Shown here: piece after piece, positions 1-64,000 of the stretch
How positions within the stretch are numbered: position 1 is the first letter of the stretch
How the letters are laid out: each line of letters begins with the position of its first letter
Source: an uncultured virus (IMG/VR IMGVR_UViG_3300045119_000323)
Taxonomy: Duplodnaviria; Heunggongvirae; Uroviricota; Caudoviricetes
Length of the DNA: 64,000 bases
Virus record (IMG/VR): IMGVR_UViG_3300045119_000323
Strand: one strand, 5' to 3'
Notes under the pieces: model-generated
What the model was told of the DNA's origin: nothing
Seen by the model: only the letters and a program-made list of their open reading frames with translations
The model's database searches: none
Made by a program: the position numbers and the translations under genes

Positions 1-412
1 TCTGGAGACCGGGCTTGATGACGGCATCCGCAAATGCCTTGGCGGTTTCCGGTGCGACCATGTTCAACGCGCTGTGGATCACCCCGCTGTACGGCAGTCC
101 CGCCGCACTCAGCAGAGCCTTGCCGATGTTGAACATGCCGGAGCCGACTGTCTTGGCCGCGCCGCCGGGGTCCTTGACGGCGGCTTCGCCGGCCTTGGTG
201 ACGGCGGGAATGATGCCGGCGGCGGTCTTCCTGATCGACGCACCGGCCGCCGGCAGCACCTCGTTGGGTTCGTAGATTTGCGCCTGCGGCTTGTACTCCA
301 TCTCCCACGGCTGCTTGGCCGGCGCAGGCTGCGGCGCAACCGGCGTCCCCGCGCCGGTACCCGGAACCGGCGTGTAGTCCAGCTCCCACGGCTGCTTGAC
401 AGGCTCGGCCAT
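1..412 (-). CDS. Internal virion/ejection protein, N-terminal part (runs off the left edge)
   Basis: ATG at 412 overlaps the stop of the upstream gene. Frame MAEPVKQPWELDY... is open to the edge, with a repeated KQPWE motif. Lies after other ejection-like genes. Confidence 0.6.
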   Translation of the reverse strand, partial: MAEPVKQPWELDYTPVPGTGAGTPVAPQPAPAKQPWEMEYKPQAQIYEPNEVLPAAGASIRKTAAGIIPAVTKAGEAAVKDPGGAAKTVGSGMFNIGKALLSAAGLPYSGVIHSALNMVAPETAKAFADAVIKPGLQ

Positions 413-2025
413 TATTCCTTCGCCCAGTTGCGCTTGTCTTTGGGATCGCCGCCCTGATAGGTGAGGTCTCCCGCCTTGCTCTGGTGCGGCACCAGCGGCT
501 TACCATCAGGACCGTTCCACACCTTGCCGGGATCGCGCTCAGGCAGCTTCGGCTTGATGCCCCACGCCTCCTTACCTTCGGGCGTGGTGATGTCGGTGCT
601 GCTCACCTTGTCGAGTACGTCTTTGGAATTCTTGCCCAGCAGATCATCAATAGTGTGAATCCGACGGTTGCCGTAGTCGATGGTCTTCGATTCCGCCAGC
701 GAGACACCCTTGCCTTCCAACAGCTTGATGGCCTTCTTGACAATAGACTGCAGCGCGCCCGGACCCTTGGCGCTGTCGAACAGACTGGCGATCTCATCCT
801 TCGAGGCCTGCGCCACCTGACCGCCGCTGAGATACTTCGCCAGCTCGTCGCCGATGAACTTCTTAGCGGTCTCGAACTCGGCGATTTCGGTGCCGCCCGT
901 GCTTCCGGCAATCGTGTTCTTGACCCGGTTGAGCAGGCTGTAGTCACCGTTGTCGAGGGCGGCGATGGCGGGCATCATCTCGCCGATGTGGTTCATGCTG
1001 GTGCGCAGCGACGTCACGGTCTGCGCATTCTTGTGATCGCCACCCCACGACTTCTTGTTGTCGTTGACATTGCCGTATTCGCCGTAGTTGAAGCTGCGGT
1101 CGATGGCCATCGCGTCGTCCAAGATGGTGTTCATGCCCTGCTTGGTGCGGCGCTGATCGGTGATTGCCTTTGGATCAAGCTCGTAATTCATGACCTTCCA
1201 CAGCTTGAGGGCATACTGCGGATTCTGCGAAGCGATCTCGGCCAGCTTGGCCCAGTCGATGTTCTTGTTGACCATCTTGTTGGGATCGATTTCCGGGTCG
1301 ACGGTCTTCTGCAGATAAGCCGTCAGCTCCGCCGGTTCCGTAGGCACCGGACCCCCCTGCGGTTTCTGTGTGGCCGTTCCGCTGCCGACCGGCTTGTTAC
1401 CGGTGCCGCCGACCTCGTACATGGTGTTTGGATCGGTCTGCCGGACGATGCCGTACTTGCCCGGACCGAAAGCGTTAGGATAGATGACGTCGCCGTTGTT
1501 CGGATTGACCGTCGGACGCGGCGACTTGACGCCGGCCGCTTCGAGCTGCTCGATCATCTTAAGCGTCTGGTCGGACGTCTTCTGCAGGTTGGCCTCGCGC
1601 TCCTTGAGCGGCTCGGCCTCGAACTCGCCGCGCTTGCGCTGCAGGTCGGCAAGGATGGCGAACGAGTCGCGGTTGTTTTTCTCCAGATTGCCGATGACCG
1701 GCGCGGCGTTGCCCATGGCGCTGCCCAGCTCGGACATGAAGTTGCCGGCGACGCCCGGAGTCGTTTTGAGAAAGCCCGCCGACATCGCGGCACTCACCGC
1801 CGGATCGAAGGCTATGGGGCCGGTCTGGCGTGACGCCTTGAGGCCTTGGATCGCCTCGTCGATGGCGGCGAGGTTGCGCTGGGTCACGTCACCGCGATTG
1901 GCCTGCACCCCGGCGATCTGCTCGCGCGTCTTGGAGAGCGCACCACGATAATCCTTGAGCAGGCCGGCGACTGCGTTCGGATCGGTGTCTTCCGACGGCG
2001 GGATGGTGATGGTGGTGTCGGTCAT
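412..2025 (-). CDS. Putative internal virion (DNA ejection) protein, 537 aa
   Basis: Long, helical-looking ORF with typical codon use, downstream of the tail genes. Function inferred from podovirus synteny. Confidence 0.6.
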   Translation of the reverse strand: MTDTTITIPPSEDTDPNAVAGLLKDYRGALSKTREQIAGVQANRGDVTQRNLAAIDEAIQGLKASRQTGPIAFDPAVSAAMSAGFLKTTPGVAGNFMSELGSAMGNAAPVIGNLEKNNRDSFAILADLQRKRGEFEAEPLKEREANLQKTSDQTLKMIEQLEAAGVKSPRPTVNPNNGDVIYPNAFGPGKYGIVRQTDPNTMYEVGGTGNKPVGSGTATQKPQGGPVPTEPAELTAYLQKTVDPEIDPNKMVNKNIDWAKLAEIASQNPQYALKLWKVMNYELDPKAITDQRRTKQGMNTILDDAMAIDRSFNYGEYGNVNDNKKSWGGDHKNAQTVTSLRTSMNHIGEMMPAIAALDNGDYSLLNRVKNTIAGSTGGTEIAEFETAKKFIGDELAKYLSGGQVAQASKDEIASLFDSAKGPGALQSIVKKAIKLLEGKGVSLAESKTIDYGNRRIHTIDDLLGKNSKDVLDKVSSTDITTPEGKEAWGIKPKLPERDPGKVWNGPDGKPLVPHQSKAGDLTYQGGDPKDKRNWAKE

Positions 2026-2029
2026 GACG

Positions 2030-3685
2030 CTACCTCATCGCGCTCAGGGCACCGGGCGGCGGCCCACCACGCGGCGGCATCGGGATGCCACCCGGAGGTC
2101 CCGGCGGCGGCAGACCACCCAGCGCGCCACGGCCGGCGGCCGGCGGCAACGGCAAACCACCCGGCGCACCCATCGGCGGCATCGGCATACCGCCCGGCGG
2201 GCCCATGCCCTGCGGCGCGGGCGGCTTCTTCCTCGACATGATGCCGCGCTTGACCGGCACCGACCCGCCGACGTCGAACTTGCGCTGCGCGCCCTGCGTG
2301 CCGCGCCGGCCCATCAGGCCGCTGATGCCGACCTTGCCCAGCGCCCCGATGCTGGGAACGCTCGGCCGCGACGCCCCGCCCATGGTCGGCGAAACGACGG
2401 GACCGAATGCCGGCCCGCCCTGCGCGTAGCCCCGGATGCGGCCACCGCGCGCGGCCGTCTGCTGCTGCGGCGCGGGCGGTCCGTACTGCTGGCCGGACGT
2501 GCTGGGCCCGGTGACCGCGTTGTAGATGTTCGGGATGCCGCCGGTCGTCTTGCCCGAGGCGTCGGTCGACGAACCGAGCGTGTTGATCGCGCCCAAGGTG
2601 CCGAAGATGTCGCCGGCAATCGACGGGTTCGAGGTCGACGAGCCGGTGACGCCCGAGGTCGAGGACTGCTGGCCGCTCTGGTACTGCGGGATGGTCAGGC
2701 CGCGCTGCGCGGCGTTCATGAAGTTGACCATCTGGAACGGCCACTGCTGGGCCTGCTGGAACTGCTGGTACTGCGCCGTCAGCGGCAGTTGGTTCTGCTG
2801 CTGCTGCTGGTTGCCGGCCGCCAGCAGCGCCTGATTGTTGATCAGGTTGGTGTTCGACAGCGCGCCGCCGAGGTTCGAGTACGCGCCGGCCATGCCGATG
2901 CCGGAGTTGATCGCGCCCGACGTGATGTTGGCGTTGGTCGAGGCGAGGTTGGTGAGCGCCCCCATGTTGGTGTTGGCCAGACTGCCGAGCTGCGAGCCCG
3001 CGCTCTGCATGCGGCTCTGGTCGGTGTTGAACTGGTTGGCGGCGTTCCAGTACGCCTGATTCTCCATCGTCATGGCGTTGCCCGACTCGGTGTTGCCGAG
3101 ATCGCGCGTCGCGCGGCCGACCATGTTCTGGTAATTCTGCCGGCCGAGCTGGCCCTGTCCCCTGACGAACTGGGAGTTGAGGGTCGGCATCGTGTTTTCG
3201 GCGAAATTCTGCTCGGTCAGTTGATTGGCTCGACCGATTGCCCCCGACGTGTAGGGGTCCATGTAGCTCGACTGGGTCTGCGGGTTGTTCCACGCGCCGG
3301 CCGACTGCGTCAGGAAGCCCTGCCCGGCATCCCACGGTCGCGTCGCCGCGCCGGCCTGATCGAGCGCCGGCTGCGCACTGGTCTGCGGATTGTAGCCCGC
3401 AACATTACCGAGCGCCCCCGATGCCGCGTTGTAGTACGGCTGGTAGGCTCCCGAAGCGTTCTGCTGGATTTGACCGAAGGCCTGATTCTGCGCGTCCGTA
3501 AAGGGCGCGAACATCTTGCTGACGTCGTAGCCCTGATACGGCGTCTGGCCCAGACCCTGCGCCTGCTGCAGTATCTGGTTCACATACTGCATGTACTCAG
3601 GCGACTGAGTCGTCGACTGGTTGGACGAGGCGTTCTGCTGCTGCGCCTGCTGGGTGCCGCCGCTGCCCTGAAATAAGAACCCCAT
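2030..3685 (-). CDS. Putative DNA pilot/ejection protein, Q/N/G-rich, with C-terminal AxGG motifs
   Basis: Likely start MGFLFQGSGG at 3685. YMDPY motif and Gln/Asn-rich helices resemble phage pilot proteins. Carries AARGG, YAQGG and FDVGG near a Pro-rich tail. Confidence 0.6.
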   Translation of the reverse strand: MGFLFQGSGGTQQAQQQNASSNQSTTQSPEYMQYVNQILQQAQGLGQTPYQGYDVSKMFAPFTDAQNQAFGQIQQNASGAYQPYYNAASGALGNVAGYNPQTSAQPALDQAGAATRPWDAGQGFLTQSAGAWNNPQTQSSYMDPYTSGAIGRANQLTEQNFAENTMPTLNSQFVRGQGQLGRQNYQNMVGRATRDLGNTESGNAMTMENQAYWNAANQFNTDQSRMQSAGSQLGSLANTNMGALTNLASTNANITSGAINSGIGMAGAYSNLGGALSNTNLINNQALLAAGNQQQQQNQLPLTAQYQQFQQAQQWPFQMVNFMNAAQRGLTIPQYQSGQQSSTSGVTGSSTSNPSIAGDIFGTLGAINTLGSSTDASGKTTGGIPNIYNAVTGPSTSGQQYGPPAPQQQTAARGGRIRGYAQGGPAFGPVVSPTMGGASRPSVPSIGALGKVGISGLMGRRGTQGAQRKFDVGGSVPVKRGIMSRKKPPAPQGMGPPGGMPMPPMGAPGGLPLPPAAGRGALGGLPPPGPPGGIPMPPRGGPPPGALSAMR

Positions 3686-4152
3686 TACAGCACCTTCACC
3701 ATGGTGGCCGGGCCACGCCACCAGCCGAGCGGATCAAGCACGCGCCGCCAACCCGGCCGGCCCATCTCGAAGATGTAGGCGCAGCGATGCTCGCGCGCGT
3801 AGATCGAGACGGCCCTGTCGAACGAGGCGATCCAGTCCGCCATGCCGATGCCGCCGAGCGCGATGATGTTGAGCGCCTTGCCCTTGCTGCCGCATTCGAC
3901 CTTGGTGACGTAGGCTCCCACGAGGTTGCCGTGGTCGCGGATCGTCCACAGCGTCATGGCGTGGCGCAGCAGGTCGTTGAAGACGTCGTTTGCGCCAATC
4001 AGCGACCATTCGTTGTTGGTCGCCTTGTCGATCCAGCCGAAGACCTGCGACCACACATCCATCGGATGGTCGACCGTGGCGCAGACAATCGCGGGGTTGA
4101 GGTCGCTGTAAAGCTTCCACGAGTCGTTGAGGGGAATGATGTGATCCATCAC
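3685..4152 (-). CDS. Virion-module protein, possibly GNAT-like fold, 155 aa
   Basis: Coupled ORF with a GRPGWRRVL C-terminal motif, as in small proteins that precede ejection genes in podoviruses. Confidence 0.5.
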   Translation of the reverse strand: MMDHIIPLNDSWKLYSDLNPAIVCATVDHPMDVWSQVFGWIDKATNNEWSLIGANDVFNDLLRHAMTLWTIRDHGNLVGAYVTKVECGSKGKALNIIALGGIGMADWIASFDRAVSIYAREHRCAYIFEMGRPGWRRVLDPLGWWRGPATMVKVL

Positions 4153-5024
4153 AGGTAGCTTTCGGGCTCGTGCGCGTCGGGCGAGAACTTGCCCTTGGCC
4201 AGCGCCTTGCCCTTGTGCCGGCGCACATTCGCCCGAAATTTATCGAGCTTGGCCGCGCCCGCGTCGGGCGAGCCGTCGCCCAGCGCCGACACGGTCTCGG
4301 CGTCCATGACGTACTCGTTGGGACTGAGCCGCGCCTCGATGTTGTCGGAGCGGCCATTGCCGCCATTGGGCGGCTGGAAGCCGTGACCGCCGCCGCCGAA
4401 GTCGCCCTTGTCGCGCGGCCCGAGGAAATCCATGCCGCCATGCGCGAAGTGTTCGCGGATCGGCAGGCCCTGCGGCTCCGGCAGGCCGATGAGGTCGGGG
4501 TAGCCGCCGCGTGCCATGCCGCCCTGCGGACCAGCAGGTGGAGCTCCGCCGGCCTGCGGACCAGCAGGTGGAGCTCCGCCGGCCTGCGACATCAGCCCCC
4601 GGATCGCGCTCGTCGGATCGCCGCCGCCGATTCCGGCCGGCGGGATGCCCGCGCCGACGCTCTCGTGCATGCCCTGCACGACGCCCTGCAGCGCCTGCTG
4701 GGCCCCCTTGTGCATGGCCTCGACCAGCGCCTGCTGGTGTTCCATGCGCTGCTTCTGCTGGGTCTCGCCCGAAACCAGCCCGAGGACCCGGTTCACCAGC
4801 CCCTCGTTGCCGGGCTTTACGGGCGGTTTGGGAGGGCCGGCGGGGCCGGGCGGTACACCGGGAGGCATGCCCGGCGGAAGCGCTCCAGCGGGCCCCTGCG
4901 GGCCGCCGGGAGGGGCTCCGCCTGCCGGGCCGGGGGGCGGGCCGGCGGGAGGTCCAGCAGGCGGCCCACCGCCCGCTCCGGGCAGTTGAGATAAGGCTCC
5001 TTGAGGCGGTGGCATAGGCGGCAT
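4149..5024 (-). CDS. Pro/Gly-rich virion protein with a conserved C-terminal GxSDxIxARLSxxEYV domain
   Basis: GGGGAG RBS. MARGG and FAHGG motifs precede GRSDNIEARLSPNEYVMDAETVSALGDG, a pattern I recognise from phage virion and tape-measure proteins. Confidence 0.65.
   Translation of the reverse strand: MPPMPPPQGALSQLPGAGGGPPAGPPAGPPPGPAGGAPPGGPQGPAGALPPGMPPGVPPGPAGPPKPPVKPGNEGLVNRVLGLVSGETQQKQRMEHQQALVEAMHKGAQQALQGVVQGMHESVGAGIPPAGIGGGDPTSAIRGLMSQAGGAPPAGPQAGGAPPAGPQGGMARGGYPDLIGLPEPQGLPIREHFAHGGMDFLGPRDKGDFGGGGHGFQPPNGGNGRSDNIEARLSPNEYVMDAETVSALGDGSPDAGAAKLDKFRANVRRHKGKALAKGKFSPDAHEPESYL
4523..4588. repeat. 30-bp tandem repeat (2 full copies plus part of a third), encoding AGGAPPAGPQ
   Basis: cctgcggaccagcaggtggagctccgccgg repeated exactly. 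Confidence 0.9.
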
Positions 5025-5122
5025 CGAAACGACTCCCCGTGCAGTCGGTCCGCTACCTCAAAGCCGCAGTTGAGCTGGGCCTACCCGTGGTCAGCAGGGG
5101 ACCGAGGTTACTCCTTGACGAC

Positions 5123-5386
5123 TCAAAGCGCGAGAGCCCTGCGCAGCGCGTGCGCCCACTCCCGCCAATCCGAAAATCCAGCGGCACGCGGTGCCTCCGG
5201 CACCGACAGGCAGAGCCAGTCGGCGAACTCTTCCCATGGCAGGTTCTCGTCCATCAGGCGGGTCAGCCCGAGCCGGCTGTTGTAGCCAATCACCGTCTGT
5301 GCCCAGTCCTCCCAGTCCATGAAGTCGGGCTGCGGCAGAGTGCGCTGGATGGTGCGCGGAAAATCCGCACTGATCCTGAGCCCCAT
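5123..5386 (-). CDS. Small hypothetical virion-module protein, 87 aa
   Basis: Coupled to the upstream gene; has W-x-D/E-W-A repeats. Confidence 0.7.
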   Translation of the reverse strand: MGLRISADFPRTIQRTLPQPDFMDWEDWAQTVIGYNSRLGLTRLMDENLPWEEFADWLCLSVPEAPRAAGFSDWREWAHALRRALAL

Positions 5387-6981
5387 CAGTCTTCCTTCCG
5401 CGCATCGCCGGGCTGGCTGTGGATGAGCGGCGACCCGGCGAAGTAGTAGCCGCCAAGCGTGTTGCTCTCGATCTGGAAACTGGTGAGCCGGCCGGTGTGC
5501 TTGAATTTCACGAGCTGGTCCTTGGGCGTCGCCGGCACTTCGGAGATCACGAGCGGACCCAGTGTCGACTCGGCGGCGCGCGCATTGGCCCGGCTGATCA
5601 CCGAGAACATCAGGTCGCCGACCTGCTCGAAGTCGGGCTCAAGGATCGACCATGACAACGCCTGATCCATGCCGAGCTGGCCGGGCTGCTGCGGCTCGCA
5701 CAGGCTGAATTCGTTGGTCTGGTAGTAGGAGTAGATCGCCTTGGGCACGGCGATCTGGCCCGACACCTCGTCGTAGCCGACCTCGTGCTGCCACACTGAG
5801 GTGCCGCCACCGGTATCGGCGTTGGGCACAACCCCCGCCATGACCGGATAGTTGAAAACGAATTCGTAGAAGCCGGCCGACCGGCCACCGTTGGGCAGCA
5901 CCGTGTCGTACCAGCACTTCTCCGACCAGTTCCAGATCAGCGCGTGACTGCATTCGGTCGCCCCGAACAGCGGCGCGCAGAACCAGATTTCCGACCACTT
6001 GGGGACCTTGAACGTGAAAGCCTTCTGACGCTGCTGGAAGTTGAGGTTGTCGAAGAACCAGTGCTTGCTGTCGCTGTTGGGCAGCTCGCGGACGACGCCG
6101 TTGAACATCGAGAAGCCCGACGTAGTCGGCCAGTAGAAGATGCCGTCCTGCTCGACGATTGAATTCGATGACAGGATGGAAGCGCTGACCGTGGCCGTCG
6201 TGAAGTCCCAGAAATCCGGCGGCCCGACGAACTGGCCAATGATGATCGACGACAGCGACCACATGATGATGGCCGGGCCCGACTGGCCGCGCAGCGGGTA
6301 GGCGCGCACGATCTTGTCGCCAATCGGCCGGGCGTCGCCCGAACCGGCACCCGACCAGTCGGTCGGATTGGCCGGCACCGTCCAGCGCACGATGCCGTCA
6401 TGGCCATAGATGAAGACGTACGGGCCAACCGCCGCCACGCCGCCCGACGACAGGATGGGACCGAGCGAACCCGTCCCGGTGTCGGTGATTGCCGTCAGCG
6501 GGGCGCTGGCGACGATGTCGCCGTAATAGACCGGGTAGGCTTGCGACGACGTGATCGAGGAGGCACTCGGCGTGCCGTTGGCGAAGATCATCGTCGTATC
6601 GGTCGGGATGTCGAACTGCTCGGCGAGCTGCCAGTTGAACCGGGCGTCCGGAATGTAGCCGACCGGGGTGCGCGTGATCAGGCCGGCGGTGGCTCCCGTC
6701 ATGTTGTCGATGGCGTAGCGCTGGATGGCGTTGCCAGTCGCGATATGGACGTAGCTGTAGCCGTCGTTGCTGAACACATCGATGGCGCGGACGATGCCAT
6801 TGACGCTGCGAAGCTGCTCCTGATAGCCGCCCATCTTTCGCGGCTTGGCCTGATACCAGCGGCACCACTGGGCATCGACATGAGTGCGCCGCGACAGCCG
6901 CGTGCCGTCACGCGAGATGCCGGGCTGCGACAGCATGAGCTGCGGCTGGGTGGCCGAGACCGGGGTAGGGGCCTGCGCCAT
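5386..6981 (-). CDS. Putative tail nozzle/stabilisation (beta-propeller-like) protein, 531 aa
   Basis: Aromatic, beta-rich ORF (KWSEIWF, WNWSEKCWY) at the position of podoviral nozzle genes. Confidence 0.6.
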   Translation of the reverse strand: MAQAPTPVSATQPQLMLSQPGISRDGTRLSRRTHVDAQWCRWYQAKPRKMGGYQEQLRSVNGIVRAIDVFSNDGYSYVHIATGNAIQRYAIDNMTGATAGLITRTPVGYIPDARFNWQLAEQFDIPTDTTMIFANGTPSASSITSSQAYPVYYGDIVASAPLTAITDTGTGSLGPILSSGGVAAVGPYVFIYGHDGIVRWTVPANPTDWSGAGSGDARPIGDKIVRAYPLRGQSGPAIIMWSLSSIIIGQFVGPPDFWDFTTATVSASILSSNSIVEQDGIFYWPTTSGFSMFNGVVRELPNSDSKHWFFDNLNFQQRQKAFTFKVPKWSEIWFCAPLFGATECSHALIWNWSEKCWYDTVLPNGGRSAGFYEFVFNYPVMAGVVPNADTGGGTSVWQHEVGYDEVSGQIAVPKAIYSYYQTNEFSLCEPQQPGQLGMDQALSWSILEPDFEQVGDLMFSVISRANARAAESTLGPLVISEVPATPKDQLVKFKHTGRLTSFQIESNTLGGYYFAGSPLIHSQPGDARKED

Positions 6982-6988
6982 CGCCGGC

Positions 6989-8836
6989 TCAGGTCTTGAT
7001 GATGTGGCGGATGATCAGGGCCGGCTGGACATTGGTGACGGCAACCGTAGCGCCGCTGCCGGAAATGGTGCCGCTGCCGCCACCTGAGCCGCCACCAGTG
7101 CTGCCAAAACTGATGTCATGCGTATGCCCTGAAGTCGCAACGCCCGTACCCGAGCCGTCTTGAATAGATTGAAACGGCGCGCTAGGCCCTCCGGTCGTAC
7201 CGCCGCCACCGACCGACACAGAAACTGACACCGACACCGAACACGAACCGCTGACGGCAATGCTTTGGCCTGCATCATTCTGATTGCCGCCACCCGCGCC
7301 CAGCACGGCGGCGACGCCCAGACCGGTGGCAGTGAGGCGGTTGGCCGCGCCCAGCGGACCCTGATTGTCGGCACCCGCCAGCACGCGCCCGCGCGTGTCG
7401 GGCAGGGTGAAGGTCGTCGCCGTCTCCGGCCCGTAGGTCGTCAGGATGGCGTTGTAGAGGTTGGGGTAGTCGGCCTTCAGTCGGGTCGATCCGTCGCACG
7501 GCAGCCACAGCGTCGAGCCCAGCGTGATGCCGCCGTAGGGCAGCATGACGCCCGGCGGGATCAGTTGCTGCAGATCGGTGATGGCGCTCGACAGGATGAC
7601 AATCGGCGTCTCGACAACATTGGCAGTGCGACCCTTGGCGTCGACCGTGACCGTCGCCACCTTGGATGCCGTACCGTAGGTGCCGGGGGTCAGCGGCGGC
7701 GTCGGCATGTTGGCGAGGCCGACTGTGCCGATGGCCACCAGAGGATTGGGCGACGTGACCAGCTCACCCGCTACCGGCGTGATGCTGGTCACCGTGCCGC
7801 TGGTCGCCGTAAAGGCGATGTTCATCGTCCCGGCCTGACTGCGCAGAATCGAGAACGTGTTCTGCGCCACGATCACGCCGGGATCGGTGCCTGAACCACG
7901 GAACGTCGTCGCAAACGCGCCGTTGGTGTGATTGTAGACAAACCAGTAGCCGGTGCCGGTGCCGTAGGTGACCGTGCGCGCGCCGGTCAGCGTGCCGGTA
8001 AAATCCTGAACCTGCGCCGCGACCTGTGCCGCATTGAGGATCAGCTCACCCGTGCCGGCCAGATCAATCGATATGCCGGCAACGTTGGTGCTGATCGCCC
8101 GGCCGTAACCCATGGTGGCAAAGCCGGTACCGTAGCAGTAGACGACGCACGACTCGCCGGGGTTCAGAACCTTGGTCGGGTTGCCGTCGATGGTCTCGGC
8201 TCCCGACGGATCGAGCGTGACCGTACCTGACCCGGCGTTGATCTCAATGGCGAACCAGCCGTTGCCGAGCGATGCCGCCGGATCGAACGTGTGGGTGACC
8301 GTTCCGCCTGTGTTACGGAAGACCTGCGCTCGGCTCGACGCGGTGAGGTTGATGTTGCCGCCGGTCGCCGTGGTCAGCAAATTCTGGTCGAGCTTGGTGA
8401 GATTGGCGCGCAGGCCGAAGCCGGCGAGCGACGCCGCATCGGCCGACGACGTTCCCGCGCCAAGCTGGGTGACGTGCCATGTGCCGGCCGTCGTCGAATT
8501 GTCGGTGAGGTAGATGAACCACTGCTTGCCGGGCTGCACCGTGATGATCGTGTTGCCGGCGAAGTCGAGGACAGTGAAGGCGTTGGAGCCGACGTTGTTC
8601 CACAGGATGTCTTCGCCATTGCTGGCCAAGGTCGCATCGGGCAGCGAAAAGGTGTGGCCGGCGTTGGCGATCACGTCGATCTTGTCAGCCGTGACGTTGG
8701 CCCCGTCGAGCGCCTCGAACGGCCACTGCAGCAGGATATCCGACGCCAGCGGCACGAGCGTCGTGCCGTAAGCCTTGTAGCTCAGGCTCGACTGGTTGAT
8801 GTTCTCGCCACCGAAGACGTTGGTGTAGGTGTTCAT
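6989..8836 (-). CDS. Tail fibre protein with phage tail-collar domain, 615 aa
   Basis: PPGVMLPYGG...WLPCDG...YPNLYNAI...YG...TFTLPDTRGRVLAG collar signature and NVQPALI C-terminus. Confidence 0.8.
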   Translation of the reverse strand: MNTYTNVFGGENINQSSLSYKAYGTTLVPLASDILLQWPFEALDGANVTADKIDVIANAGHTFSLPDATLASNGEDILWNNVGSNAFTVLDFAGNTIITVQPGKQWFIYLTDNSTTAGTWHVTQLGAGTSSADAASLAGFGLRANLTKLDQNLLTTATGGNINLTASSRAQVFRNTGGTVTHTFDPAASLGNGWFAIEINAGSGTVTLDPSGAETIDGNPTKVLNPGESCVVYCYGTGFATMGYGRAISTNVAGISIDLAGTGELILNAAQVAAQVQDFTGTLTGARTVTYGTGTGYWFVYNHTNGAFATTFRGSGTDPGVIVAQNTFSILRSQAGTMNIAFTATSGTVTSITPVAGELVTSPNPLVAIGTVGLANMPTPPLTPGTYGTASKVATVTVDAKGRTANVVETPIVILSSAITDLQQLIPPGVMLPYGGITLGSTLWLPCDGSTRLKADYPNLYNAILTTYGPETATTFTLPDTRGRVLAGADNQGPLGAANRLTATGLGVAAVLGAGGGNQNDAGQSIAVSGSCSVSVSVSVSVGGGGTTGGPSAPFQSIQDGSGTGVATSGHTHDISFGSTGGGSGGGSGTISGSGATVAVTNVQPALIIRHIIKT

Positions 8837-9495
8837 GACGAATTCCTGATCTGCGCCCGGTCGCTGGCCTTGGCGGCATCCTGTGCGCTGGCGCTGTTGA
8901 ATTCATCGTCCGAGAGCTGCTTCCAGATGGCGATGCGCGAGTCGTTGCGGATGAACGGCTCCAGCGCCTTGAGGCATTCATAGAGCAGCATGTTGGGCAC
9001 GAACTTGGTCAGGTAGTTCTGCTGGTTGCTCTCCCCAAGAAGGTCCGGAAGACGGTAGACGATGCCCTCGAAGGGGTAATCGTTGTCGGGGCACGGCCCG
9101 ACGAGCCAGTGGTCTTGGTCGTAGTCGGCGTAGAAGACCGGCGCGTCGAGCCGGGTGTCGTCGGGATAAAGCGAGCGGATATACTCGTAGGATCGAGTGC
9201 GCAGCGTTCGCCGCTGATTTTTCTGGGGACCAATTCCAATGTTGATGGAGACGGTGTTACGCCAGCCTTCAGGCTTCGTAACAACGGGTTGGGCCTGCTG
9301 TACCGTGGAGGTGAGGACATAGCGATACCCCTGAATCTTCAGCTTGTCGGCGAGTGAGCGCTCGGCCCGGTTGATGATCAGCGGCATCTGGTAGTCGACC
9401 GTCGTGTCGGTGCCGCCGCCACGCTCCAGATACTGCTGCAGCGTAATCACGAGGTTGTCGTAGCTCATTCCGGTCGGAGCGGGGGTGAGGGCCAT
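8833..9495 (-). CDS. Putative head-tail adaptor, 220 aa
   Basis: SYDNL...IINRAE...GPCPDNDY...PNMLLYECL pattern of adaptor proteins; synteny. Confidence 0.6.
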   Translation of the reverse strand: MALTPAPTGMSYDNLVITLQQYLERGGGTDTTVDYQMPLIINRAERSLADKLKIQGYRYVLTSTVQQAQPVVTKPEGWRNTVSINIGIGPQKNQRRTLRTRSYEYIRSLYPDDTRLDAPVFYADYDQDHWLVGPCPDNDYPFEGIVYRLPDLLGESNQQNYLTKFVPNMLLYECLKALEPFIRNDSRIAIWKQLSDDEFNSASAQDAAKASDRAQIRNSS

Positions 9496-9497
9496 GG

Positions 9498-9803
9498 TCA
9501 GCCTGCCCGCAGCCAGTCGGTTTCATCGTCGAGCCATTCGGTCACGTCCGGTCCCGGTTCGAGTCGTTGGTCGGGACGGTTGAACGGCAGCTTGAGCGGA
9601 TCGGGCGTGCGCGTCGGCAGGCGATAGGGATCGTACTTGTCGATGCAGCCCTCGCCGGGATCGCGGCACACCTTGAGGCCCGGCGTGTTCGGGTCGGACA
9701 TGAATTCGGTCAGCGAGCGCTTGGTGCCGCAGCGGTCGCAGATTCCCACACCCAGCGTGCCACGGCCGGACGTGTCGAGGTATTTGGCTGCACTCCCGCT
9801 CAT
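9498..9803 (-). CDS. Small Cys-containing virion-module protein, 101 aa
   Basis: GICDRCG...GLKVC...C.D motif. Confidence 0.7.
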   Translation of the reverse strand: MSGSAAKYLDTSGRGTLGVGICDRCGTKRSLTEFMSDPNTPGLKVCRDPGEGCIDKYDPYRLPTRTPDPLKLPFNRPDQRLEPGPDVTEWLDDETDWLRAG

Positions 9804-10879
9804 GCGTTGTAGGCTCCAATCCCCATGTCGTAGTTGCTCGGCGCGGGATCGCGTTCCTCGCCCTCGGCCAGCTCGACGGCCTCCTGCTCCTCGGCGCGCA
9901 GCATCGGGTAGCGCGCCATGTCGGCCTCCGGCAACGACCGGCAGAGCCGGCGCGCCAGCATCGAGGTCACGGCATCGTACCAGCGGCGCGGAACGTCGAG
10001 CGACTGCGTCGGCTCCGCCACCGTATCAATGTACTCGTTGACCCAGACGCAGAGCTGGTCGTAACGACTCGCCTTGTCGGGGACCTGCCAGACCATCAGA
10101 TACGGCGCACTGAGGTCGCGCTGCTGGTACCAGTTTACCACCCGACCGGACGCCGTCTTGTTGGGCATCGAATTGTATTCGTCGAGGTTCCATGGATCGA
10201 GCGGGATTTCCGACGGCATGTAGCCGAAGAAAATCTCCGCGACGTCGAGTGCGGTCGTGCCGACCGCGCGCACGCGCCAGCCCAGCGCACTGGGCGAGCC
10301 ATCGACGTCGCTCCACACCCACTGGCCAGCCGAAACGACTCCGGTCAACGCATCGACCGGCGTCCACGTCACACCCGCGTCATTCGAGTATTCAATGAAG
10401 TAGGCCAGCTCCATGGCAACGTCGAACAGCACGCCGAGATTGGTGACCTGCACCGGCTGCGGAAAGAACATGCCGATATTGCCATTAGCCAAGGTCTGGC
10501 TGCAGCTCGTCGCGAAGTCGTCGTCGAAAGCCGCCGCCGCGTTGCCGTCGGGCACCCCGAGATGATCGGTGCTGAACGGGATGCCGCCGGTATAGCGCGC
10601 CAGCGAACGCCGGGTCAGTCGGTTGACCAGATCGATGCCGGGCGGCAGCGGCACGCGCATCTCGTTCTCGTAGACCGGCAGGATGATGCGCTGGCGCTTC
10701 CACAGTTGGACACCCCGGTTGATCAGGGCCGGCAGCATGAGATTGAGCTGGTCGAGCGACTTCTCGACGATTTCCGAAGTGAGCTGCACCGGCTTGATGC
10801 CACAACGACTCGTCGCCTCCTCGATCAGCTCGCGCGCCGTAAAGGGTCGGAGTTGTCCGGAGTTGCTGGCGGAGGTCAT
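9800..10879 (-). CDS. Putative head-tail connector with an inserted beta-sandwich, 359 aa
   Basis: ELIEEA..RCG, NRGVQLW and PNKT..GR motifs; synteny after the capsid genes. Confidence 0.55.
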   Translation of the reverse strand: MTSASNSGQLRPFTARELIEEATSRCGIKPVQLTSEIVEKSLDQLNLMLPALINRGVQLWKRQRIILPVYENEMRVPLPPGIDLVNRLTRRSLARYTGGIPFSTDHLGVPDGNAAAAFDDDFATSCSQTLANGNIGMFFPQPVQVTNLGVLFDVAMELAYFIEYSNDAGVTWTPVDALTGVVSAGQWVWSDVDGSPSALGWRVRAVGTTALDVAEIFFGYMPSEIPLDPWNLDEYNSMPNKTASGRVVNWYQQRDLSAPYLMVWQVPDKASRYDQLCVWVNEYIDTVAEPTQSLDVPRRWYDAVTSMLARRLCRSLPEADMARYPMLRAEEQEAVELAEGEERDPAPSNYDMGIGAYNA

Positions 10880-11808
10880 CAGTACAGCGGGCTCCCAATC
10901 GCGGTCATGTAGGTGTTGATCGCCGTCGACAGGTTGGCGGCGTCAGTCGCCGTCAAATTGGTGCCCATGAACCACGCGGATATGACGCCGGTATCATAGG
11001 CATAGATGGAGACATTGTCGGTGTTGCGATAGGCACCGAGAATGAAGCTGTAGGGCAGCGGCGTGGCCGAAGCCACAGTGTTGGTGCCAATCGACACGCC
11101 ATTGCGATAAATTGCGTTTGCCGATGGACCGGACCGGTTGGCGTGCCAGAAACCCTTGGTGTCGGTCTGCGTCCAACTTAGACCGCCCGCGAAGATCGAA
11201 CTGGTATTGGGCGAGTAGAGCGTCACGCCGGGCGCACCCGTCGTTTCGATATACAATCCGCTGCCGCCCACGCTCTGCGTCGATCCAATCGCCACCACGT
11301 CGGCCCCGGCGACCCGCGCCGTCAACATGCCGACACCGAAGCTCAGCGTGTCCTGTGACGACACAGGCGGCACGCCATTGGTATCGACGTAGTTGCCGAC
11401 TGCGCTGGCGTAGCCCTGATCGACGGTGAACGTCGGCGCGGCGACAATCGTGATCAGCGTATTGGTGACGAGATCGACTCTGGCCGACGGCACGTTCTCG
11501 GCCGCCAAGATGCCGAGCCGCAGCAGCTTGGGCATGACGCCCGTGCTGACCAGCGAGGCGAACAGGTTGTTGTAGAGCGTCTGACGCGGAGCCGACACGG
11601 TACCGCCGGCCGCCGTAACGGCAGAGAAAAACGACGACGCTGTTCCACTGGAATACCGCACAGGCGTCGCCGGTCCATTCGCCACGAAGGCGACCGGAGT
11701 GCCTGTCGCCAGTATGTCGACGAGCAGGGTGGCCTGCCCGCTGGTGACCAGCGTGACCGGCGTTACCTGCCCGCCCGGCGAGGTGATGTCGGGCGTCGCA
11801 TTGGCCAC
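10879..11808 (-). CDS. Virion protein, possibly LamG/ConA-like, 309 aa
   Basis: GTG start; Thr/Gly/Ser-rich; IYRNG...FILGA pattern. Confidence 0.5.
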   Translation of the reverse strand: MANATPDITSPGGQVTPVTLVTSGQATLLVDILATGTPVAFVANGPATPVRYSSGTASSFFSAVTAAGGTVSAPRQTLYNNLFASLVSTGVMPKLLRLGILAAENVPSARVDLVTNTLITIVAAPTFTVDQGYASAVGNYVDTNGVPPVSSQDTLSFGVGMLTARVAGADVVAIGSTQSVGGSGLYIETTGAPGVTLYSPNTSSIFAGGLSWTQTDTKGFWHANRSGPSANAIYRNGVSIGTNTVASATPLPYSFILGAYRNTDNVSIYAYDTGVISAWFMGTNLTATDAANLSTAINTYMTAIGSPLY

Positions 11809-11811
11809 ACG

Positions 11812-12123
11812 CTACTCCCCGCCCTGAACGATGCGGACGCCAACCGTTCCGGTTCCACTGTTGACGACTCGAACGGCCGTGACCGGTGCCGCGTTCAACA
11901 CCGTATCGAATGCCGCCGTCTTGCCGGTCATCAGGCCATGGTCGATCCAGTTGACCAGAAACGGCGCAGTGAACGGGTCGTCGTAGGTGTACTGCAGCTT
12001 GAAGTTGACGGCACCGGACACGACGCTGCCGAACACCGACACCTGAAACGGCGTCTGACGGTAATCGAGAACGGCCGGGGCTCCGTTGACGGCACCGACC
12101 ACGGTCTGGTTGATGGGCCGCAT
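11812..12123 (-). CDS. Small virion protein, 103 aa
   Basis: GGAGGA RBS; LQYTYDDP motif. Confidence 0.7.
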   Translation of the reverse strand: MRPINQTVVGAVNGAPAVLDYRQTPFQVSVFGSVVSGAVNFKLQYTYDDPFTAPFLVNWIDHGLMTGKTAAFDTVLNAAPVTAVRVVNSGTGTVGVRIVQGGE

Positions 12124-12132
12124 GCAGTCCTC

Positions 12133-12837
12133 CTAACGCGCCTTCGCCACCAGATAATTGTCGATCAGCAGGGTGCGGATCGCCGCCGAGGAATTGCGTG
12201 CCGAGAACACCAAGCCCATCGGCACGACCCCGAGAGACGCCGGATTGGTCGCCAGACGCACCGCCGACAGGCCGGAAAAGGCGCGCAGAGCCCCGTCAGC
12301 CGCCGTGTAGGCGATGGTAAGGTGGTACCACGTCGCCGCGAGAACCGGATCGGGGAAAGTCGCCACGGCCACGTCGACACTGGCGATGCGCAGCACGGCC
12401 TGCAGAGTCGTCGCGCCGGTCGGCTTGCGGAAATAGATACCGCTGACCGGCGGCGTACCCAAAGGCGAAGTCGCCGAGCCAACGCTCAGGCCAAACAGGA
12501 AGCCGCCCAAGGTGGCATCGTCGATCTGCACGCGGGCGCTGACGAACAGGTCCTTGGCGATGTCGGGCGTGAACGACAGGATATTCCACGACATCGAGGT
12601 CTCGGACGGATTGGTCACCGTGGTCGGCAGGGCGACAACGCCACCGTCGGCCGACGCCGACATCGCAGCCACGCCCGGTGAAGTCCCCGCCGTCGTCCAG
12701 TCGGCAGCGATGAGCTTGTTGAAGTCGTCGAACATCGTGTTGTAGATGAGCGGGCTGTTATCCCGGTAATCGGCGAGACCTGAATCCTGCGACAGATTGT
12801 TGACGCCGCCGGGAAAGCGCGTGATCGAGGAAAGCAT
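12133..12837 (-). CDS. Virion structural protein, 234 aa
   Basis: TRFPGGV N-terminus and IDNYLVAKAR C-terminus; follows the capsid gene. Confidence 0.65.
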   Translation of the reverse strand: MLSSITRFPGGVNNLSQDSGLADYRDNSPLIYNTMFDDFNKLIAADWTTAGTSPGVAAMSASADGGVVALPTTVTNPSETSMSWNILSFTPDIAKDLFVSARVQIDDATLGGFLFGLSVGSATSPLGTPPVSGIYFRKPTGATTLQAVLRIASVDVAVATFPDPVLAATWYHLTIAYTAADGALRAFSGLSAVRLATNPASLGVVPMGLVFSARNSSAAIRTLLIDNYLVAKAR

Positions 12838-13005
12838 TGGACTATCCTTGCGTTGTTCCGTCGGAAACCGCCGACCCGGTCAGGCCGTCTTGTTGCCTTC
12901 CGTCAGATTTTTTCGGCTGACACCGATGTAGCGGCGCAGTGTTCCGGGTGACTGCTGACCCGGCCCACCGCGCCGCTGTCCGCGCGAGAGAGGGCGCAGG
13001 ACGCT

Positions 13006-13926
13006 CTAGGCTCCCGGCGTCCCGTAGAGGGTGCGGAAGTTGGTCCAGCTCACGTCCCAGCGGCTCGTGACCTTGTAGCGCATGCTGTCGGTCTCGAAGT
13101 CGCCTTCCATGCTCTTCTGCGCCATGCGCCGGGTCAGGAACTGCAGGCCCATGCGCTCGTCGGTGTGAATCCACCACGCCGTCGGCGAAGTGAGGCGGGT
13201 GATGACGCAGAAGCCCTTCGGCAGAATCTTCAACGACATGATGGGGTTGATGTCGTTGTTCGCTCCACCCGTACGCAGCGCCGACTTGGTGATCACCTCG
13301 GCCTGAAACTCGTTGTCGGGACCGACGACGAGGCATTCCGGGTTGATGCGCACACGCTTCTGGTCGTTGTCCTGCGACTTCCTGATCTGGATCAGCATCG
13401 CCTCGGCCGAGGTCTGCGACAACGCTGCCGGGGTGCCCAGCAGGTTGGACATGACGCCGCCCAAGATCGGATGCTGCGAGTTGATCAGCGAGACGCCGTC
13501 ACCGCCGAGGTAGGGAGCGGAGTTGGTGAACGAGAAGTTGAGGACGTTGGCGGCGGCGGTCTCCTCGGTCTCGACCATCGCTTGGCCGAGCTGCTCGGAG
13601 TAAATCTTGCCGAGGTTGATGTGATCGCCATCCTCGACCAAGACTTTCGTCATGGCGAAGGCGGCACCGTACTGGCGATAGACGTAGCGCTTGTTGAACA
13701 GGACGCCGCCCTGCTTGTACTGCACGCCAGTCCCGTCGGGCATCTGCGGGGCAGAGCCGAGGCCGAACATCACAGGCTCTTCATGGTAGGCACGGGGCGT
13801 TCCCGGCTTGGTCATGAAGATCGCCTTGTACTCATCCTTGCGCTGGCTATACACGCCATCGAAGTGGTCGTTCATGATCGGCTCGACGATCACCCTGAAC
13901 TGACTTGAATTCATCGGGACGGCCAT
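13006..13926 (-). CDS. Major capsid protein (Mu gpT-like, HK97 fold), 306 aa
   Basis: GGAGG RBS before MAVPMNSS. AAANVLN, GGDGVSL..HP, NNDINP and DFETD..RYK..R motifs are typical of this capsid family. Confidence 0.9.
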   Translation of the reverse strand: MAVPMNSSQFRVIVEPIMNDHFDGVYSQRKDEYKAIFMTKPGTPRAYHEEPVMFGLGSAPQMPDGTGVQYKQGGVLFNKRYVYRQYGAAFAMTKVLVEDGDHINLGKIYSEQLGQAMVETEETAAANVLNFSFTNSAPYLGGDGVSLINSQHPILGGVMSNLLGTPAALSQTSAEAMLIQIRKSQDNDQKRVRINPECLVVGPDNEFQAEVITKSALRTGGANNDINPIMSLKILPKGFCVITRLTSPTAWWIHTDERMGLQFLTRRMAQKSMEGDFETDSMRYKVTSRWDVSWTNFRTLYGTPGA

Positions 13927-13999
13927 TCGGGCCTCCAAGTATCTTGACGATTATGCGCCGGTCACTCAGAGGCCAGCGCGAACCTCATGAAGGACCGTG

Positions 14000-14557
14000 C
14001 TAGGCGACCGCGACCTGATCGATTGCGATGCGCACCAGAACCTTGGTGAAGGCGTCGCCCCATGCGTTGTCGTCGTACTGGGCGAGGCCGTGGATGATGA
14101 AGGTGCCGGCGGTTGCACCGGTCGGTGCGCCGAGCGCCTGCGTCGAGAAGCCGGTGAAGGTCGATCCAGACGTCGACGCGCCATTGATGTTGATGGCTTC
14201 GCCAACCGCCGTGGCGGGGACCGGGCCAATCGACTGGCCCTCGTAGACGATGTCGCGGCCGAACGTGTACTTGGCGATCATCGTGCCGGCGTCGTAGGTC
14301 TGGCCGGCCGGGAAGTAGGGCAGCACGAACCGCTTGGTGGCGGCCGAGAACTCGCAGCCCTGAAAGACGCCGATGCACGCCCCGGCGACGCCGGTCGTGA
14401 ATTCGATGGTGCCGTTGGTGCCACGCGCCACCGGGGTGCCGGTGAACAGGCTGGTGGCGTAGCCGGAGAGGATGCCGTCGACCTGATTTTCGACGCGGAT
14501 GACGCCCGACAGGTGCCGGGCGGGAACGAGGCCCTGCGGGGCCAGCGTTGCTGACAT
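14000..14557 (-). CDS. Putative capsid decoration/cement protein, 185 aa
   Basis: APQGLVP...IGVFQGC motif; immediately upstream of the major capsid gene. Confidence 0.6.
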   Translation of the reverse strand: MSATLAPQGLVPARHLSGVIRVENQVDGILSGYATSLFTGTPVARGTNGTIEFTTGVAGACIGVFQGCEFSAATKRFVLPYFPAGQTYDAGTMIAKYTFGRDIVYEGQSIGPVPATAVGEAININGASTSGSTFTGFSTQALGAPTGATAGTFIIHGLAQYDDNAWGDAFTKVLVRIAIDQVAVA

Positions 14558-14716
14558 GGGGTTGCTCCCGGTGTTGGTGTGGACGACTAGGCGCAACCGC
14601 TGAATTGCGGCTCACCTACTCCGTTCCGACACCAGACCCCGCGCGCTTAAACCCGAACCAACTGGCTACAAGGACTACGGCCGCGCGGGCGGCAACCTCC
14701 TACGAGAGTGACTCGT

Positions 14717-14759
14717 ATAATACCCCCCTTTACATCCGAGTCGTCAAGCAGAACGACTC
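14717..14759 (-). promoter_or_regulatory. Candidate promoter for the capsid genes; its -35 sits within an inverted pair of GAGTCGT words
   Basis: Minus strand TTGACG (14747-14742), 19 nt, TATTAT (14722-14717). GAGTCGT at 14738 and ACGACTC at 14753. Confidence 0.45.
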
Positions 14760-14765
14760 AGGCGT

Positions 14766-14984
14766 TCAGCATAGGCAATCGCCGTAACTCGCCGGGTCGT
14801 CCGGCACGATGTGTCGTTGGCCGCAGTTGAAGCAGGGCTCAAGCTGCTTACCCGTCCGAATGAACACGACGTCAGTGCCGGGCAACGGCACCACCAGCTT
14901 GGGAAACGCACCAGCCTCATCGAGCGCCAGCCCAATGGCTGCACAGATTTCGTGGGCCAACTTGTTGGCTTCGTCGCGCGTCAT
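14766..14984 (-). CDS. Small hypothetical protein with CxxC, 72 aa
   Basis: ATGA overlap with the upstream stop; MTRDEANKL...CFNCG. Confidence 0.55.
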   Translation of the reverse strand: MTRDEANKLAHEICAAIGLALDEAGAFPKLVVPLPGTDVVFIRTGKQLEPCFNCGQRHIVPDDPASYGDCLC

Positions 14985-15613
14985 ACTTCGAACTGCCGGG
15001 CCGGCGGCCGAGCCATCCGCTTGCGCATCTCCTCGATGCCCTCGTCGAGGGTGATCTTGCTGCCTTTGAGCGCCGGGTTCTGGTTCATCTGGTCGACCGG
15101 CGCGAAGATGCCGTCGGCCATTTCGCTGGGCTGGTCGTGATGGAATTCCCGCATGTAGTCGACGTAATCGCGGATCGTGCATTCCATGGCGATCATCTCG
15201 CGCCACATGACGGACCCCTGAAAGCGACCGTCCTTGATGGCATCGACGTCGGCTGCCCAGCCCTCCGAGTTGAGGTCGTCGTACTTGACGAACTGGTAAC
15301 CGAACCGGCGGCGCTTTTGAGGGGTATCGATGGTGTGAGTCGTTCCGACCCAGCAGCGATGCCAACCCGACCGGTAGGGCAGATGCGGCAGCACGCTCTC
15401 CATCCATTTCCGCCTGATCTCGCGACGGCGCTCCGGGTCGGTGACCTCCATCGCCATCTCACGCTCGTGGGTCGACTGTTCGTGGCCGTTGTAGCCGCCC
15501 GCGTCGCGCGCCTCCTCGCGGTCGATCTCTTCGAGATACTTGAGCCGGTCGTCCTCGACCTTGGGAGGCGTGGTCTCCGGAGTCGTTTCGGGGGTGCCAT
15601 TCTTGTTGGCCAT
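14981..15613 (-). CDS. Conserved head-module protein, about 210 aa
   Basis: GGAG RBS; GWHRCW...GYQFVK motif; lies between the scaffold-like and capsid genes. Confidence 0.7.
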   Translation of the reverse strand: MANKNGTPETTPETTPPKVEDDRLKYLEEIDREEARDAGGYNGHEQSTHEREMAMEVTDPERRREIRRKWMESVLPHLPYRSGWHRCWVGTTHTIDTPQKRRRFGYQFVKYDDLNSEGWAADVDAIKDGRFQGSVMWREMIAMECTIRDYVDYMREFHHDQPSEMADGIFAPVDQMNQNPALKGSKITLDEGIEEMRKRMARPPARQFEV

Positions 15614-15622
15614 CACGTTCTC

Positions 15623-16756
15623 CTAGATTTCGCCGCGTGCCAGCTTGCGCTGACCATCGCGCCAGTTGGTGATCAGGCGACTGCGCCGCGCCTTCTGCTT
15701 ATCGTCGAGCCCTTCAAGATGCAGGATGCCCTCGCTGTCGAGGTAGTCGCGCATCATCGGTTCGAGGCGGAACGACGTGCCCGTGCCGCGCCGGTTATTG
15801 CCGCCGCCGGAGACCGGTGGGCGACCCCCATTGGCCCGGCGAACAGGCCTGCTGGGGGTCTCATCGTCATCACCTCCGTCACTGTCGTCGGGATAGATGC
15901 CGCGTGCCGCCAAGCGTTGCTCCAAGGTTCGCCAATACATCGGCGTGTCGGGCCGGTAGCCCTCGGCCGCCACCGAGTCGTCGACCGCCTTCATGACCAG
16001 CGTGTGCTCGTCGGTGCCGCTCGGATCGAAGTCGGGAAACCGCGACATGAAGGTCTCGGTGTAATCCTGCGCCCGCTGGTTGAGATTGACGTTCTGCGGC
16101 GTCGGACCAGCACCGCCGCCATTGGGCGGCACCGGCTGCGGCCGGCCGCCGCGCTGCAGGTCGTTGTAGATGCGCTGCTTGGCTCCATTGAGCTGGTGGA
16201 CCCGGAGCTGGGCCTCGTCGCGCAGCGACTTCAGCTCGTCGTAGCGCGCGAGGTCGCCGGCCGCGATGGCCTTCTTGATCTCGACGTCGGCCAAGGTCAG
16301 TGCCTGTGTCGCCGCGCCAAGCTGGGTATCGAGCGTGTTGACGGTGATGCCAACTTGGCTCTGGCCCATCTGGTTGATCATGCCGGTCAGGTGATCGACC
16401 TTGGCATTCAACTGGTCGATCACCTGATCGCGACCCTGCACGGCCTGCTTGTGACCCCGGTTGCGGCGTTGGCGACGACTCCGCCCGCCACGCTCCTCGA
16501 TCTCGTCGCCTTCGCCAACGTCGTAGGCCAGACGCGCATCTTCTTCGAGATCGCGGCGAGCCCGCCGAGTCGTCGTATCCTCGACCTCGACGTCGACATC
16601 GTCGGCCTTGGGCCTCGGCTTGTCCTCGATCTCTACGGTAAGGCCGTCGTCGGCCTTGCCCTTGCCGCCGGGGACGAGGTCGTCCATGCCTCCGACCATG
16701 AAGGTCGCTTCCTTCTTGCCTGCGCCTTCGTCGATTTCCTGATCACCACGCGCCAT
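15623..16756 (-). CDS. Putative scaffolding protein, 377 aa
   Basis: GGAGG RBS; acidic N-terminus and coiled-coil centre; lies between portal and capsid. Confidence 0.6.
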   Translation of the reverse strand: MARGDQEIDEGAGKKEATFMVGGMDDLVPGGKGKADDGLTVEIEDKPRPKADDVDVEVEDTTTRRARRDLEEDARLAYDVGEGDEIEERGGRSRRQRRNRGHKQAVQGRDQVIDQLNAKVDHLTGMINQMGQSQVGITVNTLDTQLGAATQALTLADVEIKKAIAAGDLARYDELKSLRDEAQLRVHQLNGAKQRIYNDLQRGGRPQPVPPNGGGAGPTPQNVNLNQRAQDYTETFMSRFPDFDPSGTDEHTLVMKAVDDSVAAEGYRPDTPMYWRTLEQRLAARGIYPDDSDGGDDDETPSRPVRRANGGRPPVSGGGNNRRGTGTSFRLEPMMRDYLDSEGILHLEGLDDKQKARRSRLITNWRDGQRKLARGEI

Positions 16757-16767
16757 TGCAGCCTCCG

Positions 16768-17238
16768 TTAACTGGTCACCACGACCAGCGGATCGCCGGT
16801 CACGCGACCGATGAGATCGGTATCCTTGCAGATCATGAACACGGCATGCTCGTCCTTGGTCTGCCCTCCGGGGACAGGGACGACCCAGCGGTCTCCGCCA
16901 TACATCGGGCAGCGCACGAAGTCGCCGACCTGACACCACGCACCCTCGGCCCACGGCGCAAGGGTCGTGCGGTTCTTGAACGCCGATGGACCCGTCGCGC
17001 GCACCAGCCCAGTCTGTACGCGGTAGCGCTCGGCGTCGCGTGATTCATCTGGAATGATCAGGCCGCCCTTGCTGAGTCGTCGCGGCGTGCGGAGCTGCAT
17101 CAGCACCAGATAGCCGAACGGCACGACACCGGGGTCGACATCGGGGAAGGAAACCTTGAGAGCGTCGTCGTAGCGGTTGCCCAGAATGTCAGTCACGTTC
17201 CTGAGATTCAGGCCTTCGATTGCAGTCACGACATCCAT
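16768..17238 (-). CDS. GroES-like co-chaperonin
   Basis: PFGYLVL...SKGGLIIP...GLVRATGP...WCQVGDFV...D.LIG matches the Cpn10 pattern. Confidence 0.8.
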   Translation of the reverse strand: MDVVTAIEGLNLRNVTDILGNRYDDALKVSFPDVDPGVVPFGYLVLMQLRTPRRLSKGGLIIPDESRDAERYRVQTGLVRATGPSAFKNRTTLAPWAEGAWCQVGDFVRCPMYGGDRWVVPVPGGQTKDEHAVFMICKDTDLIGRVTGDPLVVVTS

Positions 17239-17250
17239 GAAAAGCGCCTC

Positions 17251-17454
17251 CTATGTGTCATCCTCATCCTGCGCATTGGCCTCGGCGATGATCTCGTCGA
17301 TGGCCTCGCGCGTTGCCCGCAGGGCGTAGAGCATCCCACCGACGTAGCCAAAGCCGTATTCCGTCTTCTTCTCGTCAGCAGGATGCTCCGCCATCTGCAC
17401 CGCATCCTCGCGCAGTCTGTCGAGCAGGCGGTACAAAGCCTCTAGCTGAAGCAC
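17251..17454 (-). CDS. Small head-module protein, 67 aa
   Basis: EYGFGYVGGMLYAL helix; synteny upstream of the GroES-like gene. Confidence 0.6.
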   Translation of the reverse strand: MLQLEALYRLLDRLREDAVQMAEHPADEKKTEYGFGYVGGMLYALRATREAIDEIIAEANAQDEDDT

Positions 17455-17457
17455 GCG

Positions 17458-17955
17458 CTACTTGACGCCCCTCGCCGGGACCTGCTTGGGCTTGCCATCG
17501 CCCCGGCCCAGCGCAGCCGCCTCTGCCTCCTTCAGCGACTCGCCGGCCGCCATCGACTTGTGCAGGTTGATCGGTCCCTTGGCGACGCCGCCCTTGGATA
17601 CCTTGTCCGACATGTCATTTTCCCTTCTTGGCTTTGGGCAGCTTGCCCGCCTTCTGCAGTTGCTTGGTGGCGATGCCGTAGGTCTCCGACTTGGGCATGC
17701 TGGGGTTGCCCTTCTGAATGGCCTTGCGGCGATCTTCGAGAACTTTCGGCATCACCGCCTCCGAGTCGTTCCGCCTGAACAGAAGGCGGGATCATCGTGG
17801 TGCTGGACCTTGCCGCCTTTCTTGAAGGCGGCGGCCGGCACGGTCGGCTGGAACGCATCCATCGGCGATGCCGCCGCCTGCGCCGGCTTCGACATCTTGG
17901 CGATGGCCGGAGCCTTCGGTCGCCCGGTACTCACTCCGAAATTCTTGCGCGGCAT
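17458..17955 (-). CDS. Three tiny basic ORFs (17752-17955, 17615-17752, 17458-17613), possible internal head peptides
   Basis: Closely packed Lys-rich ORFs of 67, 45 and 51 aa, containing FKKGG, FCSGG and VSKGG. Confidence 0.6.
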
Positions 17956-17964
17956 GCAGCCCTC

Positions 17965-20682
17965 CTAGGGTCCGGGGTTCTGACCTGTTCCGGTCTTGAG
18001 ACGGTTCGAGGCCTTGTCGGCCTTGATGTTCTTCTCAGTGATTTCCAGCGCGGTCTGATTGTCTTCCTCGTTGGTCTTGATCTTGGCATCGACCTGATCG
18101 GCGGCGATCTGCTCGCGCGACTCGTTGGTATCGCTGGCGATGGCCTCGCGCGACTCATTCGACGCCAGCGCAGCCTCGTGAGTCAATGCCTGACCGTGCG
18201 CCGCCACGACATTGCTCTCGCGCGCCTGCTGGGCCTTGGCCTGCTGGTCGCGGTCCTTGGTCTCACTGTCTCTCGCCTGCTTGTCCTGATCGGCCTTGAG
18301 CTTGATCGCCGCCAAGGTGTCCTTGCGCTTGTCGGCTTCGGCCTTGGTCTGTGTCGCCACCAGTTGAAGCTGGGTCTTCTTCTGCTCGTTCTCATCCTTC
18401 GCCTGATCGGCCTGCTCCTGCCGGGTGACGTCCTTCATCGCCACCGCCGACGGGTCCATCGGCATCGGCGGCGCGAGGCGCTGCATCAGCATCTGGGCCT
18501 GCGCGATCACCGCCGGCAGTCGGGCGAGCTGCTCGTCGGCGTATTCCATGACGGCCGGCGTCAGCTCGGCGAGCAGGCGGTCGAGCGGTGCCTCGTAGAC
18601 CGGTCCGGCCATGCTCTCGATGGTGAGCTGCGGATCGCCGGTCTTCTCGCGCAGCGCGGTGTTGGCGGCATCGAGCATGGCGTCGGCGTACCACAGCGCG
18701 ATGTGCTCGCCGAGATGAGGCAGCAGCACCGGCAGGCACTTCTGCGCCAGCAGCGGGTTCGCCCCGAACAGCGGCGACATCAGGAAGGCGGCGTGGGTCG
18801 CCAGATGGGCCTCATGGTCCTGACCGGGGAACGCCTTGATCGGCAGGCCACCACATGACGTGGCGTTCTCGGCTACCGCGTTCTGTTGGGTCGGCTCGGG
18901 CGACGGCTGCAGGAACTGGTCGGGGTCCGGCACCTTCATCTGCTTGAGCAGATACTTCTCGGAATTGCGGACGTTGTAGATTTGCGGCAGCAGTTGCGCG
19001 CGCTGGCTGATCAACTGCGCCATCGACTGACGCTGGATGTCGGAGAAGATGCGAGGGTCGCTGACCGGGATCACCCGCATCGGGCCTTGGAAGTCTTCGC
19101 GCTTGACGATCAGCTCGCCGAACTGGTCCTGCACCTGCACGTTGTCGACGGTGTCGGCGTTGATGTCCCAGAGCTGCTTGAGGAAGCGCGCCATCGAGCG
19201 ATGCATGCGGCCATGCACGGCACCGAAATTCTTGAGGCCCTGCTCGATGAACATGTTGGCCGTGCCGACCGGCGTCTGGCCGTTCATCTTGTCGAATTCG
19301 TCGAACGTGGTGCGGATCACGCCCTGCGCCGCATCGACGAGGAAACCGAGCAGGTTGAACAGCACCGCCGACGGCGGCGGGAACGGCAGGGGCATGTAGG
19401 TCTTGCGGACGTCGTCCATCGCAAGCGTGCCCTTCATCTCGGTCGTCTGCATCGGCTGGGCCTTGATGTTCTGCCCACCCTCGGTCGCGCCTCCTTTGAG
19501 CTTTACGCCGGTCTGTGAGTTGTTGAGATGGGCCGCATCGAGCAGCGCCCGCAGCGCTCCGGTCGCCGCACCCGACAGGCCGCCAATCATGTGCGTCATG
19601 CCGATGGGATAGCCGCCGCGCCACGGGTAGAACGGCCATTCGATCACGAAATCGAGTCGTTTCTTGTCAGGATCGGTCTGCTTCCAGTTGCGATAAATTC
19701 CGAGGATTTTCTTGGTGTCGTCGTCGACCGTGACGATGTAGGGCTCGGCCGGATCGTCATCGTCCATCAGGCCTATCATCACCGACGACTCGAACACGAG
19801 GCGCACGTTGTCGACGTTCTCGCTCGGCCGGTCGCGGCCGATGATGCGGTCGTTGGACTGCTGCGAGCGCGTCTCGTCGGGCACGTCCTGCCCCGATTCC
19901 GGGTCGAAGGCGTCGACCCACAGGCCGGACCGCACGTTGTCCATGTACTGCCACTTGTCGACTTCCATCTCGTGGGTGATGCGCGGCTGCGTGTAGATCG
20001 GCCCGTCGCTCCATGGCCGATGGATTTTGTCGATGGTGATGGCGATCACGCTCATGCCCTGCGAGTCGTAGATCGTCTTGGTGTAGAAGCCGCCGCCCAG
20101 ACTGCACTGCGTGAAGCCCATCTCGAACTCGTGGGCGACGTTGGGCATCATGTCGGTGATCTGCAGGTTCATGTAGCGCGCGGTGCGCTCCGCGATGTCG
20201 TCCTTCTCCATGGTCGGCGTGCCGATGGTCTTGGCCTTCACCGGGCCCTCGGGCGGCATCATCTCGTTCATGATGCGCGAGGCGAAGTCGATGGCCGAAG
20301 CCGTCAACATCGGGTGGACGACCCGGCTGGCACCGGGGAACGTGGCACCACCGGGCGCGTCGTCACCAAGGCCCGTTCGACGCAGGCCCTCCTCGTACTG
20401 CTTGTCGCGCTTGGCGCGCGCCAGCTTGTCGATCTCGATGGCGTCGAGCAGATCAGTTGCGATCTTGCTCAGGCGCGTCGGGTCCATGGTCTCCACCAGA
20501 TTGGCGAAGTGGTCGCGCATGTCGGGCGGTGGCGGACCCTCGGGCGGCATCTGCACATCGACGTTGCCCTCCTCGTCGATGTTGAGATCGGAGCCAGCCG
20601 GAGTCGTCGTCTGCAGCGTCGATACGCCAGTGTCGCTACCCGGCTCGGCATAGGGGTCCATCGCGCCGTTGGTGAAGGCCAT
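17965..20682 (-). CDS. Portal protein, 905 aa
   Basis: FPGASRVVHPML...PPEGPVK...YMNLQIT...PVGT...PVSDP...QDHEAHL motifs; coiled-coil C-terminal barrel. Confidence 0.9.
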   Translation of the reverse strand: MAFTNGAMDPYAEPGSDTGVSTLQTTTPAGSDLNIDEEGNVDVQMPPEGPPPPDMRDHFANLVETMDPTRLSKIATDLLDAIEIDKLARAKRDKQYEEGLRRTGLGDDAPGGATFPGASRVVHPMLTASAIDFASRIMNEMMPPEGPVKAKTIGTPTMEKDDIAERTARYMNLQITDMMPNVAHEFEMGFTQCSLGGGFYTKTIYDSQGMSVIAITIDKIHRPWSDGPIYTQPRITHEMEVDKWQYMDNVRSGLWVDAFDPESGQDVPDETRSQQSNDRIIGRDRPSENVDNVRLVFESSVMIGLMDDDDPAEPYIVTVDDDTKKILGIYRNWKQTDPDKKRLDFVIEWPFYPWRGGYPIGMTHMIGGLSGAATGALRALLDAAHLNNSQTGVKLKGGATEGGQNIKAQPMQTTEMKGTLAMDDVRKTYMPLPFPPPSAVLFNLLGFLVDAAQGVIRTTFDEFDKMNGQTPVGTANMFIEQGLKNFGAVHGRMHRSMARFLKQLWDINADTVDNVQVQDQFGELIVKREDFQGPMRVIPVSDPRIFSDIQRQSMAQLISQRAQLLPQIYNVRNSEKYLLKQMKVPDPDQFLQPSPEPTQQNAVAENATSCGGLPIKAFPGQDHEAHLATHAAFLMSPLFGANPLLAQKCLPVLLPHLGEHIALWYADAMLDAANTALREKTGDPQLTIESMAGPVYEAPLDRLLAELTPAVMEYADEQLARLPAVIAQAQMLMQRLAPPMPMDPSAVAMKDVTRQEQADQAKDENEQKKTQLQLVATQTKAEADKRKDTLAAIKLKADQDKQARDSETKDRDQQAKAQQARESNVVAAHGQALTHEAALASNESREAIASDTNESREQIAADQVDAKIKTNEEDNQTALEITEKNIKADKASNRLKTGTGQNPGP

Positions 20683-23600
20683 CAGTAGCGTCCTCCGTTG
20701 CAGTACCTGAGCGCGCCACGCGGCACCTGCCCGCCAGTCGCCGACTTGAGGACGAGCTGCAATGGCGTGCCGCGCGCAAGGTCACCGAAGCCCTCGCCGA
20801 AGTGCCCCTGCACCATCGCACCGACACCCTCACCGAGTCGTCCAAACCCTTCGGCGAAAGCTCCACTGCCAACGCCACCAAACAACATGCTGACGCCGCG
20901 CCCGACCGCTCGGCCGGCGTCGCGGCCAATCAGCTCTCCCTGATCGAGGTTGGACGGTTTGTCGCCCGACAGCGCATCCCAGATGCCGGAGCCGGGGTCC
21001 ATCGGATAGGCTCCGCTCTCGGTCTCGCTCTGGCCGGGTCCGCCGGCAATGTGCTTGGTGAGGCTCGCAGCGTCGCCCATCCAGCCCATGATCGGCAGGC
21101 CGGCCATGCCGCTGGCATCGGCCCCCTGCGCGCCACCTTCGTTCCATATTCCGCCGCTGCCACCACCAACGCTGCCCATCAGGTCGCTGATGCCGCCACC
21201 CGCGAAGCCGGGGACGTAGCCGCCCTCGTCGTAGAACATGGTGCCGTAGTTGAGCATCTCGTCATCAACCTTGCCGCCCCCGGCCAAGAACATCGGCAGG
21301 ACCTTGAGCGCGAGATCGGCGATCTGGCCAATCGCCTGACCCGCGCCGCCTCCACCGCCCGATGATTGCTGCTTGGCCGGCTGCATGAACTGAAGGGGCG
21401 CGAGATCGCGCCCGCCATTGTCGCCGGTACTTGCGCCCGTCGGATCGGCGAGCGAGAGACCCTTGTCGACGCCGTCGCCGGCCTGCATCACGTCGATCAG
21501 CGACTTGCCGGGCACGGTGAAGTTGCTGCCGGTCGACGAGCCGCCGTCGGCGAAGCCGGGGATGTAGCCGCCGCGCGCCTCGAAGAGCCCCATGATGGCA
21601 TCCGCGCCGCCCGTGTCGCCGCCACCCAGCGAGCCGGGGTCCATGCCGCCGGGCAGCCCACCGAGGCCGCCGGTCGAGTTGAGGTCGCCGGTCGTGTAGC
21701 TGCCGCCGGGGCCGCTGCCGACCGGTCCGCTCGCCGACACAGGACTGCCCTTGCCGCCTAACAGGCTCTTGCCGGCGTTCGCCATGTTGAAGATTGAATC
21801 GAGCGGGCTGCTGGAGGTGCCGCTGCTGGCCTGCGCCGCCTGCGGCTGCATGAAGGAAAGCGGCGGCGGGGCGTGGCGCGCGATGTCGGGCATGTCGCCG
21901 AAGGCGTCGGTCGCGCCCGGCACGATGCCCTTGAGGAACGACATGATGTCGTCGTTGACCGATGAGCCGGACGATCTGTCGGTGCTGCCGCCGGAGGCGT
22001 AGTAGGCCGCGCCACTGGGATCGGCACCGCTGCGTGTCAGCGCCTCGCCCAAGTCGGCAGCCAGCCCACCGCCGACCTTCTCGGCCCCGGCGACATACGG
22101 CTTGAAGTCGGGCATGAAGTGCGCGAGCCACGACTGCAGGGTGTCGTGTTTCTGGTCGGTCAACGAATTGAAGGCGGTGCCTGCGCCGTAACCCAACCCG
22201 ACGCCCTGACGGAACTTGGCTGGCCCAAGGAACGGTGCCGTGTGACTGAGCGCCCCGACCGCGCCGCGCTGGTAGGGGGAGATGTCGTCGCCTGCCATGT
22301 TCAGTTTCCCTAGCTCTTCGCTCGCCAACTGGGCGAACGTGGCATCTTTTCCAAAACCACCACCCACCCAACGGTCGGTGGCACGCAGCTTGGCAATCAG
22401 GTCACTGGGCAAGAGATTGCGCAGGAACACTTCGCGCGACGACTTGAATTTGTCGTCGAGTCGTTCGGGGAAGCTCTTGTCCCAATCCTTCCACGTCTGG
22501 TTACGCCGCCACATCTCCTCCTTCTCGGGAAGATCGGCCAGCGCATCGATGCCGAGGTCGGCCACCTTGCGGGTGCGCGGGAAGGTACCGTAGTCGGGGT
22601 CGCCGCCCTCCTGCAGGCCCTGCACCGGGCCACCCTCGGCGTAGGCCCCGGCCTTGCCGGTCAGAACCAGATCGCGCGCCGTCTCGGGCGATACGCCGAG
22701 GCGCGCCGCCGTTCGCATGATCTGGCCCGACATCATCTCCAGCTTGGACGGACCGATGTAGCGCACACCGGTCTGCGGCCCCAGCGTGTTCCAAATCATC
22801 GCCTGCATGTCGCGCGGCTGCATGCCGACTTTCTCGCTGGCGCGCTGCCACCACGGCACGAAGTCGCCGTACTCCGGCGTGGTCAGTTCCTTGAACAGGT
22901 TGTCGGCGCTGCCTGTCCTGACGTCGGAGTAACCGACACCACGCGCGAGATGGGCGTCGGCAATCGGCCGGCGCGGATCGGCAAGGACCGGATCGGTTGC
23001 CTGCACATAGGTCGGTACCTTGTGCCGGTCGGTCCACAACTGGCCCGATGCTTCGAGGTTGATCAGCGGCTTGCTATGTGCCGTCGAATGGTAGGCGTGG
23101 CCCGGTATCTGGAGCATGTCCTCCGGATAGTTTCCCATGCTCACGCGCTGATGCTCCGGCACACCTGCGAGGTCGATGTAGTCACCGAGCCGCCCCGCCT
23201 CGGCCAGCCAGTTGGCCGACGTGCCGCGATTGATCTCGGAGCGCGGCGACGCACCCGCCGAATGCAGGCCGACGCGCGTGTTGAACATCCGCTGGTACTC
23301 GGGCGACATGCCGAGCTGGTCCATGCGATCCCACAGCGGCTGCATCTCGTACCACGACCGCGTCAGACGCAACTGCGGATCGTCCAGCGCCGCCTCGGCG
23401 ACGTTGGTGATGCGGTTCATGTTGCTGGGCGTCAGGACCTTGTCGGAAATCGCCGAACCGGTCGCGCCGGGCGGCGGATAGTAGGCATGCGGCTGCATGA
23501 ACAGGTTCGAGTGGTTACGACTCTGCGAGAGGTCGTCGAGGCTCTGGCGGTCGACGCTGAATAGACGGCGCATCGCCTGCTCGTCGCCCTCGTCGTAACG

Positions 23601-26600
23601 TGCCTTGGCTTCGGCGATGATCTGGGCCGGCGGCTTGTAAATGCCGGCAAAGGCCATGCGCTCGGGATTGGTGACGGTTTGAATCTTGGGATCGGGCGGC
23701 AAATAAATCGGCGCGGCTTTCGGGCCACGCAGGGCGTTGAGTCGTTTTTCCTCTTCGAGCGCGGCAGCAATCCGACGACTCAATGCACCGCCGGTCGGCC
23801 GATAACCGACCTGCGAGAGCGCGCCGCCCTCCTGATCTTGGGTGACATCGGTATCACCCACATCCTGCGAGTCGTCGGCCGGCAGGCCGAAGCCGCCGAA
23901 AGCGTAATTGCGGATCATGCCACCCTCGGCCTTGCCGAAATTGAAATCGAGTTGCGCCGGATCGCTGTCCTTGAGCGGGTTGCCGGTCTTGCGTTCGAGG
24001 TAATCGGCCCAGCTCGTCATGGCATCCTTCAACGAGAAGTTGGGATAGCCCGACAGGTTGCCCTGCACGTCGACCGGCACGCCCATCTCGCTGAGACGGG
24101 CCAGCGATGGCACCGTGGCCAGATCGAGCGACGCCGGGTTCCACGCCGCCGCCACGGCACCGGTCTTGGGATGCAGGATCGGCACGCGCGGCTTGTAATC
24201 GGCGAGGCCGTGCGCCTTGGCCCAGTCGGCGTAGGCGTCCTCCATGGCCTTCGATTCATCGGACGTCGCGCCGAAGCGGCTTTTCTGGTCGAAGATGCTG
24301 CCGATATGCTGGGCAACATCACGACGCTGGCTGTAGCCCGCACCCTCGTCCCATGCGTTGTGCACGCCGCCGAGACGCACGAGGTTACCGTGCTGGTTGG
24401 CAACCAGCATCTCCGGCAGATTACCGAAGCTCGACCACATGTTCTTCGGCAGATACGACGAGTAGATGTCGCCCTCCGACGGCATGTTCGACCACGGCAC
24501 CTTGGGCAGGCCGAACGGCGCATCCATGTCAGGATGGGGATGCACCGACCACGGCTGGCCCGGCGCATTGGCCCACAGGTTCTTTTTGACGGTGCCGGTC
24601 AGGCGGACGCTGCCCTTGTCGCCCGGCAGCATGCGCCCGGTGTAAGGCTTGGCGAGGTCGTCGCCGTAACGCCCGTGGACCAGCGCCTCGTTGCCGGTCT
24701 CGTCGACATGCTTGAGAACCCGCTCGACGCCCTTCTGGACCGACGGGTCGAGGCTCTCCTTGAGCGCGCCCTTGTTGAAGAAGTTTATCAACTTCAGCGG
24801 ATTGATCGCCGCGAGCTGCGAGAGCGCTCCACCGCCCTCTGCGTCGGGCTGGCCGCCGACATCGAAGTGCTGCACGCGACCTCCTTCGGCCTTCTCGCGG
24901 TTGACGATGTCGATCAGGTCGGACGATTGCGGGAAGACGACGTAGTTGCGCGTCCTGCCGGGGTCGTCCTCCATTGGTCCGGCGAATGGAAAACGTTGCT
25001 GCTGCCGGCTGAACTTGTCGAGGAAGCGAACGCCATGCACGTCGAGGTCCGACAGGTAATTGGCGGTCATCTTCTTGGCCGAGTCGTCGTAGAACGCATC
25101 CGACATCACACCTTGCGGGCCGGGCTGCATCAGGAAGTGATGCAGGTCGCGCCCGGTATAACCGTCAGGTGCATCCCATGGGCTGTTCAGACCTTCGTAG
25201 TCGAGATGCTCGCCGATGCTGTCGGCGACATTCGGATGAACCCTGTCCATGATCCGGCGATTGCCGCCCTTGTCGAGGGGCGCATCCCAATCGAGAAAAT
25301 TGTCGGGGTGCGAGTTGATGTCGAGATGGTAGAGCCAACCGGGCTTCTGCGGTTTGTAAAACGGCGGAATGCCCGCGATGGTTCGCTTGATCTGGTCGGG
25401 ATCGAATTCCTGACCCGTCTTGCTTCCGCCGTAGGTGTTGCCGAGTTTAGCGGCGATCTCCTCGGGAGTGGAGCCGCCGGCCAGATTGTTCTGGAGGTAG
25501 CGCGCCAGCATCTCGGTGCGGCCGGGGTCGTCGAGATCGACGTGCTGCTTGATCAGCGCCTCCATCATGCTGTTCATGCCGAGGCGATCTACCGGGGCAC
25601 CGTAGCGCGTCCAGCGGCCGGGCTCCTCGCTCTTGTCACCCGTGATGCGGCGGTACTCCTGACCGACCTGCGGGTTCTCGGCCGAGTAGAAGCCGTGGCC
25701 GTAGGCGGCGCTGCCCTCGCCCTTGCCGATGAACGACGGATCGAACTTGTCGAACTTGTAGGGCGAGCCAGTGTAGGTGCGGATCGGACGACTCAGTGCG
25801 CCCTTCGCCGCCTCGATGCCCTTCTTCACCAGACCCAGTTCGTTCATGTGCGGGACGGCACCGCCGTCGGCGAACGGCACCGTGAGCCGCAGCCCGGCAC
25901 CCCAGTGCGGCTTGGCCTGATCGCCGCCGGGGCCGACATACTTGTTGAAGCTGCCCGACGCGCCGAGCCGCGCACCCTGCTTCCCGATGGGATGCTCGTA
26001 GCCCAGCAGGGCGTCGACGATCTGCGCAGTCGGATCGTAGCTGAACCCCGCCGTGCCCTTGCCGTCGCCCAGCGGGACGTCGAACGTCGGCGTGCCGTAG
26101 TCGCTGTGAAACCCCGGCACCCCACCGCCCTCGGCCCACGTCTCGGGCAGGCGCGGGAAGTCCTGTTCGTCCTGAAATCCCCGGCTGGCGAGCGGCTCGA
26201 AGGTGTTGGAATACTGCGGGATCACCCGGCCGCTGCCCTCCTTCTCCAGCATGTCACGCAGTACCTTGGCCCGTTCGCCGGCCGGCAACTGCTGCAGGAT
26301 GGAGCTGGGATCGTCGGGCCTGATGCCGACCAATGACACGTTGTCGCCCAGCGGCCCCGCCATCGTCATCATGCGATGACGGCCCTCGTGCCGCGTCGTG
26401 CGCGGCAGCGCGGTTTGAGTCATATCGTTGGGGTGCCAACCATAACGCCCCTGTTCCGGGGTTAGGCCAAAACTGAGGCGCGGCACCTCGGACCAGTTGC
26501 CTTGCTTGGCGACGTCGCCGTAGTTGTTTAGCACCTGATTGAGCGAGCCGACCAATCCCTGAGAACTGAACTCGTTGGCCAGTTGGTAGGGGTTCTCGCG

Positions 26601-26933
26601 CAGCCTGTCGGGATCGATGCGAAAGGCGTAGTCCTGAAACGTCTTGGGATCGATGGTCGTCAGCAGATGGCCCTGCTCCGGATTGACCGCCGTCTCCAGC
26701 GCGCGCTGCGTGTAGTACGAAAGATCGGCCCCCTCATCCTGCGCCTTGATGAGTCGTCGGGCGTGTTCTTCGCCCCAGTAGTCACCAACCTTGGCGACGT
26801 TCAGGGCCACGCGACGCGCCGCGTCGCTCTGAATCTCCGGCGCGGCCAGCGCAGATGCGCGCGGCACGAACAGTGGGTCCACTGCCTTCTTCGCAGCCTT
26901 TATGGTTCGCGCAATTTTGACAGGGTCGACCAA
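20682..26933 (-). CDS. Giant polyvalent (multi-enzyme) protein, 2083 aa, with modules separated by AxGG motifs
   Basis: GGGGAG RBS with TTG start; stop overlaps the portal ATG. ParB-like HEGRHR, ART-PolyVal-like GSP..FDKFD...IGKGEG..AYGHGFY, JAB-like HPHP...PSEGD, and a glycosylase-like D.H..R...QAMIW module. Confidence 0.8.
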   Translation of the reverse strand: MVDPVKIARTIKAAKKAVDPLFVPRASALAAPEIQSDAARRVALNVAKVGDYWGEEHARRLIKAQDEGADLSYYTQRALETAVNPEQGHLLTTIDPKTFQDYAFRIDPDRLRENPYQLANEFSSQGLVGSLNQVLNNYGDVAKQGNWSEVPRLSFGLTPEQGRYGWHPNDMTQTALPRTTRHEGRHRMMTMAGPLGDNVSLVGIRPDDPSSILQQLPAGERAKVLRDMLEKEGSGRVIPQYSNTFEPLASRGFQDEQDFPRLPETWAEGGGVPGFHSDYGTPTFDVPLGDGKGTAGFSYDPTAQIVDALLGYEHPIGKQGARLGASGSFNKYVGPGGDQAKPHWGAGLRLTVPFADGGAVPHMNELGLVKKGIEAAKGALSRPIRTYTGSPYKFDKFDPSFIGKGEGSAAYGHGFYSAENPQVGQEYRRITGDKSEEPGRWTRYGAPVDRLGMNSMMEALIKQHVDLDDPGRTEMLARYLQNNLAGGSTPEEIAAKLGNTYGGSKTGQEFDPDQIKRTIAGIPPFYKPQKPGWLYHLDINSHPDNFLDWDAPLDKGGNRRIMDRVHPNVADSIGEHLDYEGLNSPWDAPDGYTGRDLHHFLMQPGPQGVMSDAFYDDSAKKMTANYLSDLDVHGVRFLDKFSRQQQRFPFAGPMEDDPGRTRNYVVFPQSSDLIDIVNREKAEGGRVQHFDVGGQPDAEGGGALSQLAAINPLKLINFFNKGALKESLDPSVQKGVERVLKHVDETGNEALVHGRYGDDLAKPYTGRMLPGDKGSVRLTGTVKKNLWANAPGQPWSVHPHPDMDAPFGLPKVPWSNMPSEGDIYSSYLPKNMWSSFGNLPEMLVANQHGNLVRLGGVHNAWDEGAGYSQRRDVAQHIGSIFDQKSRFGATSDESKAMEDAYADWAKAHGLADYKPRVPILHPKTGAVAAAWNPASLDLATVPSLARLSEMGVPVDVQGNLSGYPNFSLKDAMTSWADYLERKTGNPLKDSDPAQLDFNFGKAEGGMIRNYAFGGFGLPADDSQDVGDTDVTQDQEGGALSQVGYRPTGGALSRRIAAALEEEKRLNALRGPKAAPIYLPPDPKIQTVTNPERMAFAGIYKPPAQIIAEAKARYDEGDEQAMRRLFSVDRQSLDDLSQSRNHSNLFMQPHAYYPPPGATGSAISDKVLTPSNMNRITNVAEAALDDPQLRLTRSWYEMQPLWDRMDQLGMSPEYQRMFNTRVGLHSAGASPRSEINRGTSANWLAEAGRLGDYIDLAGVPEHQRVSMGNYPEDMLQIPGHAYHSTAHSKPLINLEASGQLWTDRHKVPTYVQATDPVLADPRRPIADAHLARGVGYSDVRTGSADNLFKELTTPEYGDFVPWWQRASEKVGMQPRDMQAMIWNTLGPQTGVRYIGPSKLEMMSGQIMRTAARLGVSPETARDLVLTGKAGAYAEGGPVQGLQEGGDPDYGTFPRTRKVADLGIDALADLPEKEEMWRRNQTWKDWDKSFPERLDDKFKSSREVFLRNLLPSDLIAKLRATDRWVGGGFGKDATFAQLASEELGKLNMAGDDISPYQRGAVGALSHTAPFLGPAKFRQGVGLGYGAGTAFNSLTDQKHDTLQSWLAHFMPDFKPYVAGAEKVGGGLAADLGEALTRSGADPSGAAYYASGGSTDRSSGSSVNDDIMSFLKGIVPGATDAFGDMPDIARHAPPPLSFMQPQAAQASSGTSSSPLDSIFNMANAGKSLLGGKGSPVSASGPVGSGPGGSYTTGDLNSTGGLGGLPGGMDPGSLGGGDTGGADAIMGLFEARGGYIPGFADGGSSTGSNFTVPGKSLIDVMQAGDGVDKGLSLADPTGASTGDNGGRDLAPLQFMQPAKQQSSGGGGGAGQAIGQIADLALKVLPMFLAGGGKVDDEMLNYGTMFYDEGGYVPGFAGGGISDLMGSVGGGSGGIWNEGGAQGADASGMAGLPIMGWMGDAASLTKHIAGGPGQSETESGAYPMDPGSGIWDALSGDKPSNLDQGELIGRDAGRAVGRGVSMLFGGVGSGAFAEGFGRLGEGVGAMVQGHFGEGFGDLARGTPLQLVLKSATGGQVPRGALRYCNGGRY

Positions 26934-27003
26934 ATCCGACTCCCCGTAAGGTCGGGTCAGTCAGAGACCATACTCCTTATGGGGGGTCGAGAGCCAGCAA
27001 CGC

Positions 27004-27690
27004 CTAGGAATCGAGCGGCATCTCGCGGTGCGGGTAGCCGCCGCGCAGCCACGCGATGTACTGGGTCAGGGTCATGCCCATGCCGGCGAGGTGGCTGTCC
27101 TGCACATAGAACGCGCCACGATGGCCACTCAGCCGGATTTTCCAGCCATCGATCTCCTCATCGCGCTCGGACGTTTCCCACGATTGGCCCGCGCCCGCTC
27201 GGTCCCCTCGAACGGAGAAATGGGTCTGTAGTTTGGATCGTAGGCCTTCTGGACCGTCAGGCGGTCCCTTGTCCCCAGCGTGTCCCATAGCTTGATCTCC
27301 TTGGCGGTGTACTGCTGCAGCTCGCGAAAGCTCAACTCGATCTGACCGCGCACGCCATTGCGCGTAACCTCCACCGCGACGCCAGAGGGCAGGTCGAGGG
27401 CATCCGGCCGGACCGGCTCCGAAGACTGCTCGGTATTCTTCTCCTCGCTCATTGTAGACACCATCGAAATGCTCGCGTAGTGCCGGCTCGACGAGCTGCC
27501 GGAACAGCCGGTAGTCCATGAAGCCACGCGCGTAGCGCTCGGTTGACTTGTAAATCAACTGGTCGGTCGAGAAGTCGGCCGGCGTGACCGGCACGATAAG
27601 CGCCCGGCTCATCTTCATCAACGACTCGGCCTTGATGATCGCCGGAGCCGCGAACAGGCCGAACAGCGCTCCGCGCCGGCTAATCTCCAT
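27004..27690 (-). CDS. Protein with a twin-arginine-like N-terminus and permuted capsid-derived segments
   Basis: MEISRRGALFGLFAAPAII, followed by segments that align to the C- then N-terminus of the capsid protein. Confidence 0.6.
   Translation of the reverse strand: MEISRRGALFGLFAAPAIIKAESLMKMSRALIVPVTPADFSTDQLIYKSTERYARGFMDYRLFRQLVEPALREHFDGVYNERGEEYRAVFGAGPAGCPRPALWRRGGGYAQWRARSDRVELSRAAAVHRQGDQAMGHAGDKGPPDGPEGLRSKLQTHFSVRGDRAGAGQSWETSERDEEIDGWKIRLSGHRGAFYVQDSHLAGMGMTLTQYIAWLRGGYPHREMPLDS
27129..27452 (-). CDS. Hypothetical protein nested in another frame of the 27004-27690 ORF, about 107 aa
   Basis: MSEEKNTEQSS... with normal codon use. Confidence 0.45.
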   Translation of the reverse strand: MSEEKNTEQSSEPVRPDALDLPSGVAVEVTRNGVRGQIELSFRELQQYTAKEIKLWDTLGTRDRLTVQKAYDPNYRPISPFEGTERARANRGKRPSAMRRSMAGKSG

Positions 27691-28120
27691 GGCTGGGCTG
27701 GTCCCACGCCTTGGCGGCATAGGCCGCCTTCAGCTCGTTCAGCGCCACGTCGGTCGTGCCCTCGATGGCGTGGCAGCGGTAGCGCACGCGCACGAGATTG
27801 GGCCACGACCGGTTGGTCTCGAAGTCACCGGGGCGATCATAGACCTGCGGCAGCGTGCGCCACACCAGCGTGCAGGATTTGGCATCGGGCGGCATCGACT
27901 GGGTCGTCAGCAGCTTGAGCGCCGCCATCATCGACTCGTGGGGCTCGCTCGCGTCGAGATCGCAGAGATGCTCTTCGTAAGGGATACCGAACTCGCTGAT
28001 GTAGCGTGGCGCACCGACCTCGACCCGGCCGAAGCACGACTCGATGTAGCGCGCGATCCAGTCCTCGACGGCGCTGCCGTGGATCGCGACGTACCTCTTG
28101 GCCGGGCTTTCTTCGCTCAT
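27680..28120 (-). CDS. Hypothetical protein, 146 aa
   Basis: ATGA-coupled start MSEESPAKRY. Confidence 0.65.
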   Translation of the reverse strand: MSEESPAKRYVAIHGSAVEDWIARYIESCFGRVEVGAPRYISEFGIPYEEHLCDLDASEPHESMMAALKLLTTQSMPPDAKSCTLVWRTLPQVYDRPGDFETNRSWPNLVRVRYRCHAIEGTTDVALNELKAAYAAKAWDQPSHGD

Positions 28121-28359
28121 TCGAGTCGTTCCCTGTAGGCCTCGCCGACGGCGGCTTCGACGATCTTCTTCATCATCACGTCCTTCATCACGCCGATGAT
28201 GACGTGGCTCTTCTCGATCTCCCTGATGGCGTCGTACAGCAGCTTGCACATGTCGTCGTGCGGGTTGCCGGTCGCCCAGTTGTCGCGCGCGTAGGCCTCG
28301 TCGCGCAGCTTGGCGTGGCGGTCGCGCTCGGCTTTCAGCTTCTCGACGATGGCGCTCAC
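28117..28359 (-). CDS. Hypothetical protein, 80 aa
   Basis: GTGA-coupled; good codon use. Confidence 0.65.
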   Translation of the reverse strand: MSAIVEKLKAERDRHAKLRDEAYARDNWATGNPHDDMCKLLYDAIREIEKSHVIIGVMKDVMMKKIVEAAVGEAYRERLE

Positions 28360-28547
28360 AGCTTCTCCAGTTCGTCCTCGAACACCCGGATGCTATGCTG
28401 CCGGTTGTCGGCGTAGTAGATCACGTTGTACTCGACCGTGCGGAGCTGGCCGTAGAAATGCACGTCGGAGACGCGGGCGCTTATGTTCTCCATGACCAGC
28501 AACCGCACCCTGTCGCCGTAATCGAACTTCGGAACCGGCCACGTCAT
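28356..28547 (-). CDS. Small SH3/KOW-like protein, 63 aa
   Basis: KFDYGDRV...EDEL pattern. Confidence 0.6.
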   Translation of the reverse strand: MTWPVPKFDYGDRVRLLVMENISARVSDVHFYGQLRTVEYNVIYYADNRQHSIRVFEDELEKL

Positions 28548-28662
28548 CGCCTGATCACCGCATAAGGTTGCCCGCCGTACAGGATGTACTCCACTGCAGC
28601 CTCGCCGTAGGCCATCGCCAGAATCAGCAGGACGGCCAACAGCAGAACACGGCCAAGGTGGT

Positions 28663-28911
28663 TCACTTGGTGATGGATTTTACCGCCCACATGACAGCCT
28701 CTTCCATCTTGGTGATGGCGAGCGACAACTCGCGGCTGGTGCCCAGCACGCCACACATTTCGATGAACGACAGGCCAAGGTCTTTGATCTGTTTCATCTG
28801 CGCTTTCTCAACCTCGGTCAGCACGCGGTACTCGTGGCGCATCACGTTGTTGGTCACGCGCTGGTCGGAAGTCGACGGCACGAATTCAGGGTTGGTGTCA
28901 GGGATGGTCAT
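28663..28911 (-). CDS. Acb2/Tad1-family cyclic-nucleotide sponge (anti-CBASS/anti-Thoeris) candidate, 82 aa
   Basis: GGAGG RBS; YRVL...EKAQM..IK...RELSLAITKMEEAVMWAVK matches the Acb2/Tad1 helical hairpin signature as I recall it. Confidence 0.75.
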   Translation of the reverse strand: MTIPDTNPEFVPSTSDQRVTNNVMRHEYRVLTEVEKAQMKQIKDLGLSFIEMCGVLGTSRELSLAITKMEEAVMWAVKSITK

Positions 28912-29088
28912 GGGCCCTCCATATCGGCAGCATAAGGGCGAACCTTGTGACCTTAAAGGGCGATTGCTGTGTCAGGCTGTGGCCGAGTCGTCCGGCCTGT
29001 CCCCGCTATCCACCGGGTTATACCGGCAGCTAATTAGATGCTAGACAGCTACCGACTGCGCCAACGACTCGGGACCACGATGCCCGCC

Positions 29089-29328
29089 ATGGCTGACAAG
29101 CCACCGTTCGACGCGGCCCGCTACTGCTTCTGGCTGATCGCCTGCCTGCTTGCCGTGCAGTGCTTCGCCTTCCTGATGGGGCTCGGCTGGTGCATGTGGG
29201 TGGGAGCCGCCATTGTCGAAGGGCGTTTTACCTGCGAACGACTCGGGTCGCAGCTCACCGAACTACTCACCATGGGGCTCGCCGCCGCCCTCGCCTTTGC
29301 CGGCGGCCTGACAGGGAAGGATAAGTGA
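29089..29328 (+). CDS. Two-TM membrane protein, holin/antiholin candidate
   Basis: Two hydrophobic stretches; upstream of the endolysin. Confidence 0.5.
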   Translation: MADKPPFDAARYCFWLIACLLAVQCFAFLMGLGWCMWVGAAIVEGRFTCERLGSQLTELLTMGLAAALAFAGGLTGKDK

Positions 29329-29329
29329 C

Positions 29330-29479
29330 ATGCTGCTCATGGTCCTGTTTTGGGTGATCCTCGTGATCACCGCACTCGGTGGCTTCTGGTACTGGCGCGT
29401 TCAGCCTTGGCTGCCCGGCTACGGCGTCGTGCTGCTGCTGATCGCCATGCTCGGGTTCAAAGTCTTTCCGCCGTTGTAA
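29330..29479 (+). CDS. Small two-TM protein, holin candidate, 49 aa
   Basis: MLLMVLFWVILVITALGGFWYW...VVLLLIAMLGFKVF directly before the endolysin. Confidence 0.55.
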   Translation: MLLMVLFWVILVITALGGFWYWRVQPWLPGYGVVLLLIAMLGFKVFPPL

Positions 29480-29483
29480 GGCC

Positions 29484-29924
29484 ATGGACAATCCCGAACA
29501 CTTCGCGCTGGCGGAATTCCTCGCCAGCGATACCGCCGATTCCATCGGCGAAAGCAACTACCCGACGTGGCAGGTCACCGACAACCTGAAACGACTCGGC
29601 GAGACCATGGAGCGCGTCCGCGCGATCCTCGGCGACAATTCGGTGACGGTGCTGTCAGGTTACCGCTCGCCGCCGGTCAACGACGCAGTCGGCGGAGCCA
29701 CCAACAGCGCCCACCTGTACGGCCTCGGCTGCGACTTCGTCTGTCCAGACTACGGCACGCCGCTCGACATCTGCCGCGAGCTGGAGACCTACATGGAGGT
29801 GCTGGGGATCGACCAGCTCATCTGGGAATTCGAGGACTGGGTCCACCTCGGCCTGAGCGAGGGCGCGCCGCGCAACCAGTGCCTGACCATCGATGAACAG
29901 GGCACCCGCGAAGGCTTCGCGTAA
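29484..29924 (+). CDS. Peptidase M15A endolysin (Zn D-Ala-D-Ala peptidase fold)
   Basis: SGYRS..VN.AVGG...SAHLYGLGCD...DQLIWE..WVH. Confidence 0.9.
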   Translation: MDNPEHFALAEFLASDTADSIGESNYPTWQVTDNLKRLGETMERVRAILGDNSVTVLSGYRSPPVNDAVGGATNSAHLYGLGCDFVCPDYGTPLDICRELETYMEVLGIDQLIWEFEDWVHLGLSEGAPRNQCLTIDEQGTREGFA

Positions 29925-29994
29925 CCGCAACCAAATCGGCGTATGGTGGTTCTGACTACGTTGCAACGACTCGATCCAAAAGGAGTACTCCCCC

Positions 29995-30351
29995 ATGGTT
30001 AAGCTCGTCCACATCAACAAGGTTGGCGGCGACCTCTACGTCGTGCGCGAAGCCCACCTGCCGGTCGATCCCGGCTTCGGCGTCGGCGGCGGTCACCCCG
30101 ATCAGGGCCTGCCCGGCTCGCCGGGCCATCCGGACCACGAACTGCCGCACCTGCCGGGCATCCCCGACAACTCGCTGCCGACCCATCCGCCCGGCATGGT
30201 GATGCCCGGCATGGTCCTCGTGCTGGCCCGCACGCCCGACGGCAAGTGGCACTGGGCGTCGATCCCGGCCAATGTGCCCGTACAGCCCCTGCCGGAGCCG
30301 CCTGTGGCCCCCAGTCAGGGTTTGCCGCCGACTGCCGCCCCCAAGGCCTGA
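29995..30351 (+). CDS. Pro/Gly-rich hypothetical protein, 118 aa
   Basis: AAGGAG RBS; repeated (H)PD..LP units. Confidence 0.75.
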   Translation: MVKLVHINKVGGDLYVVREAHLPVDPGFGVGGGHPDQGLPGSPGHPDHELPHLPGIPDNSLPTHPPGMVMPGMVLVLARTPDGKWHWASIPANVPVQPLPEPPVAPSQGLPPTAAPKA

Positions 30352-30366
30352 TCGCGTCCAGCGGTC

Positions 30367-30401
30367 AAAAAAACGGCCCCAGCAGCAGTGCTGGGGCCGT
30401 T
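30367..30401 (-). terminator. Intrinsic terminator between convergent units
   Basis: 13-bp stem aacggccccagca / tgctggggccgtt with an A7 tract (U-tract on the minus strand). Confidence 0.8.
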
Positions 30402-30922
30402 GCCACGACAGGGTGGCAGCAGACAACCGGGCCGGTCTGGAAACGAAGCCCGGTCGCCCCCTCTAAGCTGGAGGGGCGGGGTGCAGCCCTTTGCGGCTCC
30501 CGAGGGACCGACCACAACAGCCGTAATCCCCGCCCCAGTCGCGGGATGCTTCACCCCGCAACATAGGCGAGGTCACCCTCGCCGAACCGGGAACGCCGCC
30601 GGGAAGGCCGGCTGCTGCAGAGGCACGGCGTAGAGCGCGTAGCTGTAGGCCGGGCTGGCCGGCGCGGAGCGGGCGTAGCCGAGCGGCCCGTCGACATAGA
30701 TGCCGGCGTAGTTGTGGCAGGCCATGATGGCCCCGACGATGCAGTGGATCATGATCTACTCCTTGGGCTCGGGGTTCTGGCGGCCCCAGATGATGGCCAC
30801 GGTGACAACGCGGCCGATGCCGGTGCGCAGATTGCCGTCGAGCAGGCTGTTGAGAATATGATCGACAGCCCACTTGTGCACATCGTCGCGGGTGTAGCTC
30901 TGTTTCTGCTTTTTGGGCTTGG

Positions 30923-31150
30923 TCATGGCTGCGCCGTGATGCCCGCCGCCTCGGCTTGGGCGATGGCAAAATAAGCGGCTCTATTGGCTGCCTCTATCTC
31001 CGGCAATGTTCGGTTGGCGTTTCCATCCACGCGCTTTTTTTCTTTCAACGCGGCCAGCATGGCGCGGGCGGCAGTTTCAAGTCCGCGCACATAGGCGACC
31101 TCGTGGTAATAAAGCTCCTTTGGCACCACAACGATCTTTAAGTCGGTCAT
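30923..31150 (-). CDS. Hypothetical protein, 75 aa
   Basis: Coupled ORF; shares the AIAQAEAAGI tail with the neighbouring gene. Confidence 0.65.
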   Translation of the reverse strand: MTDLKIVVVPKELYYHEVAYVRGLETAARAMLAALKEKKRVDGNANRTLPEIEAANRAAYFAIAQAEAAGITAQP

Positions 31151-31698
31151 TTGACTTCTCCTGTTTTAATTCCTGCCGCTTCGGCTTGGGCGATGGCGGC
31201 GCGTGCGGCTTCCCAATCTTCTGCGCGCGGCAAGTGGTATCCGTGCGTGCAAAGGGCTTTCAGCGCGGCCAACATGACGCGGGCAGCATCCAATGTGTTG
31301 ACCAACGCCTGCGCATCAACGTCAGTCCTGATGATCTTCGGATTCGTTGATGCCGGCTGTGGTCCCGGTGCGCGGCGGAGCGCGGCATGGGCTTTCACGA
31401 GAGCGCGATCCAGTTCCGAGCGGTTCCAGCCCTTGAAGCGCGGGCCGTCCATCATCGCGTCGTACATTGCAGCGCCGACGAAAGCCTCCAGCGCTTCCCG
31501 CAGTCCCACACCCTGCCTCATGTTCCACGCGGCGATGCACTCGGCCACCTTGTCGAGCGGCATAAAGACGGACGGCGCGGCCTCGCACCCACTGTACTCG
31601 CCGGGACAGAACACCATGCAGTTGCCTTCGCCATCGTCGTCGATCCAGCGAGGCTCACGGCCACAGAACGGACAGGGCTTGAGATCGGGATCAGCCAT
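31147..31698 (-). CDS. Lar-family (restriction alleviation) Zn-finger fusion protein, 183 aa
   Basis: LKPCPFCG...C...C...IAAWN.R. Confidence 0.75.
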   Translation of the reverse strand: MADPDLKPCPFCGREPRWIDDDGEGNCMVFCPGEYSGCEAAPSVFMPLDKVAECIAAWNMRQGVGLREALEAFVGAAMYDAMMDGPRFKGWNRSELDRALVKAHAALRRAPGPQPASTNPKIIRTDVDAQALVNTLDAARVMLAALKALCTHGYHLPRAEDWEAARAAIAQAEAAGIKTGEVK

Positions 31699-32048
31699 CA
31701 GTCCTGCCTCGGCGTAAAGCCGTACTGCTGCGCCTGATAGGGTGCCAACTGCGGCAGCACCTGCGTCGGCGGCGTCACCGTCTGGCCGTGCGTGATGTCG
31801 ATGCCGCCGGTCGCCGGGTTGATGGCGATGCCTGAGCCCTGCGCCACTGCATTGGGATCGCTGGTGCCCATGCCGGTGAAGACTTCGCCGTCGGGCGTCG
31901 TCGTCTGCCAGTAGCCGTTGTCGCAGGCGATGGTGATGTTGCTGCCGTTGGGCGCGTAGTGGCAACGCACCTGCTGGCTGTGCGAGTCGCTGGCGGCGAG
32001 CAGGACGCCGGCCAAGAATCCGAGAGAGATGAGGATGGGTTTGTTCAT
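31698..32048 (-). CDS. Small exported protein, 116 aa
   Basis: Signal-peptide-like N-terminus and a Cys pair. Confidence 0.65.
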   Translation of the reverse strand: MNKPILISLGFLAGVLLAASDSHSQQVRCHYAPNGSNITIACDNGYWQTTTPDGEVFTGMGTSDPNAVAQGSGIAINPATGGIDITHGQTVTPPTQVLPQLAPYQAQQYGFTPRQD

Positions 32049-32168
32049 CCAACTATCCTAGCGATAAAAGAAACCCCCGTCCATGGGTCATCTCTGGGGG
32101 AGTGACATGGACGGGGGCCGACGCGCGACTTGGGATGGTGGCTGTGGGCTGCCGCGCGCCGTGGGTTC

Positions 32169-32954
32169 CTAGATGTAGCCGCAGGATGCGCCGGGCGTGC
32201 CGGCCTTCACCTCGTGGCCGCGCGCGTCCATGCAGGCGAAGCGACCGGTCGGCTGGAAGGCCGGCGGCTGCGTCGAGGTCACGCGCTGCGGACCGAGCGG
32301 CACAGGCTGCGGAGCCGGTGCAACCGGACCAGCAGTCGCAACGCCGTCGAACTGCGCGCGCGGCGCACAAGGCGTCGGCGTGCCACGGAAGGCGTAATAG
32401 GTAGCCTTGTCATTGCACATCAGCTCCCGCGCGGCCTGCGCGTATCCGGCGTTGTGGATCATGGCGATCTTCTGGCGCGTCGCGCAATCCTCGTCGACGA
32501 ACGTGCCGCCGGCCGCAGCGCCCCAGCCAATCACGGAAACACCCCCACTCACAGCAAGGGTACATGGATTCCCGCCACTCACGGGAGGAGCGTAGACCGT
32601 CGGAGTCGTCCGCACGATGTTGTCGCTCGACGTGTAGCCGGTGTTGGAGTTGCTGTTGGTCGTGCCGCCGGTCACCCGGTCGGTGTTGTTGGCCGACGTG
32701 CTGCCCGGTGCATTGCTCGTCTGGTTCAGCGTGACGCCCGTGTTGGTCGTCGAGTTGACGCCCTGCGTGGCGTTCTGCTGCGAGCGGTTGCCGCTGGCGT
32801 TGCCGCCGACGGCGCGCGAGGACGAGCTTGAGCCCGATGATGCGCCGGACGTCGAGTCGCTGTTGGAGGTGCTGTTCTGGGTCTGCGCGTGGGCAGTCGC
32901 GGCCATCGCCACGACGGCGATGGAACTGAGAAGAGTCGTCTTGAAGGCGTTCAT
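32169..32954 (-). CDS. Exported Ser/Asn-rich protein with a Cys-containing C-terminal domain, 261 aa
   Basis: Sec signal ending AHA; low-complexity linker; C...G.S..G...G....DEDC..R...LMC motif. Confidence 0.75.
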   Translation of the reverse strand: MNAFKTTLLSSIAVVAMAATAHAQTQNSTSNSDSTSGASSGSSSSSRAVGGNASGNRSQQNATQGVNSTTNTGVTLNQTSNAPGSTSANNTDRVTGGTTNSNSNTGYTSSDNIVRTTPTVYAPPVSGGNPCTLAVSGGVSVIGWGAAAGGTFVDEDCATRQKIAMIHNAGYAQAARELMCNDKATYYAFRGTPTPCAPRAQFDGVATAGPVAPAPQPVPLGPQRVTSTQPPAFQPTGRFACMDARGHEVKAGTPGASCGYI

Positions 32955-33083
32955 GGGAGTTTCGATTCCTGACTGTGATGGTTGGTAGCAGGCCAGAACC
33001 CCCGCCACCGAGAAGGAACACTCGATGACGGGGGAACCTGCATCGACCTGACGAGTCAGGCCGACAGGCCTTGCAGATTGAGG

Positions 33084-33491
33084 CTAGGGGTTGATCTTGA
33101 AGGTGATGAACGTGCCCGAGCCGCTGCCCGTGCCGGTCGACGCACCCGCCGCAGCCGACTGGCTGTGGTTGGCGGCGAGGCCCAGCGCGAACTGCGCATT
33201 GTTGCTCGTGCTGGCCGCCTGATTGGTCTGGGCAGCCTGCGACGTGCTGGAGCCCGCACCGATGACGTTCTGGCCGGCGGCCTGACCGCTGGAGGTCGCT
33301 GCACCGCTCGTGGTGCCGGCGGTCACGCCGATCAGGGCAGCCGCGCCATTGCTGGACGAGGCCGACGCCGAGGTCGACTGGCTGTTGGCGGCGGAAGTGC
33401 CGACGCCAATCGTGAGCTGCTGCGCGCTGGCACCGAACGCCAGACCCACAACAGCAACGCCCGCGAGCAGGGCGATCTTGAGGTTCTTCAT
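33084..33491 (-). CDS. Exported Ser/Ala/Gly/Gln-rich protein, 135 aa
   Basis: GGAG RBS; Sec signal ending ASA; almost uncharged mature region. Confidence 0.75.
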   Translation of the reverse strand: MKNLKIALLAGVAVVGLAFGASAQQLTIGVGTSAANSQSTSASASSSNGAAALIGVTAGTTSGAATSSGQAAGQNVIGAGSSTSQAAQTNQAASTSNNAQFALGLAANHSQSAAAGASTGTGSGSGTFITFKINP

Positions 33492-33641
33492 GGAAACGTC
33501 TCCGATTTGTCGTTAACGAAAAACGCATGCCGGGAGACGTCAGCATATGCCTTGCCCCCATCAAGCGCGGCGGCAGTGAGCCAGCAATCCTGTCGATAGT
33601 CAACAGGCAAATCACCGGATGGTCACAGAAAGATATTGCAC

Positions 33642-35168
33642 TCAATCATAGGGGTTGCGTATCTCGCCATCCTCTCGCCGCAGCTCGTCGTAGAGCGCTT
33701 GGTTCTCGCCGAGATCGACGTCGACCATCAGCGAGTCGTCGACCATGTCGCCGTCCTTGCGCTCGGTCGTGACGCCCATGGTCAGCCAGCGGTCGGCGAA
33801 GTATCGCGTCGCCTGACTGAAGCTGTCGATGAAGTCGTCGTGCCGCGTCGTGCCCGGCCCGGCGTAGGTCGTCAGCTCTTTCACGAATGGCTCGCACCAG
33901 CTCCGGGGCTCGCCGCGCACGGCTTTGGATTCGGGCAACCAGATGCGCCCGTTGGCGGCGACGTGGCTGACCGCGTGCAGACGACTCATCTTGTCAGCCT
34001 TGCCGGGATTGTACGGCCAACTGTCGATGCCCTCGTACTGCAGCGTCTGGCGCAACGAGATGCCGGAGCCCTTGTCCTCGATGATCAGCAGGTCAGGGGT
34101 CTTGATCTGCTCGTGGTACTGGCTCGGCCCGATCAGCGGCTTGAAGATCAGGTCGACACGCCGGCCGTAGCGCGCCTTCAGTTCCTGCTTGGCACGCTTG
34201 ATCAGCTCGGGAAAGCCGATCTGCTCGTGCCAGCATTCGAGCAGCAGCATGTGCCACTTGCGCTTCTCGGGGAACACGCCCCACACCGTGCAGGCCGTGA
34301 AGTCGGGCTCGTAACTCTTCTTGTCGAACGTCGCCTCGGTCAGCGCCGTGTCGAGCGAGATGAACACGAAGTCGAACCACGGCAGCGGACGACTCGTCGG
34401 CCACAGGTTAAGCCACGAACGTTTGATGATCGCCGCCTCGCCGACCTCCAGCAGCTCGCCCAGCACCTCCTGCCGGTAGATTTGCGTGCCCTCGTACTGC
34501 GCCAGCTCGTCGAAGAACGCCTCGGCGAGGTTGGCGCGATTTTCCATCGTCGTGCCCATGACGACTCGAACGTCCTTGCGCGCCAGCATGTCCTTGAGCC
34601 AGTCGATAGGACGCGGCGTCGTGGTGTAGAGGCGCTGCGGCTGAACCCGCCGGCCGTCGGCCGTGGTGAAGAACAGGCGGGTCGACAGATCGATGTTGCT
34701 GATCACGTCCTTGGCGTTGTGGCCCCACGTCGCGATCTCGTCGCCCCATGTGAAGTGCGACTGCGGACCGCGCAGTCGATCCGGCGTCTCGGCCGAGAAC
34801 CCGCGAATGATGGTGCCGTTGACCAGCCTGATCTCGAACAGCGAGTTGTTGATCTGCGCAATCATCGGCGCGGGGATCGAGTTGATGAGCCCCGACGGGC
34901 CACCGAAAACGACTCCACGCAGATCGCCATAAGTCGGCGCGATCACATGGATCACGCAGCCGGGGTAGAGCCCCGCGCAGCGTCGCACCCAGCTTGCCCC
35001 GACCAGTGTCTTGCCGAAACCGCGACCGGCCTGCACGACGCACAGGCTCCAGCCGTCAATCGGGATGATCTGCTTGTAACGCGCGCGCTCGGCCCAGCGA
35101 TGCTCGGCCTCGATGAAGGCCATCTCGTGATCGCTGGTCGCCGCGAGTCGTTGGCGGAGGGTGCTCAC
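33642..35168 (-). CDS. terL: Terminase large subunit, 508 aa
   Basis: Walker A AGRGFGKT, LRGPQ, Walker B WGDEIA, coupling TTTP, RNase H-like SLDTA and HDDFIDS. Confidence 0.95.
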   Translation of the reverse strand: MSTLRQRLAATSDHEMAFIEAEHRWAERARYKQIIPIDGWSLCVVQAGRGFGKTLVGASWVRRCAGLYPGCVIHVIAPTYGDLRGVVFGGPSGLINSIPAPMIAQINNSLFEIRLVNGTIIRGFSAETPDRLRGPQSHFTWGDEIATWGHNAKDVISNIDLSTRLFFTTADGRRVQPQRLYTTTPRPIDWLKDMLARKDVRVVMGTTMENRANLAEAFFDELAQYEGTQIYRQEVLGELLEVGEAAIIKRSWLNLWPTSRPLPWFDFVFISLDTALTEATFDKKSYEPDFTACTVWGVFPEKRKWHMLLLECWHEQIGFPELIKRAKQELKARYGRRVDLIFKPLIGPSQYHEQIKTPDLLIIEDKGSGISLRQTLQYEGIDSWPYNPGKADKMSRLHAVSHVAANGRIWLPESKAVRGEPRSWCEPFVKELTTYAGPGTTRHDDFIDSFSQATRYFADRWLTMGVTTERKDGDMVDDSLMVDVDLGENQALYDELRREDGEIRNPYD

Positions 35169-35185
35169 TCCGCCAACGTATCACA

Positions 35186-35506
35186 TCAGTGACGACCGCC
35201 GTGCCAGTGGCCACCCGAGCCGTTGCCGTGCCACTGGCCACCATGCCACCAGCCCCAGCCGCCGTTCCAGAACACCCACGGGATCACGATGGGTGGCGGA
35301 TAGTAGGGCTGCGGCTGGTAGTAGACCGGCGGGCCCTGCGCGTACTGCGGAGCCGGCGGGTAGTAGGGCGGACCGTAGACCGGCCCCTGTTGAGCGTAGA
35401 CTTGCGCTTGGCCGTATTGCGGCTGCGCCTGAGCGTAGGCGTAGCCGCCCTGACTGTAGTAGCCGGCGTTACAGTAGACGAAAGCCACGAGCAGGCATCC
35501 AATCAT
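35186..35506 (-). CDS. Tyr/Pro/Gly-rich small protein with WHG repeats, 106 aa
   Basis: AGGAGG RBS; hydrophobic N-terminus. Confidence 0.65.
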   Translation of the reverse strand: MIGCLLVAFVYCNAGYYSQGGYAYAQAQPQYGQAQVYAQQGPVYGPPYYPPAPQYAQGPPVYYQPQPYYPPPIVIPWVFWNGGWGWWHGGQWHGNGSGGHWHGGRH

Positions 35507-35549
35507 GGCACAATCCTCCTGTACGCCTATACGGTCGAGATTGTGGCGG

Positions 35550-35993
35550 CTAGGCGGCGACCACGATGTTCGAATCGACCGAGGTCGAGCCGCCGGCATT
35601 GGTCGCCGTCAGATGGCAGGCGAAGGCCCGGCCCACATCACTGACCGCGAGCGGATACGGCGTGCCGGTGCCGACAACAGCACCGTCAGCCCACCATTCG
35701 TAGGCGTAGCTGGTCGGCTCGCCGATCCAGTTGCCCATGGTGCAGGTGAGCGTGCTGCCTTCCTGCGCGGCGTAGGGTGCGTCGACCACGGTCGGCGCGG
35801 CCGGCGGAACCGGCGGCGGGACATCGGGTGCCACGTCATGCACGGGCGGCTGCTCGGCGGGCTGCGTGCCGACCGGCACCGCGACGTCGTGGTCGGCCAC
35901 CGTCATCGGCGTCACCGCGACCTGCGGCGTCGGAGTCGTTTCGATGCTGGCCGGCTCCGGCGTCGTCGTTGCATAGGTGTTTGGATCGCTCAT
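35550..35993 (-). CDS. Ig-like domain protein, 147 aa
   Basis: GSTLTC..G.W...P.SY.Y.W...DVG...C..TATN..G. Confidence 0.75.
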   Translation of the reverse strand: MSDPNTYATTTPEPASIETTPTPQVAVTPMTVADHDVAVPVGTQPAEQPPVHDVAPDVPPPVPPAAPTVVDAPYAAQEGSTLTCTMGNWIGEPTSYAYEWWADGAVVGTGTPYPLAVSDVGRAFACHLTATNAGGSTSVDSNIVVAA

Positions 35994-36784
35994 GTGCCGT
36001 CTCCCGTGGTCCCGCTGCTGTCGGTGGCCGGGTCGGAGGGCGGGCTTGCTCCATCCCCGGCGTTGAAGGCGTCGTTGAGAACCTGCGCTGCAGTTCTCTC
36101 ATGCAGCTCGCGCAGCTCGCGCAGCACGGGATGGACCGGATCGACGGGCGGCGGCGGCACGTTCGAGAGCATCGCCGCGTCGATCAGCGCCGCCATGGCG
36201 CGGTTGGCATCACGCTGGGTGTCTTCCATCGTGCCGTAGATGCCGCGCCAGTCGGTCAAGTCGAAGCTATATCGGCGATGAACGCGCAGCGGCCCGGTCG
36301 TGAAGTTGGAATTGATATCGTTGTCCGCCGTGCGGGGGCGCAGCAATGAATGTTGTCTCGCGCTATGCCACAACTCTTCTGCCGGGCCGACATAGTATCG
36401 CGTACCCATGCCATCGATCTTGTCGGTGTTGACCAGCGCCAGCATGCGCTCGGTCAACACCTCGTCGTCGCTCAGGGCAAACCAGCCGCGTGCCCGCGCC
36501 AATATCAGGACGCTATCATCGACAAACAACCGGCGCTCCTCGAAGAACGCACGCTCATGCATGCACTCGACCCTCGGCATGGTGTCGAGCCAATCATCGA
36601 ACTCAACACGCAGGTCGGTCTCCTCCATGACCTTGCGCGTAGGCCACGGCAGAGGACTGTCCTCGATCTCGTAACGGGTGAACCGCCGCACGCCGACCCA
36701 TTCAAACGCCGCGAGCTGCCACACGCCGTTCGACATGGTCGGCTCGGTCACGCGAATGAAGGTGCTGCGATGGGGCACAGTCAA
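35990..36784 (-). CDS. Protein containing shuffled major-capsid-like segments, 264 aa
   Basis: VGP...ADNDIN, RYSFDLTDWRGIYGT and AAQVLNDAF align to separate parts of the capsid protein. Confidence 0.65.
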   Translation of the reverse strand: MTVPHRSTFIRVTEPTMSNGVWQLAAFEWVGVRRFTRYEIEDSPLPWPTRKVMEETDLRVEFDDWLDTMPRVECMHERAFFEERRLFVDDSVLILARARGWFALSDDEVLTERMLALVNTDKIDGMGTRYYVGPAEELWHSARQHSLLRPRTADNDINSNFTTGPLRVHRRYSFDLTDWRGIYGTMEDTQRDANRAMAALIDAAMLSNVPPPPVDPVHPVLRELRELHERTAAQVLNDAFNAGDGASPPSDPATDSSGTTGDGT

Positions 36785-37029
36785 TTCCTGTCAGGCTTGG
36801 CACTGTTATCGGTGAAGCGCGTGTTGGGACCGACGAACCCCATGAAGCGCTTCTTGAGTCGTTCAAGCGTCGACTCGTAGTGTATCACGATCTCGCCGGC
36901 AAACCCCAGATCGTCAGCATAGACATGGATGGGATGGCCCTTCTTGAGCTGCCGCACGTTGTCCTCGTCGATGCCCAGCACGATCAGGCTGCGCCCGGTC
37001 TGGTCGTTGCGGCCGGCCATCTTGATCAT
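36781..37029 (-). CDS. Hypothetical protein, 82 aa
   Basis: LG...ENV..LK.G.PI motif; coupled to the next gene. Confidence 0.7.
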   Translation of the reverse strand: MIKMAGRNDQTGRSLIVLGIDEDNVRQLKKGHPIHVYADDLGFAGEIVIHYESTLERLKKRFMGFVGPNTRFTDNSAKPDRN

Positions 37030-37109
37030 TTTCTATCCCTTCAGTACCAGCACGACGAGGATCAGCGCTGCGATGGCCAGCGCCGCCCACGCCATGGTGT
37101 TGGTCCACA

Positions 37110-37292
37110 TCATTCAACGTCACGCAATTTGTCATCTTCCACGACGGCATCGCGCATGCCGGCCAGCAGCTCGGCCAATGTCTTGGCGAACTCAACGTTC
37201 TCTTCCATCAGCTCGAACAGCACGTTGACACGGCGCTCAAGCTCCGCGATGCGCTTCTCCTGCAGTCGCGCCGGATGGTTCTCGACGTTCAT
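37110..37292 (-). CDS. Small coiled-coil protein, 60 aa
   Basis: ATGA-coupled to the methyltransferase gene. Confidence 0.6.
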   Translation of the reverse strand: MNVENHPARLQEKRIAELERRVNVLFELMEENVEFAKTLAELLAGMRDAVVEDDKLRDVE

Positions 37293-37852
37293 CTTGCCCT
37301 CATGATCTTCGTGTGATCCATCGCTCGCGGCCGGAACACGAACCAGCAGAAATCGACTGCGCCGTTGTGGCCTTTGTCGGGAACGTCAGGCGGCAGCATC
37401 TTGAGCCGTCCGCAGATGATGATCCGCTCCAAGAACGGCAGCAAGTCGGCGCGCTTCTTGGCGGCGATCCATGTCATGCGCAGCAGCACGCAGACCTTGC
37501 CGTGGCTCGGCACGACGTGCAGGGCGTGCCGCACATGCTCGTCGGCCGCGCTGAACGGCGGGTTCATGACGATGTTGGCTGTCCGGGGAGGCTGCACCAC
37601 GACACTCAAGAAGTCCGCCTCAAAGGGCATCACACTGTGCAGCTCGGGAAACTGCATGCCGAGGCCGAGATACTTGTCGCTGGCCGCGATGCTGCGCTTG
37701 TCGATGCCGGCGTCGAGCAGCTCCCTGACGATGGCCCCGCGCCCGCAGCTCGGCTCCCAGATGCCGCCGTACAGTCGCAGGTTAGACAGCAGCATGTGAA
37801 CCGCCTCGGGCGCGGTCTCGTAACTGTCGTTGGGATCGCGCGCGTCCTCCAT
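37289..37852 (-). CDS. DNA amino-methyltransferase (probably N6-adenine); start uncertain
   Basis: D.Y.T, WEPSCGRG SAM-binding motif and IVMNPPF catalytic motif. Confidence 0.85.
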   Translation of the reverse strand: MEDARDPNDSYETAPEAVHMLLSNLRLYGGIWEPSCGRGAIVRELLDAGIDKRSIAASDKYLGLGMQFPELHSVMPFEADFLSVVVQPPRTANIVMNPPFSAADEHVRHALHVVPSHGKVCVLLRMTWIAAKKRADLLPFLERIIICGRLKMLPPDVPDKGHNGAVDFCWFVFRPRAMDHTKIMRAR

Positions 37853-37886
37853 CAGGCCGTACTGGCCAACCGCGCGGCGGGCGCGC

Positions 37887-38564
37887 TTACGGGCCGTGGC
37901 CGTTCGGCCGGCGCGGATCGTGCGGGTCGGTGAGGTCGCGCTCTTCCGGCGTATCGTTGCTTTGGACGAGCGACTCGCCGCGCCCTTGGTTGTCTTCCGC
38001 TTCACGACGCGCCGCCTCCATGATCTCTGCCCGGCGCACAGTATCGCTATCCTGTCGATGCGTGTCATGTGGAGATTGCGCCACCGGCTCGATGTCGGTG
38101 ATGTTGCGCGCGTTAGATGCTGGATCGTTGAGTCGTCCATCGACGAAGCCGCGCACGACAGCCTCAATCGTCGCCTGCACGTCGGTCCGACGACGGGCCT
38201 CCTCGGGATCGATGTCGTCCTTGCGCAGCCCCGCCTTGCCCTCGATGCGATCCGCGACCAGCGACCACGCCTGCATGTCGCCGCGTATGCCCTTGCGCAC
38301 CGCAGCCTCGGCCCACGCGATGACCGCCGGGATCGAGGTCAGCTCGGGATGTTTGGTAGTCGGATCAGGAGTCGTCGTGAGCAACGACTCGCGGCTCATC
38401 AGCTCCTCGGCCGGCCGCATCAGCGCCAGCCACAGGGCGACCTTGACCGGGTGCCGCATGCTCGCCAGCGCGCGCCAGTCTCGATCCGCTAGGCGAACGC
38501 CGGGCACGCTGTCGAGCAGGCCGAGATTGGTTACCGGAGGGTTACTGGGGGGCTCGTCGGGCAT
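37887..38564 (-). CDS. Putative terminase small subunit, 225 aa
   Basis: First gene of the late arm; A..GD..A...VADRIEGK helix pattern. Confidence 0.55.
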   Translation of the reverse strand: MPDEPPSNPPVTNLGLLDSVPGVRLADRDWRALASMRHPVKVALWLALMRPAEELMSRESLLTTTPDPTTKHPELTSIPAVIAWAEAAVRKGIRGDMQAWSLVADRIEGKAGLRKDDIDPEEARRRTDVQATIEAVVRGFVDGRLNDPASNARNITDIEPVAQSPHDTHRQDSDTVRRAEIMEAARREAEDNQGRGESLVQSNDTPEERDLTDPHDPRRPNGHGP

Positions 38565-38602
38565 GCCGGTAGCCTACGCGCAGCGCCTCGAACCACCAAA
38601 TT

Positions 38603-38815
38603 GTGGTGCGTGGTGCCCGTGGTGCCTCCCCACCCGCAAACTTTTGAATCACTGAATCACATGTGCGTATGTGCGTATACCGCGTGTCCATATCTCGCAC
38701 ATATACTAGAAGATAAGAGGCACCACAGGCACCACAATGCGATTTGTGACCGGCCCTGTTGAAACAAACGCGTGGTGCCCCCACGGCACTACAAAGCCGT
38801 TATGGTGCGCACCAC
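38603..38815. repeat. GTGGTGC/GCACCAC iteron cluster around an AT-rich core; candidate replication origin
   Basis: Copies at 38603, 38610, 38619, 38772 (GTGGTGC) and 38720, 38729, 38809 (GCACCAC); AT-rich 38640-38718. Confidence 0.7.
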
Positions 38816-38834
38816 AACGGCTTTGTTTCGCCTG

Positions 38835-40538
38835 TCAGAACGGAATATCATCACCCGGTGGAGGGTCATTAAGCTCGTTGTGGTGTCTCAACAGCTCCCG
38901 TGTGGTGCTGTCCTCGACGACCCAACACCACACCTTCCGAGACCCCTGCAGCAGGCGCACGCTCTCCTGCCGGCGCTTCCACCCCAGCCGGATCAGGATG
39001 GCGGCCACCTGCGCTTCGGCGCGGAAGGCCTCGGATGCCGTCAGTCCCAGCCACTGCATGCAGACCCGGTTGACCTGCACCACGTTGCCCCAGCGCAGCC
39101 CCGGCTCGGCAGCAGTGATGTCGGGCTTGATCAGGCCCGGTCCGGTCGCTGTGCCGTCGTACAGATCGCTCCTGAGCAGCATCTCGGAAATCAGCGGTTC
39201 ATGTACCGAGGTCGAGCGCTGATGCTCCACGGCCAGCCTGTGGGCATCCTGCGGCACCTCCCACCACGTTGCGCCGTTCTCGTACTCGCGCAGTGCCTCG
39301 GCGATCAGTTGCTCGCGATGGGTCCTGAGCCACTCAAGATCGATGACGCCGCAGATCACCGGGTCGGAGCGGCGCTCGCCCGATTCGTCGCGCAGCACGC
39401 CGACCGCCATCGGGTTGCTGGTGCCGGCGAAGATGAGCCGGCGGGGGAAGACCTGCATGCCGTGCCCATAGGGCGGACGGAACACGTCCTCGTCGCGTGA
39501 CAGCATGGCCTTGGTCTTGGTCAGCTCGCTCTTGTTCGAGACGATGGACGCCATCTCGGCGATCTCGCCCACCCAGCAGCCCTGTATCTGCAGGTAGAAA
39601 TCCTTGGTCGCGGTCGGTTCGCTGATCTCGCGGTGGAATGGTCCGCCGATGATCTTCATGGCGGTCGACTTGAAGGTGCCCTGCGCGCCCATGAAGATTG
39701 GCATGGCGTCGGCCTTGACGCCGGGGCGCTGCGAACGTGCGATCAGGCTGATCAGGAAATTGCGGCCGACGGCGGTCAGGTATTCCTGTGTCTGGCCAAT
39801 CGAGTCGTCGACGGCACAGCCAAACCCCAGCGTCAGCAAATCCTTGAGGCGTTCGGTGCCGTCCCACAGTGCCACGCCGCGCACATGCTCCAGCAGCACG
39901 TCGCGCTTGTCGAGGTAGGCGACGAACGACACCGCCTCGATGACCTTGCTGAAGGCGATGTGGCCCAGTGTGTCGACGTCCTTGATGATCATCCACGCCA
40001 TGATGTTGCGCATCGCCTCGTCGCCGACGTCGAACGCCGCCACCACGGTCTCGTCGAGGCCGCAGCCCCAGTCGGTCCTGATCTTGTTGAGGAACGTGTC
40101 GTACCAGATGCGGCCCCGGCGGTGCCTGAGCAGCAGGCCTGCTGCGACGAGGAACGGCGAGCCCGACTCCAGCATGCCGGCGATGTCGCCGATGCCGGTC
40201 AGCGGCTGCGTGGCGTTGCGGCGCTGGCGCGGCGGGTTCCAGATGCGCTTGACCGCGCTGCTGGTGGCCGAGAGGTAGCGCTTGAGCTGCGCCACAGTCG
40301 CCACCGCCGGGATGCGGTCGGGCCGCTCGGCGACGGGAATACCCTCGTAGATGTCCAGCGCCAGTACGCAGAAGGCGGCGAGACTGTTCACGTTGCCCAG
40401 TCGCGACGCCAGCACCGCGACCTTGGCCAGATTGGCGGCGTAGGTCGAGATGTTGGCGTCGTCGAGGAATTCCCGCGCCAGCACGCGCAGCTCTTGGTTC
40501 CGGATATCGTCCGGCCCCGGCCCCGCAGTCTCGGGCAT
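38835..40538 (-). CDS. VapE-like (virulence-associated E) P-loop helicase, 567 aa
   Basis: WDGTERL, PGVKAD, Walker A GAQGTFKST, EIAEM, FRPPYG, FAGTSN, LRDESGERR. Confidence 0.9.
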   Translation of the reverse strand: MPETAGPGPDDIRNQELRVLAREFLDDANISTYAANLAKVAVLASRLGNVNSLAAFCVLALDIYEGIPVAERPDRIPAVATVAQLKRYLSATSSAVKRIWNPPRQRRNATQPLTGIGDIAGMLESGSPFLVAAGLLLRHRRGRIWYDTFLNKIRTDWGCGLDETVVAAFDVGDEAMRNIMAWMIIKDVDTLGHIAFSKVIEAVSFVAYLDKRDVLLEHVRGVALWDGTERLKDLLTLGFGCAVDDSIGQTQEYLTAVGRNFLISLIARSQRPGVKADAMPIFMGAQGTFKSTAMKIIGGPFHREISEPTATKDFYLQIQGCWVGEIAEMASIVSNKSELTKTKAMLSRDEDVFRPPYGHGMQVFPRRLIFAGTSNPMAVGVLRDESGERRSDPVICGVIDLEWLRTHREQLIAEALREYENGATWWEVPQDAHRLAVEHQRSTSVHEPLISEMLLRSDLYDGTATGPGLIKPDITAAEPGLRWGNVVQVNRVCMQWLGLTASEAFRAEAQVAAILIRLGWKRRQESVRLLQGSRKVWCWVVEDSTTRELLRHHNELNDPPPGDDIPF

Positions 40539-40539
40539 G

Positions 40540-41043
40540 TCACGCCCGGCCCGGTGCGTGCATCATGCGGGCGGCGTGGTGATCCGACCTGTGGACGCCG
40601 GACTTGGTGAGGTCTCTGACCGTGCGATCCCTGAGCATGGCGACGGCATTGGTTATATTCGGACAGCACGTCCAGCACACCGCGATGAAGGCGTGCTGGA
40701 TTGGCGGCACATACTTGCGAGCTTGCGCAAAACGGCGCGGATCGGCCGCCGAATTGGGCACCGTGACTTTCTCCCACAGCGCCATGATGGGCGGCGCTAT
40801 CTTGGTGTCGAATTCCTTTTCACAGCAGTAGCACACCGGGCTCTTCAGTCCGCCGTCGGTGATTTGCTTGTGGAAGCGAGAAACCCACGGCAGGTAGGCA
40901 ACAATCGACACCGGGTCCATGATCAGCTCGATCTCGAACTTGAAGATATACGCGCCCTCTTCAGGAGCCGAGTCGTCGGGAAAGTTGACGATTTTGGGCG
41001 GCACGCCCTGTGCCTTGACCTTGCGTCGTTGCTCACGGTTCAT
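40540..41043 (-). CDS. Hypothetical protein with two Cys clusters, 167 aa
   Basis: GGAGGA RBS; MNREQRR start; CYCC and CWTCC. Confidence 0.7.
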   Translation of the reverse strand: MNREQRRKVKAQGVPPKIVNFPDDSAPEEGAYIFKFEIELIMDPVSIVAYLPWVSRFHKQITDGGLKSPVCYCCEKEFDTKIAPPIMALWEKVTVPNSAADPRRFAQARKYVPPIQHAFIAVCWTCCPNITNAVAMLRDRTVRDLTKSGVHRSDHHAARMMHAPGRA

Positions 41044-41061
41044 GCAGTCCTCCCTTGATGT

Positions 41062-42063
41062 TCAGCGCCTCATGTATTGCGGTCGGGCGCGCGGTCGCCT
41101 CGGCTGCTGTCGTTTCCAGCGCTCGCGCTGCAGCAGCCTGCGCCAGTGATCGAAGAGCCGGTAGTCGCGTTCTACATTTTCGATGTGCGTGATTGCCCAC
41201 TGGCGGAAGTAGCCGAATTCGCGGGCGCATTCCTCGGCGTTGGCGGTGTCGCCAATCTGCGCCAGCATCATGCCGGCCATCCGGGTCAATGCCTCGAACC
41301 GGTTCACGTCGGACCGGCCGTGGCCGATATGCATGCCGACCAGCTCGTCGAGCGAGACCTGCCGGCTCAGGCCCAGCCCGTTGCGCGGCAGGTCGCCGGG
41401 CCCCGGACCACCATTCAGCGTCGCCTGTCCAGAGGTTTGGGTTTCGAGATGTACGATTTGGTCGAGAACTTTCACCGACGACTCGGAGCCATAGGCGATC
41501 TCGACCAGAGTGGGCGCGGCCTTGCGGTGAATGCTGCCGGCGATCCGCACCGGCTGGTGGGCGCGGCCGATACCAAACGAGTCGTCGGTGCCGAGTGTAC
41601 GCGCCGCCAGTGACCGCAGCCGGCACACCCGCTCGGGGTTCGAGTCGTCGGTCCGCCAGTACAGGTGGGCCTTCTTCTGGCCCTCGACGATGCCGCCCGA
41701 CCACACCGCCAGCGACGGCGTGCCGAGCAGGTTCGTGGCGCGCATACATTTGTCGGCGATGTCGCCGGCATCGACGTCGATCAGCAGCACCGAAAGACCG
41801 ACCACGTCGGCTGCACCGGCCCCGCCCGGCCGGACAAATCCGGGGATGCAGTAGGCGGCCAGCCCGCGTTCGTTGCAGTCCTGCGTAAATTTGACGATGG
41901 TCCGGTTGCGGACAGACGAGCGCGCGTCGACCCACACAAGGTGCGGTGGGGTGTCACGGCGCGCCTCGGGCAGGCCACGCAGCGCAATCGCCGCGCCGGC
42001 CGGCGGGTCGCGGAACACCACGTCGCAGTAGGCGTTGACGTAGTCGGGATTGATCTCGGGCAC
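41062..42063 (-). CDS. RepB-like/AEP-type primase, about 333 aa
   Basis: LIDVD, PSL..WSGG, K.HLYW and R..GS.H.K motifs; GTG start after GGAGAG. Confidence 0.8.
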   Translation of the reverse strand: MPEINPDYVNAYCDVVFRDPPAGAAIALRGLPEARRDTPPHLVWVDARSSVRNRTIVKFTQDCNERGLAAYCIPGFVRPGGAGAADVVGLSVLLIDVDAGDIADKCMRATNLLGTPSLAVWSGGIVEGQKKAHLYWRTDDSNPERVCRLRSLAARTLGTDDSFGIGRAHQPVRIAGSIHRKAAPTLVEIAYGSESSVKVLDQIVHLETQTSGQATLNGGPGPGDLPRNGLGLSRQVSLDELVGMHIGHGRSDVNRFEALTRMAGMMLAQIGDTANAEECAREFGYFRQWAITHIENVERDYRLFDHWRRLLQRERWKRQQPRRPRARPQYMRR

Positions 42064-42185
42064 GCGCTCTCCCACCCGCAAACGGCGGTGTTGACAGACG
42101 GGGCGCGGTCGCTAGGATAGTTTTCGCGCCCCGTTATCTCAGCGGATTAAGGGTAGCGCTAATCCGACAGGATTGGCAAGGGAAG

Positions 42186-42219
42186 AGGCCCGCATGACCC
42201 CCGTCGGCGGGCCTTTTTT
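42186..42219 (+). terminator. Intrinsic terminator
   Basis: aggcccgc...gcgggcct stem followed by a T6 run. Confidence 0.75.
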
Positions 42220-42367
42220 CCGTCACCACTACATGTTGTGGTGGTCCGCACAGCGGCTCTTGACTAAGCTGTCGATATTAAACTAGCGTGGGTCAAGTGC
42301 TGGCGCATTTCGCTCGGCATCAATCCGTTCAGCCCGACCGGGGACTGGGCATAGCTGGAGAATATCT

Positions 42368-43399
42368 GTGAAAATTGCAGTCAGAGACCTGTTGCCGAAC
42401 CCGTATCGGCATCTGGAGCGCTACCCCATCGTCGAGGACAAGGTCGCCAACCTCGTCGCCTCGATCAATCAGACCACCTTCTGGGACAACCTGCTGGCCC
42501 GCAAAGCCCCCGGCAAGCCCGGCAAGTACGAGCTGGCCTACGGCGTCCACCGCCGTGAAGCCCTCAAGCGCGCCCGCATCACCGAGATCGACATCCCGGT
42601 CCGTGCGCTCGACGACGCCACGATGATCAGGATCATGGCCAACGAGAACATGGAGGAATGGGGCCATTCGGCGGCTATCGAACAGGAAACCATCCGCGCC
42701 GTGGTCGAGGGCTACGCCAACAGCAAATTCGAGTTGCCGATGGCCACGCGGAGAAATGGCCCGTACTACGATGCCGCCTCCGACCTGCCGTTCAAGCAGC
42801 ATGAACCGGACTCCCGCTCAAGCGAGAGTCCGATCCGGCCCTACAATGTCGAGGCACTGATCAGTTTCCTCGGCTGGAAGCGCTATAAAATCGAGGCCGC
42901 GATTGGCTCGCTCGGGCTGATCTCCGAGCGCCTGATCGACGAACGGTCGCTTGCCAGCCTGACCTCCCGGCAGTCGCAGGTCGTCACCGAGCAGGTCCGC
43001 CGCGTGGTCAGGGAAACCAGCCAGCCGACGCTGGCACGCGAGGTCGGCCGCCGCATCGCCGCCGGCATGCGGCGCTCGGTTTCCGGCCATGACCGCGCCG
43101 GTAACGAGCGCAACGTGCAGGACGTCACCATCCACAATGCGCGGGCCCGCGTCGATGAGATGATTGCACCCCATGTGCCGCGCCAGCAGCCGCAGCGCAC
43201 GCTGCCCGACGCCGCCCGCTTCATCGAGGCGCTGGTCCGCCAGATGCTCGACATGCCGAGCGACCAGCTCAAGACCAAGGTCGACAGCGTGATCGCCGCG
43301 CGCGGCGACATCCCGGCCCGCGAGGTTCGTCATCTGATCAGTGCCCTGAAGGGCGTCGCCAAGCGCTTCGAGCGCATGGCCGAGAAGCTGGAGGCCTGA
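42368..43399 (+). CDS. ParB/Srx N-terminal domain protein, 343 aa
   Basis: PNPYR...LVASI...YELAYGVHRREA...IPVR...ANEN. Confidence 0.8.
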   Translation: MKIAVRDLLPNPYRHLERYPIVEDKVANLVASINQTTFWDNLLARKAPGKPGKYELAYGVHRREALKRARITEIDIPVRALDDATMIRIMANENMEEWGHSAAIEQETIRAVVEGYANSKFELPMATRRNGPYYDAASDLPFKQHEPDSRSSESPIRPYNVEALISFLGWKRYKIEAAIGSLGLISERLIDERSLASLTSRQSQVVTEQVRRVVRETSQPTLAREVGRRIAAGMRRSVSGHDRAGNERNVQDVTIHNARARVDEMIAPHVPRQQPQRTLPDAARFIEALVRQMLDMPSDQLKTKVDSVIAARGDIPAREVRHLISALKGVAKRFERMAEKLEA

Positions 43400-43403
43400 A
43401 GTC

Positions 43404-44102
43404 ATGACCTATAGCCGCAATCCCCTGAGCAAGCGCGCCAAGCCCCTGAGTGTCGACGTCGCCGACGCCATCGAACGCATCGTGGCACAATCCGACGCCA
43501 CCCTGCCGGTACCGATCAGCCGCGACGAGATCGTCAATATGCTGATCTACATCGCCCAGACCGACGACGACGGCGTCCACATCGCCCCGACCGCCCCGGC
43601 CGCCGTGGCCATGGCGCGGGAGTTCAATAACATCCTGACCAACACCGTGACCTTTCAGGCCGGCTACAAGCGCTACGAGGAGCGCGCGGCGCGGCCCGTC
43701 GTGCCGGTCGTCGACTACTTCTTCCGGGTGCAGGGCGGCAGCAGCGATTCAGTCGAGGACATGTCGCAATTCGACATCACGCAGTCGCTGCCCAAGCGGC
43801 GTGGCCGCGTGCCGGTCGACAACAACGGCGTGAAAGAATGGCTGCGCGACGAGGAGACCAACGAAATCGTGACCATGGGTGAATTGTCCGGAATCGTGGT
43901 CTTCCCGGTCGGTTCCCGTTCGACCCTGCTGCGGGCGTGGCTGGCCCGCCGCGCCAACGTCTCGTTGGGATCGATGACCGGCACGGTCGCCTCCATCGAG
44001 CACGCCCGTCCCGATTCACGCGCGGTCGAGACGCTCAAGGGGGCCGGGGAGGCCATGCGCCCGGTCCTGACGCGGGCGCTGCCCAAGCCGAAGACGCCAT
44101 AA
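43404..44102 (+). CDS. Hypothetical protein co-transcribed with the ParB-like gene, 232 aa
   Basis: GGAGG RBS; 4-nt gap after the ParB-like gene. Confidence 0.75.
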   Translation: MTYSRNPLSKRAKPLSVDVADAIERIVAQSDATLPVPISRDEIVNMLIYIAQTDDDGVHIAPTAPAAVAMAREFNNILTNTVTFQAGYKRYEERAARPVVPVVDYFFRVQGGSSDSVEDMSQFDITQSLPKRRGRVPVDNNGVKEWLRDEETNEIVTMGELSGIVVFPVGSRSTLLRAWLARRANVSLGSMTGTVASIEHARPDSRAVETLKGAGEAMRPVLTRALPKPKTP

Positions 44103-44123
44103 TGCCGTTGATGTCTTGGTCCG

Positions 44124-44173
44124 AAAATAATCGTCAGGATGGTGTTGACAGGTGCTGTCAATGAGCGCATAGA
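44124..44173 (+). promoter_or_regulatory. Repeated early promoter/operator, copy 1
   Basis: AAATAATCGTCAGGAT-n4-TTGACAGgtgCTGTCAA...CATAGA with a 17-nt spacer. Confidence 0.8.
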
Positions 44174-44216
44174 TCGGTCCTCGGGCAACACCGCCCACCC
44201 ACAGAAGGATCGTTTC

Positions 44217-44714
44217 ATGCAAAACCTGTTCAACGCCATCGTCCTCGAAGTCGGCTTCTACAGCTCGCGTCGCGCCAACACCCCGGCCAACCGCAAGGCG
44301 TGGTTCTGCGGCGAAGTCGCCGAGCTGCGTCTGAACAGCAATTTCAACACCGAGGCCGAGTACCGCCTGATCACCGCCGCCTTCGTGATCGACGCAGTCC
44401 GCATCAAGGTCGACGCCAAGCTGCGCGCCGGCAACGCCGGCCCCGGCTTCATCCTGCATTACCGCAGCGGCGGCACGCCCTATCACTGCAAGACCAGCTA
44501 CGTCGCCAAGGGCCCGGCCCAGCGCGCCGCCGACAAGCTCAACGCCCGCGACCCGCGCTCGCCCAACCCCTACGTCGTGTCGAGCGTCTACGAGTACGTC
44601 GCCAAGACGCGCGGCAAGCTGGTCCAGAACCTGATGAGCCGGACGTGGGTCATGGAGACCACCGGCACCAACTACTCGATGAGCGTCGCCTCGGAGAGCT
44701 ACTGGTCGAACTAG
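44217..44714 (+). CDS. Early hypothetical protein, 165 aa
   Basis: AAGGA RBS; strong codon bias; follows the promoter. Confidence 0.8.
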   Translation: MQNLFNAIVLEVGFYSSRRANTPANRKAWFCGEVAELRLNSNFNTEAEYRLITAAFVIDAVRIKVDAKLRAGNAGPGFILHYRSGGTPYHCKTSYVAKGPAQRAADKLNARDPRSPNPYVVSSVYEYVAKTRGKLVQNLMSRTWVMETTGTNYSMSVASESYWSN

Positions 44715-44808
44715 GCCGCCAGCGCCCCATACAGCCCCGCCACGGCATGAGCCCCGTGTGCGGGGCATTGGCGGTGCAGGGCCCAACCCCCCGCCACAGG
44801 AGCCTCTA

Positions 44809-45218
44809 ATGACCTACAAAGTGTATCTCACCATCGAGCTGCCGGAGACCTACGCCGACCGCGAGATGGCCATGGACGCCGCCGTCGAGGCGCTGCGCCA
44901 CGCCGTCGAGGTGCAGGTCACCAACGCCGACGTAACGACTCGACCCATCGAGGCGCGGGTGTTCGCCGAGGGAACCATCCTGCACGGCGGCAAGCGCGAA
45001 TTCATCGTCGACATCAACGATGGTGCGATCTGATGCCCACCCTGCCGGTCTCGGGCGACGCCATCGGCATCTGCCTGCAGATGTGCGCGCTCTACTTCAC
45101 CGCGCGCTGGTTCGCACTGTGCGAGGGCAACATGCTGGCAGCAGCGGTGGCGCTCGCTCTCACCACGATCAACCTCGTCGCGCTGGGCTTCACGCTGTGG
45201 CACTGGTTCGGGCTCTGA
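44809..45218 (+). CDS. Two small hypothetical ORFs (44809-45033, 45033-45218)
   Basis: AGGAG RBS; TGATG coupling. Confidence 0.6.
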
Positions 45219-45266
45219 AATAATCGTCAGGATAGAGTTGACAGTACCTGTCAGACCGTTCATAAG
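45218..45266 (+). promoter_or_regulatory. Repeated early promoter/operator, copy 2
   Basis: AAATAATCGTCAGGAT-n4-TTGACAGtacCTGTCAg...CATAAG with a 17-nt spacer. Confidence 0.8.
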
Positions 45267-45309
45267 ACTGCCACCGGGCACCACCGCCCGCCCACAGAAG
45301 GAACATGAA

Positions 45310-47434
45310 ATGACCTACGCCGTGATCTCCGACCGCCAAGTTGCCCACCGCGCCAACACCCGTGGCGAAGTCATCGTCCGCGTCGTCCGCGCCCGCCTCG
45401 ACGACGGCCGCTTCGTCGAAATCCTCTCGATCATGGACTGGGAGTCGGGCGTCCACATCCGCGACATCGAGGACTCTTTCGTCCCGACGGCGGCCGAACG
45501 CAAGGCGGCCTCCGAGGCGGCGGCCCCCAGCGACCTCGACGCTGTCCCGTATGGCTGCTGATCATGACCACCGTCCCCCTGATCAACAAGGCGCTCGCCG
45601 CGCGCGGCATCAAGGTCCGCATCGTCCGCAACCTGCTCGGCGGCTCGTACTACTACTTCATCGATGACGGTTTCGACGTCGTCCCCTCGATCTACCAGTA
45701 CACGCTGCGCGACTGCACCACCGAGAGCGTCGTGCGCCACGTCATCGCTGCACTGGAGGCAGCATGACCAACTACCTCATCGAATGGAACGGCCTCGCGT
45801 GGGTCGTCACCCGCGTCAAGACCTACCGGCAGGACATCGTCGGCAGCTACCCGACCAACGCCGAGGCGGTGGCCGGGATCGAATTCCAGAAGTCACTCGA
45901 CGAAGACAAGCTCCGCGACCGTTGCGGCTACTGACGACCAACCAACCCAAGGAGGGTACCATCATGACAACGACTCAGAATTCCGCTGCACTCACCGAAG
46001 CCGCCGCCAAGCTGGCCGACCAGATCGGCCTGCTCAAGGCCGAGATCGCGCCCGCGCTGGCCAAGCTCTCGGTGCTGGAGAAGCAGCTCAAGGCGTTCGG
46101 CGTCGGCAAGTTTGCCGGCGAGTACTACGAGGCCAACGTGTTCACGCAGGAGCGCGACACGCTCGATCTGGCGGCGGTCCGCGAGAAGCTCTCGGCCCAG
46201 TTCATCCGCGCCCACACCACGACCAAGGAGGTCACGGTCCTCAAGCTGACCGCGCGCCAGATGGTGGTGGCGTGACCGACCCCATGATCAATGCGCTCGG
46301 CAAGGCGGTCGCCAAGCTCGGCGGCCCCAACCGCGCCACCCGCATCTACAACGAGACCTTCGCCGGCCGGCGCGACATCTACGGCGAGCGCATCGAACGA
46401 CTCGCGCGGTCGACCCTTGAGACTTGGATCAAGGGCACCGCCAAGACCAAGGCGCGCGACGTCGTCGACCGCATGATCAAGCTGGGATCGCTGCCATGAA
46501 ACGACTCGCACTGACACTCGCTCTTGTGTTTGCGTCACACGCTGCCGTGGCGGCCAACGCATCGGTTGATTGGATTTACGAGAGATCGGAGATTCGGCTC
46601 GATCAATTGCGTGACACATGCGCGGCAAGTTTGAACAACGGCATGTTGTGCTGGGTGAAGGTGGCTCGCGACGAGGCGGATGCTCTTCGTAATGCCAAGG
46701 ATTGGCTAGAAACCTGCAACAGACATCCCATTACACGTTGTGACGCTCTGCGTGATTACGTTCGCCAGCGGTGGGGGTTCTGATGAACGACCTCAAGCGA
46801 CAGGCCGACGCGCTGCGCCGCGCCCGTCGTACCATCAGTGAGCTGCGCGCAATCTTGGCCGACGTCGAAACTTATTTCGACCGGGACAACCCCGGCAACA
46901 TGCGCGCCCGCTCTGAAATCTACCAGAGGGTCCACCGGGCCCTGCATGGCGACAAGACTGCCAACAACGAAAGGAACGACTCGTGAAGACCATGCTGATC
47001 TCTCTCGCCATCCTGCTCGGCGGCGCGACCGCCGCCTACGCCGACTGCCACTACGAGACCTACACCGTGAACGGCCACATCTCGACCTGCTGGGTGTGCT
47101 GGTTCGGCGGCCAGAAGACGGTGACCTGCTCATGAGCCACCTGTGGGTCCTCAACGCAGATCGCACGGTCGAGAAGATGGACGACGTCGTCGAATGGTCT
47201 CGCCGGTTCGAGATGGACAATCGAGTCGTCGGCTCCGAGGAGATCGGCTCGACCATCGTGTCGACCGTCTTCCTCGGCATCGACCATAACCACAGCCACG
47301 GTCGGCCGGTGCTGTTCGAGAGCATGGTCTTCAAGGGCCCGCTCGACGGCACCATGCACCGCTGGCACACCTACAACGAGGCCGAGGAAGGCCACAGACG
47401 CCTCGTGGAGAGGGTCCGCGAGGCGCAGGCCTAG
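45310..47434 (+). CDS. Run of nine small early ORFs (45310-45561, 45564-45767, 45764-45934, 45964-46275, 46272-46499, 46496-46783, 46783-46986, 46992-47135, 47132-47434)
   Basis: Tightly coupled starts and stops with normal codon use; two have signal-peptide-like N-termini; no family recognised. Confidence 0.65.
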
Positions 47435-48168
47435 TCCTCGTCGTCCTCGTCGTCGGCCTCCTGAGCCGGCTTCTTGGCCTCTACCGCCGGCTTGGCGGTG
47501 GGGGCCGGGCCGGCGGGTGTCGCCGGCAGGCGGCCGAACATCCATTCGGGGGCCTTCTCAAACAGCCGGCCGAACGCCTCGGACAGGAATATCGAGCTGG
47601 CAATCACGTCCAGCGTGGCCTCGCGGTCCTCCTGATGGTCCAGCGCGTTGACGACGTAGATCGAGCCGTAGGGCACGATATGGGCCACCTCGACGTCGTT
47701 CTCGGCGAACGCCAGCCGCATGCACATCGCCGCGACCTGCCCCTCGAAGGCGGCCCGCGCGTCGTCGGCCGGCAGCTTCTCCATGGCGGTCCGCAGGTTG
47801 CCGGCGAGCGTCTGGCGCTCCTGCATGGCAATCGCCGCCGGGTGCTTGTTGGTCATCATGCCGAAGACGTTCCAGCACGCCTCGTTGATCTCGGGGATGC
47901 GCAATCCCGACAGGGCGATCCGGATAACCGCGAGGCAGGCCCGCCAGCGCGCCGTCGAATCGACGATGCCGACGGCCGACTCGATGAGGTCGGTGCCGTT
48001 CAGCCGGTCGCCGACGTTCTGCTCGGTGCGGACCCGGAACACGATGCCGCTCGACATCCCCTTCATGGCGTCCCACAGCCCCGGCTGCGCGTGGATGACG
48101 GGCGCGTTGCGCCACTGGAAGTGATCGGGCAACTGAACACCCGGCGTGATGACGTAGGCGGTTTTCAT
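47431..48168 (-). CDS. Hypothetical protein, 245 aa, acidic tail
   Basis: GGAG RBS; codon bias. Confidence 0.75.
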   Translation of the reverse strand: MKTAYVITPGVQLPDHFQWRNAPVIHAQPGLWDAMKGMSSGIVFRVRTEQNVGDRLNGTDLIESAVGIVDSTARWRACLAVIRIALSGLRIPEINEACWNVFGMMTNKHPAAIAMQERQTLAGNLRTAMEKLPADDARAAFEGQVAAMCMRLAFAENDVEVAHIVPYGSIYVVNALDHQEDREATLDVIASSIFLSEAFGRLFEKAPEWMFGRLPATPAGPAPTAKPAVEAKKPAQEADDEDDED

Positions 48169-48365
48169 TGGTGCAGTCTCCGGTAATTACGCCAGCTTCC
48201 GCGCATCACGTTCTTGTAGCGCGGCAGGCGTTTCTTCTTGGCAACGACTCGCTTGGGCAGCCATTTCCTGTCGAGCGGTATGACATGCCGCAATCGAAGA
48301 CAGAACCTGATCGGTCCGGTGTACGGTGGCGGCCGTATCACCGCGACCGGTGATACGGTATCCCT

Positions 48366-49169
48366 TCAAAACGGAATCGAATCGTCTCCGCGTGCGTCGG
48401 TGTCCATCGTGCGCTGCACGGTTGCCGTGGTCGGGGCGGAGCGCGCCGTGCCGGCCTCGATCTGCTCGCGCAGCTTGGCGGCCTTGGTGTAGATCGCCTT
48501 GCCGCCCGTGACCTGCAGCACCATCGCGCCGGGCTCGATTTTCCAGCCGAACCAGTTGCCCTGATCGTTCGACTCGCCGACCGTGGTGAGCGCATAGAAC
48601 CGGCTGTAGATCGGCGGGTTGAAGCGGCTGCCGTCCGGCTTGGGCAGCTCCAGCATGTTGATCAGCGTGTTGAGCCGGCGGCTCTTCTTGTACTGCGCGC
48701 CGCTCATTTTCAGCGTCACCGGCATGGTCGCGCCGTCCTCGAACACGATCAGGCCGTAGTAGGTGGCGCTCGGCACGATGTCGTTGCCCTCGGCGGTCCG
48801 GTGCGTGCCGTAGTCACCCTGCGCGGCGTCGTAGCCGCTGGCGTCGGTGCCCCACTGCTTGACCATGCCGCCCCGGTTGGGCTTCCATTCGGTGTAGGTC
48901 ACCTCGTACTTGACCGGCACGAACGCCACCTTCTGGCGGGTCTCCATGGTCAGCGTGTCGAGGATGTCGCCCGGCCGCGCGCTCTCGATGAACTCCGGCT
49001 CGTTGCGCATGATGTAGGCCGACGTCGCCTGCACGATCAGCAGGTACGGGATCAGCAGGTCTTCCTGCTTGAAGTCCTGCGTCGGTGCCGATGCGCCCAT
49101 CAGGGCGAGGTCTTCGGCGGTCAGGGCGACTGCGCCGTTGGGCTGGGTCACGGGGACGTTCTCGGTCAT
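48366..49169 (-). CDS. Putative ssDNA-binding/annealing protein, 267 aa
   Basis: DLLIPYL.IVQ..S, EWKP..GG and N..G.W.GW motifs; SSB-like DDSIPF C-terminus. Confidence 0.65.
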   Translation of the reverse strand: MTENVPVTQPNGAVALTAEDLALMGASAPTQDFKQEDLLIPYLLIVQATSAYIMRNEPEFIESARPGDILDTLTMETRQKVAFVPVKYEVTYTEWKPNRGGMVKQWGTDASGYDAAQGDYGTHRTAEGNDIVPSATYYGLIVFEDGATMPVTLKMSGAQYKKSRRLNTLINMLELPKPDGSRFNPPIYSRFYALTTVGESNDQGNWFGWKIEPGAMVLQVTGGKAIYTKAAKLREQIEAGTARSAPTTATVQRTMDTDARGDDSIPF

Positions 49170-49702
49170 GTCTGTTCTCCGTTGGTGGTCTTGGTGAAGC
49201 GGGCGCGCGGGAACACCGTGATGCCCAAAAGCGTGAGCGGTGTCGGCCGGCCCTCGACGACGCGGTCACGCATGCGCGCCCCCAGCGTGCGCGGGTGGAT
49301 GCCCTCCTCGAAGGCGACCTTGGCGTTGCCGAGCGCCGCCAGCCGGCGCGCCTCGGCCTCGGCGACCGTGCGGTCACCGCGCGCCCACGACGAGACGACC
49401 TTGCATTCGATCAGCTCCTCGTAGCCGTTGGCGACCAGCCATTCGATGGCTTCGGCGCGCTGCGCCGGGTCCTTGGGCAGCGAGCCTTCGGCCAGCGTCG
49501 TCAGGGTGACCACGCTGCCGTCGCGCAGCACGAGCTGCCGGATGCCGGCCTCGTGGAACAGTTCCGGCAGCACGCTGCGTTCGAGTCGTTTGCGACTGTC
49601 TTCCAGAGTTTCCAGCATCTTGTTGGTCTGCTCGATGTGCATCATCACCTGATGCAGCTCCTCGCAGGCGACGCTGAGTCGTTGGTTTGAAATCTCCGGC
49701 AT
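49166..49702 (-). CDS. Conserved phage replication-module protein, 178 aa
   Basis: LPE...E.G....L.DG, AIEWL..NG and IHP.TL motifs. Confidence 0.7.
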   Translation of the reverse strand: MPEISNQRLSVACEELHQVMMHIEQTNKMLETLEDSRKRLERSVLPELFHEAGIRQLVLRDGSVVTLTTLAEGSLPKDPAQRAEAIEWLVANGYEELIECKVVSSWARGDRTVAEAEARRLAALGNAKVAFEEGIHPRTLGARMRDRVVEGRPTPLTLLGITVFPRARFTKTTNGEQT

Positions 49703-49703
49703 G

Positions 49704-50054
49704 TCACGCCCCTCCCCGAATTCTCCCAGTGTTCATCTCGACGCTGACCGCGCGGTCGTCCCACAGCTCGATCATTGCGAAGTCCTTGATGTTGGTGACG
49801 GCGAGGCGCGGCAGGTCGCACTCGGCCTCTAGCCAGTCCTGAATGATGCGCGTGATCGCCGCGACGTCGCGGGTGTGGCGGCCATCGCCGGGATAGACCC
49901 GCGCGGTGAAGATACGGACCTCGACGCCGTTCCTGAGCCAGACGTGGATGCGCTCAAGCATGGCCGGGACGGGAGGGCCGATGTGGCCCTCCCCCTGCCA
50001 GCCCTCGTAGTGGGCCAGCGTGCCATCGAGATCGACGCCAATCCAGCCGGCCAT
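49704..50054 (-). CDS. HAD-superfamily phosphatase-like protein, 116 aa
   Basis: WIGVDLDGTLA, IFTAR, K...WDDRAV. Confidence 0.85.
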   Translation of the reverse strand: MAGWIGVDLDGTLAHYEGWQGEGHIGPPVPAMLERIHVWLRNGVEVRIFTARVYPGDGRHTRDVAAITRIIQDWLEAECDLPRLAVTNIKDFAMIELWDDRAVSVEMNTGRIRGGA

Positions 50055-50593
50055 CAGGCGTCCTGCGCCTCGGGCTCGACCGGGGTCGGGATGCCGATGC
50101 GGTCGTCGCCGTCGATCCGGCCGCACACGAAGACGGCATGATACTTGCCGGCCTCGTCCTTGCCGATGCGGACCTCGAAGAGGTCTTCCGGCTTGCCGCC
50201 GGGGCAGACACCGGCAAAGGTCACGCCGCCCATCTTCACCAGCATGATGTCGCCCGGCAGGGTGGTGACGCACTCCTTGTCGAACGTGCCGATGTCGCCA
50301 TCGTCGACCGTCGGGAAGTCGGCGCGGGTCTTGTTGATCTCGGCGTAGGCCGCCCAGTTGACCAGCGAGCCCGGCACGGTGCGCGGCAGGCGGAAGCCCT
50401 TGGCCGCCCCGGCGAAGGTCAGGCTGAACCGCCTGAGCGCGGTCTGCTTGTCGATGCCGGCATCCTCGGCCCGGCTCAGGGCGAGCGCGACGCGGCTGCG
50501 CAGGAAGTCGACGACGGCGGCCCGCATGTCGAAGGCCAGCGAGGCGCGCTCATTGTCGACCTCGACCGGGAAGACCTTTGAAGTCATTGCCAT
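50054..50593 (-). CDS. Hypothetical protein, 179 aa
   Basis: AAGGA RBS; first gene of a leftward unit. Confidence 0.7.
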   Translation of the reverse strand: MAMTSKVFPVEVDNERASLAFDMRAAVVDFLRSRVALALSRAEDAGIDKQTALRRFSLTFAGAAKGFRLPRTVPGSLVNWAAYAEINKTRADFPTVDDGDIGTFDKECVTTLPGDIMLVKMGGVTFAGVCPGGKPEDLFEVRIGKDEAGKYHAVFVCGRIDGDDRIGIPTPVEPEAQDA

Positions 50594-50657
50594 AGTATGT
50601 CCTTTCCAAAAATGGCCTATTTGTTGGGTGCCGCCGGCCAGTAAGGCGGCATCGACC

Positions 50658-50760
50658 TTTATGGACCCCTTCCTGTCCACAGTCAACGAAATCGACAGGA
50701 CAAAATTCGACAGGATAATGTGATTCGGCTGTTGACCCTGCGTCCTGAGTCGTTCATAAC
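50658..50760. promoter_or_regulatory. Divergent promoter pair of the TTGAC-N17-CATAA class, with two TCGACAGGA boxes between them
   Basis: Minus: TTGACT (50686-50681), 17 nt, CATAAA. Plus: TTGACC (50732), 17 nt, CATAAC. Boxes at 50692 and 50707. Confidence 0.75.
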
Positions 50761-50803
50761 GATCTCACGGCCGCCGGCCGCCAACCCAAAGAGGTTCCGC
50801 AGA

Positions 50804-52066
50804 ATGACTGTGCTTCGCAAATTCGGTGTCGAGATGGAGTGCTTCCACCCGACGCATTCCTCGTCCACCAGCCACCGCAACCTGCCGGTCGCAATCCGCG
50901 CCATGGGCTTCCAGTCGGTCGGTGCCAACTACAGCGGACGCGACTACGACGTCTGGCAGGTCAAGCCCGATGGCTCGCTACGTCGTTCTGCGCGCGACGA
51001 CGACGGCGGCATCGAGATCGTCGCCCCGACGCTGCCGGCCACGCAGGCCTCGTTCGACCAGATCACCAAGGTCGCCAACTACCTCGGCGCGAACGGCTAC
51101 GACGTCAACGTCTACTGCGGCATGCACATCCACATCGACGCCGCCGACCTCACGCTGCAGGAAGCCTCGGCCGTGGCGCTGCGCTACCACCACTGCCAGT
51201 CGCAGATCGACGAGATCATGGCGCGCAGCCGGCGCGGCGGAACGTGGTCGAACCGCCTCGACAGCGGCGCACTGCGCAAGGTCGTCGAGGCGGTGACCGC
51301 CAGCAACGCCCGCGTCGTGTGGGGCCACCACGAGCGTCGCGTCGCCGTCAACCTTGAGCACGTCCACAAGGGCCGCCCCGACAAGCGCATCGAATTCCGC
51401 CAGCATCAGGGGACGCTGAACGCCGCCAAGATTCTCGGCTGGTACAAGTTCCTCTGCGGCTTCGTTGCCGAGACCGTCCGCCTCGTGCGGCAGGGCGGCA
51501 ACCTCGCCCAGCCGACCGCAGTCGTGCCGGTTCCGCACGCTGTTCCCGCCCTCGTGCGCCGCCAGCGCACCCGTCGCGGCACCACCCGCTCGGTGGTGGT
51601 CGGAACGACTCCACCGACCATCCCGCAGATCGACGTCGGCACCGACTACGACCTGTTCCTCAACCGCATGGCCAACGAGGGCGTGGTCACCCAGCAGGAT
51701 GCGCGCAGCTTCGGCTGGCCGGAGACCCGCCTGCGCGTCACCGCCCACTGGCTGCGCCGCCATGGTGCCGAGCTGATCACGACGCAGCGCAACGGCGAGT
51801 TGGCCTATGTCGGCGGCAACGGCGCGCGCACCCGCGCGGAAATCTTCGCCAACCCGGCGCAGATTCGCCAGCGCATCGAGGCCGCCCCGCTGGCGTCGGC
51901 CACGTTCTCGACCATCGCGGCGACTGCGCCGCAGCGCGCCGCCGGCCGCGATCTGGCCGACCTGCTGACGCGCACCAATGCGCTCGACGGTCTCGATGAC
52001 GAGACCAAGGCGTGGTTCAACATCCGCCGCTCTGAGATCGCAGCGGCCTCCGCAGGGAGGCCGTAA
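50804..52066 (+). CDS. Amidoligase (COOH-NH2 ligase) with a C-terminal extension, 420 aa
   Basis: FGVEME, W.VK.DGSL, EIVAP, CGMHIH, NL, IEFRQH.GT. Confidence 0.9.
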   Translation: MTVLRKFGVEMECFHPTHSSSTSHRNLPVAIRAMGFQSVGANYSGRDYDVWQVKPDGSLRRSARDDDGGIEIVAPTLPATQASFDQITKVANYLGANGYDVNVYCGMHIHIDAADLTLQEASAVALRYHHCQSQIDEIMARSRRGGTWSNRLDSGALRKVVEAVTASNARVVWGHHERRVAVNLEHVHKGRPDKRIEFRQHQGTLNAAKILGWYKFLCGFVAETVRLVRQGGNLAQPTAVVPVPHAVPALVRRQRTRRGTTRSVVVGTTPPTIPQIDVGTDYDLFLNRMANEGVVTQQDARSFGWPETRLRVTAHWLRRHGAELITTQRNGELAYVGGNGARTRAEIFANPAQIRQRIEAAPLASATFSTIAATAPQRAAGRDLADLLTRTNALDGLDDETKAWFNIRRSEIAAASAGRP

Positions 52067-52923
52067 TGCCCGACGCAGTCCCCATGACCGTCCTCAAGGT
52101 CAGTCATCACAACGCGCAGCACATCGCGACGCGCTACCCCTACGCCGCCTACGGATCGAACCTGATGATGGCGCAGATCAACGAGCGCTGCCCGCGCGTC
52201 GAGCTGGTCACCGCCGGCTCGCTGATTGGCCACCGCCTCGACTTCGCGAAAGTCGCGACGATCACGGCCGACAGGGAGTCGTCGGTCCCGGTCGGCATCT
52301 ACGCGCTGAACGCCACCGACATCGAACGCCTCGACAAGAAAGAGGGCATGGGCCGCGTCTATGACCGCTTTCTCGTGACGCCGATCACCGACGACAACCG
52401 GGCGCTGCGCTGCTTCACCTACATCAAGCGCGACCACGTTCTGGAGCCGCCGACGCCGGAGTATTTCGGCAAGCTGCTGCACGGCTATCGCGACTGGCAC
52501 TTCGACGACCGCCGGCTGCGCCGGGCGCGCGAGCGCGCCGTCGAGGCGTGGGATGCGGCGGCTCCGGCGCGCGCCGCCGCCGACCGGATGCTGCACAAGA
52601 TGGGCTTCCGGCATGGCGACAAGTCGGGCGTGCGCTGGCAGTCGGCCGGTGAGGCGTGGCGGCAGGGCGACATGTGGGAGCCCGAGGGCAGCAACGTCGT
52701 GCCGCTGCACCACGCAGCCAAGCGCTACGTCACGCTGCGCCACGATCAGGTTGAATGGGGCCAGCGCGGCGAGGATTTCTACTTCCGCCAGAAGGGCACG
52801 CGCGTGTGGTACAAAGACGTCTCCGGCCACGAGCATGTCAGCGCCGGCATGGTGTGCGGCGAGCTGGCGACCAACCTGCCGGGGGCGGGAGCCTACAAAC
52901 CCATCGAGAAGGGCAAGGGCTGA
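52066..52923 (+). CDS. Gamma-glutamylcyclotransferase (GGCT/AIG2-like) with a C-terminal extension, 285 aa
   Basis: Y.AYGSNL...RCP, LD..EG...Y, P...Y...L..GY. Confidence 0.85.
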   Translation: MPDAVPMTVLKVSHHNAQHIATRYPYAAYGSNLMMAQINERCPRVELVTAGSLIGHRLDFAKVATITADRESSVPVGIYALNATDIERLDKKEGMGRVYDRFLVTPITDDNRALRCFTYIKRDHVLEPPTPEYFGKLLHGYRDWHFDDRRLRRARERAVEAWDAAAPARAAADRMLHKMGFRHGDKSGVRWQSAGEAWRQGDMWEPEGSNVVPLHHAAKRYVTLRHDQVEWGQRGEDFYFRQKGTRVWYKDVSGHEHVSAGMVCGELATNLPGAGAYKPIEKGKG

Positions 52924-54881
52924 TGGTCCGCCGCATCGACGACTCGCGACAGGACGAGCTGGGGCTGATCGAGGTGCCACGCACCTTCCATGCCCCGGCC
53001 GACTGGGTGCCGCCGTCGTTCATGCCGGAGCTGTCGGGCATGGTGGCGCTCGACGTCGAGACCAAGGACCCCGGCATCAGCGAGGGCCGGGGATCATGCT
53101 GGCCGCTGGCAGGGCAGGGCTTCGTCTGCGGCGTCGCACTGTGTTCGCGCGACTTCAAGGTCTACTATCCGCTGGCCCACGCTGCCGGCAACATCGTGCA
53201 TTCGCACATCGTCTTCTGGTGCTGGTTGCGCGAGCAGGCGGCCAAGCCTGACGTCACCTTCGTCATGGCCAACGCGGCCTACGACACCGGCTGGCTCAAG
53301 CGCCACGGAATCGTTCTCGCCAATCCACCGCGCGATGTGCAGGTCATGGCTTTCCTGCTCGACGAGCATCGCAAGAGCTACGCCCTGTCGGCGCTGGCGC
53401 GGGACAATCTTGGCCGTGACAAGCAGACCCTGCTGCTGGTCGACATGGCGCGCGCGCTGCATATCGCCAATCCGATGGCGAACATGGACAAGCTGCCGGC
53501 GTGGATCGTGTCGCCCTACGCGGTCGAAGACGCCGTGCTGACCTACGATCTCTATCACAAGCTGTTGCCCAAGCTGGAAGCCGAGGAGCTGGGACGTGCC
53601 TTCGATCTCGAATCACAATGCACGCTGGTCACGGTCGACATGCGCTGGGAGGGCGTGCGGATTGATTCGACACTGCTCGAAGGCACCGGATTGCTGTTCG
53701 ATAACTGCTGCGAACGTGCGCTCAAGACGGTTCGGGACATTACCGGCGTCCACATGCAGCCGTTCGAGAACGACTCGGCCATGAAGGCGCTCAAGATCGA
53801 GAACAGCGGCGTCGTCTTCGGCACCACCGCGACCGGGCGCGACAGCGTCGCCAAGGCGGTCCTGCAGGGCATCGGCTCGCCCGTCGCCAAGGCGATCCTC
53901 GAAGCCCGCATGTACGACAAGTACAAGTCGACCTTCGTCGACAGCATGCAGAATTTCATCCATCGCGGCCGGGTCCACGCCGAATTCCATTCAACGCGAA
54001 ATTCTTCCTCGAACGACGAGTACCTCGACGACGACTCGGTGTTCGGTGCGAGCAGCGGACGCTTCGCCTCGTCGCATCCCAACTTGCAGAACATTCCGGT
54101 GCGGACCGAGGAGGGCCGCATGATCAGGGATTGCTTCATTCCCGATGACCGCGACAGCATGTGGGCCAAGCTTGACTATGCTTCGCAGGAGCCGCGCCTG
54201 ACCGTTCACTTCGCCAACCTTGCGAGGATCAGCGGCCGGCCGCTGCGCGGCGCGGCCGACATGGTCGCGCGCTTCAACGCCAATCCCCTGCTCGACCTGC
54301 ACGGTGAGACGGCGCTGCTGATGGGCGTGCCGCGCCAGCACGCCAAGGTGATCAACCTCGCGCTGGCCTACGGCATGCAGGGCGCGTCGCTCTGCCGCTC
54401 GCTCGGCCTGTCGACCAAGTGGATCACGTCGCGCCGAACCGGCCAGCTCGTCGAGGTGGCCGGCGACGAAGGCCAACGACTCATCAACAAGCACAGCGCG
54501 GAGGTGCCCTTCATCAAGGGCATCTTCGATCTGGCCAAGGAGACCGCGCAGTCGCGCGGCTACGTCAAGACCATCATCGGCCAGCGCATCCGCTTCGAGC
54601 GCTACGGCGACGGCAACTACGCGCGTGTCCACAAGGCGCTCAACGGCGTCATTCAGGGTTCTGCCGGCAACCAGATGAAGATGGCGCTGGTCGCGCTCAG
54701 ACGTGAAGGCCTGCCGAGCAACCTGACGGTGCACGACGAAGCCAACAAGTCGGTGCCCAAGGGCGAGGCGGGCGAGCGCATGATCGACCGCATGGTCGAG
54801 ATCATGGAAGATGTCCTGCCGCTCGCCGTTCCCGTCATCGCCGAAGCCAAGACCGGATCGTCGTGGGGCGCTTGCCGTTGA
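52923..54881 (+). CDS. polA: Family A DNA polymerase with 3'-5' exonuclease, 652 aa
   Basis: ExoI LDVET, NAAYD, YAVED; SGRF.S..PNLQNIP; motif A DYASQEPR, motif B R..AKVINLALAYG, motif C VHDE. Confidence 0.95.
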   Translation: MVRRIDDSRQDELGLIEVPRTFHAPADWVPPSFMPELSGMVALDVETKDPGISEGRGSCWPLAGQGFVCGVALCSRDFKVYYPLAHAAGNIVHSHIVFWCWLREQAAKPDVTFVMANAAYDTGWLKRHGIVLANPPRDVQVMAFLLDEHRKSYALSALARDNLGRDKQTLLLVDMARALHIANPMANMDKLPAWIVSPYAVEDAVLTYDLYHKLLPKLEAEELGRAFDLESQCTLVTVDMRWEGVRIDSTLLEGTGLLFDNCCERALKTVRDITGVHMQPFENDSAMKALKIENSGVVFGTTATGRDSVAKAVLQGIGSPVAKAILEARMYDKYKSTFVDSMQNFIHRGRVHAEFHSTRNSSSNDEYLDDDSVFGASSGRFASSHPNLQNIPVRTEEGRMIRDCFIPDDRDSMWAKLDYASQEPRLTVHFANLARISGRPLRGAADMVARFNANPLLDLHGETALLMGVPRQHAKVINLALAYGMQGASLCRSLGLSTKWITSRRTGQLVEVAGDEGQRLINKHSAEVPFIKGIFDLAKETAQSRGYVKTIIGQRIRFERYGDGNYARVHKALNGVIQGSAGNQMKMALVALRREGLPSNLTVHDEANKSVPKGEAGERMIDRMVEIMEDVLPLAVPVIAEAKTGSSWGACR

Positions 54882-54912
54882 CAATCCTGTCGATAAATGA
54901 GAGACTGACGCC

Positions 54913-55367
54913 ATGATCAAACCCATCCGTATCACCCACGAATCGCTCGACCGGCAGGAGGCTCTCCTGCTGGCATCCCTCGAACGCACCGCGAAGATCA
55001 GCGACGTCATGGTCTACGCACGGGCCAAGGCTGCTGCGGCGACCCGGCTAAAGATCATCGACGACCAGAGGATCGAGCTGCTGGCGGGCGTCAAGTGACC
55101 GCCCGCTTCGACCCGTGGAATTGCCCACACTGCGGCTACCTGATGGACTCCGCATCGCATGCCGCCGACGGTGACGTGGTGCCGGCCGAGGGCGACGTAG
55201 CGGTCTGCATCAACTGCGCCGAGCCGCATACGCTGGCCGGCGGCACATGGCGGGCGCTCACCGACGACGAGCTGATCGACATGACGCTGGAGGAGAAACA
55301 GGCCCTGTCGCGCGTCCAGCAGACGATCCGCAGGCTGAACGAGGCCGGCCACGAGCCTGAAAAATAA
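54913..55367 (+). CDS. Two small ORFs (54913-55098; 55095-55367 Zn-finger)
   Basis: Coupled; CPHCG...CINC in the second. Confidence 0.65.
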
Positions 55368-55410
55368 TCGTCAGGATGGTGTTGACAGCATCTGTCAATG
55401 GGCCCATAAA
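55362..55410 (+). promoter_or_regulatory. Repeated early promoter/operator, copy 3
   Basis: AAATAATCGTCAGGAT-n4-TTGACAGcatCTGTCAA...CATAAA with a 17-nt spacer. Confidence 0.8.
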
Positions 55411-55452
55411 CCGGTCCTCGGCCAATACCGGCCGCCAAAGAGGAGTCTCAAA

Positions 55453-56223
55453 ATGTCTGGTTTTTACAATCGTCGTTTCGCCCGTACCGGTGGCTACAAT
55501 GTGCAGGGCTACAGCGCCAATGCCGACTACCGCCGCTACAACGACGGCGGCAACTCCGGCCGGCCGGCCGTGACCTGCGACTTCACCGACCGCAAGTGGG
55601 CCGCCTTCGCCGAGGTCCAGCCGGCCCGCGCCGCGTGGGTCGTCGCCAAGGCAGGCTCGCCCAACTTCGACTTCCCCGAGAAGATGTACGCAGCCGTCGT
55701 GCGTTTCGGCGACCTGACCGAAAATCAAGGCAACGCCATCGACCGCATGATCGCCCGCGACGCCGAGAGGGCCTCGCAGCGGGCCACAGTTGCCCCGCAG
55801 GCGGCCTCGGCGGCCTTCCCCCGTATCGTGGCCGCCTTCGCGGCGGTGGCGGCTGGCGGGGGCCGCAAGCCCGTCACCATCGGCGACGTCACCCTGTCGA
55901 TGGCCGGTGCCAACAGCGCCAACCCCGGCTGCGTCTACGTCAAGGTCGGCGGCACCTACTGCGGCAAGATCACCCCGCAGGGCATCTTCCGCGCCGGCCG
56001 CGACGCCCCGGCCGATCTGGTCGGCAAGCTGGTCGTGATCGAGGCCGACGTGCAGGGCGCGGTGCGCGCCCACGCCGAGCGCATCGCCGCCCAGATCGCC
56101 GCCGCGCTGGCCGCCGGCCAGCCCATCGACGTGCCGTGCGGCTGCTGCGGCATCCTGCTGACCGACCCGGTGAGCCGGGCCCGTGGCATCGGCCCGATCT
56201 GCGCCGGACGGTGGGGGTTCTGA
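55453..56223 (+). CDS. Protein with a C-terminal DUF6011-like Zn finger, 256 aa
   Basis: CGCCG..LTDPVS.ARGIGPIC. Confidence 0.8.
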   Translation: MSGFYNRRFARTGGYNVQGYSANADYRRYNDGGNSGRPAVTCDFTDRKWAAFAEVQPARAAWVVAKAGSPNFDFPEKMYAAVVRFGDLTENQGNAIDRMIARDAERASQRATVAPQAASAAFPRIVAAFAAVAAGGGRKPVTIGDVTLSMAGANSANPGCVYVKVGGTYCGKITPQGIFRAGRDAPADLVGKLVVIEADVQGAVRAHAERIAAQIAAALAAGQPIDVPCGCCGILLTDPVSRARGIGPICAGRWGF

Positions 56224-56462
56224 TGCCCCTCACCCTGTCGTTCACCGACATCGAGGTCCGCGTCCTGCGACGCGGCCTCAAGCGGCTGACCTACGAGGTC
56301 AAGAGCAACATCCGGCGCAACGAGCGCGCCGGGTGGACGCCCGAGCCGGGCAAGCTGGACGTGGCGCGCGAAATGCTGGGGACCATCGATTCGCTGCTTG
56401 ACCGGCTGCCCTTCCCTGACTATCCTGACGATATCGAACCGCCCAAGGAGGCAGAGCAATGA
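56223..56462 (+). CDS. Hypothetical protein, 79 aa
   Basis: TGATG coupling; MPLTLSFTD. Confidence 0.6.
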   Translation: MPLTLSFTDIEVRVLRRGLKRLTYEVKSNIRRNERAGWTPEPGKLDVAREMLGTIDSLLDRLPFPDYPDDIEPPKEAEQ

Positions 56463-58195
56463 TTACTTTCGACGTCAATCAGGCCACCATCGAAGTCATC
56501 GGGGGCCTGCTCATAGAGCGCCTCGATATTTCGGCCGCCGTGCCGGAGACCATCGATGGCGGCGGTATCCGGGCCAGCCACGCCAACATTAGCTGGCTGC
56601 TCGATCATTACCCCGAAGCGCTGTGGATCGACCGCCACAGCCGCCTGATGGAGGTCCGCGCGGCACGCGAGATCGCCGCGCAGGCCCGACCAACGGCCGG
56701 CGACTACGAGCGCAACTGGCCGTTCAAGATGCAGCCGCTGCCGTTCCAGATCGACATCTTCGCCGCCGCCCGGCTGATGACCGAATTCGCGCTTGCCCCG
56801 GTCGCCACCGGCACCGGCAAGACCAAGATGACGCTCGACATCATGGCCGACAAGTTCATGCGCGACGAGATCGACTGCGTCTGCATCATCGCCCCCAACG
56901 GCGTCCAGCGGCAGTGGATCAGGCGCGCCATCCCCGATCATATGACGGCCGCCATCCGCGTCCGCGCCGACGTATGGAAGCCCAACATCAAGAGCCCGCT
57001 GCCCAAGGCGGTGACCGAACCCAATTTCGACGGCACCCGCGCGCTGCGCATCGCCGCCTTCAACGTCGAGGCGTTCTCGGCCGAATCCGGCAAGGCCTTC
57101 ATGGCCGCACGCGCTTTCATGGCGTCGGGCCGCTGCATGCTGGTGATCGACGAGTCGTCGCGCATCAAGTCGTTCAAGGCGATCCGCACCAAGACCATCA
57201 GCAAGCTCCGCCAGTACTCCAAGGTCCGCTGCAACCTCTCCGGCACGCCCATCACCAAGGGCCTCGAAGACCTGTTCACGCAGTACGCCATGCTCAACCC
57301 GAACATCCTCGGCCTGACCAACTATTACGCCTTCCGCAACCGCTACTGCATCACCGCGCCGATCCCCGGCGCACCGAGCGGCGCGGTCAAGATCACCGGC
57401 TACCGCAACGTGGCGGAATTCGTCCGCATGATCGCCCCGGTGACCTTCGTCGTGCCGAAGAGCGTGCTGGGCCTGCCCGAGAAGACCTACGAGCAGCGCG
57501 AGGTCGAGATGACCCCCGAGCAGAAGCGGCTCTACAAGGCCCTCGTAAACGACCTTGTGGCCGATCTGCGGGCCCGCCGGGTGGAGACCCCCGCCAACGC
57601 CGCCGTGCGTCTGGTGAGGCTCCAGCAGGCGCTGTGCGGCCATCAGGTCGAGGTCGAGGAAGGGGTCGATCAGTACGGTGATGACGTCAGAATCCTGAGC
57701 AGCGTACCGATCCCCAGCCGACGACTCGAAGTGCTGTACGACACGCTGGTCGAGCACGACGGCCCGGCGGTGATCTGGGCGCGCTTCACCAGCGACATCG
57801 AGGATATCGCCTCGTTCCTGCGCGAGCAGGATCACAAGGTCGCGACCTACTACGGCAATACCAGCCCGGCCGACCGCGACGAGGCGGTACGCGCCTTCAA
57901 GGCCGGCGAGATCGACTACTTCGTCGCCAATCCTGACGCCGCCGGCACCGGGCTGGACGGCCTGCAGGTGGCCCAGCTCGCGGTCTATTACTCCAACAGC
58001 TTCCGCGCCGAGTCGCGCTGGCAGTCCGAGGATCGCCTGCACCGCCTCGGCATGGCCGGAAGCTGCCACATCGTCGATCTGGTTGTGCCGGCCAGCGTCG
58101 ACACGTTAGTCTTGAAAAATCTGCAGGATAAGTCCAGCATAGCCCGCGCCGTCTTCGAGAACCCCTCGGTTCTCGAAGACATGGAGGAGGATTGA
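56459..58195 (+). CDS. SNF2-family helicase, 578 aa
   Basis: TGTGKT, IDESS, LSGTP, G.GLD, QSEDRLHR.G. Confidence 0.9.
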   Translation: MITFDVNQATIEVIGGLLIERLDISAAVPETIDGGGIRASHANISWLLDHYPEALWIDRHSRLMEVRAAREIAAQARPTAGDYERNWPFKMQPLPFQIDIFAAARLMTEFALAPVATGTGKTKMTLDIMADKFMRDEIDCVCIIAPNGVQRQWIRRAIPDHMTAAIRVRADVWKPNIKSPLPKAVTEPNFDGTRALRIAAFNVEAFSAESGKAFMAARAFMASGRCMLVIDESSRIKSFKAIRTKTISKLRQYSKVRCNLSGTPITKGLEDLFTQYAMLNPNILGLTNYYAFRNRYCITAPIPGAPSGAVKITGYRNVAEFVRMIAPVTFVVPKSVLGLPEKTYEQREVEMTPEQKRLYKALVNDLVADLRARRVETPANAAVRLVRLQQALCGHQVEVEEGVDQYGDDVRILSSVPIPSRRLEVLYDTLVEHDGPAVIWARFTSDIEDIASFLREQDHKVATYYGNTSPADRDEAVRAFKAGEIDYFVANPDAAGTGLDGLQVAQLAVYYSNSFRAESRWQSEDRLHRLGMAGSCHIVDLVVPASVDTLVLKNLQDKSSIARAVFENPSVLEDMEED

Positions 58196-58416
58196 TGGCC
58201 CACACGATCAAGCGAACAAAACGCGAGTTGTCCGTCTATCTCGAACCAATGGGCTTCGTCTACGAGGGACTGACCCGCAACATGCACCTGCGCTGGCGAC
58301 ACCAAGAGACTGGCGCGATGCTCGTGACGGTCTCCGACATGGGCAACCGTCGCAATCTCAACAACGTACTTTGCGACGCCAGAAACGTCATCAGGAGGTC
58401 TGATTGTTCAAAATAG
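58195..58416 (+). CDS. HicA-like small protein
   Basis: L...GF......H.RWRH..G...VT pattern. Confidence 0.45.
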   Translation: MAHTIKRTKRELSVYLEPMGFVYEGLTRNMHLRWRHQETGAMLVTVSDMGNRRNLNNVLCDARNVIRRSDCSK

Positions 58417-58760
58417 ACTGCTTCGTGGAAGACAAGCATCTCGCGACAGCGCTGCGAGGTCTCAGTGGTCTCGCCATCGACCTCAAGGTCCTGCCGGTCG
58501 TCAACGCCACCGTCAAAAACGGCACGATGGAAGGCCAGCACGGCACCATGATCGAGCGCTTCGTCGCTGAATGGAAGAACCGCAAGCTGGGCAAGATCGC
58601 CGCTGGCGAAGCCCGCGATCTGGCCAAGGCCGTCGGCCTGTCGCCGACCAGCTACGGACACATCCTGCACAACGCAGTGAAGGGTGGTTATGTCACCAAG
58701 GTCGGAAAGGCTGGCAGGGGCGGCACCGGATACTTCTACGCGCTGCGGGAGACCAAGTGA
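58404..58760 (+). CDS. Putative winged-helix DNA-binding protein, 118 aa
   Basis: AGGAGG RBS with TTG start; LAKAVGLSPTSY...G.V.K.G..G.Y. Confidence 0.55.
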   Translation: MFKIDCFVEDKHLATALRGLSGLAIDLKVLPVVNATVKNGTMEGQHGTMIERFVAEWKNRKLGKIAAGEARDLAKAVGLSPTSYGHILHNAVKGGYVTKVGKAGRGGTGYFYALRETK

Positions 58761-59017
58761 TGCGTCTCTACAAGAGCTACGTTTTCAGAAACAAGGACCC
58801 GGTGATAGATGAACTGCGGACGATCATTCAGGACGCGACCGGCGACAAACGACTCGAATCCAAGACGCTCAAGGCCATCGAGGAAGACGGCGGCCCGACT
58901 GTCGCCTGCATGCAGGGCTGGTTTCGCGGCAAGACCAAGAGGCCGCAGTCGGCGTCGCTGGAGGCCTGCGGCCGGGCCGTCGGCTACAAGCGCGGCTGGA
59001 TACGCATGAAGCTCTAG
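58760..59017 (+). CDS. Putative HTH transcriptional regulator, 85 aa
   Basis: Y.F..KDPVID...WF.G.TKRPQ.ASL.A...A.G. Confidence 0.6.
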   Translation: MRLYKSYVFRNKDPVIDELRTIIQDATGDKRLESKTLKAIEEDGGPTVACMQGWFRGKTKRPQSASLEACGRAVGYKRGWIRMKL

Positions 59018-59337
59018 GGCCGATAAAACGGCGGCGGCTCGCAGGGGTCTCCTGTCGGGAGACCCCTGAACCACGCCAGCGACCCCCGGTAGTTGAACAG
59101 GCACCACACCGGGCCGCCCTGCCGCAGCGCCTCCAAGATCAGGTCGTGCTGGCCGGAGCGCAGCCGGTGGATGCCCGGCTTGCCGATTTTAAGCTCGATG
59201 ATGTGGGTCTCGCCTTTATAAAATCCGAGGACGTCGGGCAGGCCGCGCAGGGTGCGCGTCTCGATTCGCCACCAGCGGCCCACAAGGTGACTCGACAGGT
59301 GGTTCTCCCACAGGAGTCGTTCGGTGCGGAAACGCAT
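59014..59337 (-). CDS. VRR-NUC/PD-(D/E)xK nuclease, 107 aa
   Basis: E..LW, RIE, GLPD, IELK, L...Q. Confidence 0.8.
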   Translation of the reverse strand: MRFRTERLLWENHLSSHLVGRWWRIETRTLRGLPDVLGFYKGETHIIELKIGKPGIHRLRSGQHDLILEALRQGGPVWCLFNYRGSLAWFRGLPTGDPCEPPPFYRP

Positions 59338-59350
59338 ATCTGGACCCCTG

Positions 59351-60118
59351 TCAGGGGCGGATGAGACGCTCCCCGAGAGGCTCAAAATTGACCGCCACGG
59401 GTACCTTGCGGTGGCGCTGGGCAAAGGCCAGCAGCAGGTCGAAAGCCACCATGCCGGCGTGAAACAGGCCGTCCGGACGCCTTACCCGTTTGATACGCCG
59501 GCCGCCCGCCGTGCCGGCGGTAAGGTTGCCGTCGCGCATCCGGCCGATGATGAAGTAGCCGACGTCGAGGCCGTTCTGGCTGGTCAGGCCGTCGATCAGC
59601 GCCTTGGGCGCGGGCCGCGCCTCGATGGTCTTGAGGTAGCCCTGCTTGGCCATGGCACGGGCGAAGGCATAAATTTCCCGGTCGGTGAGCCGCAGTTGTC
59701 CGAAACCGGTGACAGCGCGGAATACGCCGCCAAAACGACTCGCGAGCTGGGCGACCGGCTCCTCGAAGCCCTTCCAGCGCTGGATCGCCATGGTCGGCCC
59801 GATCAGGAACGACTCGCCGCGCCGGACACCCACGCCAATATGCGCCCGGCGATCCTTGAAGTGTGAATTCAACAGGAAGAACGTCAGGCCGTCAGGCGAA
59901 CTGGCGGCCACCAGATGGCGGCCGTCGTGGGCCTTGGTCTTGGGCGAGGCGTCCTCGTGACGCTTGCCCTGCACGGCGACACCGGCAGTCATGCCATAGG
60001 CCGTGCGGATATGCTTGAGGAATGCCGTGGTGTCGATCAGGCCTTCCTTGCCGGCATTGCGGCGCGATGCTGCGGCCGGGGCCACCGCCGTGACCCGGTT
60101 CAAGCTGAGTGTATTCAT
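59351..60118 (-). CDS. DUF932-like protein, 255 aa
   Basis: I.T...L, A.Q, H, LLNSH and G..R pattern; divergent. Confidence 0.5.
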   Translation of the reverse strand: MNTLSLNRVTAVAPAAASRRNAGKEGLIDTTAFLKHIRTAYGMTAGVAVQGKRHEDASPKTKAHDGRHLVAASSPDGLTFFLLNSHFKDRRAHIGVGVRRGESFLIGPTMAIQRWKGFEEPVAQLASRFGGVFRAVTGFGQLRLTDREIYAFARAMAKQGYLKTIEARPAPKALIDGLTSQNGLDVGYFIIGRMRDGNLTAGTAGGRRIKRVRRPDGLFHAGMVAFDLLLAFAQRHRKVPVAVNFEPLGERLIRP

Positions 60119-60192
60119 GTCGATAAAATAACGGGTTAGGCGCGCCGGATCAATCCTTGCTTTATTTTGGTCTCCCGGCTATCCTGTCGATT

Positions 60193-60654
60193 ATGAAAAC
60201 ACATACGCATCTCGTCCTCGTCTACGGCACCTTGATGAAGGATAACCCCAACAACCACGTCATCGTTGGCCGCAAGGGCAGCGACGCGGTTCTGCTGGGC
60301 GAGGCCTACACTCTGCAGAAATTCTTCATGTCGGGCGGCGGCTTCCCGCGCGTGTCGCGCAAGGTCCTGCGTGACTTCCCGGCCAGCGTCAAGGCCAGCG
60401 ACTACTGTTCGCAGGTCTCCGGCGAGCTGTGGCGGGTCAACGACGAGTCGTTGACCAACTGCGACCGCCTCGAAGGCCATCCGACCTTTTACCGCCGCGA
60501 GCAGGTCCCGGTCGTGATGAAGACCAGCCGGGCGCGCCATCTGGCGTGGATGTATATCATCACCGAGCCGCCCGAGGCGCTGCAGTGCCTGCCCAAGAAC
60601 AAGGCAGGCGTGCTGCGCTGGGAATCGCCATGGAAGGAGTCGCGCGATGCCTGA
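60193..60654 (+). CDS. Second gamma-glutamylcyclotransferase-like protein, 153 aa
   Basis: VYGTL, FP, V.GEL..V, DRLEGHP.FYRR, AWMY; preceded by TTGCTT-17-TATCCT, so apparently leaderless. Confidence 0.85.
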   Translation: MKTHTHLVLVYGTLMKDNPNNHVIVGRKGSDAVLLGEAYTLQKFFMSGGGFPRVSRKVLRDFPASVKASDYCSQVSGELWRVNDESLTNCDRLEGHPTFYRREQVPVVMKTSRARHLAWMYIITEPPEALQCLPKNKAGVLRWESPWKESRDA

Positions 60655-60858
60655 GCCCCTGTCGGAGACCTTTTTCCGCAACGCCATCGCCAGCGGCGCT
60701 ATCGTGCCGCCGCCCGGCGAGGGCCGGCGGTCCACGACGACTCGCGGCCTCGCGGTCGCCGGCTGGTGCCTCGCCGTGCTGGGCGCATTGGCACTGGCGG
60801 TGGCCTACGCGGTCAACTGGCTGTAGCCTCTCCCCCCGACTGCACGAGGGAGAGGCCT

Positions 60859-61170
60859 TTGAAAATCGTCAATAGCGCGCTGGTCGACATGACCGGCAAT
60901 GTCATCAAGTCGGGCGACGTCGACCTGACCGTGGCGATTGTTCTCGTCAACTGCGCCCTGTCACCGACGCCCGACGGCAAGACACGCTCGAAATCGGAGG
61001 TCGCGAGTCGTTACGATCTCGCTTTGCGGCTCAATGCCCTCAAGCTCGGCGAGAGCATCGACATCCCGGTCGAAATGGTCGCCCAGTTCACCGACGACGT
61101 CCTACGGGTCTACACCACCATCATCGCCGGCCAGATGCTGCCCATCCTCGACGGCCAGACCGTCAACTGA
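60859..61170 (+). CDS. Hypothetical protein, 103 aa
   Basis: GGAGAGG RBS with TTG start. Confidence 0.6.
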   Translation: MKIVNSALVDMTGNVIKSGDVDLTVAIVLVNCALSPTPDGKTRSKSEVASRYDLALRLNALKLGESIDIPVEMVAQFTDDVLRVYTTIIAGQMLPILDGQTVN

Positions 61171-61362
61171 AGCGACCGGCACCAGCTCATCACTGAAGTA
61201 GAGCGACGACTCGGAATGCTTGGTCAGCAGAAGTCGATCCTCGATCTCGTAGCGCACGAGGTACAGAACGACTCCGCTTCGCCCGGTGCTCTGCGATCCG
61301 ATGACCCGACCGAGCTTGTTGAGCGGCTTGATCCGGACATGCTGGCCCGAAGCGAATTCCAT
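61102..61362 (-). CDS. Small SH3/KOW-like protein
   Basis: F..GQHVRI...G.V...YLVRY; GGGAG RBS. Confidence 0.5.
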   Translation of the reverse strand: MEFASGQHVRIKPLNKLGRVIGSQSTGRSGVVLYLVRYEIEDRLLLTKHSESSLYFSDELVPVASVDGLAVEDGQHLAGDDGGVDP

Positions 61363-61378
61363 CAGTCGTGTCTCCCTC

Positions 61379-62653
61379 TCATGGCGTTACTTCTTGAATG
61401 GTCATGCTGGAACACATGACGAAGCCGAACGTGGTGCCGGAATTGAACGACGTGGTCCCGGCAGCGCCGCCGCCCGCCCGGACCCTGAAGGTCGTCGCCG
61501 CTGTCGAGCCGCTGACCATAATGTACTTGAACTTGATGTTCACCGTTGCGTTAGCGGCAGTCACGGTCGCGGCGGCAGCGGTCAGGGCACTGGCCGTTGA
61601 ATCCTTGAACAGCGCCACGCCCATATTGTTGACCGCGCTGTTGCTGCCGATCCACACAACGTCAACGATCAGCAGCGACGTGGCACTGGTCGGCGTAACC
61701 GCCAACGTCATGTACTCGTCACCCTCGGTGATCTGCGGGATGGTGGTGTCGAAGGGAATGAGCGTCGTGCCGGTCGCGCCTGTGCCGGTGCGGTTGTAGA
61801 CAGTTTGCAGCAGCTTGCCGCTGCTCCCGCCGCCGCTGATGTTGGCCCGCACCCACGCCGTCGTCGGCACCGTCGTGTCGTTGCTGCCTGCCGCAATCGC
61901 CGTGCTCAACGTCGCCGTCGTGCCGCTGAGCGGCGCAGCGATGTTCACAACAGAGCCACTAATCGTCAGCGGCTGGTACGACCCGACACCCGTATTGTCG
62001 ACACCTTCAATAGCAGTGTAAGCCGCATTTGGAACAATGCGAACGCCTTTGGTCGCACCGGCAAACAACCCGCCAATAATGCTGTCGTTGGTCGTCACCT
62101 TCAACGCGCCGTTAACACCGCCACCATTGAACGTCGCCGTCGTGCCGGTGAGCGTGCCAGCGAACGTCGCCGTATTGGCTTGCACGTCGAGCCAGCGGTT
62201 CGACGGCCCGCCGAGCCTCAGACCGAGATCGACGGACGGTATCAGGTAGCCACTGAGATGCTGCAACGTGGCAACGCCGTTGACGCGCCAGACGTAATTG
62301 AAGCCGGTCGGCACGTTGGCGTAGAGATTGCCGTCGCCCGTTCCGCCGCCAATGAAGCCGATGGACCCGGCTTCGGTGGTGACGCCGTTGAGCGAGATCA
62401 TGTTGTAGTGGAAGTTGGACGTGTCGCCGGTGAGCTTAAGAGCGGTGTCCGCCCCCGTGTTGAACGTCGCCGTCGTGCCGGTGAGCGTCCCCGGTCCAGC
62501 GAGCGTGCCGCCCGTCAGCGGCAGATAAGGTCCCACGCCCGGCGCGGCGCTCTGCGCCAGCCACGACGAGTAGGTCGCGTTGTACTGGTAGGCGACGCCG
62601 TTCGGGGCGTTGAACACCTGACCGTCGGTTGGCGAGGCGGGGAAGTCGATCAC
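61379..62653 (-). CDS. Tail fibre/receptor-binding protein, 424 aa
   Basis: GTGA-coupled start IDFPASPTDGQ; YLPLTGGTL and LTGTTATFN repeats; PTTAWV. Confidence 0.75.
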   Translation of the reverse strand: MIDFPASPTDGQVFNAPNGVAYQYNATYSSWLAQSAAPGVGPYLPLTGGTLAGPGTLTGTTATFNTGADTALKLTGDTSNFHYNMISLNGVTTEAGSIGFIGGGTGDGNLYANVPTGFNYVWRVNGVATLQHLSGYLIPSVDLGLRLGGPSNRWLDVQANTATFAGTLTGTTATFNGGGVNGALKVTTNDSIIGGLFAGATKGVRIVPNAAYTAIEGVDNTGVGSYQPLTISGSVVNIAAPLSGTTATLSTAIAAGSNDTTVPTTAWVRANISGGGSSGKLLQTVYNRTGTGATGTTLIPFDTTIPQITEGDEYMTLAVTPTSATSLLIVDVVWIGSNSAVNNMGVALFKDSTASALTAAAATVTAANATVNIKFKYIMVSGSTAATTFRVRAGGGAAGTTSFNSGTTFGFVMCSSMTIQEVTP

Positions 62654-64000
62654 GGCGCGACCTCGCGGATGACGATGCTGCTGGCCGCGACGCCACCGAA
62701 CAGGCCGTTGAAGCTCACTGACGCCGCCGCACTGGGACCGGCCCGCAGGCGAAACGTGATGGGGCTCGTCCCACCGCTCGTCATCGTGTGGGTGAAGGTC
62801 AGGGCTTGGTATGTATTGGCGGTCGGGATGAAAGCCACCGAAGCAGCAAGGGCTGCGGCCACGGCATCGCGGAACAGCGCGGCAGAGACATCGTAGCCGC
62901 TGGTGTTGCACGACAGTATGGCGTTCACGGTGATGATCAGGTTCGACGTGGCGAGCTTGGGCGTGATCGCCAGCGTCATGAACTGCGTGCCCTCGCTGAT
63001 CTGCGGAATGGTGTTGTCGTCGGGCATGATCGTGGTGCCGGTCGCCGGCGCGCCGGTCTCGACGCTCACCATCTGGATTTGCGCGCCGGGGGCGATGACG
63101 GTGCCTACAGCAGTAAATCCGCCTGATATGGCAAGGTTGCCCGCGTCCGACATCGAGAACGGCACTGCGCTGTAGCCGCTGTTGATGATCTGGAAGTTGC
63201 CGCCGTTGACGCGAATGAATTTGGACGGGGTGGTCGCTCCGTCGCCCGTCAGCTTGATGGCGACGCCGTTTGCTCCCGGATTGCTGACGGCAAATGTATT
63301 CTGTGTTGAATTATTCTCGCTGAACGTCGCATTCGTGCCGGTGAGCGGTGCCGACACCTGCACAGCCGCAGTCGGGCCAATCGTTATCATTGGCGTCGTC
63401 TGCAAATTGAGAGCCATCGTGCCAGACGCACGATCAATGGTTATGGGGGTTCCTAGAACCGCACCGCCATCGGCTTGCGAATAGAAAAAGAAATTGCTGC
63501 CAGCATTTCCACCTGTCTCGGGATCAGCCGTGGCTCTTATTCCCCAGCGTGTGGTGCCCGCAGTCTGGAGCTTAAGTGTTCTATTCGTACCTGCTGCGCC
63601 GGAAGTATTTATATCTCCGTTGAACAGCGCCGACGTGCCGGTGAGCGGGCCGGTGAGCGTTCCCCCCGCGAGCGGCAGATACGATCCGGCCATCGTCGGC
63701 GTCGCGGGCACCCACTGCGAGGAATTGCCGTCGTTGTAGTAGACCATCAGCGTGCCCAGCACGCTGTTCCACCACATCGCCCCGGCGGTCGGTGAACCCG
63801 GTGGCGTGTCGCTGATGGTGAGCGACGCACCGCCGCCGCCACCACCCATCACTGCCCACGTCGTCGCGCCGTCAGTGTTGACGTAGGGGCCGCCGCCATC
63901 GCTGCGCAGGTAGAGCGTGCCACGCGCTTGGCTGGCAGTAGGCACACCAGAACCGAAGGTGATGCCGAAGTTGCTGGTAGTGGACAGGTAGACGCCACCT
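62650..64000 (-). CDS. Tail fibre protein, C-terminal part (5' end beyond the right edge)
   Basis: Frame open to the edge; G.MWWNS..G.L.VYYNDG.S.QWV, YLPLAGGTLTG and ETGGNAGSNF motifs. Confidence 0.8.
   Translation of the reverse strand, partial: GGVYLSTTSNFGITFGSGVPTASQARGTLYLRSDGGGPYVNTDGATTWAVMGGGGGGASLTISDTPPGSPTAGAMWWNSVLGTLMVYYNDGNSSQWVPATPTMAGSYLPLAGGTLTGPLTGTSALFNGDINTSGAAGTNRTLKLQTAGTTRWGIRATADPETGGNAGSNFFFYSQADGGAVLGTPITIDRASGTMALNLQTTPMITIGPTAAVQVSAPLTGTNATFSENNSTQNTFAVSNPGANGVAIKLTGDGATTPSKFIRVNGGNFQIINSGYSAVPFSMSDAGNLAISGGFTAVGTVIAPGAQIQMVSVETGAPATGTTIMPDDNTIPQISEGTQFMTLAITPKLATSNLIITVNAILSCNTSGYDVSAALFRDAVAAALAASVAFIPTANTYQALTFTHTMTSGGTSPITFRLRAGPSAAASVSFNGLFGGVAASSIVIREVAP

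Follow-up and report, generated by a model that had tools for sequence, protein, structure and literature searches.

A selected, genome-wide GAGTCGTY word in a clade of soil phages, tentatively read as a methylation-linked 'self' mark

Why should a phage genome carry the same short asymmetric word on both strands, in genes and between them, at the cost of codons that it otherwise disfavors? The question is raised by a window of 64,000 nucleotides, the whole stretch of DNA analyzed here, from an uncultivated soil phage of about 68 kb that is distant kin of the Caulobacter RW group. An earlier note, made from the sequence alone, had located 87 copies of GAGTCGT (or its complement ACGACTC), about evenly divided between strands, 83 of which extended to GAGTCGTY, and had put the chance expectation at about 8. 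Our recount gives 88 copies between positions 1758 and 61274, 45 on the forward and 43 on the reverse strand, with a pyrimidine following in 84 of the 88. The preceding base is C in 55 copies, T in 16, G in 14 and A in 3, and we write the full word as bGAGTCGTY.

The enrichment of GAGTCGTY is genuine, and stronger than the note's estimate had suggested. One hundred dinucleotide shuffles of the window yield 10.3 ± 3.0 copies of GAGTCGT (maximum 20), and an order-3 Markov model predicts 10.5, or 5.0 when the sites are masked, placing the expectation at 5–10 copies and the excess at 9- to 17-fold. A synonymous-codon shuffle within genes (300 rounds), with the 21 sites outside gene calls held fixed, yields 35.0 ± 3.1 copies in total (maximum 45), corresponding to about 14 copies within genes where 67 are seen. 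The enrichment thus persists under Markov, dinucleotide-preserving and codon-preserving nulls alike. One-mismatch neighbors of the word occur near their expected counts and are hence not depleted. All 88 copies contain GAGTC, and thus a GANTC site of the CcrM type, which by simple arithmetic a random 8-mer would contain with a probability of about 1.6%. The density of the word is 1.4 per kb in the window, and that of CGAGTCGTY about 0.8 per kb.

All six frame/strand classes carry the word, in agreement with the several reading frames reported previously, and its use of rare codons is borne out: among called genes, 17 of the 81 CGA codons, 11 of the 67 ACT codons and 10 of the 69 AGT codons fall inside it. 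Our gene calls, which are rough, cover 84% of the window and contain 67 of the 88 copies, leaving 21 outside, for densities of 1.24 per kb inside genes and about 2.1 per kb outside; the impression that many copies sit at gene starts, stops or ribosome-binding sites is therefore only loosely true, holding as a higher density outside genes. Where synonymous substitution could create the word, 67 of 237 positions (28%) are filled in the window and 81 of 220 in the related phage G407, as opposed to 1 of 77 in G408, a relative that lacks the word. Occupancy is equal in sense and antisense orientation (0.26 vs 0.30), and reaches 62–94% of accessible positions in frames that offer cheap codons for the word. 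Two further enriched words, GATCAGG and GAATTC, are confined to certain frames and constitute coding effects.

Spacing along the window is Poisson-like and orientation random, with a mean gap of 684 bp that matches the one copy per ~0.7 kb given in the note; with 45 forward and 43 reverse copies interleaved, we rejected strand polarization linked to replication. Two convergent pairs share an 8-nt spacer: GAGTCGT-N8-ACGACTC lies in an intergenic gap at 14738..14759, whose orthologue in the relative G001 has two copies in direct orientation at a distance of 16 nt, and a second pair at 38369..38390 overlaps the 5′ end of the open reading frame at 37887–38564, whose start codon is tentative. The longest word-free stretch (3.3 kb, 41649..44934) contains a ParB-like gene and its two neighbors and is probably a recent acquisition, because none of the three genes has a homologue in G001. 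The ParB-like protein that had been put forward as a candidate reader was consequently dismissed as a general one: its gene is absent from G001 and its own block is devoid of the word. The word is denser in genes that G001 shares (1.41 copies per kb) than in unshared ones (0.68; p = 0.045), which fits slow accumulation of the word in resident DNA.

Comparison with relatives delimits the word phylogenetically. In a clade defined with the large terminase subunit (TerL; 33642..35168, reverse strand) as marker, all nine rows are enriched; the clade member G407 has 103 copies. G408 branches just outside, and neither RW nor the other TerL relatives beyond the clade have the word. In G001, about 75% identical at the nucleotide level, it persists at 16 of 42 aligned sites, where 16–19% of control 7-mers do, and near-identical relatives show 2 changes at motif positions against 11.4 expected. 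The word is thus lost less often than neighboring sequence, and its description as a selected, dispersed recognition word stands on its survival under the null models, an occupancy of 28–37% and its conservation in relatives. Sister lineages (G412, G413 and L262) carry a variant, GAGTCAGA, which shares the GAGTC core and differs in the 3′ triplet, being GTY in one branch and AGA in its sister, with occupancies of 25–29%. In these lineages GAGTCAG(A) occurs 17 times against 0.8 expected and 10 times against 0.4, filling 22 of 87 and 10 of 34 accessible positions, as against 0 of 110 in the window. The variant favors a lineage-specific reader, in line with the phage-specific one envisaged in the note. 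Nevertheless, an M15 endolysin common to the GTY clade is missing from the sister lineages, so the change of triplet could mirror different hosts and not a phage-encoded reader.

The phage also encodes a small SAM-dependent methyltransferase of 187 aa (37289..37852, reverse strand; PHROG 799, E 2e-36). It contains an EPSCGRG motif followed by NPPF and has weak profile matches to Erm and M.TaqI, while Pfam and PDB searches gave no useful match; it is probably of the N6-adenine type. The link drawn earlier between the GANTC core and this enzyme gains support from its close homologues (at least 47% identity), found at 11 loci on 11 contigs, every one bearing one of the two GAGTC-centered words. 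Observed/expected ratios for GANTC are 0.84–0.99 in all seven methyltransferase-positive TerL loci, against a median of 0.03 for the 45 loci without the enzyme; in more distant relatives GANTC is nearly all purged. The enzyme may not cover all GANTC, since G412 and G413 are still poor in GAWTC (observed/expected 0.30 and 0.16) but have GASTC at expectation. We infer that it targets GAGTC or GANTC and that the word is methylated, but a protein of 187 aa is unlikely to read 8–9 bp alone. The co-occurrence may reflect shared descent rather than cause, because methyltransferase, TerL tree and word type follow one phylogeny. Methylation moreover accounts for the tolerance of GAGTC and not for its 9- to 17-fold excess, so that a reader must be assumed; our analysis of the window and its relatives identified none.

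These results establish selection for the word, its indifference to strand and position, its clade limits, the triplet variant of the sister lineages and its co-occurrence with the methyltransferase. We tentatively favor, as one possible reading, a 'self' word on duplex phage DNA that is tied to methylation, acts in a dose-dependent manner and has a reader specific to each lineage. On this account, bGAGTCGTY would be built on GAGTC, an asymmetric version of the adenine-methylation site GANTC; the core would be methylated by the phage's own enzyme (37289–37852), and a putative reader, differing between lineages, would recognize the core plus three bases 3′ of it. A small gain per extra copy would drive the word into nearly every place that proteins tolerate, and the dense methylated word would serve as a 'self' mark, for protection from host nucleases or for recognition by phage DNA machinery; a role as transcription or translation signal would be excluded.

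A different reader, the host regulator GcrA, is suggested by the core itself. In published accounts, the monomeric GcrA reads m6A-GANTC, accompanies sigma-70 RNA polymerase and binds an asymmetric box, YGAKTCG/K, with TGATTCG ranking top, TGAGTCG third and AGATTCA last among 32 sites (PMC4647560, PMC9976885, PMC5887438). The methylated word could then be a high-affinity GcrA box, its 88 copies recruiting polymerase or titrating GcrA away from host cell-cycle promoters. Such a model expects indifference to orientation and position and a reward for more copies, and the likeness is real: the word is an asymmetric GANTC extension, 71 of 88 copies contain YGAGTCG, a subset of the box (about 70 had been estimated), and the third-ranked TGAGTCG belongs to an asymmetric site bound by a monomer. 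Profile scans of window ORFs revealed no phage RNA polymerase, and phiCbK-type phages encode GcrA homologues, which indicates that phages manipulate the pathway. Yet among the eight YGAKTCK words enrichment is confined to the two YGAGTCG forms, upholding the view that the word is stricter than CcrM or GcrA need: TGATTCG occurs 3 times against 4.2 expected and CGATTCG 7 against 7.7 in the window, GATTC members are not enriched in G001 either (1 vs 5.4), and YGAGTCT, although K permits T, is avoided (0 vs 11.9). The TY extension lies outside the known box, the word is intragenic and genome-wide where the published box is a promoter element, and main divergent promoter gaps (e.g. 42081–42368) lack it. 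The sister word GAGTCAGA has A 3′ of the core, like the last-ranked AGATTCA, and does not fit the box. PF07750 (GcrA) had no match in a six-frame scan of G001 or in a window scan limited to called ORFs. We regard this reading as unlikely. Distributed packaging marks, in which a small-terminase-like protein would bind the word, perhaps only when methylated, and let terminase find phage DNA on the concatemer, appear slightly less probable still. The candidate is a conserved 225-aa gene (37887..38564, reverse strand) directly upstream of the methyltransferase gene, where a small terminase is usually found, and every lineage of the wider clade keeps the order neighbor–methyltransferase–TerL; it is this position that makes it a candidate. 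Structure prediction gives its product a helical fold with long helices towards the C terminus and a possible winged-helix part; Foldseek places mostly MarR-type winged-helix proteins at the top at non-significant E-values (0.3–1), and a weak DUF5681 match below the Pfam cut-off recurs in 25 of 31 family members, without any Pfam or PHROG match at cut-off for the gene itself. The low density of the word in sampled host genomes (≤0.05 per kb) would suit such a mark, as would the precedent of P1 pac, a single 162-bp site of seven Dam-site hexamer elements that requires methylation. Like P1 pac, our system combines repeated asymmetric adenine-methylation-site elements with a phage methyltransferase and nearby packaging genes, but its 88–103 copies are spread genome-wide, and cutting at all 88 would break the genome into fragments unless each site were used very rarely. 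The neighbor does not resemble in sequence the small terminase annotated in RW (hhalign probability 0.1), and its sequence blocks do not track word type, the N-terminal half in the window being nearer to GAGTCAGA-type phages than to the GTY-type G407, which counts against both packaging and methylation-reader views.

Programmed nicks, with a GAGTC-type phage or host nickase cutting one strand at the word for replication, recombination or ejection, are about as improbable as packaging marks. Enzymes of the PleI, MlyI and Nt.BstNBI family recognize GAGTC and cut four bases 3′ of it, on the side where GTY or AGA is conserved, and the word itself has sharp limits and occurs on both strands; to our knowledge, however, GAGTC enzymes ignore the spacer sequence, whereas the bases here are fixed. 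A type IIS site was rejected on these grounds (GT directly follows 88 of the 117 GAGTC, then Y 84 of these 88) and because no such enzyme was found; Pfam, PHROGs and NCBIfam scans revealed no nuclease candidate. The nicks of phage tf reportedly follow a defined short consensus, a likeness that extends to T5 and LUZ24-like phages, but nicked phages carry from a few to about 15 nicks, against 88–103 copies here. Pseudomonas phage tf is reported to have localized single-strand interruptions (PMC3517423). Borrowing of a host signal, be it Chi, an uptake sequence or another genome-wide word, is very improbable. Phages without RecBCD inhibitors do provide a precedent, carrying host Chi at a host-like ~0.2 per kb, with a host observed/expected of 2.3–2.4 (PMC3784561). 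Like Chi, the word is asymmetric, 7–8 nt long and under selection for copy number, its carriage by phages being selectable, but at 1.4–2.1 per kb and a 9- to 17-fold excess it far exceeds the host-shared Chi and has no counterpart in sampled genomes. Although a few of these exceed the reversed control 2- to 4-fold, GAGTCGTY is below that control in 5 genomes, and CGAGTCGTY stays at or below ~0.05 per kb, mostly under control, in 401 genomes (the class of G003); the only strand-polarized case inspected, G111 (50% GC, GC skew ±0.45), has another logo and reflects composition. No sampled bacterial genome (401 + 5) thus approaches the phage density, making a host-wide signal such as Chi unlikely, and the triplet differs in sister lineages. 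Start sites for primase or the replisome have a marginally smaller chance. One word per ~1.4 kb per strand is roughly of Okazaki size, the word occurs on either strand, and a VapE-type primase-helicase and a PolA are among the window's gene products; but the copies are spaced no more regularly than at random, known primase sites span 3–5 nt, and the primase-helicase differs between clade members, which makes such a reader unlikely: in that place G407 has a 698-aa DUF5906/VapE-like protein that tblastn does not match to its counterpart in the window. Least probable is the absence of function, with the word arising passively from base composition, from codon or dipeptide usage, or from a repair bias such as that of very-short-patch repair. 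GATCAGG and GAATTC show that such effects exist here, but the use of six frames, equal occupancy of both strands, expenditure of rare codons, higher density outside genes, undepleted one-mismatch neighbors, conservation above background and absence from RW and out-of-clade TerL relatives bring this reading close to refuted.

Among known systems, the DNA uptake sequences of Neisseria (DUS) and Haemophilus (USS) are short asymmetric words that recur roughly once per kb, on either strand and within genes in all frames, with occasional inverted pairs; they are read by the competence machinery and kept at constant density while single sites turn over. The phage word resembles them in asymmetry, density, use of both strands and of genes in all frames, inverted pairs, and a density maintained despite turnover at single sites; it differs from these chromosomal words in residing in lytic-type phages, in having no comparable density in sampled bacteria and in its methylation-site core. 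The stoperators of Cluster A mycobacteriophages, 13 bp long, are likewise tens of asymmetric sites across a phage genome, but they are mostly intergenic and oriented with transcription, whereas the word is mostly genic (67 of 88) and shows no orientation bias, with equal occupancy both ways; repressor sites of this type were rejected accordingly.

The methylation-linked reading can be extended, more doubtfully, to the clade as a whole: these soil phages might maintain a genome-wide 'self' code, written by their own methyltransferase, through which a co-evolving putative reader would distinguish phage from host DNA, with packaging, protection or polymerase capture as proposed uses. If true, such a code would be a phage counterpart of uptake sequences or Chi, with its own changeable specificity.

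The word GAGTCGT occurs 88 times in the window, 45 times on the plus strand and 43 on the minus strand, against 10.3 ± 3.0 copies (maximum 20) in dinucleotide shuffles, 10.5 under an order-3 Markov model and 5.0 under the same model with the sites masked. Under the highest-order Markov model, which expects 41.1 copies, it is still the top 7-mer (z 7.3), and the over-representation claimed in the earlier note thus stands. With the seven word positions invariant by definition of the search, the logo shows a preference at position -1 (C 55, T 16, G 14, A 3) and at position +7 (C 39, T 45, A 2, G 2), and no conservation beyond either position in the window. GT directly follows 88 of the 117 GAGTC in the window. 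The 21 one-mismatch neighbours occur at about expectation, so that no neighbour word has been drained, and a VSP-like depletion of these neighbours was rejected. Neither regular spacing nor clustering was seen in the window: the coefficient of variation of the gaps is 0.98 (0.98 ± 0.10 under random placement), the largest gap spans 3,293 bp and the two orientations are interleaved. Two convergent pairs share an identical 8 nt spacer, one at 14738-14759 (copies at 14738 and 14753) in an intergenic gap and one at 38369-38390 (copies at 38369 and 38384) at the edge of the 37887-38564 ORF, a coincidence that is improbable by chance (an estimated ~0.03 expected). The pattern is absent from the word-carrying relatives G001, G407, G409-G411 and G415, and the gap of G001 orthologous to the first holds two direct copies. 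Used as an IMG/VR probe, the convergent pair matched 81 stretches (80 loci counted), among which only two loci, of one lineage, were motif-rich.

The excess is not a coding effect. Genes were called roughly by third-position GC, yielding 68 imperfectly delimited genes that cover 84% of the window, one call fusing the methyltransferase gene with its upstream neighbour. Within these calls lie 67 complete copies, representing all six frame and orientation classes, as the earlier note had described for several frames. Shuffling synonymous codons gene by gene (300 times) gave a total of 35.0 ± 3.1 copies; as this shuffle leaves the 21 non-genic copies in place, about 14 are expected in genes, where 67 are seen. 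The claimed use of rare codons was likewise borne out, with 17 of 81 CGA, 11 of 67 ACT and 10 of 69 AGT codons falling inside the word. The clearest measure is the occupancy of peptide-compatible positions in called genes, which amounts to 67/237 in the window and 81/220 in G407, and to 1/77 in G408, a relative without the word. In frames where common codons suffice, the word fills 62-71% of positions in the window and up to 94% (15/16) in G407; in frames requiring CGA or AGT-CGT it fills 17-25%. Occupancy is the same for the two sense-strand forms (24/93 for GAGTCGT, 43/144 for ACGACTC), so the raw 43:24 bias reflects opportunity only, and the target of the word is duplex DNA, not RNA. Enrichments of GATCAGG and GAATTC were rejected as comparable because they are confined to certain frames. 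GAATTC occurs 28 times in the window (e.g. at 626, 5707, 13907, 40467 and 61354), about 2.9 times expectation and mostly as Glu-Phe GAA-TTC, and is absent from G001 (69 kb), from loci L015 and L020 and from Caulobacter phage RW; the window is also strongly depleted in ACGCGT, GAGCTC, CGTACG and CAATTG.

The gene content of the window is that of a phage, including a T4-type large terminase (TerL), a major capsid protein, an SU10-type adaptor, a tail-collar protein, an ejection protein, an M15 endolysin and a protein of 2083 aa, together with a DNA-metabolism block comprising a VapE primase-helicase, a ParB-like protein, PolA, an SNF2 helicase, a DUF6011 protein, an amidoligase, two GGACT proteins and Pam3 gp33/gp34-like proteins. 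The window yielded neither an RNA polymerase nor a gene resembling thymidylate synthase. The amidoligase and two gamma-glutamyl-cyclotransferase-like genes (47431-52923 and 60157-60654) adjoin the Pam3 gp33/gp34-like genes and PolA. A 68,072 bp contig bearing the same methyltransferase protein puts the genome at about 68 kb. Logan contigs from 20 sequencing runs (soil, rhizosphere and mine samples; 20 studies) contain near-identical DNA, and one of these runs may be the sample from which the window came. There is no DNA-level match to named phages. The nearest by TerL are Caulobacter phages RW, RLK, KcrB and GB2A (47%), and by PolA the PaMx11 and Ab18-type Pseudomonas phages (36-37%). In the annotated RW record (L001/L002) the first ~2.7 kb, with a TerL fragment, the small terminase and small genes, is repeated at the right end, and a methyltransferase sits between two TerL pieces.

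The word is maintained in close relatives of this phage. G001, a 69,077 bp IMG/VR contig (99% complete, TerL identity 82%) that is collinear with the window over ~30 kb at ~75% nucleotide identity, holds 101 copies against 6 of the reversed control. Among the window's 42 copies in aligned blocks, 16 are identical in G001, compared with 19.0% of all aligned 7-mers and 15.6% of flanking 7-mers; single sites are therefore under some purifying selection, but most turn over while density holds. Five near-identical contigs (1.3-3.5% divergence), which overlap and are not independent, show 2 motif-position changes against 11.4 expected. Word density reaches 1.41/kb in window genes with a G001 homologue versus 0.68/kb in those without (p = 0.045), and the ParB-like block is both the longest word-free stretch and missing in G001, which fits gradual accumulation in long-resident DNA.

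TerL relatives of at least 63% identity are all enriched save one lineage, with 1.5-2.1 copies per kb in L003-L009 and L014-L019, and whole contigs carry 103 copies in 57 kb (G407), 29 in 18.6 kb (G409), 29 in 13.7 kb (G410), 22 in 15.6 kb (G411) and 26 in 13.2 kb (G415). On a 20-row TerL tree the nine enriched rows cluster together (support 81/84), with G408 just outside. Relatives at 44-58% identity, including two bacterial-MAG contigs, have zero, one or two copies, and phage RW has 5 in 62 kb. The seemingly enriched 8-mers of RW were traced to a tandem pentapeptide-repeat gene and rejected, and PaMx11, which has the PolA type of the window (36%), is without a comparable word. At 7850-8387 of G407 (L250), six same-strand copies form pairs 63 bp apart (7850/7913, 8120/8183 and 8318/8381), the pairs lying ~200-270 bp from one another within a gene of no known function, a tandemly repeated coding unit that contains the word. 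Other repeated 8-10-mers, at about 7-9 per locus, are CGTGTAAACG-like in L061, GCACGGGAC in L030, and GTAGCACA/TGTGCTA in G413 (L336) and L005; these may be promoters or operators.

The analysis extends the earlier observation in that the word is one of two related words. Sister lineages that had scored as negative, G412 (37 kb), G413 (14.6 kb) and L262 (6 kb), have a word of their own, GAGTCAG(A), with 26, 13 and 9 copies of GAGTCAG, respectively, on both strands. The full variant GAGTCAGA occurs 17 times in G412 (0.8 expected) and 10 times in G413 (0.4 expected). The sister word fills 22/87 and 10/34 of synonymous-accessible positions in these two and is present in each of the five frame classes where it creates no stop codon; the phages of this type are known from fragments that are 63%, 32% and 24% complete. 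The words are mutually exclusive, GAGTCAG occupying 0/110 positions in the window and GAGTCGT 6/112 in G412. Half of the eight GAGTCGT copies of G412 (L335) crowd into 1 kb (22034-23094) of its adaptor/tail-fibre region, which may be a segment imported from a phage with the GAGTCGTY word (GTY type). A scan of GANTCNN 7-mers (z ≥ 6, loci of at least 9 kb among L014-L087 and L255-L333) flagged 16 loci, every one from the GTY group or the group carrying the variant (AGA type), so that the GAGTC core is constant and the 3′ triplet lineage-specific. Each of the two words bears the hallmarks of strong selection, dose-dependent and acting on duplex DNA.

Of the links proposed for the word, that with the phage's putative adenine methyltransferase and the GANTC/GAGTC methylation site has the best support. 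The gene at 37289-37852 (minus strand) encodes a 187 aa protein of PHROG 799 ('DNA methyltransferase') with the motifs EPSCGRG and then NPPF, whose family profile weakly touches Erm, M.TaqI and an N6-adenine methylase; we read it as a putative small gamma-type adenine methyltransferase. Assigning a specificity from homologues failed, there being no Pfam domain and a sole functional name, 'adenine-specific DNA methylase', with the rest unnamed or 'hypothetical protein'; no PDB relative was found. In more distant relatives GANTC is purged, many loci having 0 sites where 60-155 are expected on both strands. Across 45 methyltransferase-negative viral loci of at least 8 kb the median observed/expected ratio is 0.03, the exceptions being L046 and five loci of the enriched clade from whose fragments the methyltransferase gene is probably missing; L028, L061, L085 and L086 exemplify the purge among TerL relatives without the gene (L024-L087). 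This near-total purge far exceeds usual restriction avoidance and points to strong GANTC-directed restriction in the hosts of these relatives. In the window, a 301 aa ORF (31147-32052, minus strand) contains a Lar-type restriction-alleviation domain, which with the methyltransferase makes two signs of restriction-system pressure.

All seven methyltransferase-positive TerL loci have GANTC ratios of 0.84-0.99. A search of the methyltransferase family returned 80 loci, of which 55 were analysed: homologues of at least 47% identity come from 11 loci (11 contigs), all of which have GANTC ratios of 0.83-1.13 and carry one or other of the words (seven GTY type, four AGA type), and neither word occurs at the analysed loci with homologues of 43% identity or less. 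Comparing GASTC with GAWTC, as the earlier note had proposed, gave observed/expected ratios of 0.87 and 0.70 in the window, 1.01 and 1.00 in G001, 1.12 and 0.53 in G407, 1.01 and 0.30 in G412, and 1.34 and 0.16 in G413. The methyltransferase may therefore act on GAGTC and not on every GANTC, or else GAWTC may be the slower to recover after a purge in an ancestor. The links among methyltransferase, GANTC and word are correlations along one phylogeny.

Candidate readers were sought among genes common to the carriers. The ParB-like protein was rejected, being absent from G001. G407 is 83% complete and lacks the counterpart of the window's 46-59 kb, so that PolA, SNF2 and the amidoligase are not comparable there; beyond the structural module, the window, G001 and G407 have in common the methyltransferase, its 225 aa neighbour, the endolysin and the 91 aa, GGACT and 255 aa proteins. 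The 255 aa protein (59351-60118, minus strand) belongs to a small metagenome-only family of 38 members, with only three IMG/VR loci. Its predicted model is confident (pLDDT 92), with no clear fold match (best Foldseek E 0.24, best VIA Z 6.2) and none in the ESM Atlas, and places conserved His and Arg on a five-stranded sheet. All lineages of the wider clade encode a homologue of the 225 aa neighbour (37887-38564, minus strand) at 37-61% identity and keep the order neighbour, methyltransferase, TerL. The predicted model of the neighbour (pLDDT 70) consists of helices, long ones at the C-terminus among them, and a hairpin; the top Foldseek rows are mostly MarR-type winged-helix regulators at a non-significant E of 0.3-1, and 25 of the 31 family members have sub-threshold Pfam matches to DUF5681. 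It is probably a small terminase or another DNA-binding protein, and its sequence blocks do not track word type. The M15 endolysin is common to the GTY clade and missing from G412 and G413; phages of the two word types may thus differ in host, in which case the reader might be encoded by the host.

We tentatively favour a methylation-linked self-mark with a lineage-specific reader. Capture of the host regulator GcrA, whose preference the earlier note had invoked, is unlikely. The passages of PMC4647560, PMC9976885 and PMC5887438 that describe the GcrA box give it as YGAKTCK/G, asymmetric, monomeric and m6A-dependent, with TGATTCG as consensus and TGAGTCG third in rank. The box is fitted by 71 of the 88 copies, but among the eight YGAKTCK words only CGAGTCG (68 vs 14.1) and TGAGTCG (17 vs 7.7) are enriched in the window, with no excess of the GATTC forms and no YGAGTCT at all. 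As, moreover, the base after the core in the sister word is A and six-frame translation of G001 revealed no GcrA homologue, the fit is partial. Nick sites at the word are a doubtful explanation, and distributed packaging marks are doubtful to the same degree. That the word serves primase sites is highly improbable, since G407 carries it with an unrelated primase-helicase, which also removed that protein from the candidate readers.

It is very unlikely, on the bacterial genomes sampled, that the phage copies a word of its host. Five bacterial genomes reached via TerL-like loci have fewer copies of GAGTCGTY than of the reversed control, and in 401 genomes from the class of one of them (including G246 and G046, marked unpublished and used for counts only) CGAGTCGTY stays at or below ~0.05/kb, usually far below control, against ~0.8/kb in the window. 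GAGTCGT density is 0.05-0.29/kb in five genomes whose ratios are highest. Strand-polarised copies in one of these, G111 (loci L338-L357), a bacterial genome of ~1.8 Mb and 50% GC with extreme strand asymmetry (contig GC skew ±0.27 to 0.48), were rejected as an effect of GC skew (±0.45), having no logo in common. A 3.2 kb stretch in a Maricaulis genome (G004, contig C7, 3928-7090) has six GAGTCGTY copies, all on the same strand, which are probably those of a repetitive gene. A word without function is scarcely credible, and there is a small but appreciable chance that the explanation lies outside those listed here.

Dispersed words with a selected copy number, such as Chi, uptake sequences and KOPS, are textbook features of bacterial chromosomes. 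A search of the open-access literature, including that on Chi in phages, found no phage case of such density or with a lineage-specific variant. The GTY and AGA states in otherwise syntenic phages constitute a natural experiment for finding the reader, and a methylation-linked self-mark, if true, would provide a handle on how phages separate self from host DNA without bulk base replacement.

Follow-up and report, generated by a model that had tools for sequence, protein, structure and literature searches.

Background

Phage polyvalent proteins are described as packaged, and their processing into separate domains has been predicted, with zincin-like MPTase domains proposed as the processing agents, according to Iyer et al. 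(2017, PMC5512222). The presumed outcome is a set of effectors that act independently, released by cuts whose sites are not known to have been mapped. In cyanophage A4 (A-4L), the structural report locates gp27, some 1700 aa long, on the portal within the capsid, as part of a pentameric pre-ejectosome (PDB 9K3A; Hou et al. 2025, PMC12002296), with residues 114-154 and Cys1715 modelled as one protein. The tape-measure protein pb2 of phage T5 is cut after R1127, as stated by Linares et al. (2023, PMC10038345), where the title of a cited 1973 paper voices host involvement in the cut. Here we compare with these systems a gene of an uncultured virus (IMG/VR record IMGVR_UViG_3300045119_000323; the window is the whole stretch analysed, 64,000 nucleotides) that brings to light a large unnamed family, with a core of predicted DNA-glycosylase fold and swappable ART, JAB and other modules, encoded beside the portal gene.

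Gene and genomic setting

The gene and its downstream neighbour overlap:

20682..26933, minus strand: polyvalent protein gene (P0001), 2083 aa, open throughout, TTG start, TGA stop
17965..20682, minus strand: portal gene, 905 aa, its ATG sharing 1 nt with the polyvalent stop

The sequence GGGGAG lies 6 nt upstream of the TTG. At the junction, stop and start overlap as TGATG with GGAGGA upstream, which makes the translational coupling to the portal gene put forward in the preliminary description plausible by sequence; the GG codons of the last motif discussed below (GGA GGA) also serve as the portal gene's Shine-Dalgarno sequence. Matches of the 905-aa neighbour carry the depositors' annotation portal or head-to-tail connector, and comparison of this protein with PDB sequences gave no meaningful match. 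TerL, capsid, adaptor and fibre genes are also encoded in the window. Among 80 related IMG/VR loci, a terminase homologue lies upstream in 35 and a portal homologue is present in 24, downstream on the same strand in 23 of these 24 and within about 200 nt in 11; the gene order terminase - polyvalent gene - portal is kept in relatives. As a whole, P0001 matches no Pfam family at E<=0.01 and no PHROGs at E<=0.001.

A Gly-Gly peptide at the module joints

The preliminary description, made from the sequence alone, held that P0001 consists of enzyme modules delimited by a recurring AxGG motif, often paired and followed by a second motif, GALS. Every motif instance that it listed is present in its place:

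26124..26138, minus strand: joint 1, WAEGG, aa 266-270; alignment with P0004 breaks at aa 272
25860..25874, minus strand: joint 2, FADGG, aa 354-358, then a helix ending GALS
24831..24893, minus strand: joint 3, KAEGG-x4-FDVGG-x2-DAEGG, aa 681-701; aa 684-723 at pLDDT<50; BLAST breakpoint
23775..23933, minus strand: joint 4, aa 1001-1053, KAEGG-x4-YAFGG followed by an acidic segment and, before a helix, DQEGGALS and TGGALS; KAEGG-YAFGG-DQEGG span aa 1001-1037
22602..22643, minus strand: joint 5, YAEGG-x4-LQEGG, aa 1431-1444; pLDDT drops from 97 to 53 to 32
21987..22001, minus strand: joint 6, YASGG, aa 1645-1649, motif match
aa 1785-1798, minus strand: EARGG-FADGG, glycine-rich tail
aa 1883-1914, minus strand: LAGGG-YDEGG-FAGGG, glycine-rich tail
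aa 2064 and aa 2077, minus strand: SATGG and YCNGG, C-terminal end

The bare dipeptide shows no excess over local composition (51 GG vs 44.8-47.2 expected, with 51 reached by 734-1354 of 5000 shuffles). The motif exceeds what Gly-rich composition predicts: A.GG occurs 13 times vs 3.56 expected under global shuffling and 4.26-4.72 under local shuffling, a count reached by 0, 1, 2 and 1 of 5000 shuffles carried out, respectively, globally and within 100, 50 and 30 aa. The fuller pattern [FYWK]A.GG is found in 9 copies vs 0.44-0.54 expected, and its doubled form in 5 vs 0.02-0.03 (0 of 5000 shuffles in both cases), both patterns having been defined post hoc, with the sequence already seen. GALS is present in 5 copies vs 0.15-0.16 expected, and 0 of 5000 shuffles reach 5. 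DQEGG, LQEGG, SATGG and LDKGG-type sequences are loose matches to the motif. The motif codons vary synonymously and follow gene-wide usage; this indicates selection at the peptide level and rules out a DNA-level repeat as the source of the motif.

The motif indeed marks module boundaries. In the AlphaFold models, domains end at aa ~1430 and ~683, immediately followed by motifs within linkers of pLDDT<50, and BLAST alignments with relatives break at aa 272, 349, 682-700, 1004-1007 and 1437-1439. At joint 2, the model falls below pLDDT 50 over aa 340-369, with a helix at aa 361-379; at joint 5, the alignments of five relatives end at aa 1437-1439, and that of a sixth (P0008) at 1430. The notion of a cassette-like gene holds as well: relatives delete, add and reorder modules at the motifs. 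Thus, P0004 lacks aa 272-682 of P0001, the JAB module precedes the ART module in P0003, and other family proteins carry the modules in further differing orders; fusions and fissions among relatives fall at motif sites. A search for shorter homologues of aa 1-1040 returned a 97%-identical fragment as the sole match. That the Gly-Gly peptide is a real, conserved joint signal of swappable enzyme modules is, in our assessment, confirmed.

Across the family (456 clusters at 50% identity, 253 viral contigs), the 1306 GG sites of 153 proteins yield the consensus [FY]-A-E-G-G-x-V, with enrichment of F/Y at -3 (about 4x), A at -2 (2.3x), E at -1 (2.5x) and V at +2 (4.7x). The strict motif follows the C-terminal ends of 20 of 27 ParB-like, 9 of 19 ART, 3 of 7 JAB and 75 of 151 core modules, vs 7-17% at random positions. 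In many single-module relatives it lies 2-8 residues from the natural stop (e.g. ...YSSGGSV*, ...KKEGGLV*), that is, the motif is the natural C-terminal tail of these proteins. In a cassette, which we take to fold independently of the others, a short amphipathic helix comes first, then the globular domain, and last a disordered C-terminal tail ending in [FYK]-A-[ED]-G-G-x-[VI], often doubled; the tail peptide is a conserved end-signature of the cassettes that stays as a joint where cassettes fused. The open-access literature searched yielded no description of a Gly-Gly joint motif.

Two further proteins of the window, both of ejection type, carry the motif, and we count them as support for a virion context:

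2030..3721, minus strand: ejection-like protein, 563 aa, Q/N-rich, with YAQGG at aa 432, FDVGG at aa 482 and the end ...GALSAMR
4149..5024, minus strand: Pro/Gly-rich protein, 291 aa (P0160), with a ...QGALSQL start, MARGG at aa 170 and FAHGG at aa 193

The former matches phrog_4287 'DNA ejection protein' (E 2.4e-7). Over its C-terminal 67 aa, the latter shares 64% identity with gp066c of Caulobacter phage RLK; the phage GB2A counterpart of gp066c bears the annotation 'tape measure'.

The modules

The blocks between the joints are as follows:

26859..26933, minus strand: N-terminal amphipathic basic helix (VDPVKIARTIKAAKKA...), like the helix after each internal joint
26139..26846, minus strand: module 1, aa ~30-265, resembling ParB/Srx in its HEGRHR motif alone
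25875..26123, minus strand: module 2, small block, aa 271-353, in the close relatives P0002 and P0023 only
24885..25799, minus strand: module 3, predicted ADP-ribosyltransferase fold, aa 379-683, divergent ART-PolyVal
23934..24830, minus strand: module 4, putative JAB/MPN+ domain, aa 702-1000, with E749, H798, H800, S819 and D822
22644..23696, minus strand: module 5, family core, aa 1080-1430, predicted all-alpha HhH-GPD (DNA-glycosylase-like) fold
22002..22601, minus strand: module 6, aa 1445-1644, also near the P0045 N-terminus (aa 96-287)
20685..21986, minus strand: glycine-rich tail, aa 1650-2083, repeated motif units, terminal YCNGGRY

The core module defines the family, with homologues in 456 clusters at E<=1e-3. 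Its AF2 model (pLDDT 87, pTM 0.84) is most similar in VIA-align to T. maritima Ogg (3n0u_A; Z 10.9 over 185 residues, 3.3 A); the first 22 ranks are filled by HhH-GPD glycosylases together with the queuine-salvage enzyme, unrelated rows score Z<=4.3, and the top Foldseek rows are likewise Ogg (probability 0.89-0.96, E 0.3). The glycosylase-like block suspected from the sequence thus appears, on comparison of models, to have the HhH-GPD fold. K1305, D1326 and H1328 are invariant in 64 sequences and may include equivalents of the catalytic Lys and Asp of the superfamily; the ADAHLAR stretch resembles the endonuclease III motif. None of the 64 aligned members matches an HhH-GPD Pfam family at E<=0.1, and the core-module profile found no relative among PDB sequences at that cut-off. 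Identity of the core with DUF7178 was considered and ruled out: 0 of 64 members match at E<=0.1, and the DUF7178 match of P0009 lies elsewhere in the protein; no mention of DUF7178 was found in the open-access literature searched. The core gave no match in 50,697 deposited phage records (tblastn, E<=0.01), and none of 17 pattern matches in prokaryote genome contigs was confirmed. Since this core travels with swappable modules beside the portal gene, it may represent an enzyme type, so far undescribed, that is delivered together with phage DNA.

The ADP-ribosyltransferase-like block similarly finds its match in a predicted structure. The AF2 block for module 3, with pLDDT mostly 80-93, aligns best in VIA-align with 9k3a_B, a chain of the A4 pre-ejectosome (Z 11.3), followed by diphtheria toxin (8.8), PARP10 (8.3) and ParT (7.8), the ART fold being shared by most of the remaining rows at Z>=5. 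Against PF18760 (gathering score 31.2 bits), P0001 is unmatched at E<=0.01, P0002 reaches 15.9 bits (E 0.023), below the gathering score, and the homologous modules of relatives score 21.5-90 bits, 5 of 33 above the cut-off. The YHGS of other relatives is replaced by YTGS in P0001, P0002 and P0003; its His may be the NAD-binding one of ART enzymes.

In the proposed JAB-like block, the JAMM motif is intact and conserved across the family: each of the 11 aligned modules has HxH, and 10 of them, all but one partial module, have SxxD. The motif supports the JAB-like assignment at the level of sequence. A weak Prok-JAB match appears in P0005 (E 0.061), P0001 lacks a Pfam match, and Atlas leads for module 4 (Toxin-JAB1, Prok-JAB) score <=0.81; the AF2 model, at pLDDT 26-61, has a fold too poor for structure comparison. 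For the ParB/Srx-like block, the HEGRHR motif is present at aa 182 and invariant in the family, and jackhmmer finds module 1 in 27 family proteins, at varied positions, but the assignment itself found no counterpart in Pfam, the PDB or P1 DdrB: the family profile matched no PDB sequence, and hhalign with DdrB gave a probability of 0.14 (single-sequence target). At the ends of the chain, the natural N-termini of relatives begin with a similar amphipathic helix, and the tail, partly common to 25 family proteins, has a single hydrophobic stretch (aa 1867-1886) directly before FLAGGGKV.

Explanations of the joint peptide

Our preferred explanation, held tentatively and at somewhat less than even confidence, is that P0001 is an ejected, head-packaged cassette polyprotein of an uncultured podovirus, cut at its Gly-Gly tails into separate modules. 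A cassette polyprotein of the pre-ejectosome or cargo type would be packaged in the head and then ejected; the tail peptide would be recognised by a host or phage protease and the chain cut there, in the register of T5 pb2, with the Ala of AEGG as the first residue after the cut. A single gene would in this way deliver separate ART-fold, JAB and DNA-glycosylase-fold modules together with a membrane-active tail. For the P0001 family, packaging, ejection, the cut and its register are what we infer. Given a conserved, statistically solid peptide at every module joint and the mapped cut of T5 pb2 in the same register, the question is reduced to a simple proteomic or mutational test.

The peptide might instead stay uncut, as a tag or hinge: a docking, packaging or threading signal that binds a common partner in the head or tail channel, or permits domain-by-domain passage, with the protein intact. 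We regard this as only somewhat less probable than the cut. It draws on the motif being the natural extreme C-terminus of many single-module relatives and of RLK gp066c (...MDGGRV*). A cut 2-8 residues before the stop would remove almost nothing, so a maturation cut alone leaves the terminal motifs without explanation, and a docking tag accounts for motifs at extreme C-termini as well as a cutting site does. The motif is, moreover, frequently doubled or tripled at a single joint, and its flanks are slightly more alike within than between proteins (0.158 vs 0.133, a difference reached by 0 of 300 permutations), although this likeness is small and could arise from composition or internal duplication. 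A4 gp27 is seen as one chain in the pre-ejectosome (PMC12002296), and A4 ejection proteins lack the motif, so that large ejection proteins need neither the motif nor an obvious cut. That A4 pre-ejectosome proteins assemble without the motif, however, also counts against a tag, as do the lack of a known partner and the cut of T5 pb2 exactly at such a site.

We consider it unlikely that the peptide is a passive linker or fusion scar, a flexible Gly-Gly spacer left from the ends of once-separate genes and recognised by nothing. Its occurrence in predicted disordered segments and the fusions and fissions at the motif would fit, but a spacer needs no conserved aromatic-Ala-Glu or Val, and both are kept in proteins of only about 35% identity and in modules unrelated to one another. 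Still less probable is self-processing, in which the built-in JAB (JAMM) domain would cut after the joint Gly-Gly, as JAB enzymes do on ubiquitin-like C-termini: the JAMM residues E749, H798, H800, S819 and D822 are intact and conserved in the family, but the module is present in only 11 of 157 other proteins searched, whereas the motif is family-wide, T5 pb2 is cut before Ala rather than after Gly-Gly, the low-confidence AF2 model of module 4 has no resolved JAB fold, and neither of the two models obtained shows a ubiquitin-like fold ahead of the joints. Finally, a cytoplasmic multi-enzyme made late, with incidental portal adjacency, would fit the missing Pfam and PHROGs matches of P0001 but is very improbable given the conserved terminase-gene-portal order, the overlap with the portal start, the match of the predicted ART module to a solved pre-ejectosome chain and the description of the polyvalent class as packaged by Iyer et al. 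(2017, PMC5512222).

Comparison with known systems

Like the polyvalent proteins of Iyer et al. (PMC5512222), P0001 joins unrelated enzyme domains in one chain, at least two being enzymatic to judge from the predicted ART fold, the JAMM motif and the predicted HhH-GPD fold, with three further blocks, and is encoded with the portal-terminase module; unlike them, it has no MPTase match (Pfam). The words 'linker', 'glycine' and 'glycosylase' do not occur in the searched text of that paper, so the Gly-Gly joint motif and the HhH-GPD-fold core appear to be undescribed there.

The predicted ART fold may link this cargo to a solved pre-ejectosome structure. The best match of the P0001 ART module is residues 1418-1610 of 9K3A chain B (Z 11.3, 164 residues, rmsd 4.9 A), which is probably gp27 because only gp27 (1717 aa) is long enough for these residue numbers. 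ADP-ribosylation is not mentioned in the searched text of PMC12002296, and the ART-fold domain of A4 therefore seems to have gone unrecognised. In contrast to P0001, A4 gp26-gp29 lack the [FY]AxGG motif, and the A4 ejection genes lie downstream of the tail genes, whereas the P0001 gene lies between terminase and portal. A tblastn search with P0001 of a phage collection that includes the A-4L record matched phiGT1 only; gp5 is not discussed in the searched text of the phiGT1 paper (PMC10386132).

The T5 pb2 record reads ...FVPR|AEGGMMY at the cut, the sole AEGG among its 5 GG sites. A hydrophobic stretch precedes the cut and the next domain follows it; in the P0001 tail, too, a hydrophobic stretch comes directly before FLAGGG. 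Unlike P0001, pb2 belongs to a siphovirus tail and contains the motif once; it shares no homology outside the motif, and has R at -3 and M at +2 vs the aromatic residue and V of the family. The best 120 of 429 matches of the pb2 C-terminus to longer proteins are all T5-like, at least 94% identical, so that conservation of the cut site is not assessable from them. T5 pb2 is the single precedent for a cut at AEGG. Lambda gpH carries HFATGG (732-737) and YATGG (778-782; GYATGGYV) just after a glycine-rich hydrophobic stretch, and a C-terminal piece of about 14 kDa (gpHC) is removed from that region, leaving gpH*, with cut site and catalyst stated to be unknown in PMC12617516. BLASTP of P0160 against gpH gave E >= 2.5, the likeness to tape-measure proteins being confined to the motif.

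Conceivably, though this is doubtful, [FY]-A-E-G-G-x-V could be a general cut-or-dock signal of proteins leaving the virion via the tail channel, read by one conserved factor, possibly of the host, in podovirus ejection proteins, polyvalent cargo and siphovirus tape-measure proteins (T5 pb2, lambda gpH). If so, the motif would mark where polyvalent proteins undergo their long-predicted processing, and would place the unmapped cut of lambda gpH before A734 of HFATGG. T4 internal proteins bear a capsid-targeting sequence that the prohead protease removes, and adenovirus and African swine fever virus process polyproteins at Gly-Gly-X, with known proteases and different motifs; in all these cases, short linear signals govern the packaging or cutting of virion-internal proteins.

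The Gly-Gly motif marks module boundaries

P0001, the 2083-aa polyvalent protein, has a short Gly-Gly motif at its module boundaries, a conclusion drawn from three independent lines: structure models, homology breakpoints and a family census. All the copies listed in the preliminary description are indeed present in their places. The A.GG pattern occurs 13 times, against means of 3.6 in global shuffles and 4.3-4.7 when shuffling is confined to 100, 50 or 30 residues, and a count of 13 is matched by no more than 2 shuffles in 5000. Against shuffles, the second short motif, GALS, is found 5 times where 0.15 are expected, [FYWK]A.GG 9 times where about 0.5 are expected, and the doubled form 5 times where 0.02-0.03 are expected, the latter two patterns having been defined post hoc, after inspection of the sequence. 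Bare GG is not above local composition (51 versus 45-47) and, therefore, the signal is the context around GG rather than glycine richness. Given that the motif codons vary synonymously and follow gene-wide usage, it is, on codon evidence, the peptide and not a DNA repeat that is under selection.

The same context emerges from 1306 isolated GG sites in 153 family proteins, where F/Y at position -3 is enriched about 4-fold, A at -2 2.3-fold, E at -1 2.5-fold and V at +2 4.7-fold. The family consensus is [FY]-A-E-G-G-x-V, frequently doubled as GG-x-V-x2-3-[FY]-A-x-GG. Within a single protein, the flanks of the motif resemble one another slightly more than they do across proteins (0.158 versus 0.133, a difference reached by 0 of 300 label permutations), a small effect that composition or internal duplication could cause.

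In the AlphaFold model for aa 1040-1460 (64 diverse sequences as input; pLDDT 87, pTM 0.84), order extends over roughly aa 1050-1430, and pLDDT falls from 97 through 53 to 32 precisely at YAEGG (aa 1431). The model of aa 340-1045 resolves the ADP-ribosyltransferase (ART) module between about aa 379 and aa 683 and renders the JAB part poorly; FADGG (354) and the KAEGG-FDVGG-DAEGG cluster (681-701) have pLDDT below 50. Thus, for the two modules tested, ART and core, the predicted domain ends at about 683 and 1430 coincide with motifs, in agreement with the original proposal that the motif delimits enzyme modules. Among relatives, modules are lost or reordered at the motifs: P0004 aligns to aa 49-272 and 682-1439 of P0001, lacking exactly the WAEGG-to-KAEGG stretch, and in P0003 the JAB module (P0001 aa 656-1007) precedes the ART module (aa 349-694), the reverse of the order in P0001. 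Alignment ends at aa 1437-1439 in five relatives and at aa 1430 in a sixth, P0008.

Among 157 other proteins, the core module is found in 154, the HEGRHR module in 27, ART in 23 and JAB in 11, in varied positions and orders, some after the core module. The strict motif follows the C-terminal end of the module in 20 of 27 cases for HEGRHR, 9 of 19 for ART, 3 of 7 for JAB and 75 of 151 for the core, compared with a background of 7-17% for random positions within those proteins; this count left out P0001, its near-copies P0002 and P0023, two phiGT1 proteins, and matches not reaching within 45 residues of the module end.

Modules of P0001

The N-terminal module (aa ~30-265) had been described as ParB/Srx-like. 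Its HEGRHR signature is present and invariant, but no match was found in Pfam, in the PDB or to P1 DdrB, so that the sequence warrants this label as a resemblance only. The small block at aa 271-353 is confined to close relatives.

A structure search with the AlphaFold model assigns aa 379-683 to the ADP-ribosyltransferase fold. Residues 1418-1610 of chain B from the cyanophage A4 pre-ejectosome score highest (Z 11.3), followed by diphtheria toxin (Z 8.8), PARP10 (8.3), ParT (7.8) and many more ART-fold proteins. Of 33 long relatives, 16 have homologous modules that match Pfam ART-PolyVal at E<=1e-3, five of them above the gathering score, and the ART-like assignment made initially is upheld. 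At aa 387-391 (window 25760-25775 (-)), P0001, P0002 and P0003 have YTGS where most other relatives have YHGS; because of this replacement, the predicted activity of the P0001 module is uncertain, and it may be inactive or altered.

The JAB-like block (aa 702-1000) proves to be a predicted JAB/MPN+ module with an intact, family-conserved JAMM motif (E749, H798, H800, S819 and D822). For the core module (aa 1080-1430), previously called glycosylase-like, the model likewise points to an HhH-GPD-like fold: the 22 highest-ranking structural matches are, without exception, HhH-GPD DNA glycosylases (Ogg, endonuclease III, MutY, AlkA, AGOG and MagIII types) or a related queuine-salvage enzyme, the best with Z 10.9 over 185 residues at 3.3 A, compared with at most 4.3 for unrelated rows. 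K1305, D1326 and H1328 are invariant, and none of 64 members matches any Pfam family. Proteins of uncultured phages in the BFVD library show the fold again, and these carry additional labels: ART-PolyVal-like, 'large polyvalent protein associated domain' or cell-wall hydrolase.

The block at aa 1445-1644 has a counterpart near the N-terminus of P0045. The tail (aa 1650-2083) is glycine-rich (16-28% G per 80 residues), and FLAGGGKV comes directly after its sole hydrophobic stretch (aa 1867-1886). Many relatives (P0005, P0007, P0024, P0029, P0033 and others) carry a further conserved cargo module, with the consensus ...NDAFRxVHDxxGHFxPGNPFF...RGQNSW..., that is absent from the window.

Family and genomic context

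A search with aa 1040-1445 of P0001 against 1.84 billion cluster representatives recovered 456 core-module proteins at E<=1e-3, 313 of them at E<=1e-30, with lengths from 279 to 2996 aa. The window has a GC content of 62-68%, and the phage size is about 68 kb (68,072 bases in the longest contig listed with P0001).

Principal genes of the window
35168-33642 (-): large terminase, T4-type
26933..20682 (-): P0001 gene, 2083 aa, TTG start, TGA stop
13938-13006 (-): capsid protein, Mu-gpT/HK97-like
9495-8833 (-): adaptor, SU10-type
8836-6989 (-): tail-collar fibre
3721-2030 (-): 563-aa ejection-like protein, with a hit to a PHROG family that bears the name 'DNA ejection protein'

By terminase, the nearest cultured relatives are the Caulobacter vibrioides phages RLK, GB2A, KcrB and RW (46.7% identity). 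The TTG of the P0001 gene, preceded at 6 nt by GGGGAG, is the first possible start past the upstream stop. One nucleotide is shared between its TGA and the ATG of the 905-aa portal ORF, with GGAGGA just upstream of that ATG, an arrangement consistent with the translational coupling that the preliminary description had proposed. Genes that their depositors labelled portal or head-to-tail connector share 23-39% identity with the 905-aa protein; they come from Roseobacter phages CRP-901/902, phage DSL-LC04 and Planktothrix phage Pag-Yong1. The protein also matches the gene next after the terminase in the four Caulobacter phages. This Shine-Dalgarno sequence consists of the two glycine codons, GGA GGA, in the terminal ...NGGRY motif (window 20680-20705 (-)), so the last motif copy may also be constrained by portal translation. 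Between the terminase and P0001 genes, the run of minus-strand late genes is interrupted by four plus-strand ORFs of high GC3 (158, 96, 146 and 118 aa; 28568-30351 (+)). Elsewhere, a 156-aa ORF (16768-17238 (-)) that overlaps the end of a 443-aa ORF (16954-15623) has a sub-threshold match to Pfam Cpn10, a GroES-like family (E 4.2e-4, 20.7 bits versus a cut-off of 21.1).

Among the best 80 of 253 confirmed IMG/VR loci encoding the core module, a same-strand terminase homologue lies upstream in 35, and 24 have a portal homologue, downstream on the same strand in 23 of these; in 11 of them the portal alignment starts no more than about 200 nt from where the core-module gene ends. In the other loci, the phages have a terminase and a portal that the queries used do not detect.

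Two other proteins from the ejection/tail region of the window carry the motif: YAQGG and FDVGG occur in the 563-aa protein, whose last residues are GALSAMR, and the 291-aa Pro/Gly-rich protein (4149..5024 (-)) has a start containing ...GALSQL, followed by MARGG and FAHGG. The motif is, therefore, not peculiar to the P0001 gene but characterizes a group of proteins that are probably internal or ejected; that P0001 itself is no virion component seems very improbable. In the cultured phage RLK, gp066c (L087 5477-7219) contains MARGGYAV, ends in ...RYMDGGRV and has a C-terminus 64% identical to the end of the 291-aa protein; its counterpart in GB2A is annotated as a tape-measure protein, though the relatives of the window look like podoviruses.

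Natural termini and the fate of the joints

The motif lies within 12 residues of the last core-module helix in 82 of 152 proteins, which then run on into further modules or terminate 2-25 residues later. Examples of such C-termini are ...FSEGGQVDDSTL, ...KKEGGLV and ...FAAGGRVR, and IMG/VR loci with ample DNA beyond the stop have ...AYSSGGSV and ...AYRSGGIIR. Most family proteins without the motif after the core end in a Gly/Ala-rich hydrophobic segment and then an acidic tip. Proteins that begin with the core module have as natural N-terminus a basic helix of about 20-27 residues; where a module lies upstream, the same place is occupied by the motif, then an amphipathic helix, then the domain. 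P0001 itself begins with such a basic helix and ends with the motif. From these termini and this order at the joints, the unit of construction is, as read from sequence, a helix, a domain and a Gly-Gly tail, with gene fusion and fission sites between the tail and the next helix. In P0042, P0044, P0156 and P0105, the last residue is the aromatic one before A-E-G-G, which is the T5-type cut position; natural stop and contig end are both possible.

The preliminary description took the motif for a maturation-cleavage or capsid-loading tag. Our tentative preference, held with less than even confidence, is that the chain of P0001 would be cut at its Gly-Gly joints by a protease of the host or the phage. 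A docking or threading tag that stays uncut is only slightly less probable; it explains motif copies at the very C-terminus no worse than a cut site does, but is opposed by phage T5, where the cut in pb2 falls at AEGG (PMC10038345). That the motif is a passive linker appears unlikely. Self-processing by the JAB module, an obvious candidate protease, is less probable still, that module being restricted to 11 of the 157 other proteins surveyed, and a cut after Gly-Gly being at odds with the T5 register, which lies before Ala.

Comparison with known systems

Polyvalent proteins are already known as a class, and their processing by zincin-like peptidases has been predicted (Iyer et al. 2017, PMC5512222); the text of that paper does not contain 'linker', 'glycine' or 'glycosylase', and no papers on AEGG in phages or on DUF7178 were found in the open-access literature searched. 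New here are the family-scale motif statistics, the helix-domain-tail unit with natural termini, the HhH-GPD-fold core of the family, the conserved position between terminase and portal, and the structural link to a solved pre-ejectosome.

In lambda gpH, HFATGG (732-737) and GYATGGYV lie just after a glycine-rich stretch; about 14 kDa is removed from that region, with site and catalyst stated to be unknown (PMC12617516). The 291-aa window protein has no significant BLASTP match to gpH. The one direct precedent for cutting that we found is the T5 tape-measure protein pb2, whose cut is mapped after R1127 (Linares et al., PMC10038345): the T5 record reads ...NSFVPR before the cut and AEGGMMYPGVSY after it, directly before the sole AEGG (aa 1128-1131) among the five GG sites of pb2. 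Unlike the family consensus, this single case has R at -3 and M at +2.

In cyanophage A4, gp26-gp29 form a pentameric pre-ejectosome on the portal, with gp27 modelled from residues 114-154 to Cys1715 (Hou et al., PMC12002296), and that paper makes no mention of ADP-ribosylation. Chain B of the structure (PDB 9K3A) is presumably gp27, the only one of these proteins that is long enough (1717 aa). By analogy, the match supports an in-head place for proteins like P0001: gp27, like P0001, has an ART-fold domain, at residues 1418-1610 (Z 11.3 to the P0001 module), whereas gp26-gp29, unlike P0001, lack the joint motif.

Follow-up and report, generated by a model that had tools for sequence, protein, structure and literature searches.

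A fast-evolving phage gene with a capsid-derived tail and its possible use as a decoy for capsid sensors

Why should a phage that has a major capsid gene of its own also carry, elsewhere in its genome, a gene that resembles pieces of capsid? The question is raised by an open reading frame (ORF) in a DNA stretch of 64,000 nucleotides from an uncultured member of the Caudoviricetes (IMG/VR record IMGVR_UViG_3300045119_000323); this whole stretch is referred to here as the window. The original prediction held that the ORF was assembled from four shuffled capsid motifs, and that two such genes in one genome pointed to a strategy of capsid-epitope mimicry. The ORF and two reference genes are:

35990..36784, minus strand: capsid-derived ORF, TTG start, 264 aa, member of an unnamed phage family
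13006..13926, minus strand: the phage's own major capsid gene, Mu gpT-like, of the HTVC023P / Caulobacter RW type (Pfam PF25209 and PF10124)
33642..35168, minus strand: terminase large subunit gene, the downstream anchor of the locus, with the same neighbourhood in L083 and L086

The gene, its neighbourhood and its phage

The ORF was confirmed at its predicted position and is a real gene. Its TTG start overlaps the stop codon of an upstream 82-aa gene, its own stop codon overlaps the ATG of the next gene, and its GC3 is 0.80. Judged from sequence, it is translationally coupled on both sides. A promoter scan for the gene gave results at chance level. A known unrelated family covering its residues was sought in Pfam, PHROG and NCBIfam, and none was found at E≤0.001; searching PDB by sequence likewise returned nothing. 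Matches in the ESM Atlas (PIN-like or unnamed, 0.87-0.90) shared fewer than 170 features, which is at chance level, and were rejected.

The gene sits between methyltransferase and terminase genes, in the packaging region and outside the structural module. In all five distant contigs with context, the family gene follows a methyltransferase or 82-aa gene and/or precedes an Ig-like gene or terminase; within these five, L086 and L087 seem to carry the two halves of a single gene. The next gene, to which the ORF is coupled (35550-35993, minus strand), encodes 147 aa, Pro/Thr-rich at the N-terminus and Ig-like in the C-terminal part (phrog_26223). The family member in L083 looks fused to a Pro/Thr-rich stretch similar to that of the 147-aa gene, and in L086 the neighbour of the family member seems to lack the Ig-like part.

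The phage of the window is podovirus-like. Its genes include an SU10-type adaptor, a tail collar, a terminase, a VapE-type primase-helicase and the Mu gpT-like capsid gene. The annotated capsids nearest to its own are those of a Manatee Spring phage (60%) and of Caulobacter phages RW, GB2A, RLK and KcrB (58%), followed by CRP-901 and HTVC023P (35-37%). Among the 22 runs listed, ten carry at least half of the locus words. These ten are metagenomes of soil, rhizosphere or mine origin, and one of them may be where this DNA came from. Two RNA-labelled runs and one guessed to be RNA contain only 5-6% of these words.

Other features of this phage and its relatives were observed alongside. A GroES-like co-chaperonin gene (16768-17238, minus strand; Pfam Cpn10, E 4e-4) lies in the head module and is also annotated in Caulobacter phage RW. 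Adjoining the probable portal gene, 20682-26933 (minus strand) encodes a 2083-aa protein with repeated AxGG words and a patchy homologue in the phage G004; it matched nothing in Pfam or PHROG and may be a modular ejected protein. A 135-aa, secreted-looking Ser/Ala/Gly-rich gene (33084-33491, minus strand) is very different in its middle in L001 (pS 0.38 vs about 0.05 for its neighbours) and nearly identical in L002, which suggests allele exchange. A 146-aa peptidase-like lysin candidate, judged by eye (29484-29924, plus strand), is conserved in L086; it and its neighbours lie on the strand opposite to nearly all other window genes. In L039 (9989-10902) the capsid gene is broken across two frames, through a frameshift or an assembly error. 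A second capsid fragment within 10 kb of the capsid gene was found in none of 80 loci.

Compared with two strains, the 35990-36784 gene has pN/pS values of 0.58 and 0.71 (about 26-31 changes each) while the terminase gene of the same strains has 0.03 and 0.01; the high values rest on few changes and also fit relaxed selection. Family genes are 38-40% identical where the terminases are 79-80% identical. In the sister phage G004, whose capsid and terminase are 93% and 78% identical to those of the window, the methyltransferase-to-terminase interval is intact and the family gene is absent. An HNH-like ORF, recognized by eye, lies before the terminase there, at the spot of the 35990-36784 gene (L123:8300-9400). 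Indels within the gene in four other soil runs, among those listed, consist of a 9-base loss and a compensated +1/-1 pair, both of which keep the frame. At the sequence level, the gene is shown to be intact, fast-evolving and dispensable.

Capsid likeness of the tail and its recurrence in the family

Each of the four proposed pieces was aligned locally with the phage's own capsid and compared with 3000 shuffles. Capsid residues are numbered from the Val at 13920, two fewer than in a count from Met. The piece windows were picked after the matches had been seen, and the shuffle counts are therefore optimistic. Piece 2 (VGP..NDIN) was equalled by none of the shuffles, piece 4 (ERTAAQVLN..GDG) by six and piece 3 (NFTT..IYGT) by 20; for the whole ORF, 20/3000 shuffles were as good or better. 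Piece 1 (MTVP..EPTM) was matched or beaten by 804 shuffles and is not significant. It is the first strand of the conserved folded domain described below, not a demonstrated copy of the capsid N-arm, and the N-arm motif was found in 0/22 family sequences. The capsid-like features of the tail are:

36224..36463, minus strand: residues 108-187, in the same order as capsid 171-302 except for 47 deleted residues (family profile aligned with 19 capsids)
36311..36391, minus strand: motif VGP..LLRPRTADNDIN, residues 132-158, corresponding to capsid 199-225
36230..36307, minus strand: motif NFTT..RRYSFDLTDWRGIYGT, residues 160-185, corresponding to capsid 273-301, predicted disordered
36044..36109, minus strand: ELHERTAAQVLNDAFNAGDG, residues 226-247, resembling the end of the capsid spine helix and GGDG (capsid 117-144)

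The claim that the pieces are partly out of order applies to piece 4 alone, since pieces 2 and 3 follow capsid order. The roughly 45 capsid residues said to be missing between these two were indeed missing, with a gap of 47 (capsid 227-273). The stretch NFTT..RRYSFDLTDWRGIYGT is a second copy of the hairpin and C-terminal motif.

Profile methods placed the ORF well above background, as the original prediction would have it. A 108-sequence capsid profile scored the ORF at 18.0 bits (E 7.5e-5 among 1082 window frames), against 5.6 bits for the best of 2000 shuffles, and among these frames only the capsid and the gene at 27004-27720 ranked higher. Profile-profile alignment of the family with the capsids (hhalign) gave a probability of 96.5 and an E-value of 7.5e-10. 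In 41 of 49 other phage records the family profile produced a single match, which fell in the capsid-bearing frame, and the other eight produced none. The tail (108-187) is, by these alignments, capsid-derived and in capsid order. A merely chance resemblance is exceedingly improbable: BLASTP on its own reaches only E=0.004 (for piece 2) and piece 1 lacks significance, but profile scores, reciprocal matches and family-wide motifs all speak against it, and for the tail it is refuted by the hhalign result and the matches in 41/49 records.

Two further candidates were rejected. DNA-level similarity between the ORF and the capsid gene consists of chance-level words only, and a recent duplication of the capsid gene can therefore be dismissed. 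The stretch ALSDD..TERML was considered as a copy of capsid ALSQTSAEAML; it was found in 0/22 sequences by PSSM, though the profile alignment begins at that helix.

A word-indexed search returned two relatives of the ORF, 91% and 62% identical, and a profile search of 1.84 billion representatives returned 20 family members; the family alignment holds 22 sequences. An N-terminal block of about 125 residues is common to all 22 (one only partly), and the tails are of very different length. Motifs were counted with 200 shuffles for each of the 22 sequences at p≤0.01. LRxGxNDIN (the LRPGTADNDINP motif) recurs in 14/22 and is lacking in eight, including members of sister pairs. Because the search profile had included the tail, a second count was restricted to members that qualify by the N-terminal block alone, and 11/19 of these have the motif. 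WxDWR..YG was found in 9/22 and DFxTD in 4/22. The spine-end motif (piece 4) occurs in 2/22, namely the ORF and its 91%-identical twin. By PSSM, ELHERTAAQVLNDAFNAGDG is positive only in the ORF and P0001 and is replaced in the 62%-identical P0002, and by this measure the fourth piece is confined to this phage species.

None of the 22 sequences matched PF25209 or PF10124 at E≤0.1, and profile-family searches across them gave single matches only (E 0.03-0.09). Neither 49 other phage records, many of which are partial, nor GTDB contigs searched with one pattern yielded a family member. A search for shorter capsid relatives yielded only high-scoring partial capsids among the best 120 of 167. The family is invisible to Pfam and PHROGs, so similar genes have probably been overlooked in phage annotation.

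Over 66 pairs of members, mean identity was 55% in the motif and 31% in the folded block; 37-93 residues separate the two. This looks like selection on the tail motifs. In 19 diverse capsids, the motifs that are kept rank with the most conserved 12-residue windows, which is partly a detection bias. The family motif consensus has P217 and D221 (each 9/13), neither of which occurs in any of 35 near-cognate capsids, one further row being a gap. An exact search with the motif consensus found 17 viral contigs, in 17/17 only inside capsids of other members of the capsid family, a result that points to a general capsid pattern rather than to recent copying from the phage's own capsid.

These data bear on a second explanation: a folded half that serves some unrelated purpose, and a tail acquired through recombination as a piece of capsid that is now decaying and can be recognized only at its most conserved words. 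This would fit a folded half present in 22/22 sequences beside a tail motif in 14/22, the sister pairs P0123/P0125 and P0130/P0135 that differ in motif presence, a motif distribution not clustered on the tree (391/500 shuffles as low), and a tail that is predicted disordered with pN/pS near 0.6-0.7. Over deep branches, however, conservation is higher in the motifs than in the folded domain and the spacers vary freely, whereas in a neutral relic both would be expected to decay. An exapted domain with a relic tail is considered unlikely.

The other proposed capsid-mosaic gene was also recovered:

27004..27720, minus strand: 238-aa ORF with a twin-arginine-like leader, then capsid 269-296, then capsid 10-39

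It scored 43 bits against the capsid profile, so the genome does contain a second such gene. Its leader, recognized by eye, matched no Pfam or NCBIfam entry. A scan of viral contigs with its first 110 residues returned eight loci. Six of them are true capsids, one is an unrelated long protein and one belongs to the same species. Among these eight, the capsid-bearing part of the gene is found only in this phage species. The ORF overlaps a 132-aa ORF in another frame (27129-27527, minus strand), of which the part from MSEEKN looks protein-like, and G004 contains a 56%-identical match, free of capsid pieces, to the final 64 residues of the 238-aa ORF; the true gene boundaries may therefore differ from the 238-aa call. 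The two mosaic genes share no detectable homology beyond their capsid source and hence look like independent captures. Their presence supports recurrence, not purpose.

The folded N-terminal half

The structure of the protein alone was predicted, as had been proposed. AlphaFold2 with the 22 sequences gave a confident domain at residues 6-130 with a pLDDT of about 96 (95-98 in each 10-residue block from 11 to 130); a model from three sequences only reached pLDDT 34. Predicted strands lie at 6-12, 16-18, 21-23 and 26-36, helices at 37-42 and 47-67, a hairpin at 72-102 and a further helix at 108-116. The stretch 155-185 is largely of low confidence, with pLDDT <50 at 155-178 and 183-185. The HK97 domain names given to capsid segments follow the general layout of the fold. 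The features of the folded half are:

36473..36769, minus strand: residues 6-104, folded N-terminal domain, probably a minimal HK97 P-domain made up of a strand, a short and a long helix, and a long beta-hairpin
36479..36571, minus strand: residues 72-102, beta-hairpin with family consensus DFxxD, corresponding to the capsid P-domain hairpin at capsid 259-296 (DFETD)
36659..36682, minus strand: FTRYEIED, residues 35-42, in the register of capsid FAMTKVLVED, a weak likeness (hhalign E 0.13, 9/100 shuffles as good)

Sequence evidence points to the capsid. Residues 68-122 aligned with capsid 259-296 by hhalign at a probability of 43.7 and E 2.4e-4, which 0/100 column shuffles equalled. When about 17,900 frames were scored with a profile of residues 60-104, related capsids made up 45 of the best 50 (best capsid E 0.55), and the capsid matches, among those listed, all fell at about 264-289. 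For FTRYEIED, the PSSM gave p≤0.01 in 3/22 sequences. Residues 1-66 showed neither capsid enrichment nor a significant likeness to capsid sequence. Sequence searches for a solved relative of this capsid family came up empty.

Structural comparison gave a middling signal. A VIA search of 48,161 chains returned, by reading the titles of the best 50, 35 HK97-fold capsids or encapsulin, ten neck or tail-terminator proteins and five others. The best Z was 7.3 and none of these 50 reached 8; a Z below 8 may reflect merely a common arrangement. Examples are Kp7 (Z 7.3, rmsd 12.4 over 107 residues), P1 (6.4, 3.5, 87), phiCD508 (6.2, 3.4, 94) and HK97 (5.7, 9.3, 101). Foldseek against PDB and BFVD returned nothing at E≤0.001.

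The same searches raise the alternative that the folded half comes from a tail-terminator or neck protein of the lambda gpU type, which would make the protein a chimera of neck protein and capsid motifs. Terminators lead and dominate the Foldseek-filtered list, and ten of the best 50 VIA matches are neck or terminator proteins, the best (Z 6.9, rmsd 4.3) extending over 102 residues and covering 1-105. Terminators reach Z 5.8-6.9 with rmsd 3.6-4.3, level with the capsids. Capsids nevertheless fill 35 of the best 50 rows, sequence ties the hairpin to capsid 259-296, and no sequence link to a terminator family was found, so that a terminator origin appears very unlikely.

The hairpin match by sequence instead suggests a capsid domain: the folded half is probably an HK97 P-domain core in which a spine-like helix is joined straight to the C-terminal hairpin, without an A-domain. 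A folded A-domain is absent, capsid 227-273 being deleted and residues 155-178 and 183-185 having pLDDT <50. The N-arm and an extended E-loop are also absent, with the N-arm motif in 0/22 sequences and only a short hairpin (16-18, 21-23) before the first long strand. The expectation that the protein would be unable to form a full HK97 fold was borne out, since the A-domain strands are deleted and 155-185 is predicted disordered. The description of the ORF as a set of shuffled capsid motifs holds insofar as it is capsid-derived; its first half is a folded domain and its tail is mostly in capsid order.

Possible function and comparison with known systems

The best reading, put forward tentatively, is that the protein is a non-assembling capsid look-alike that baits host capsid sensors. 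In this view the gene descends from a gpT-like major capsid gene and persists, as a dispensable accessory gene, in a single clade of podovirus-like soil phages. Its folded half would be a P-domain core which, lacking an N-arm, a long E-loop and a folded A-domain, could not polymerize into a shell. Made together with the packaging genes and remaining soluble, it may display capsid surfaces (the P-domain sheet, the spine helix and flexible conserved motifs) to host sensors of unassembled capsid. Sensors occupied in this way without being switched on would be decoyed, with the tail supplying additional baits that vary, by gain or loss, between lineages.

Several observations are consistent with a decoy. 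Capsid ancestry is indicated by profile, hairpin and structural matches; the identity of 55% vs 31% over 66 pairs points to selection on the motifs; the motif consensus with P217/D221 is unlike near-cognate capsids; and the gene behaves as an accessory gene in a conflict might (pN/pS, low identity, absence from G004). Capsid sensors exist, among them CapRel and Avs7, 8 and 10. On the other hand, a faithful look-alike could trigger a sensor rather than block it. Among late proteins, capsid is normally one of the most abundant, and a TTG-started gene of the same phase may not out-titrate it. Avs7, 8 and 10 read a folded A-domain surface that is absent here. The structural match is middling (Z ≤7.3, with terminators up to 6.9 and nothing from Foldseek at E≤0.001), residues 1-66 have no significant capsid sequence signal, and the main motif is missing in 8/22. 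The pN/pS values would also fit relaxed selection, and detection is biased toward the most conserved motifs.

In another possible role, the P-domain-like core and the tail motifs would bind capsid or scaffold and modulate assembly, either poisoning co-infecting phages or satellites or tuning or decorating the phage's own head in a Ccm-like manner. The gene lies in the packaging region and is coupled to the Ig-like gene, and the motif consensus fits other capsids of the family better than those of the phage's own clade. Capsid homologues that redirect assembly are known, such as Ccm (PMC8569155), and P-loop and E-loop contacts hold capsomers together (PMC11312562). Yet Ccm is a full capsid homologue, a poison would have to spare the phage's own capsid, and a gene whose evolution outpaces that of core genes by far, and which the sister phage G004 lacks, is unlike a part fitted to its own shell. 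Assembly modulation is rated somewhat unlikely, though it and the relic-tail explanation follow closely behind the decoy reading.

If the decoy reading is extended, phages would build decoys from their own immune triggers, a free-standing HK97 P-domain with changeable, most-conserved capsid motifs soaking up sensors; this generalization is possible but doubtful. Were it true, the conserved words of the family would mark capsid epitopes watched by soil bacteria. A separate fast-evolving capsid derivative would also open a second escape route besides capsid mutation and offer a protein ready for testing. Irrespective of function, a P-domain that is soluble and folds with no A-domain would be a natural minimal HK97 module. 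No description of a capsid-derived decoy or truncated capsid paralogue was found in the literature searched, in which subscription papers were little covered.

Among known proteins, the Mu gpT-like major capsid proteins (PF25209, PF10124; of the HTVC023P, CRP-901 and Caulobacter phage RW type) supplied the tail motifs and, probably, the folded domain. Unlike them, the protein has no detectable N-arm, no long E-loop, deleted A-domain strands and the hairpin motif twice, matches neither Pfam family, and is fast-evolving and optional. Tail terminators (lambda gpU, the R4C terminator) have a similar alpha/beta arrangement (Z 5.8-6.9), but the aligned ranges begin at terminator residue 27-39, leaving the terminator N-terminal part unmatched, and there is no sequence link. 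The gpU type is a conserved core gene of the tail module, whereas the gene studied here lies outside the structural module, is absent from G004 and has pN/pS of 0.58-0.71. DSAD1 is reportedly a phage inhibitor of the tail-tube sensor DSR2 that competes for the trigger's site; it resembles the proposed decoy as a phage protein countering a sensor of a structural protein, its target being a tail-tube sensor.

Capsid epitopes are read by CapRel-SJ46, Avs7/8/10, Dsr1, Thoeris ThsB1 and Lit/Gol, according to three sources (PMC9712102; PMC13581612; PMC11312562). In these texts the triggers are true capsid, and the escape described is capsid mutation. Avs7, 8 and 10 bind the A-domain of capsid monomers, and Lit and CapRel are said to read short motifs (both PMC13581612); Thoeris senses capsid hexamers (PMC11312562). 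CapRel is predicted (PMC9712102) to contact the P-domain sheet and spine helix of capsid, the very parts that the domain appears to keep. Ccm of SaPIbov5, the closest case described, is a satellite-encoded full capsid homologue built into the shell (PMC8569155); its structure (7rwz) is among the VIA matches at Z 5.3. The protein resembles Ccm as a capsid homologue encoded outside the main capsid gene, for Ccm with a role in conflict, and differs from it in being a half-fold in the genome of a phage with its own capsid gene, not in a satellite. The gene family is an unnamed, capsid-derived one, a variant of capsid-homologue accessory proteins.
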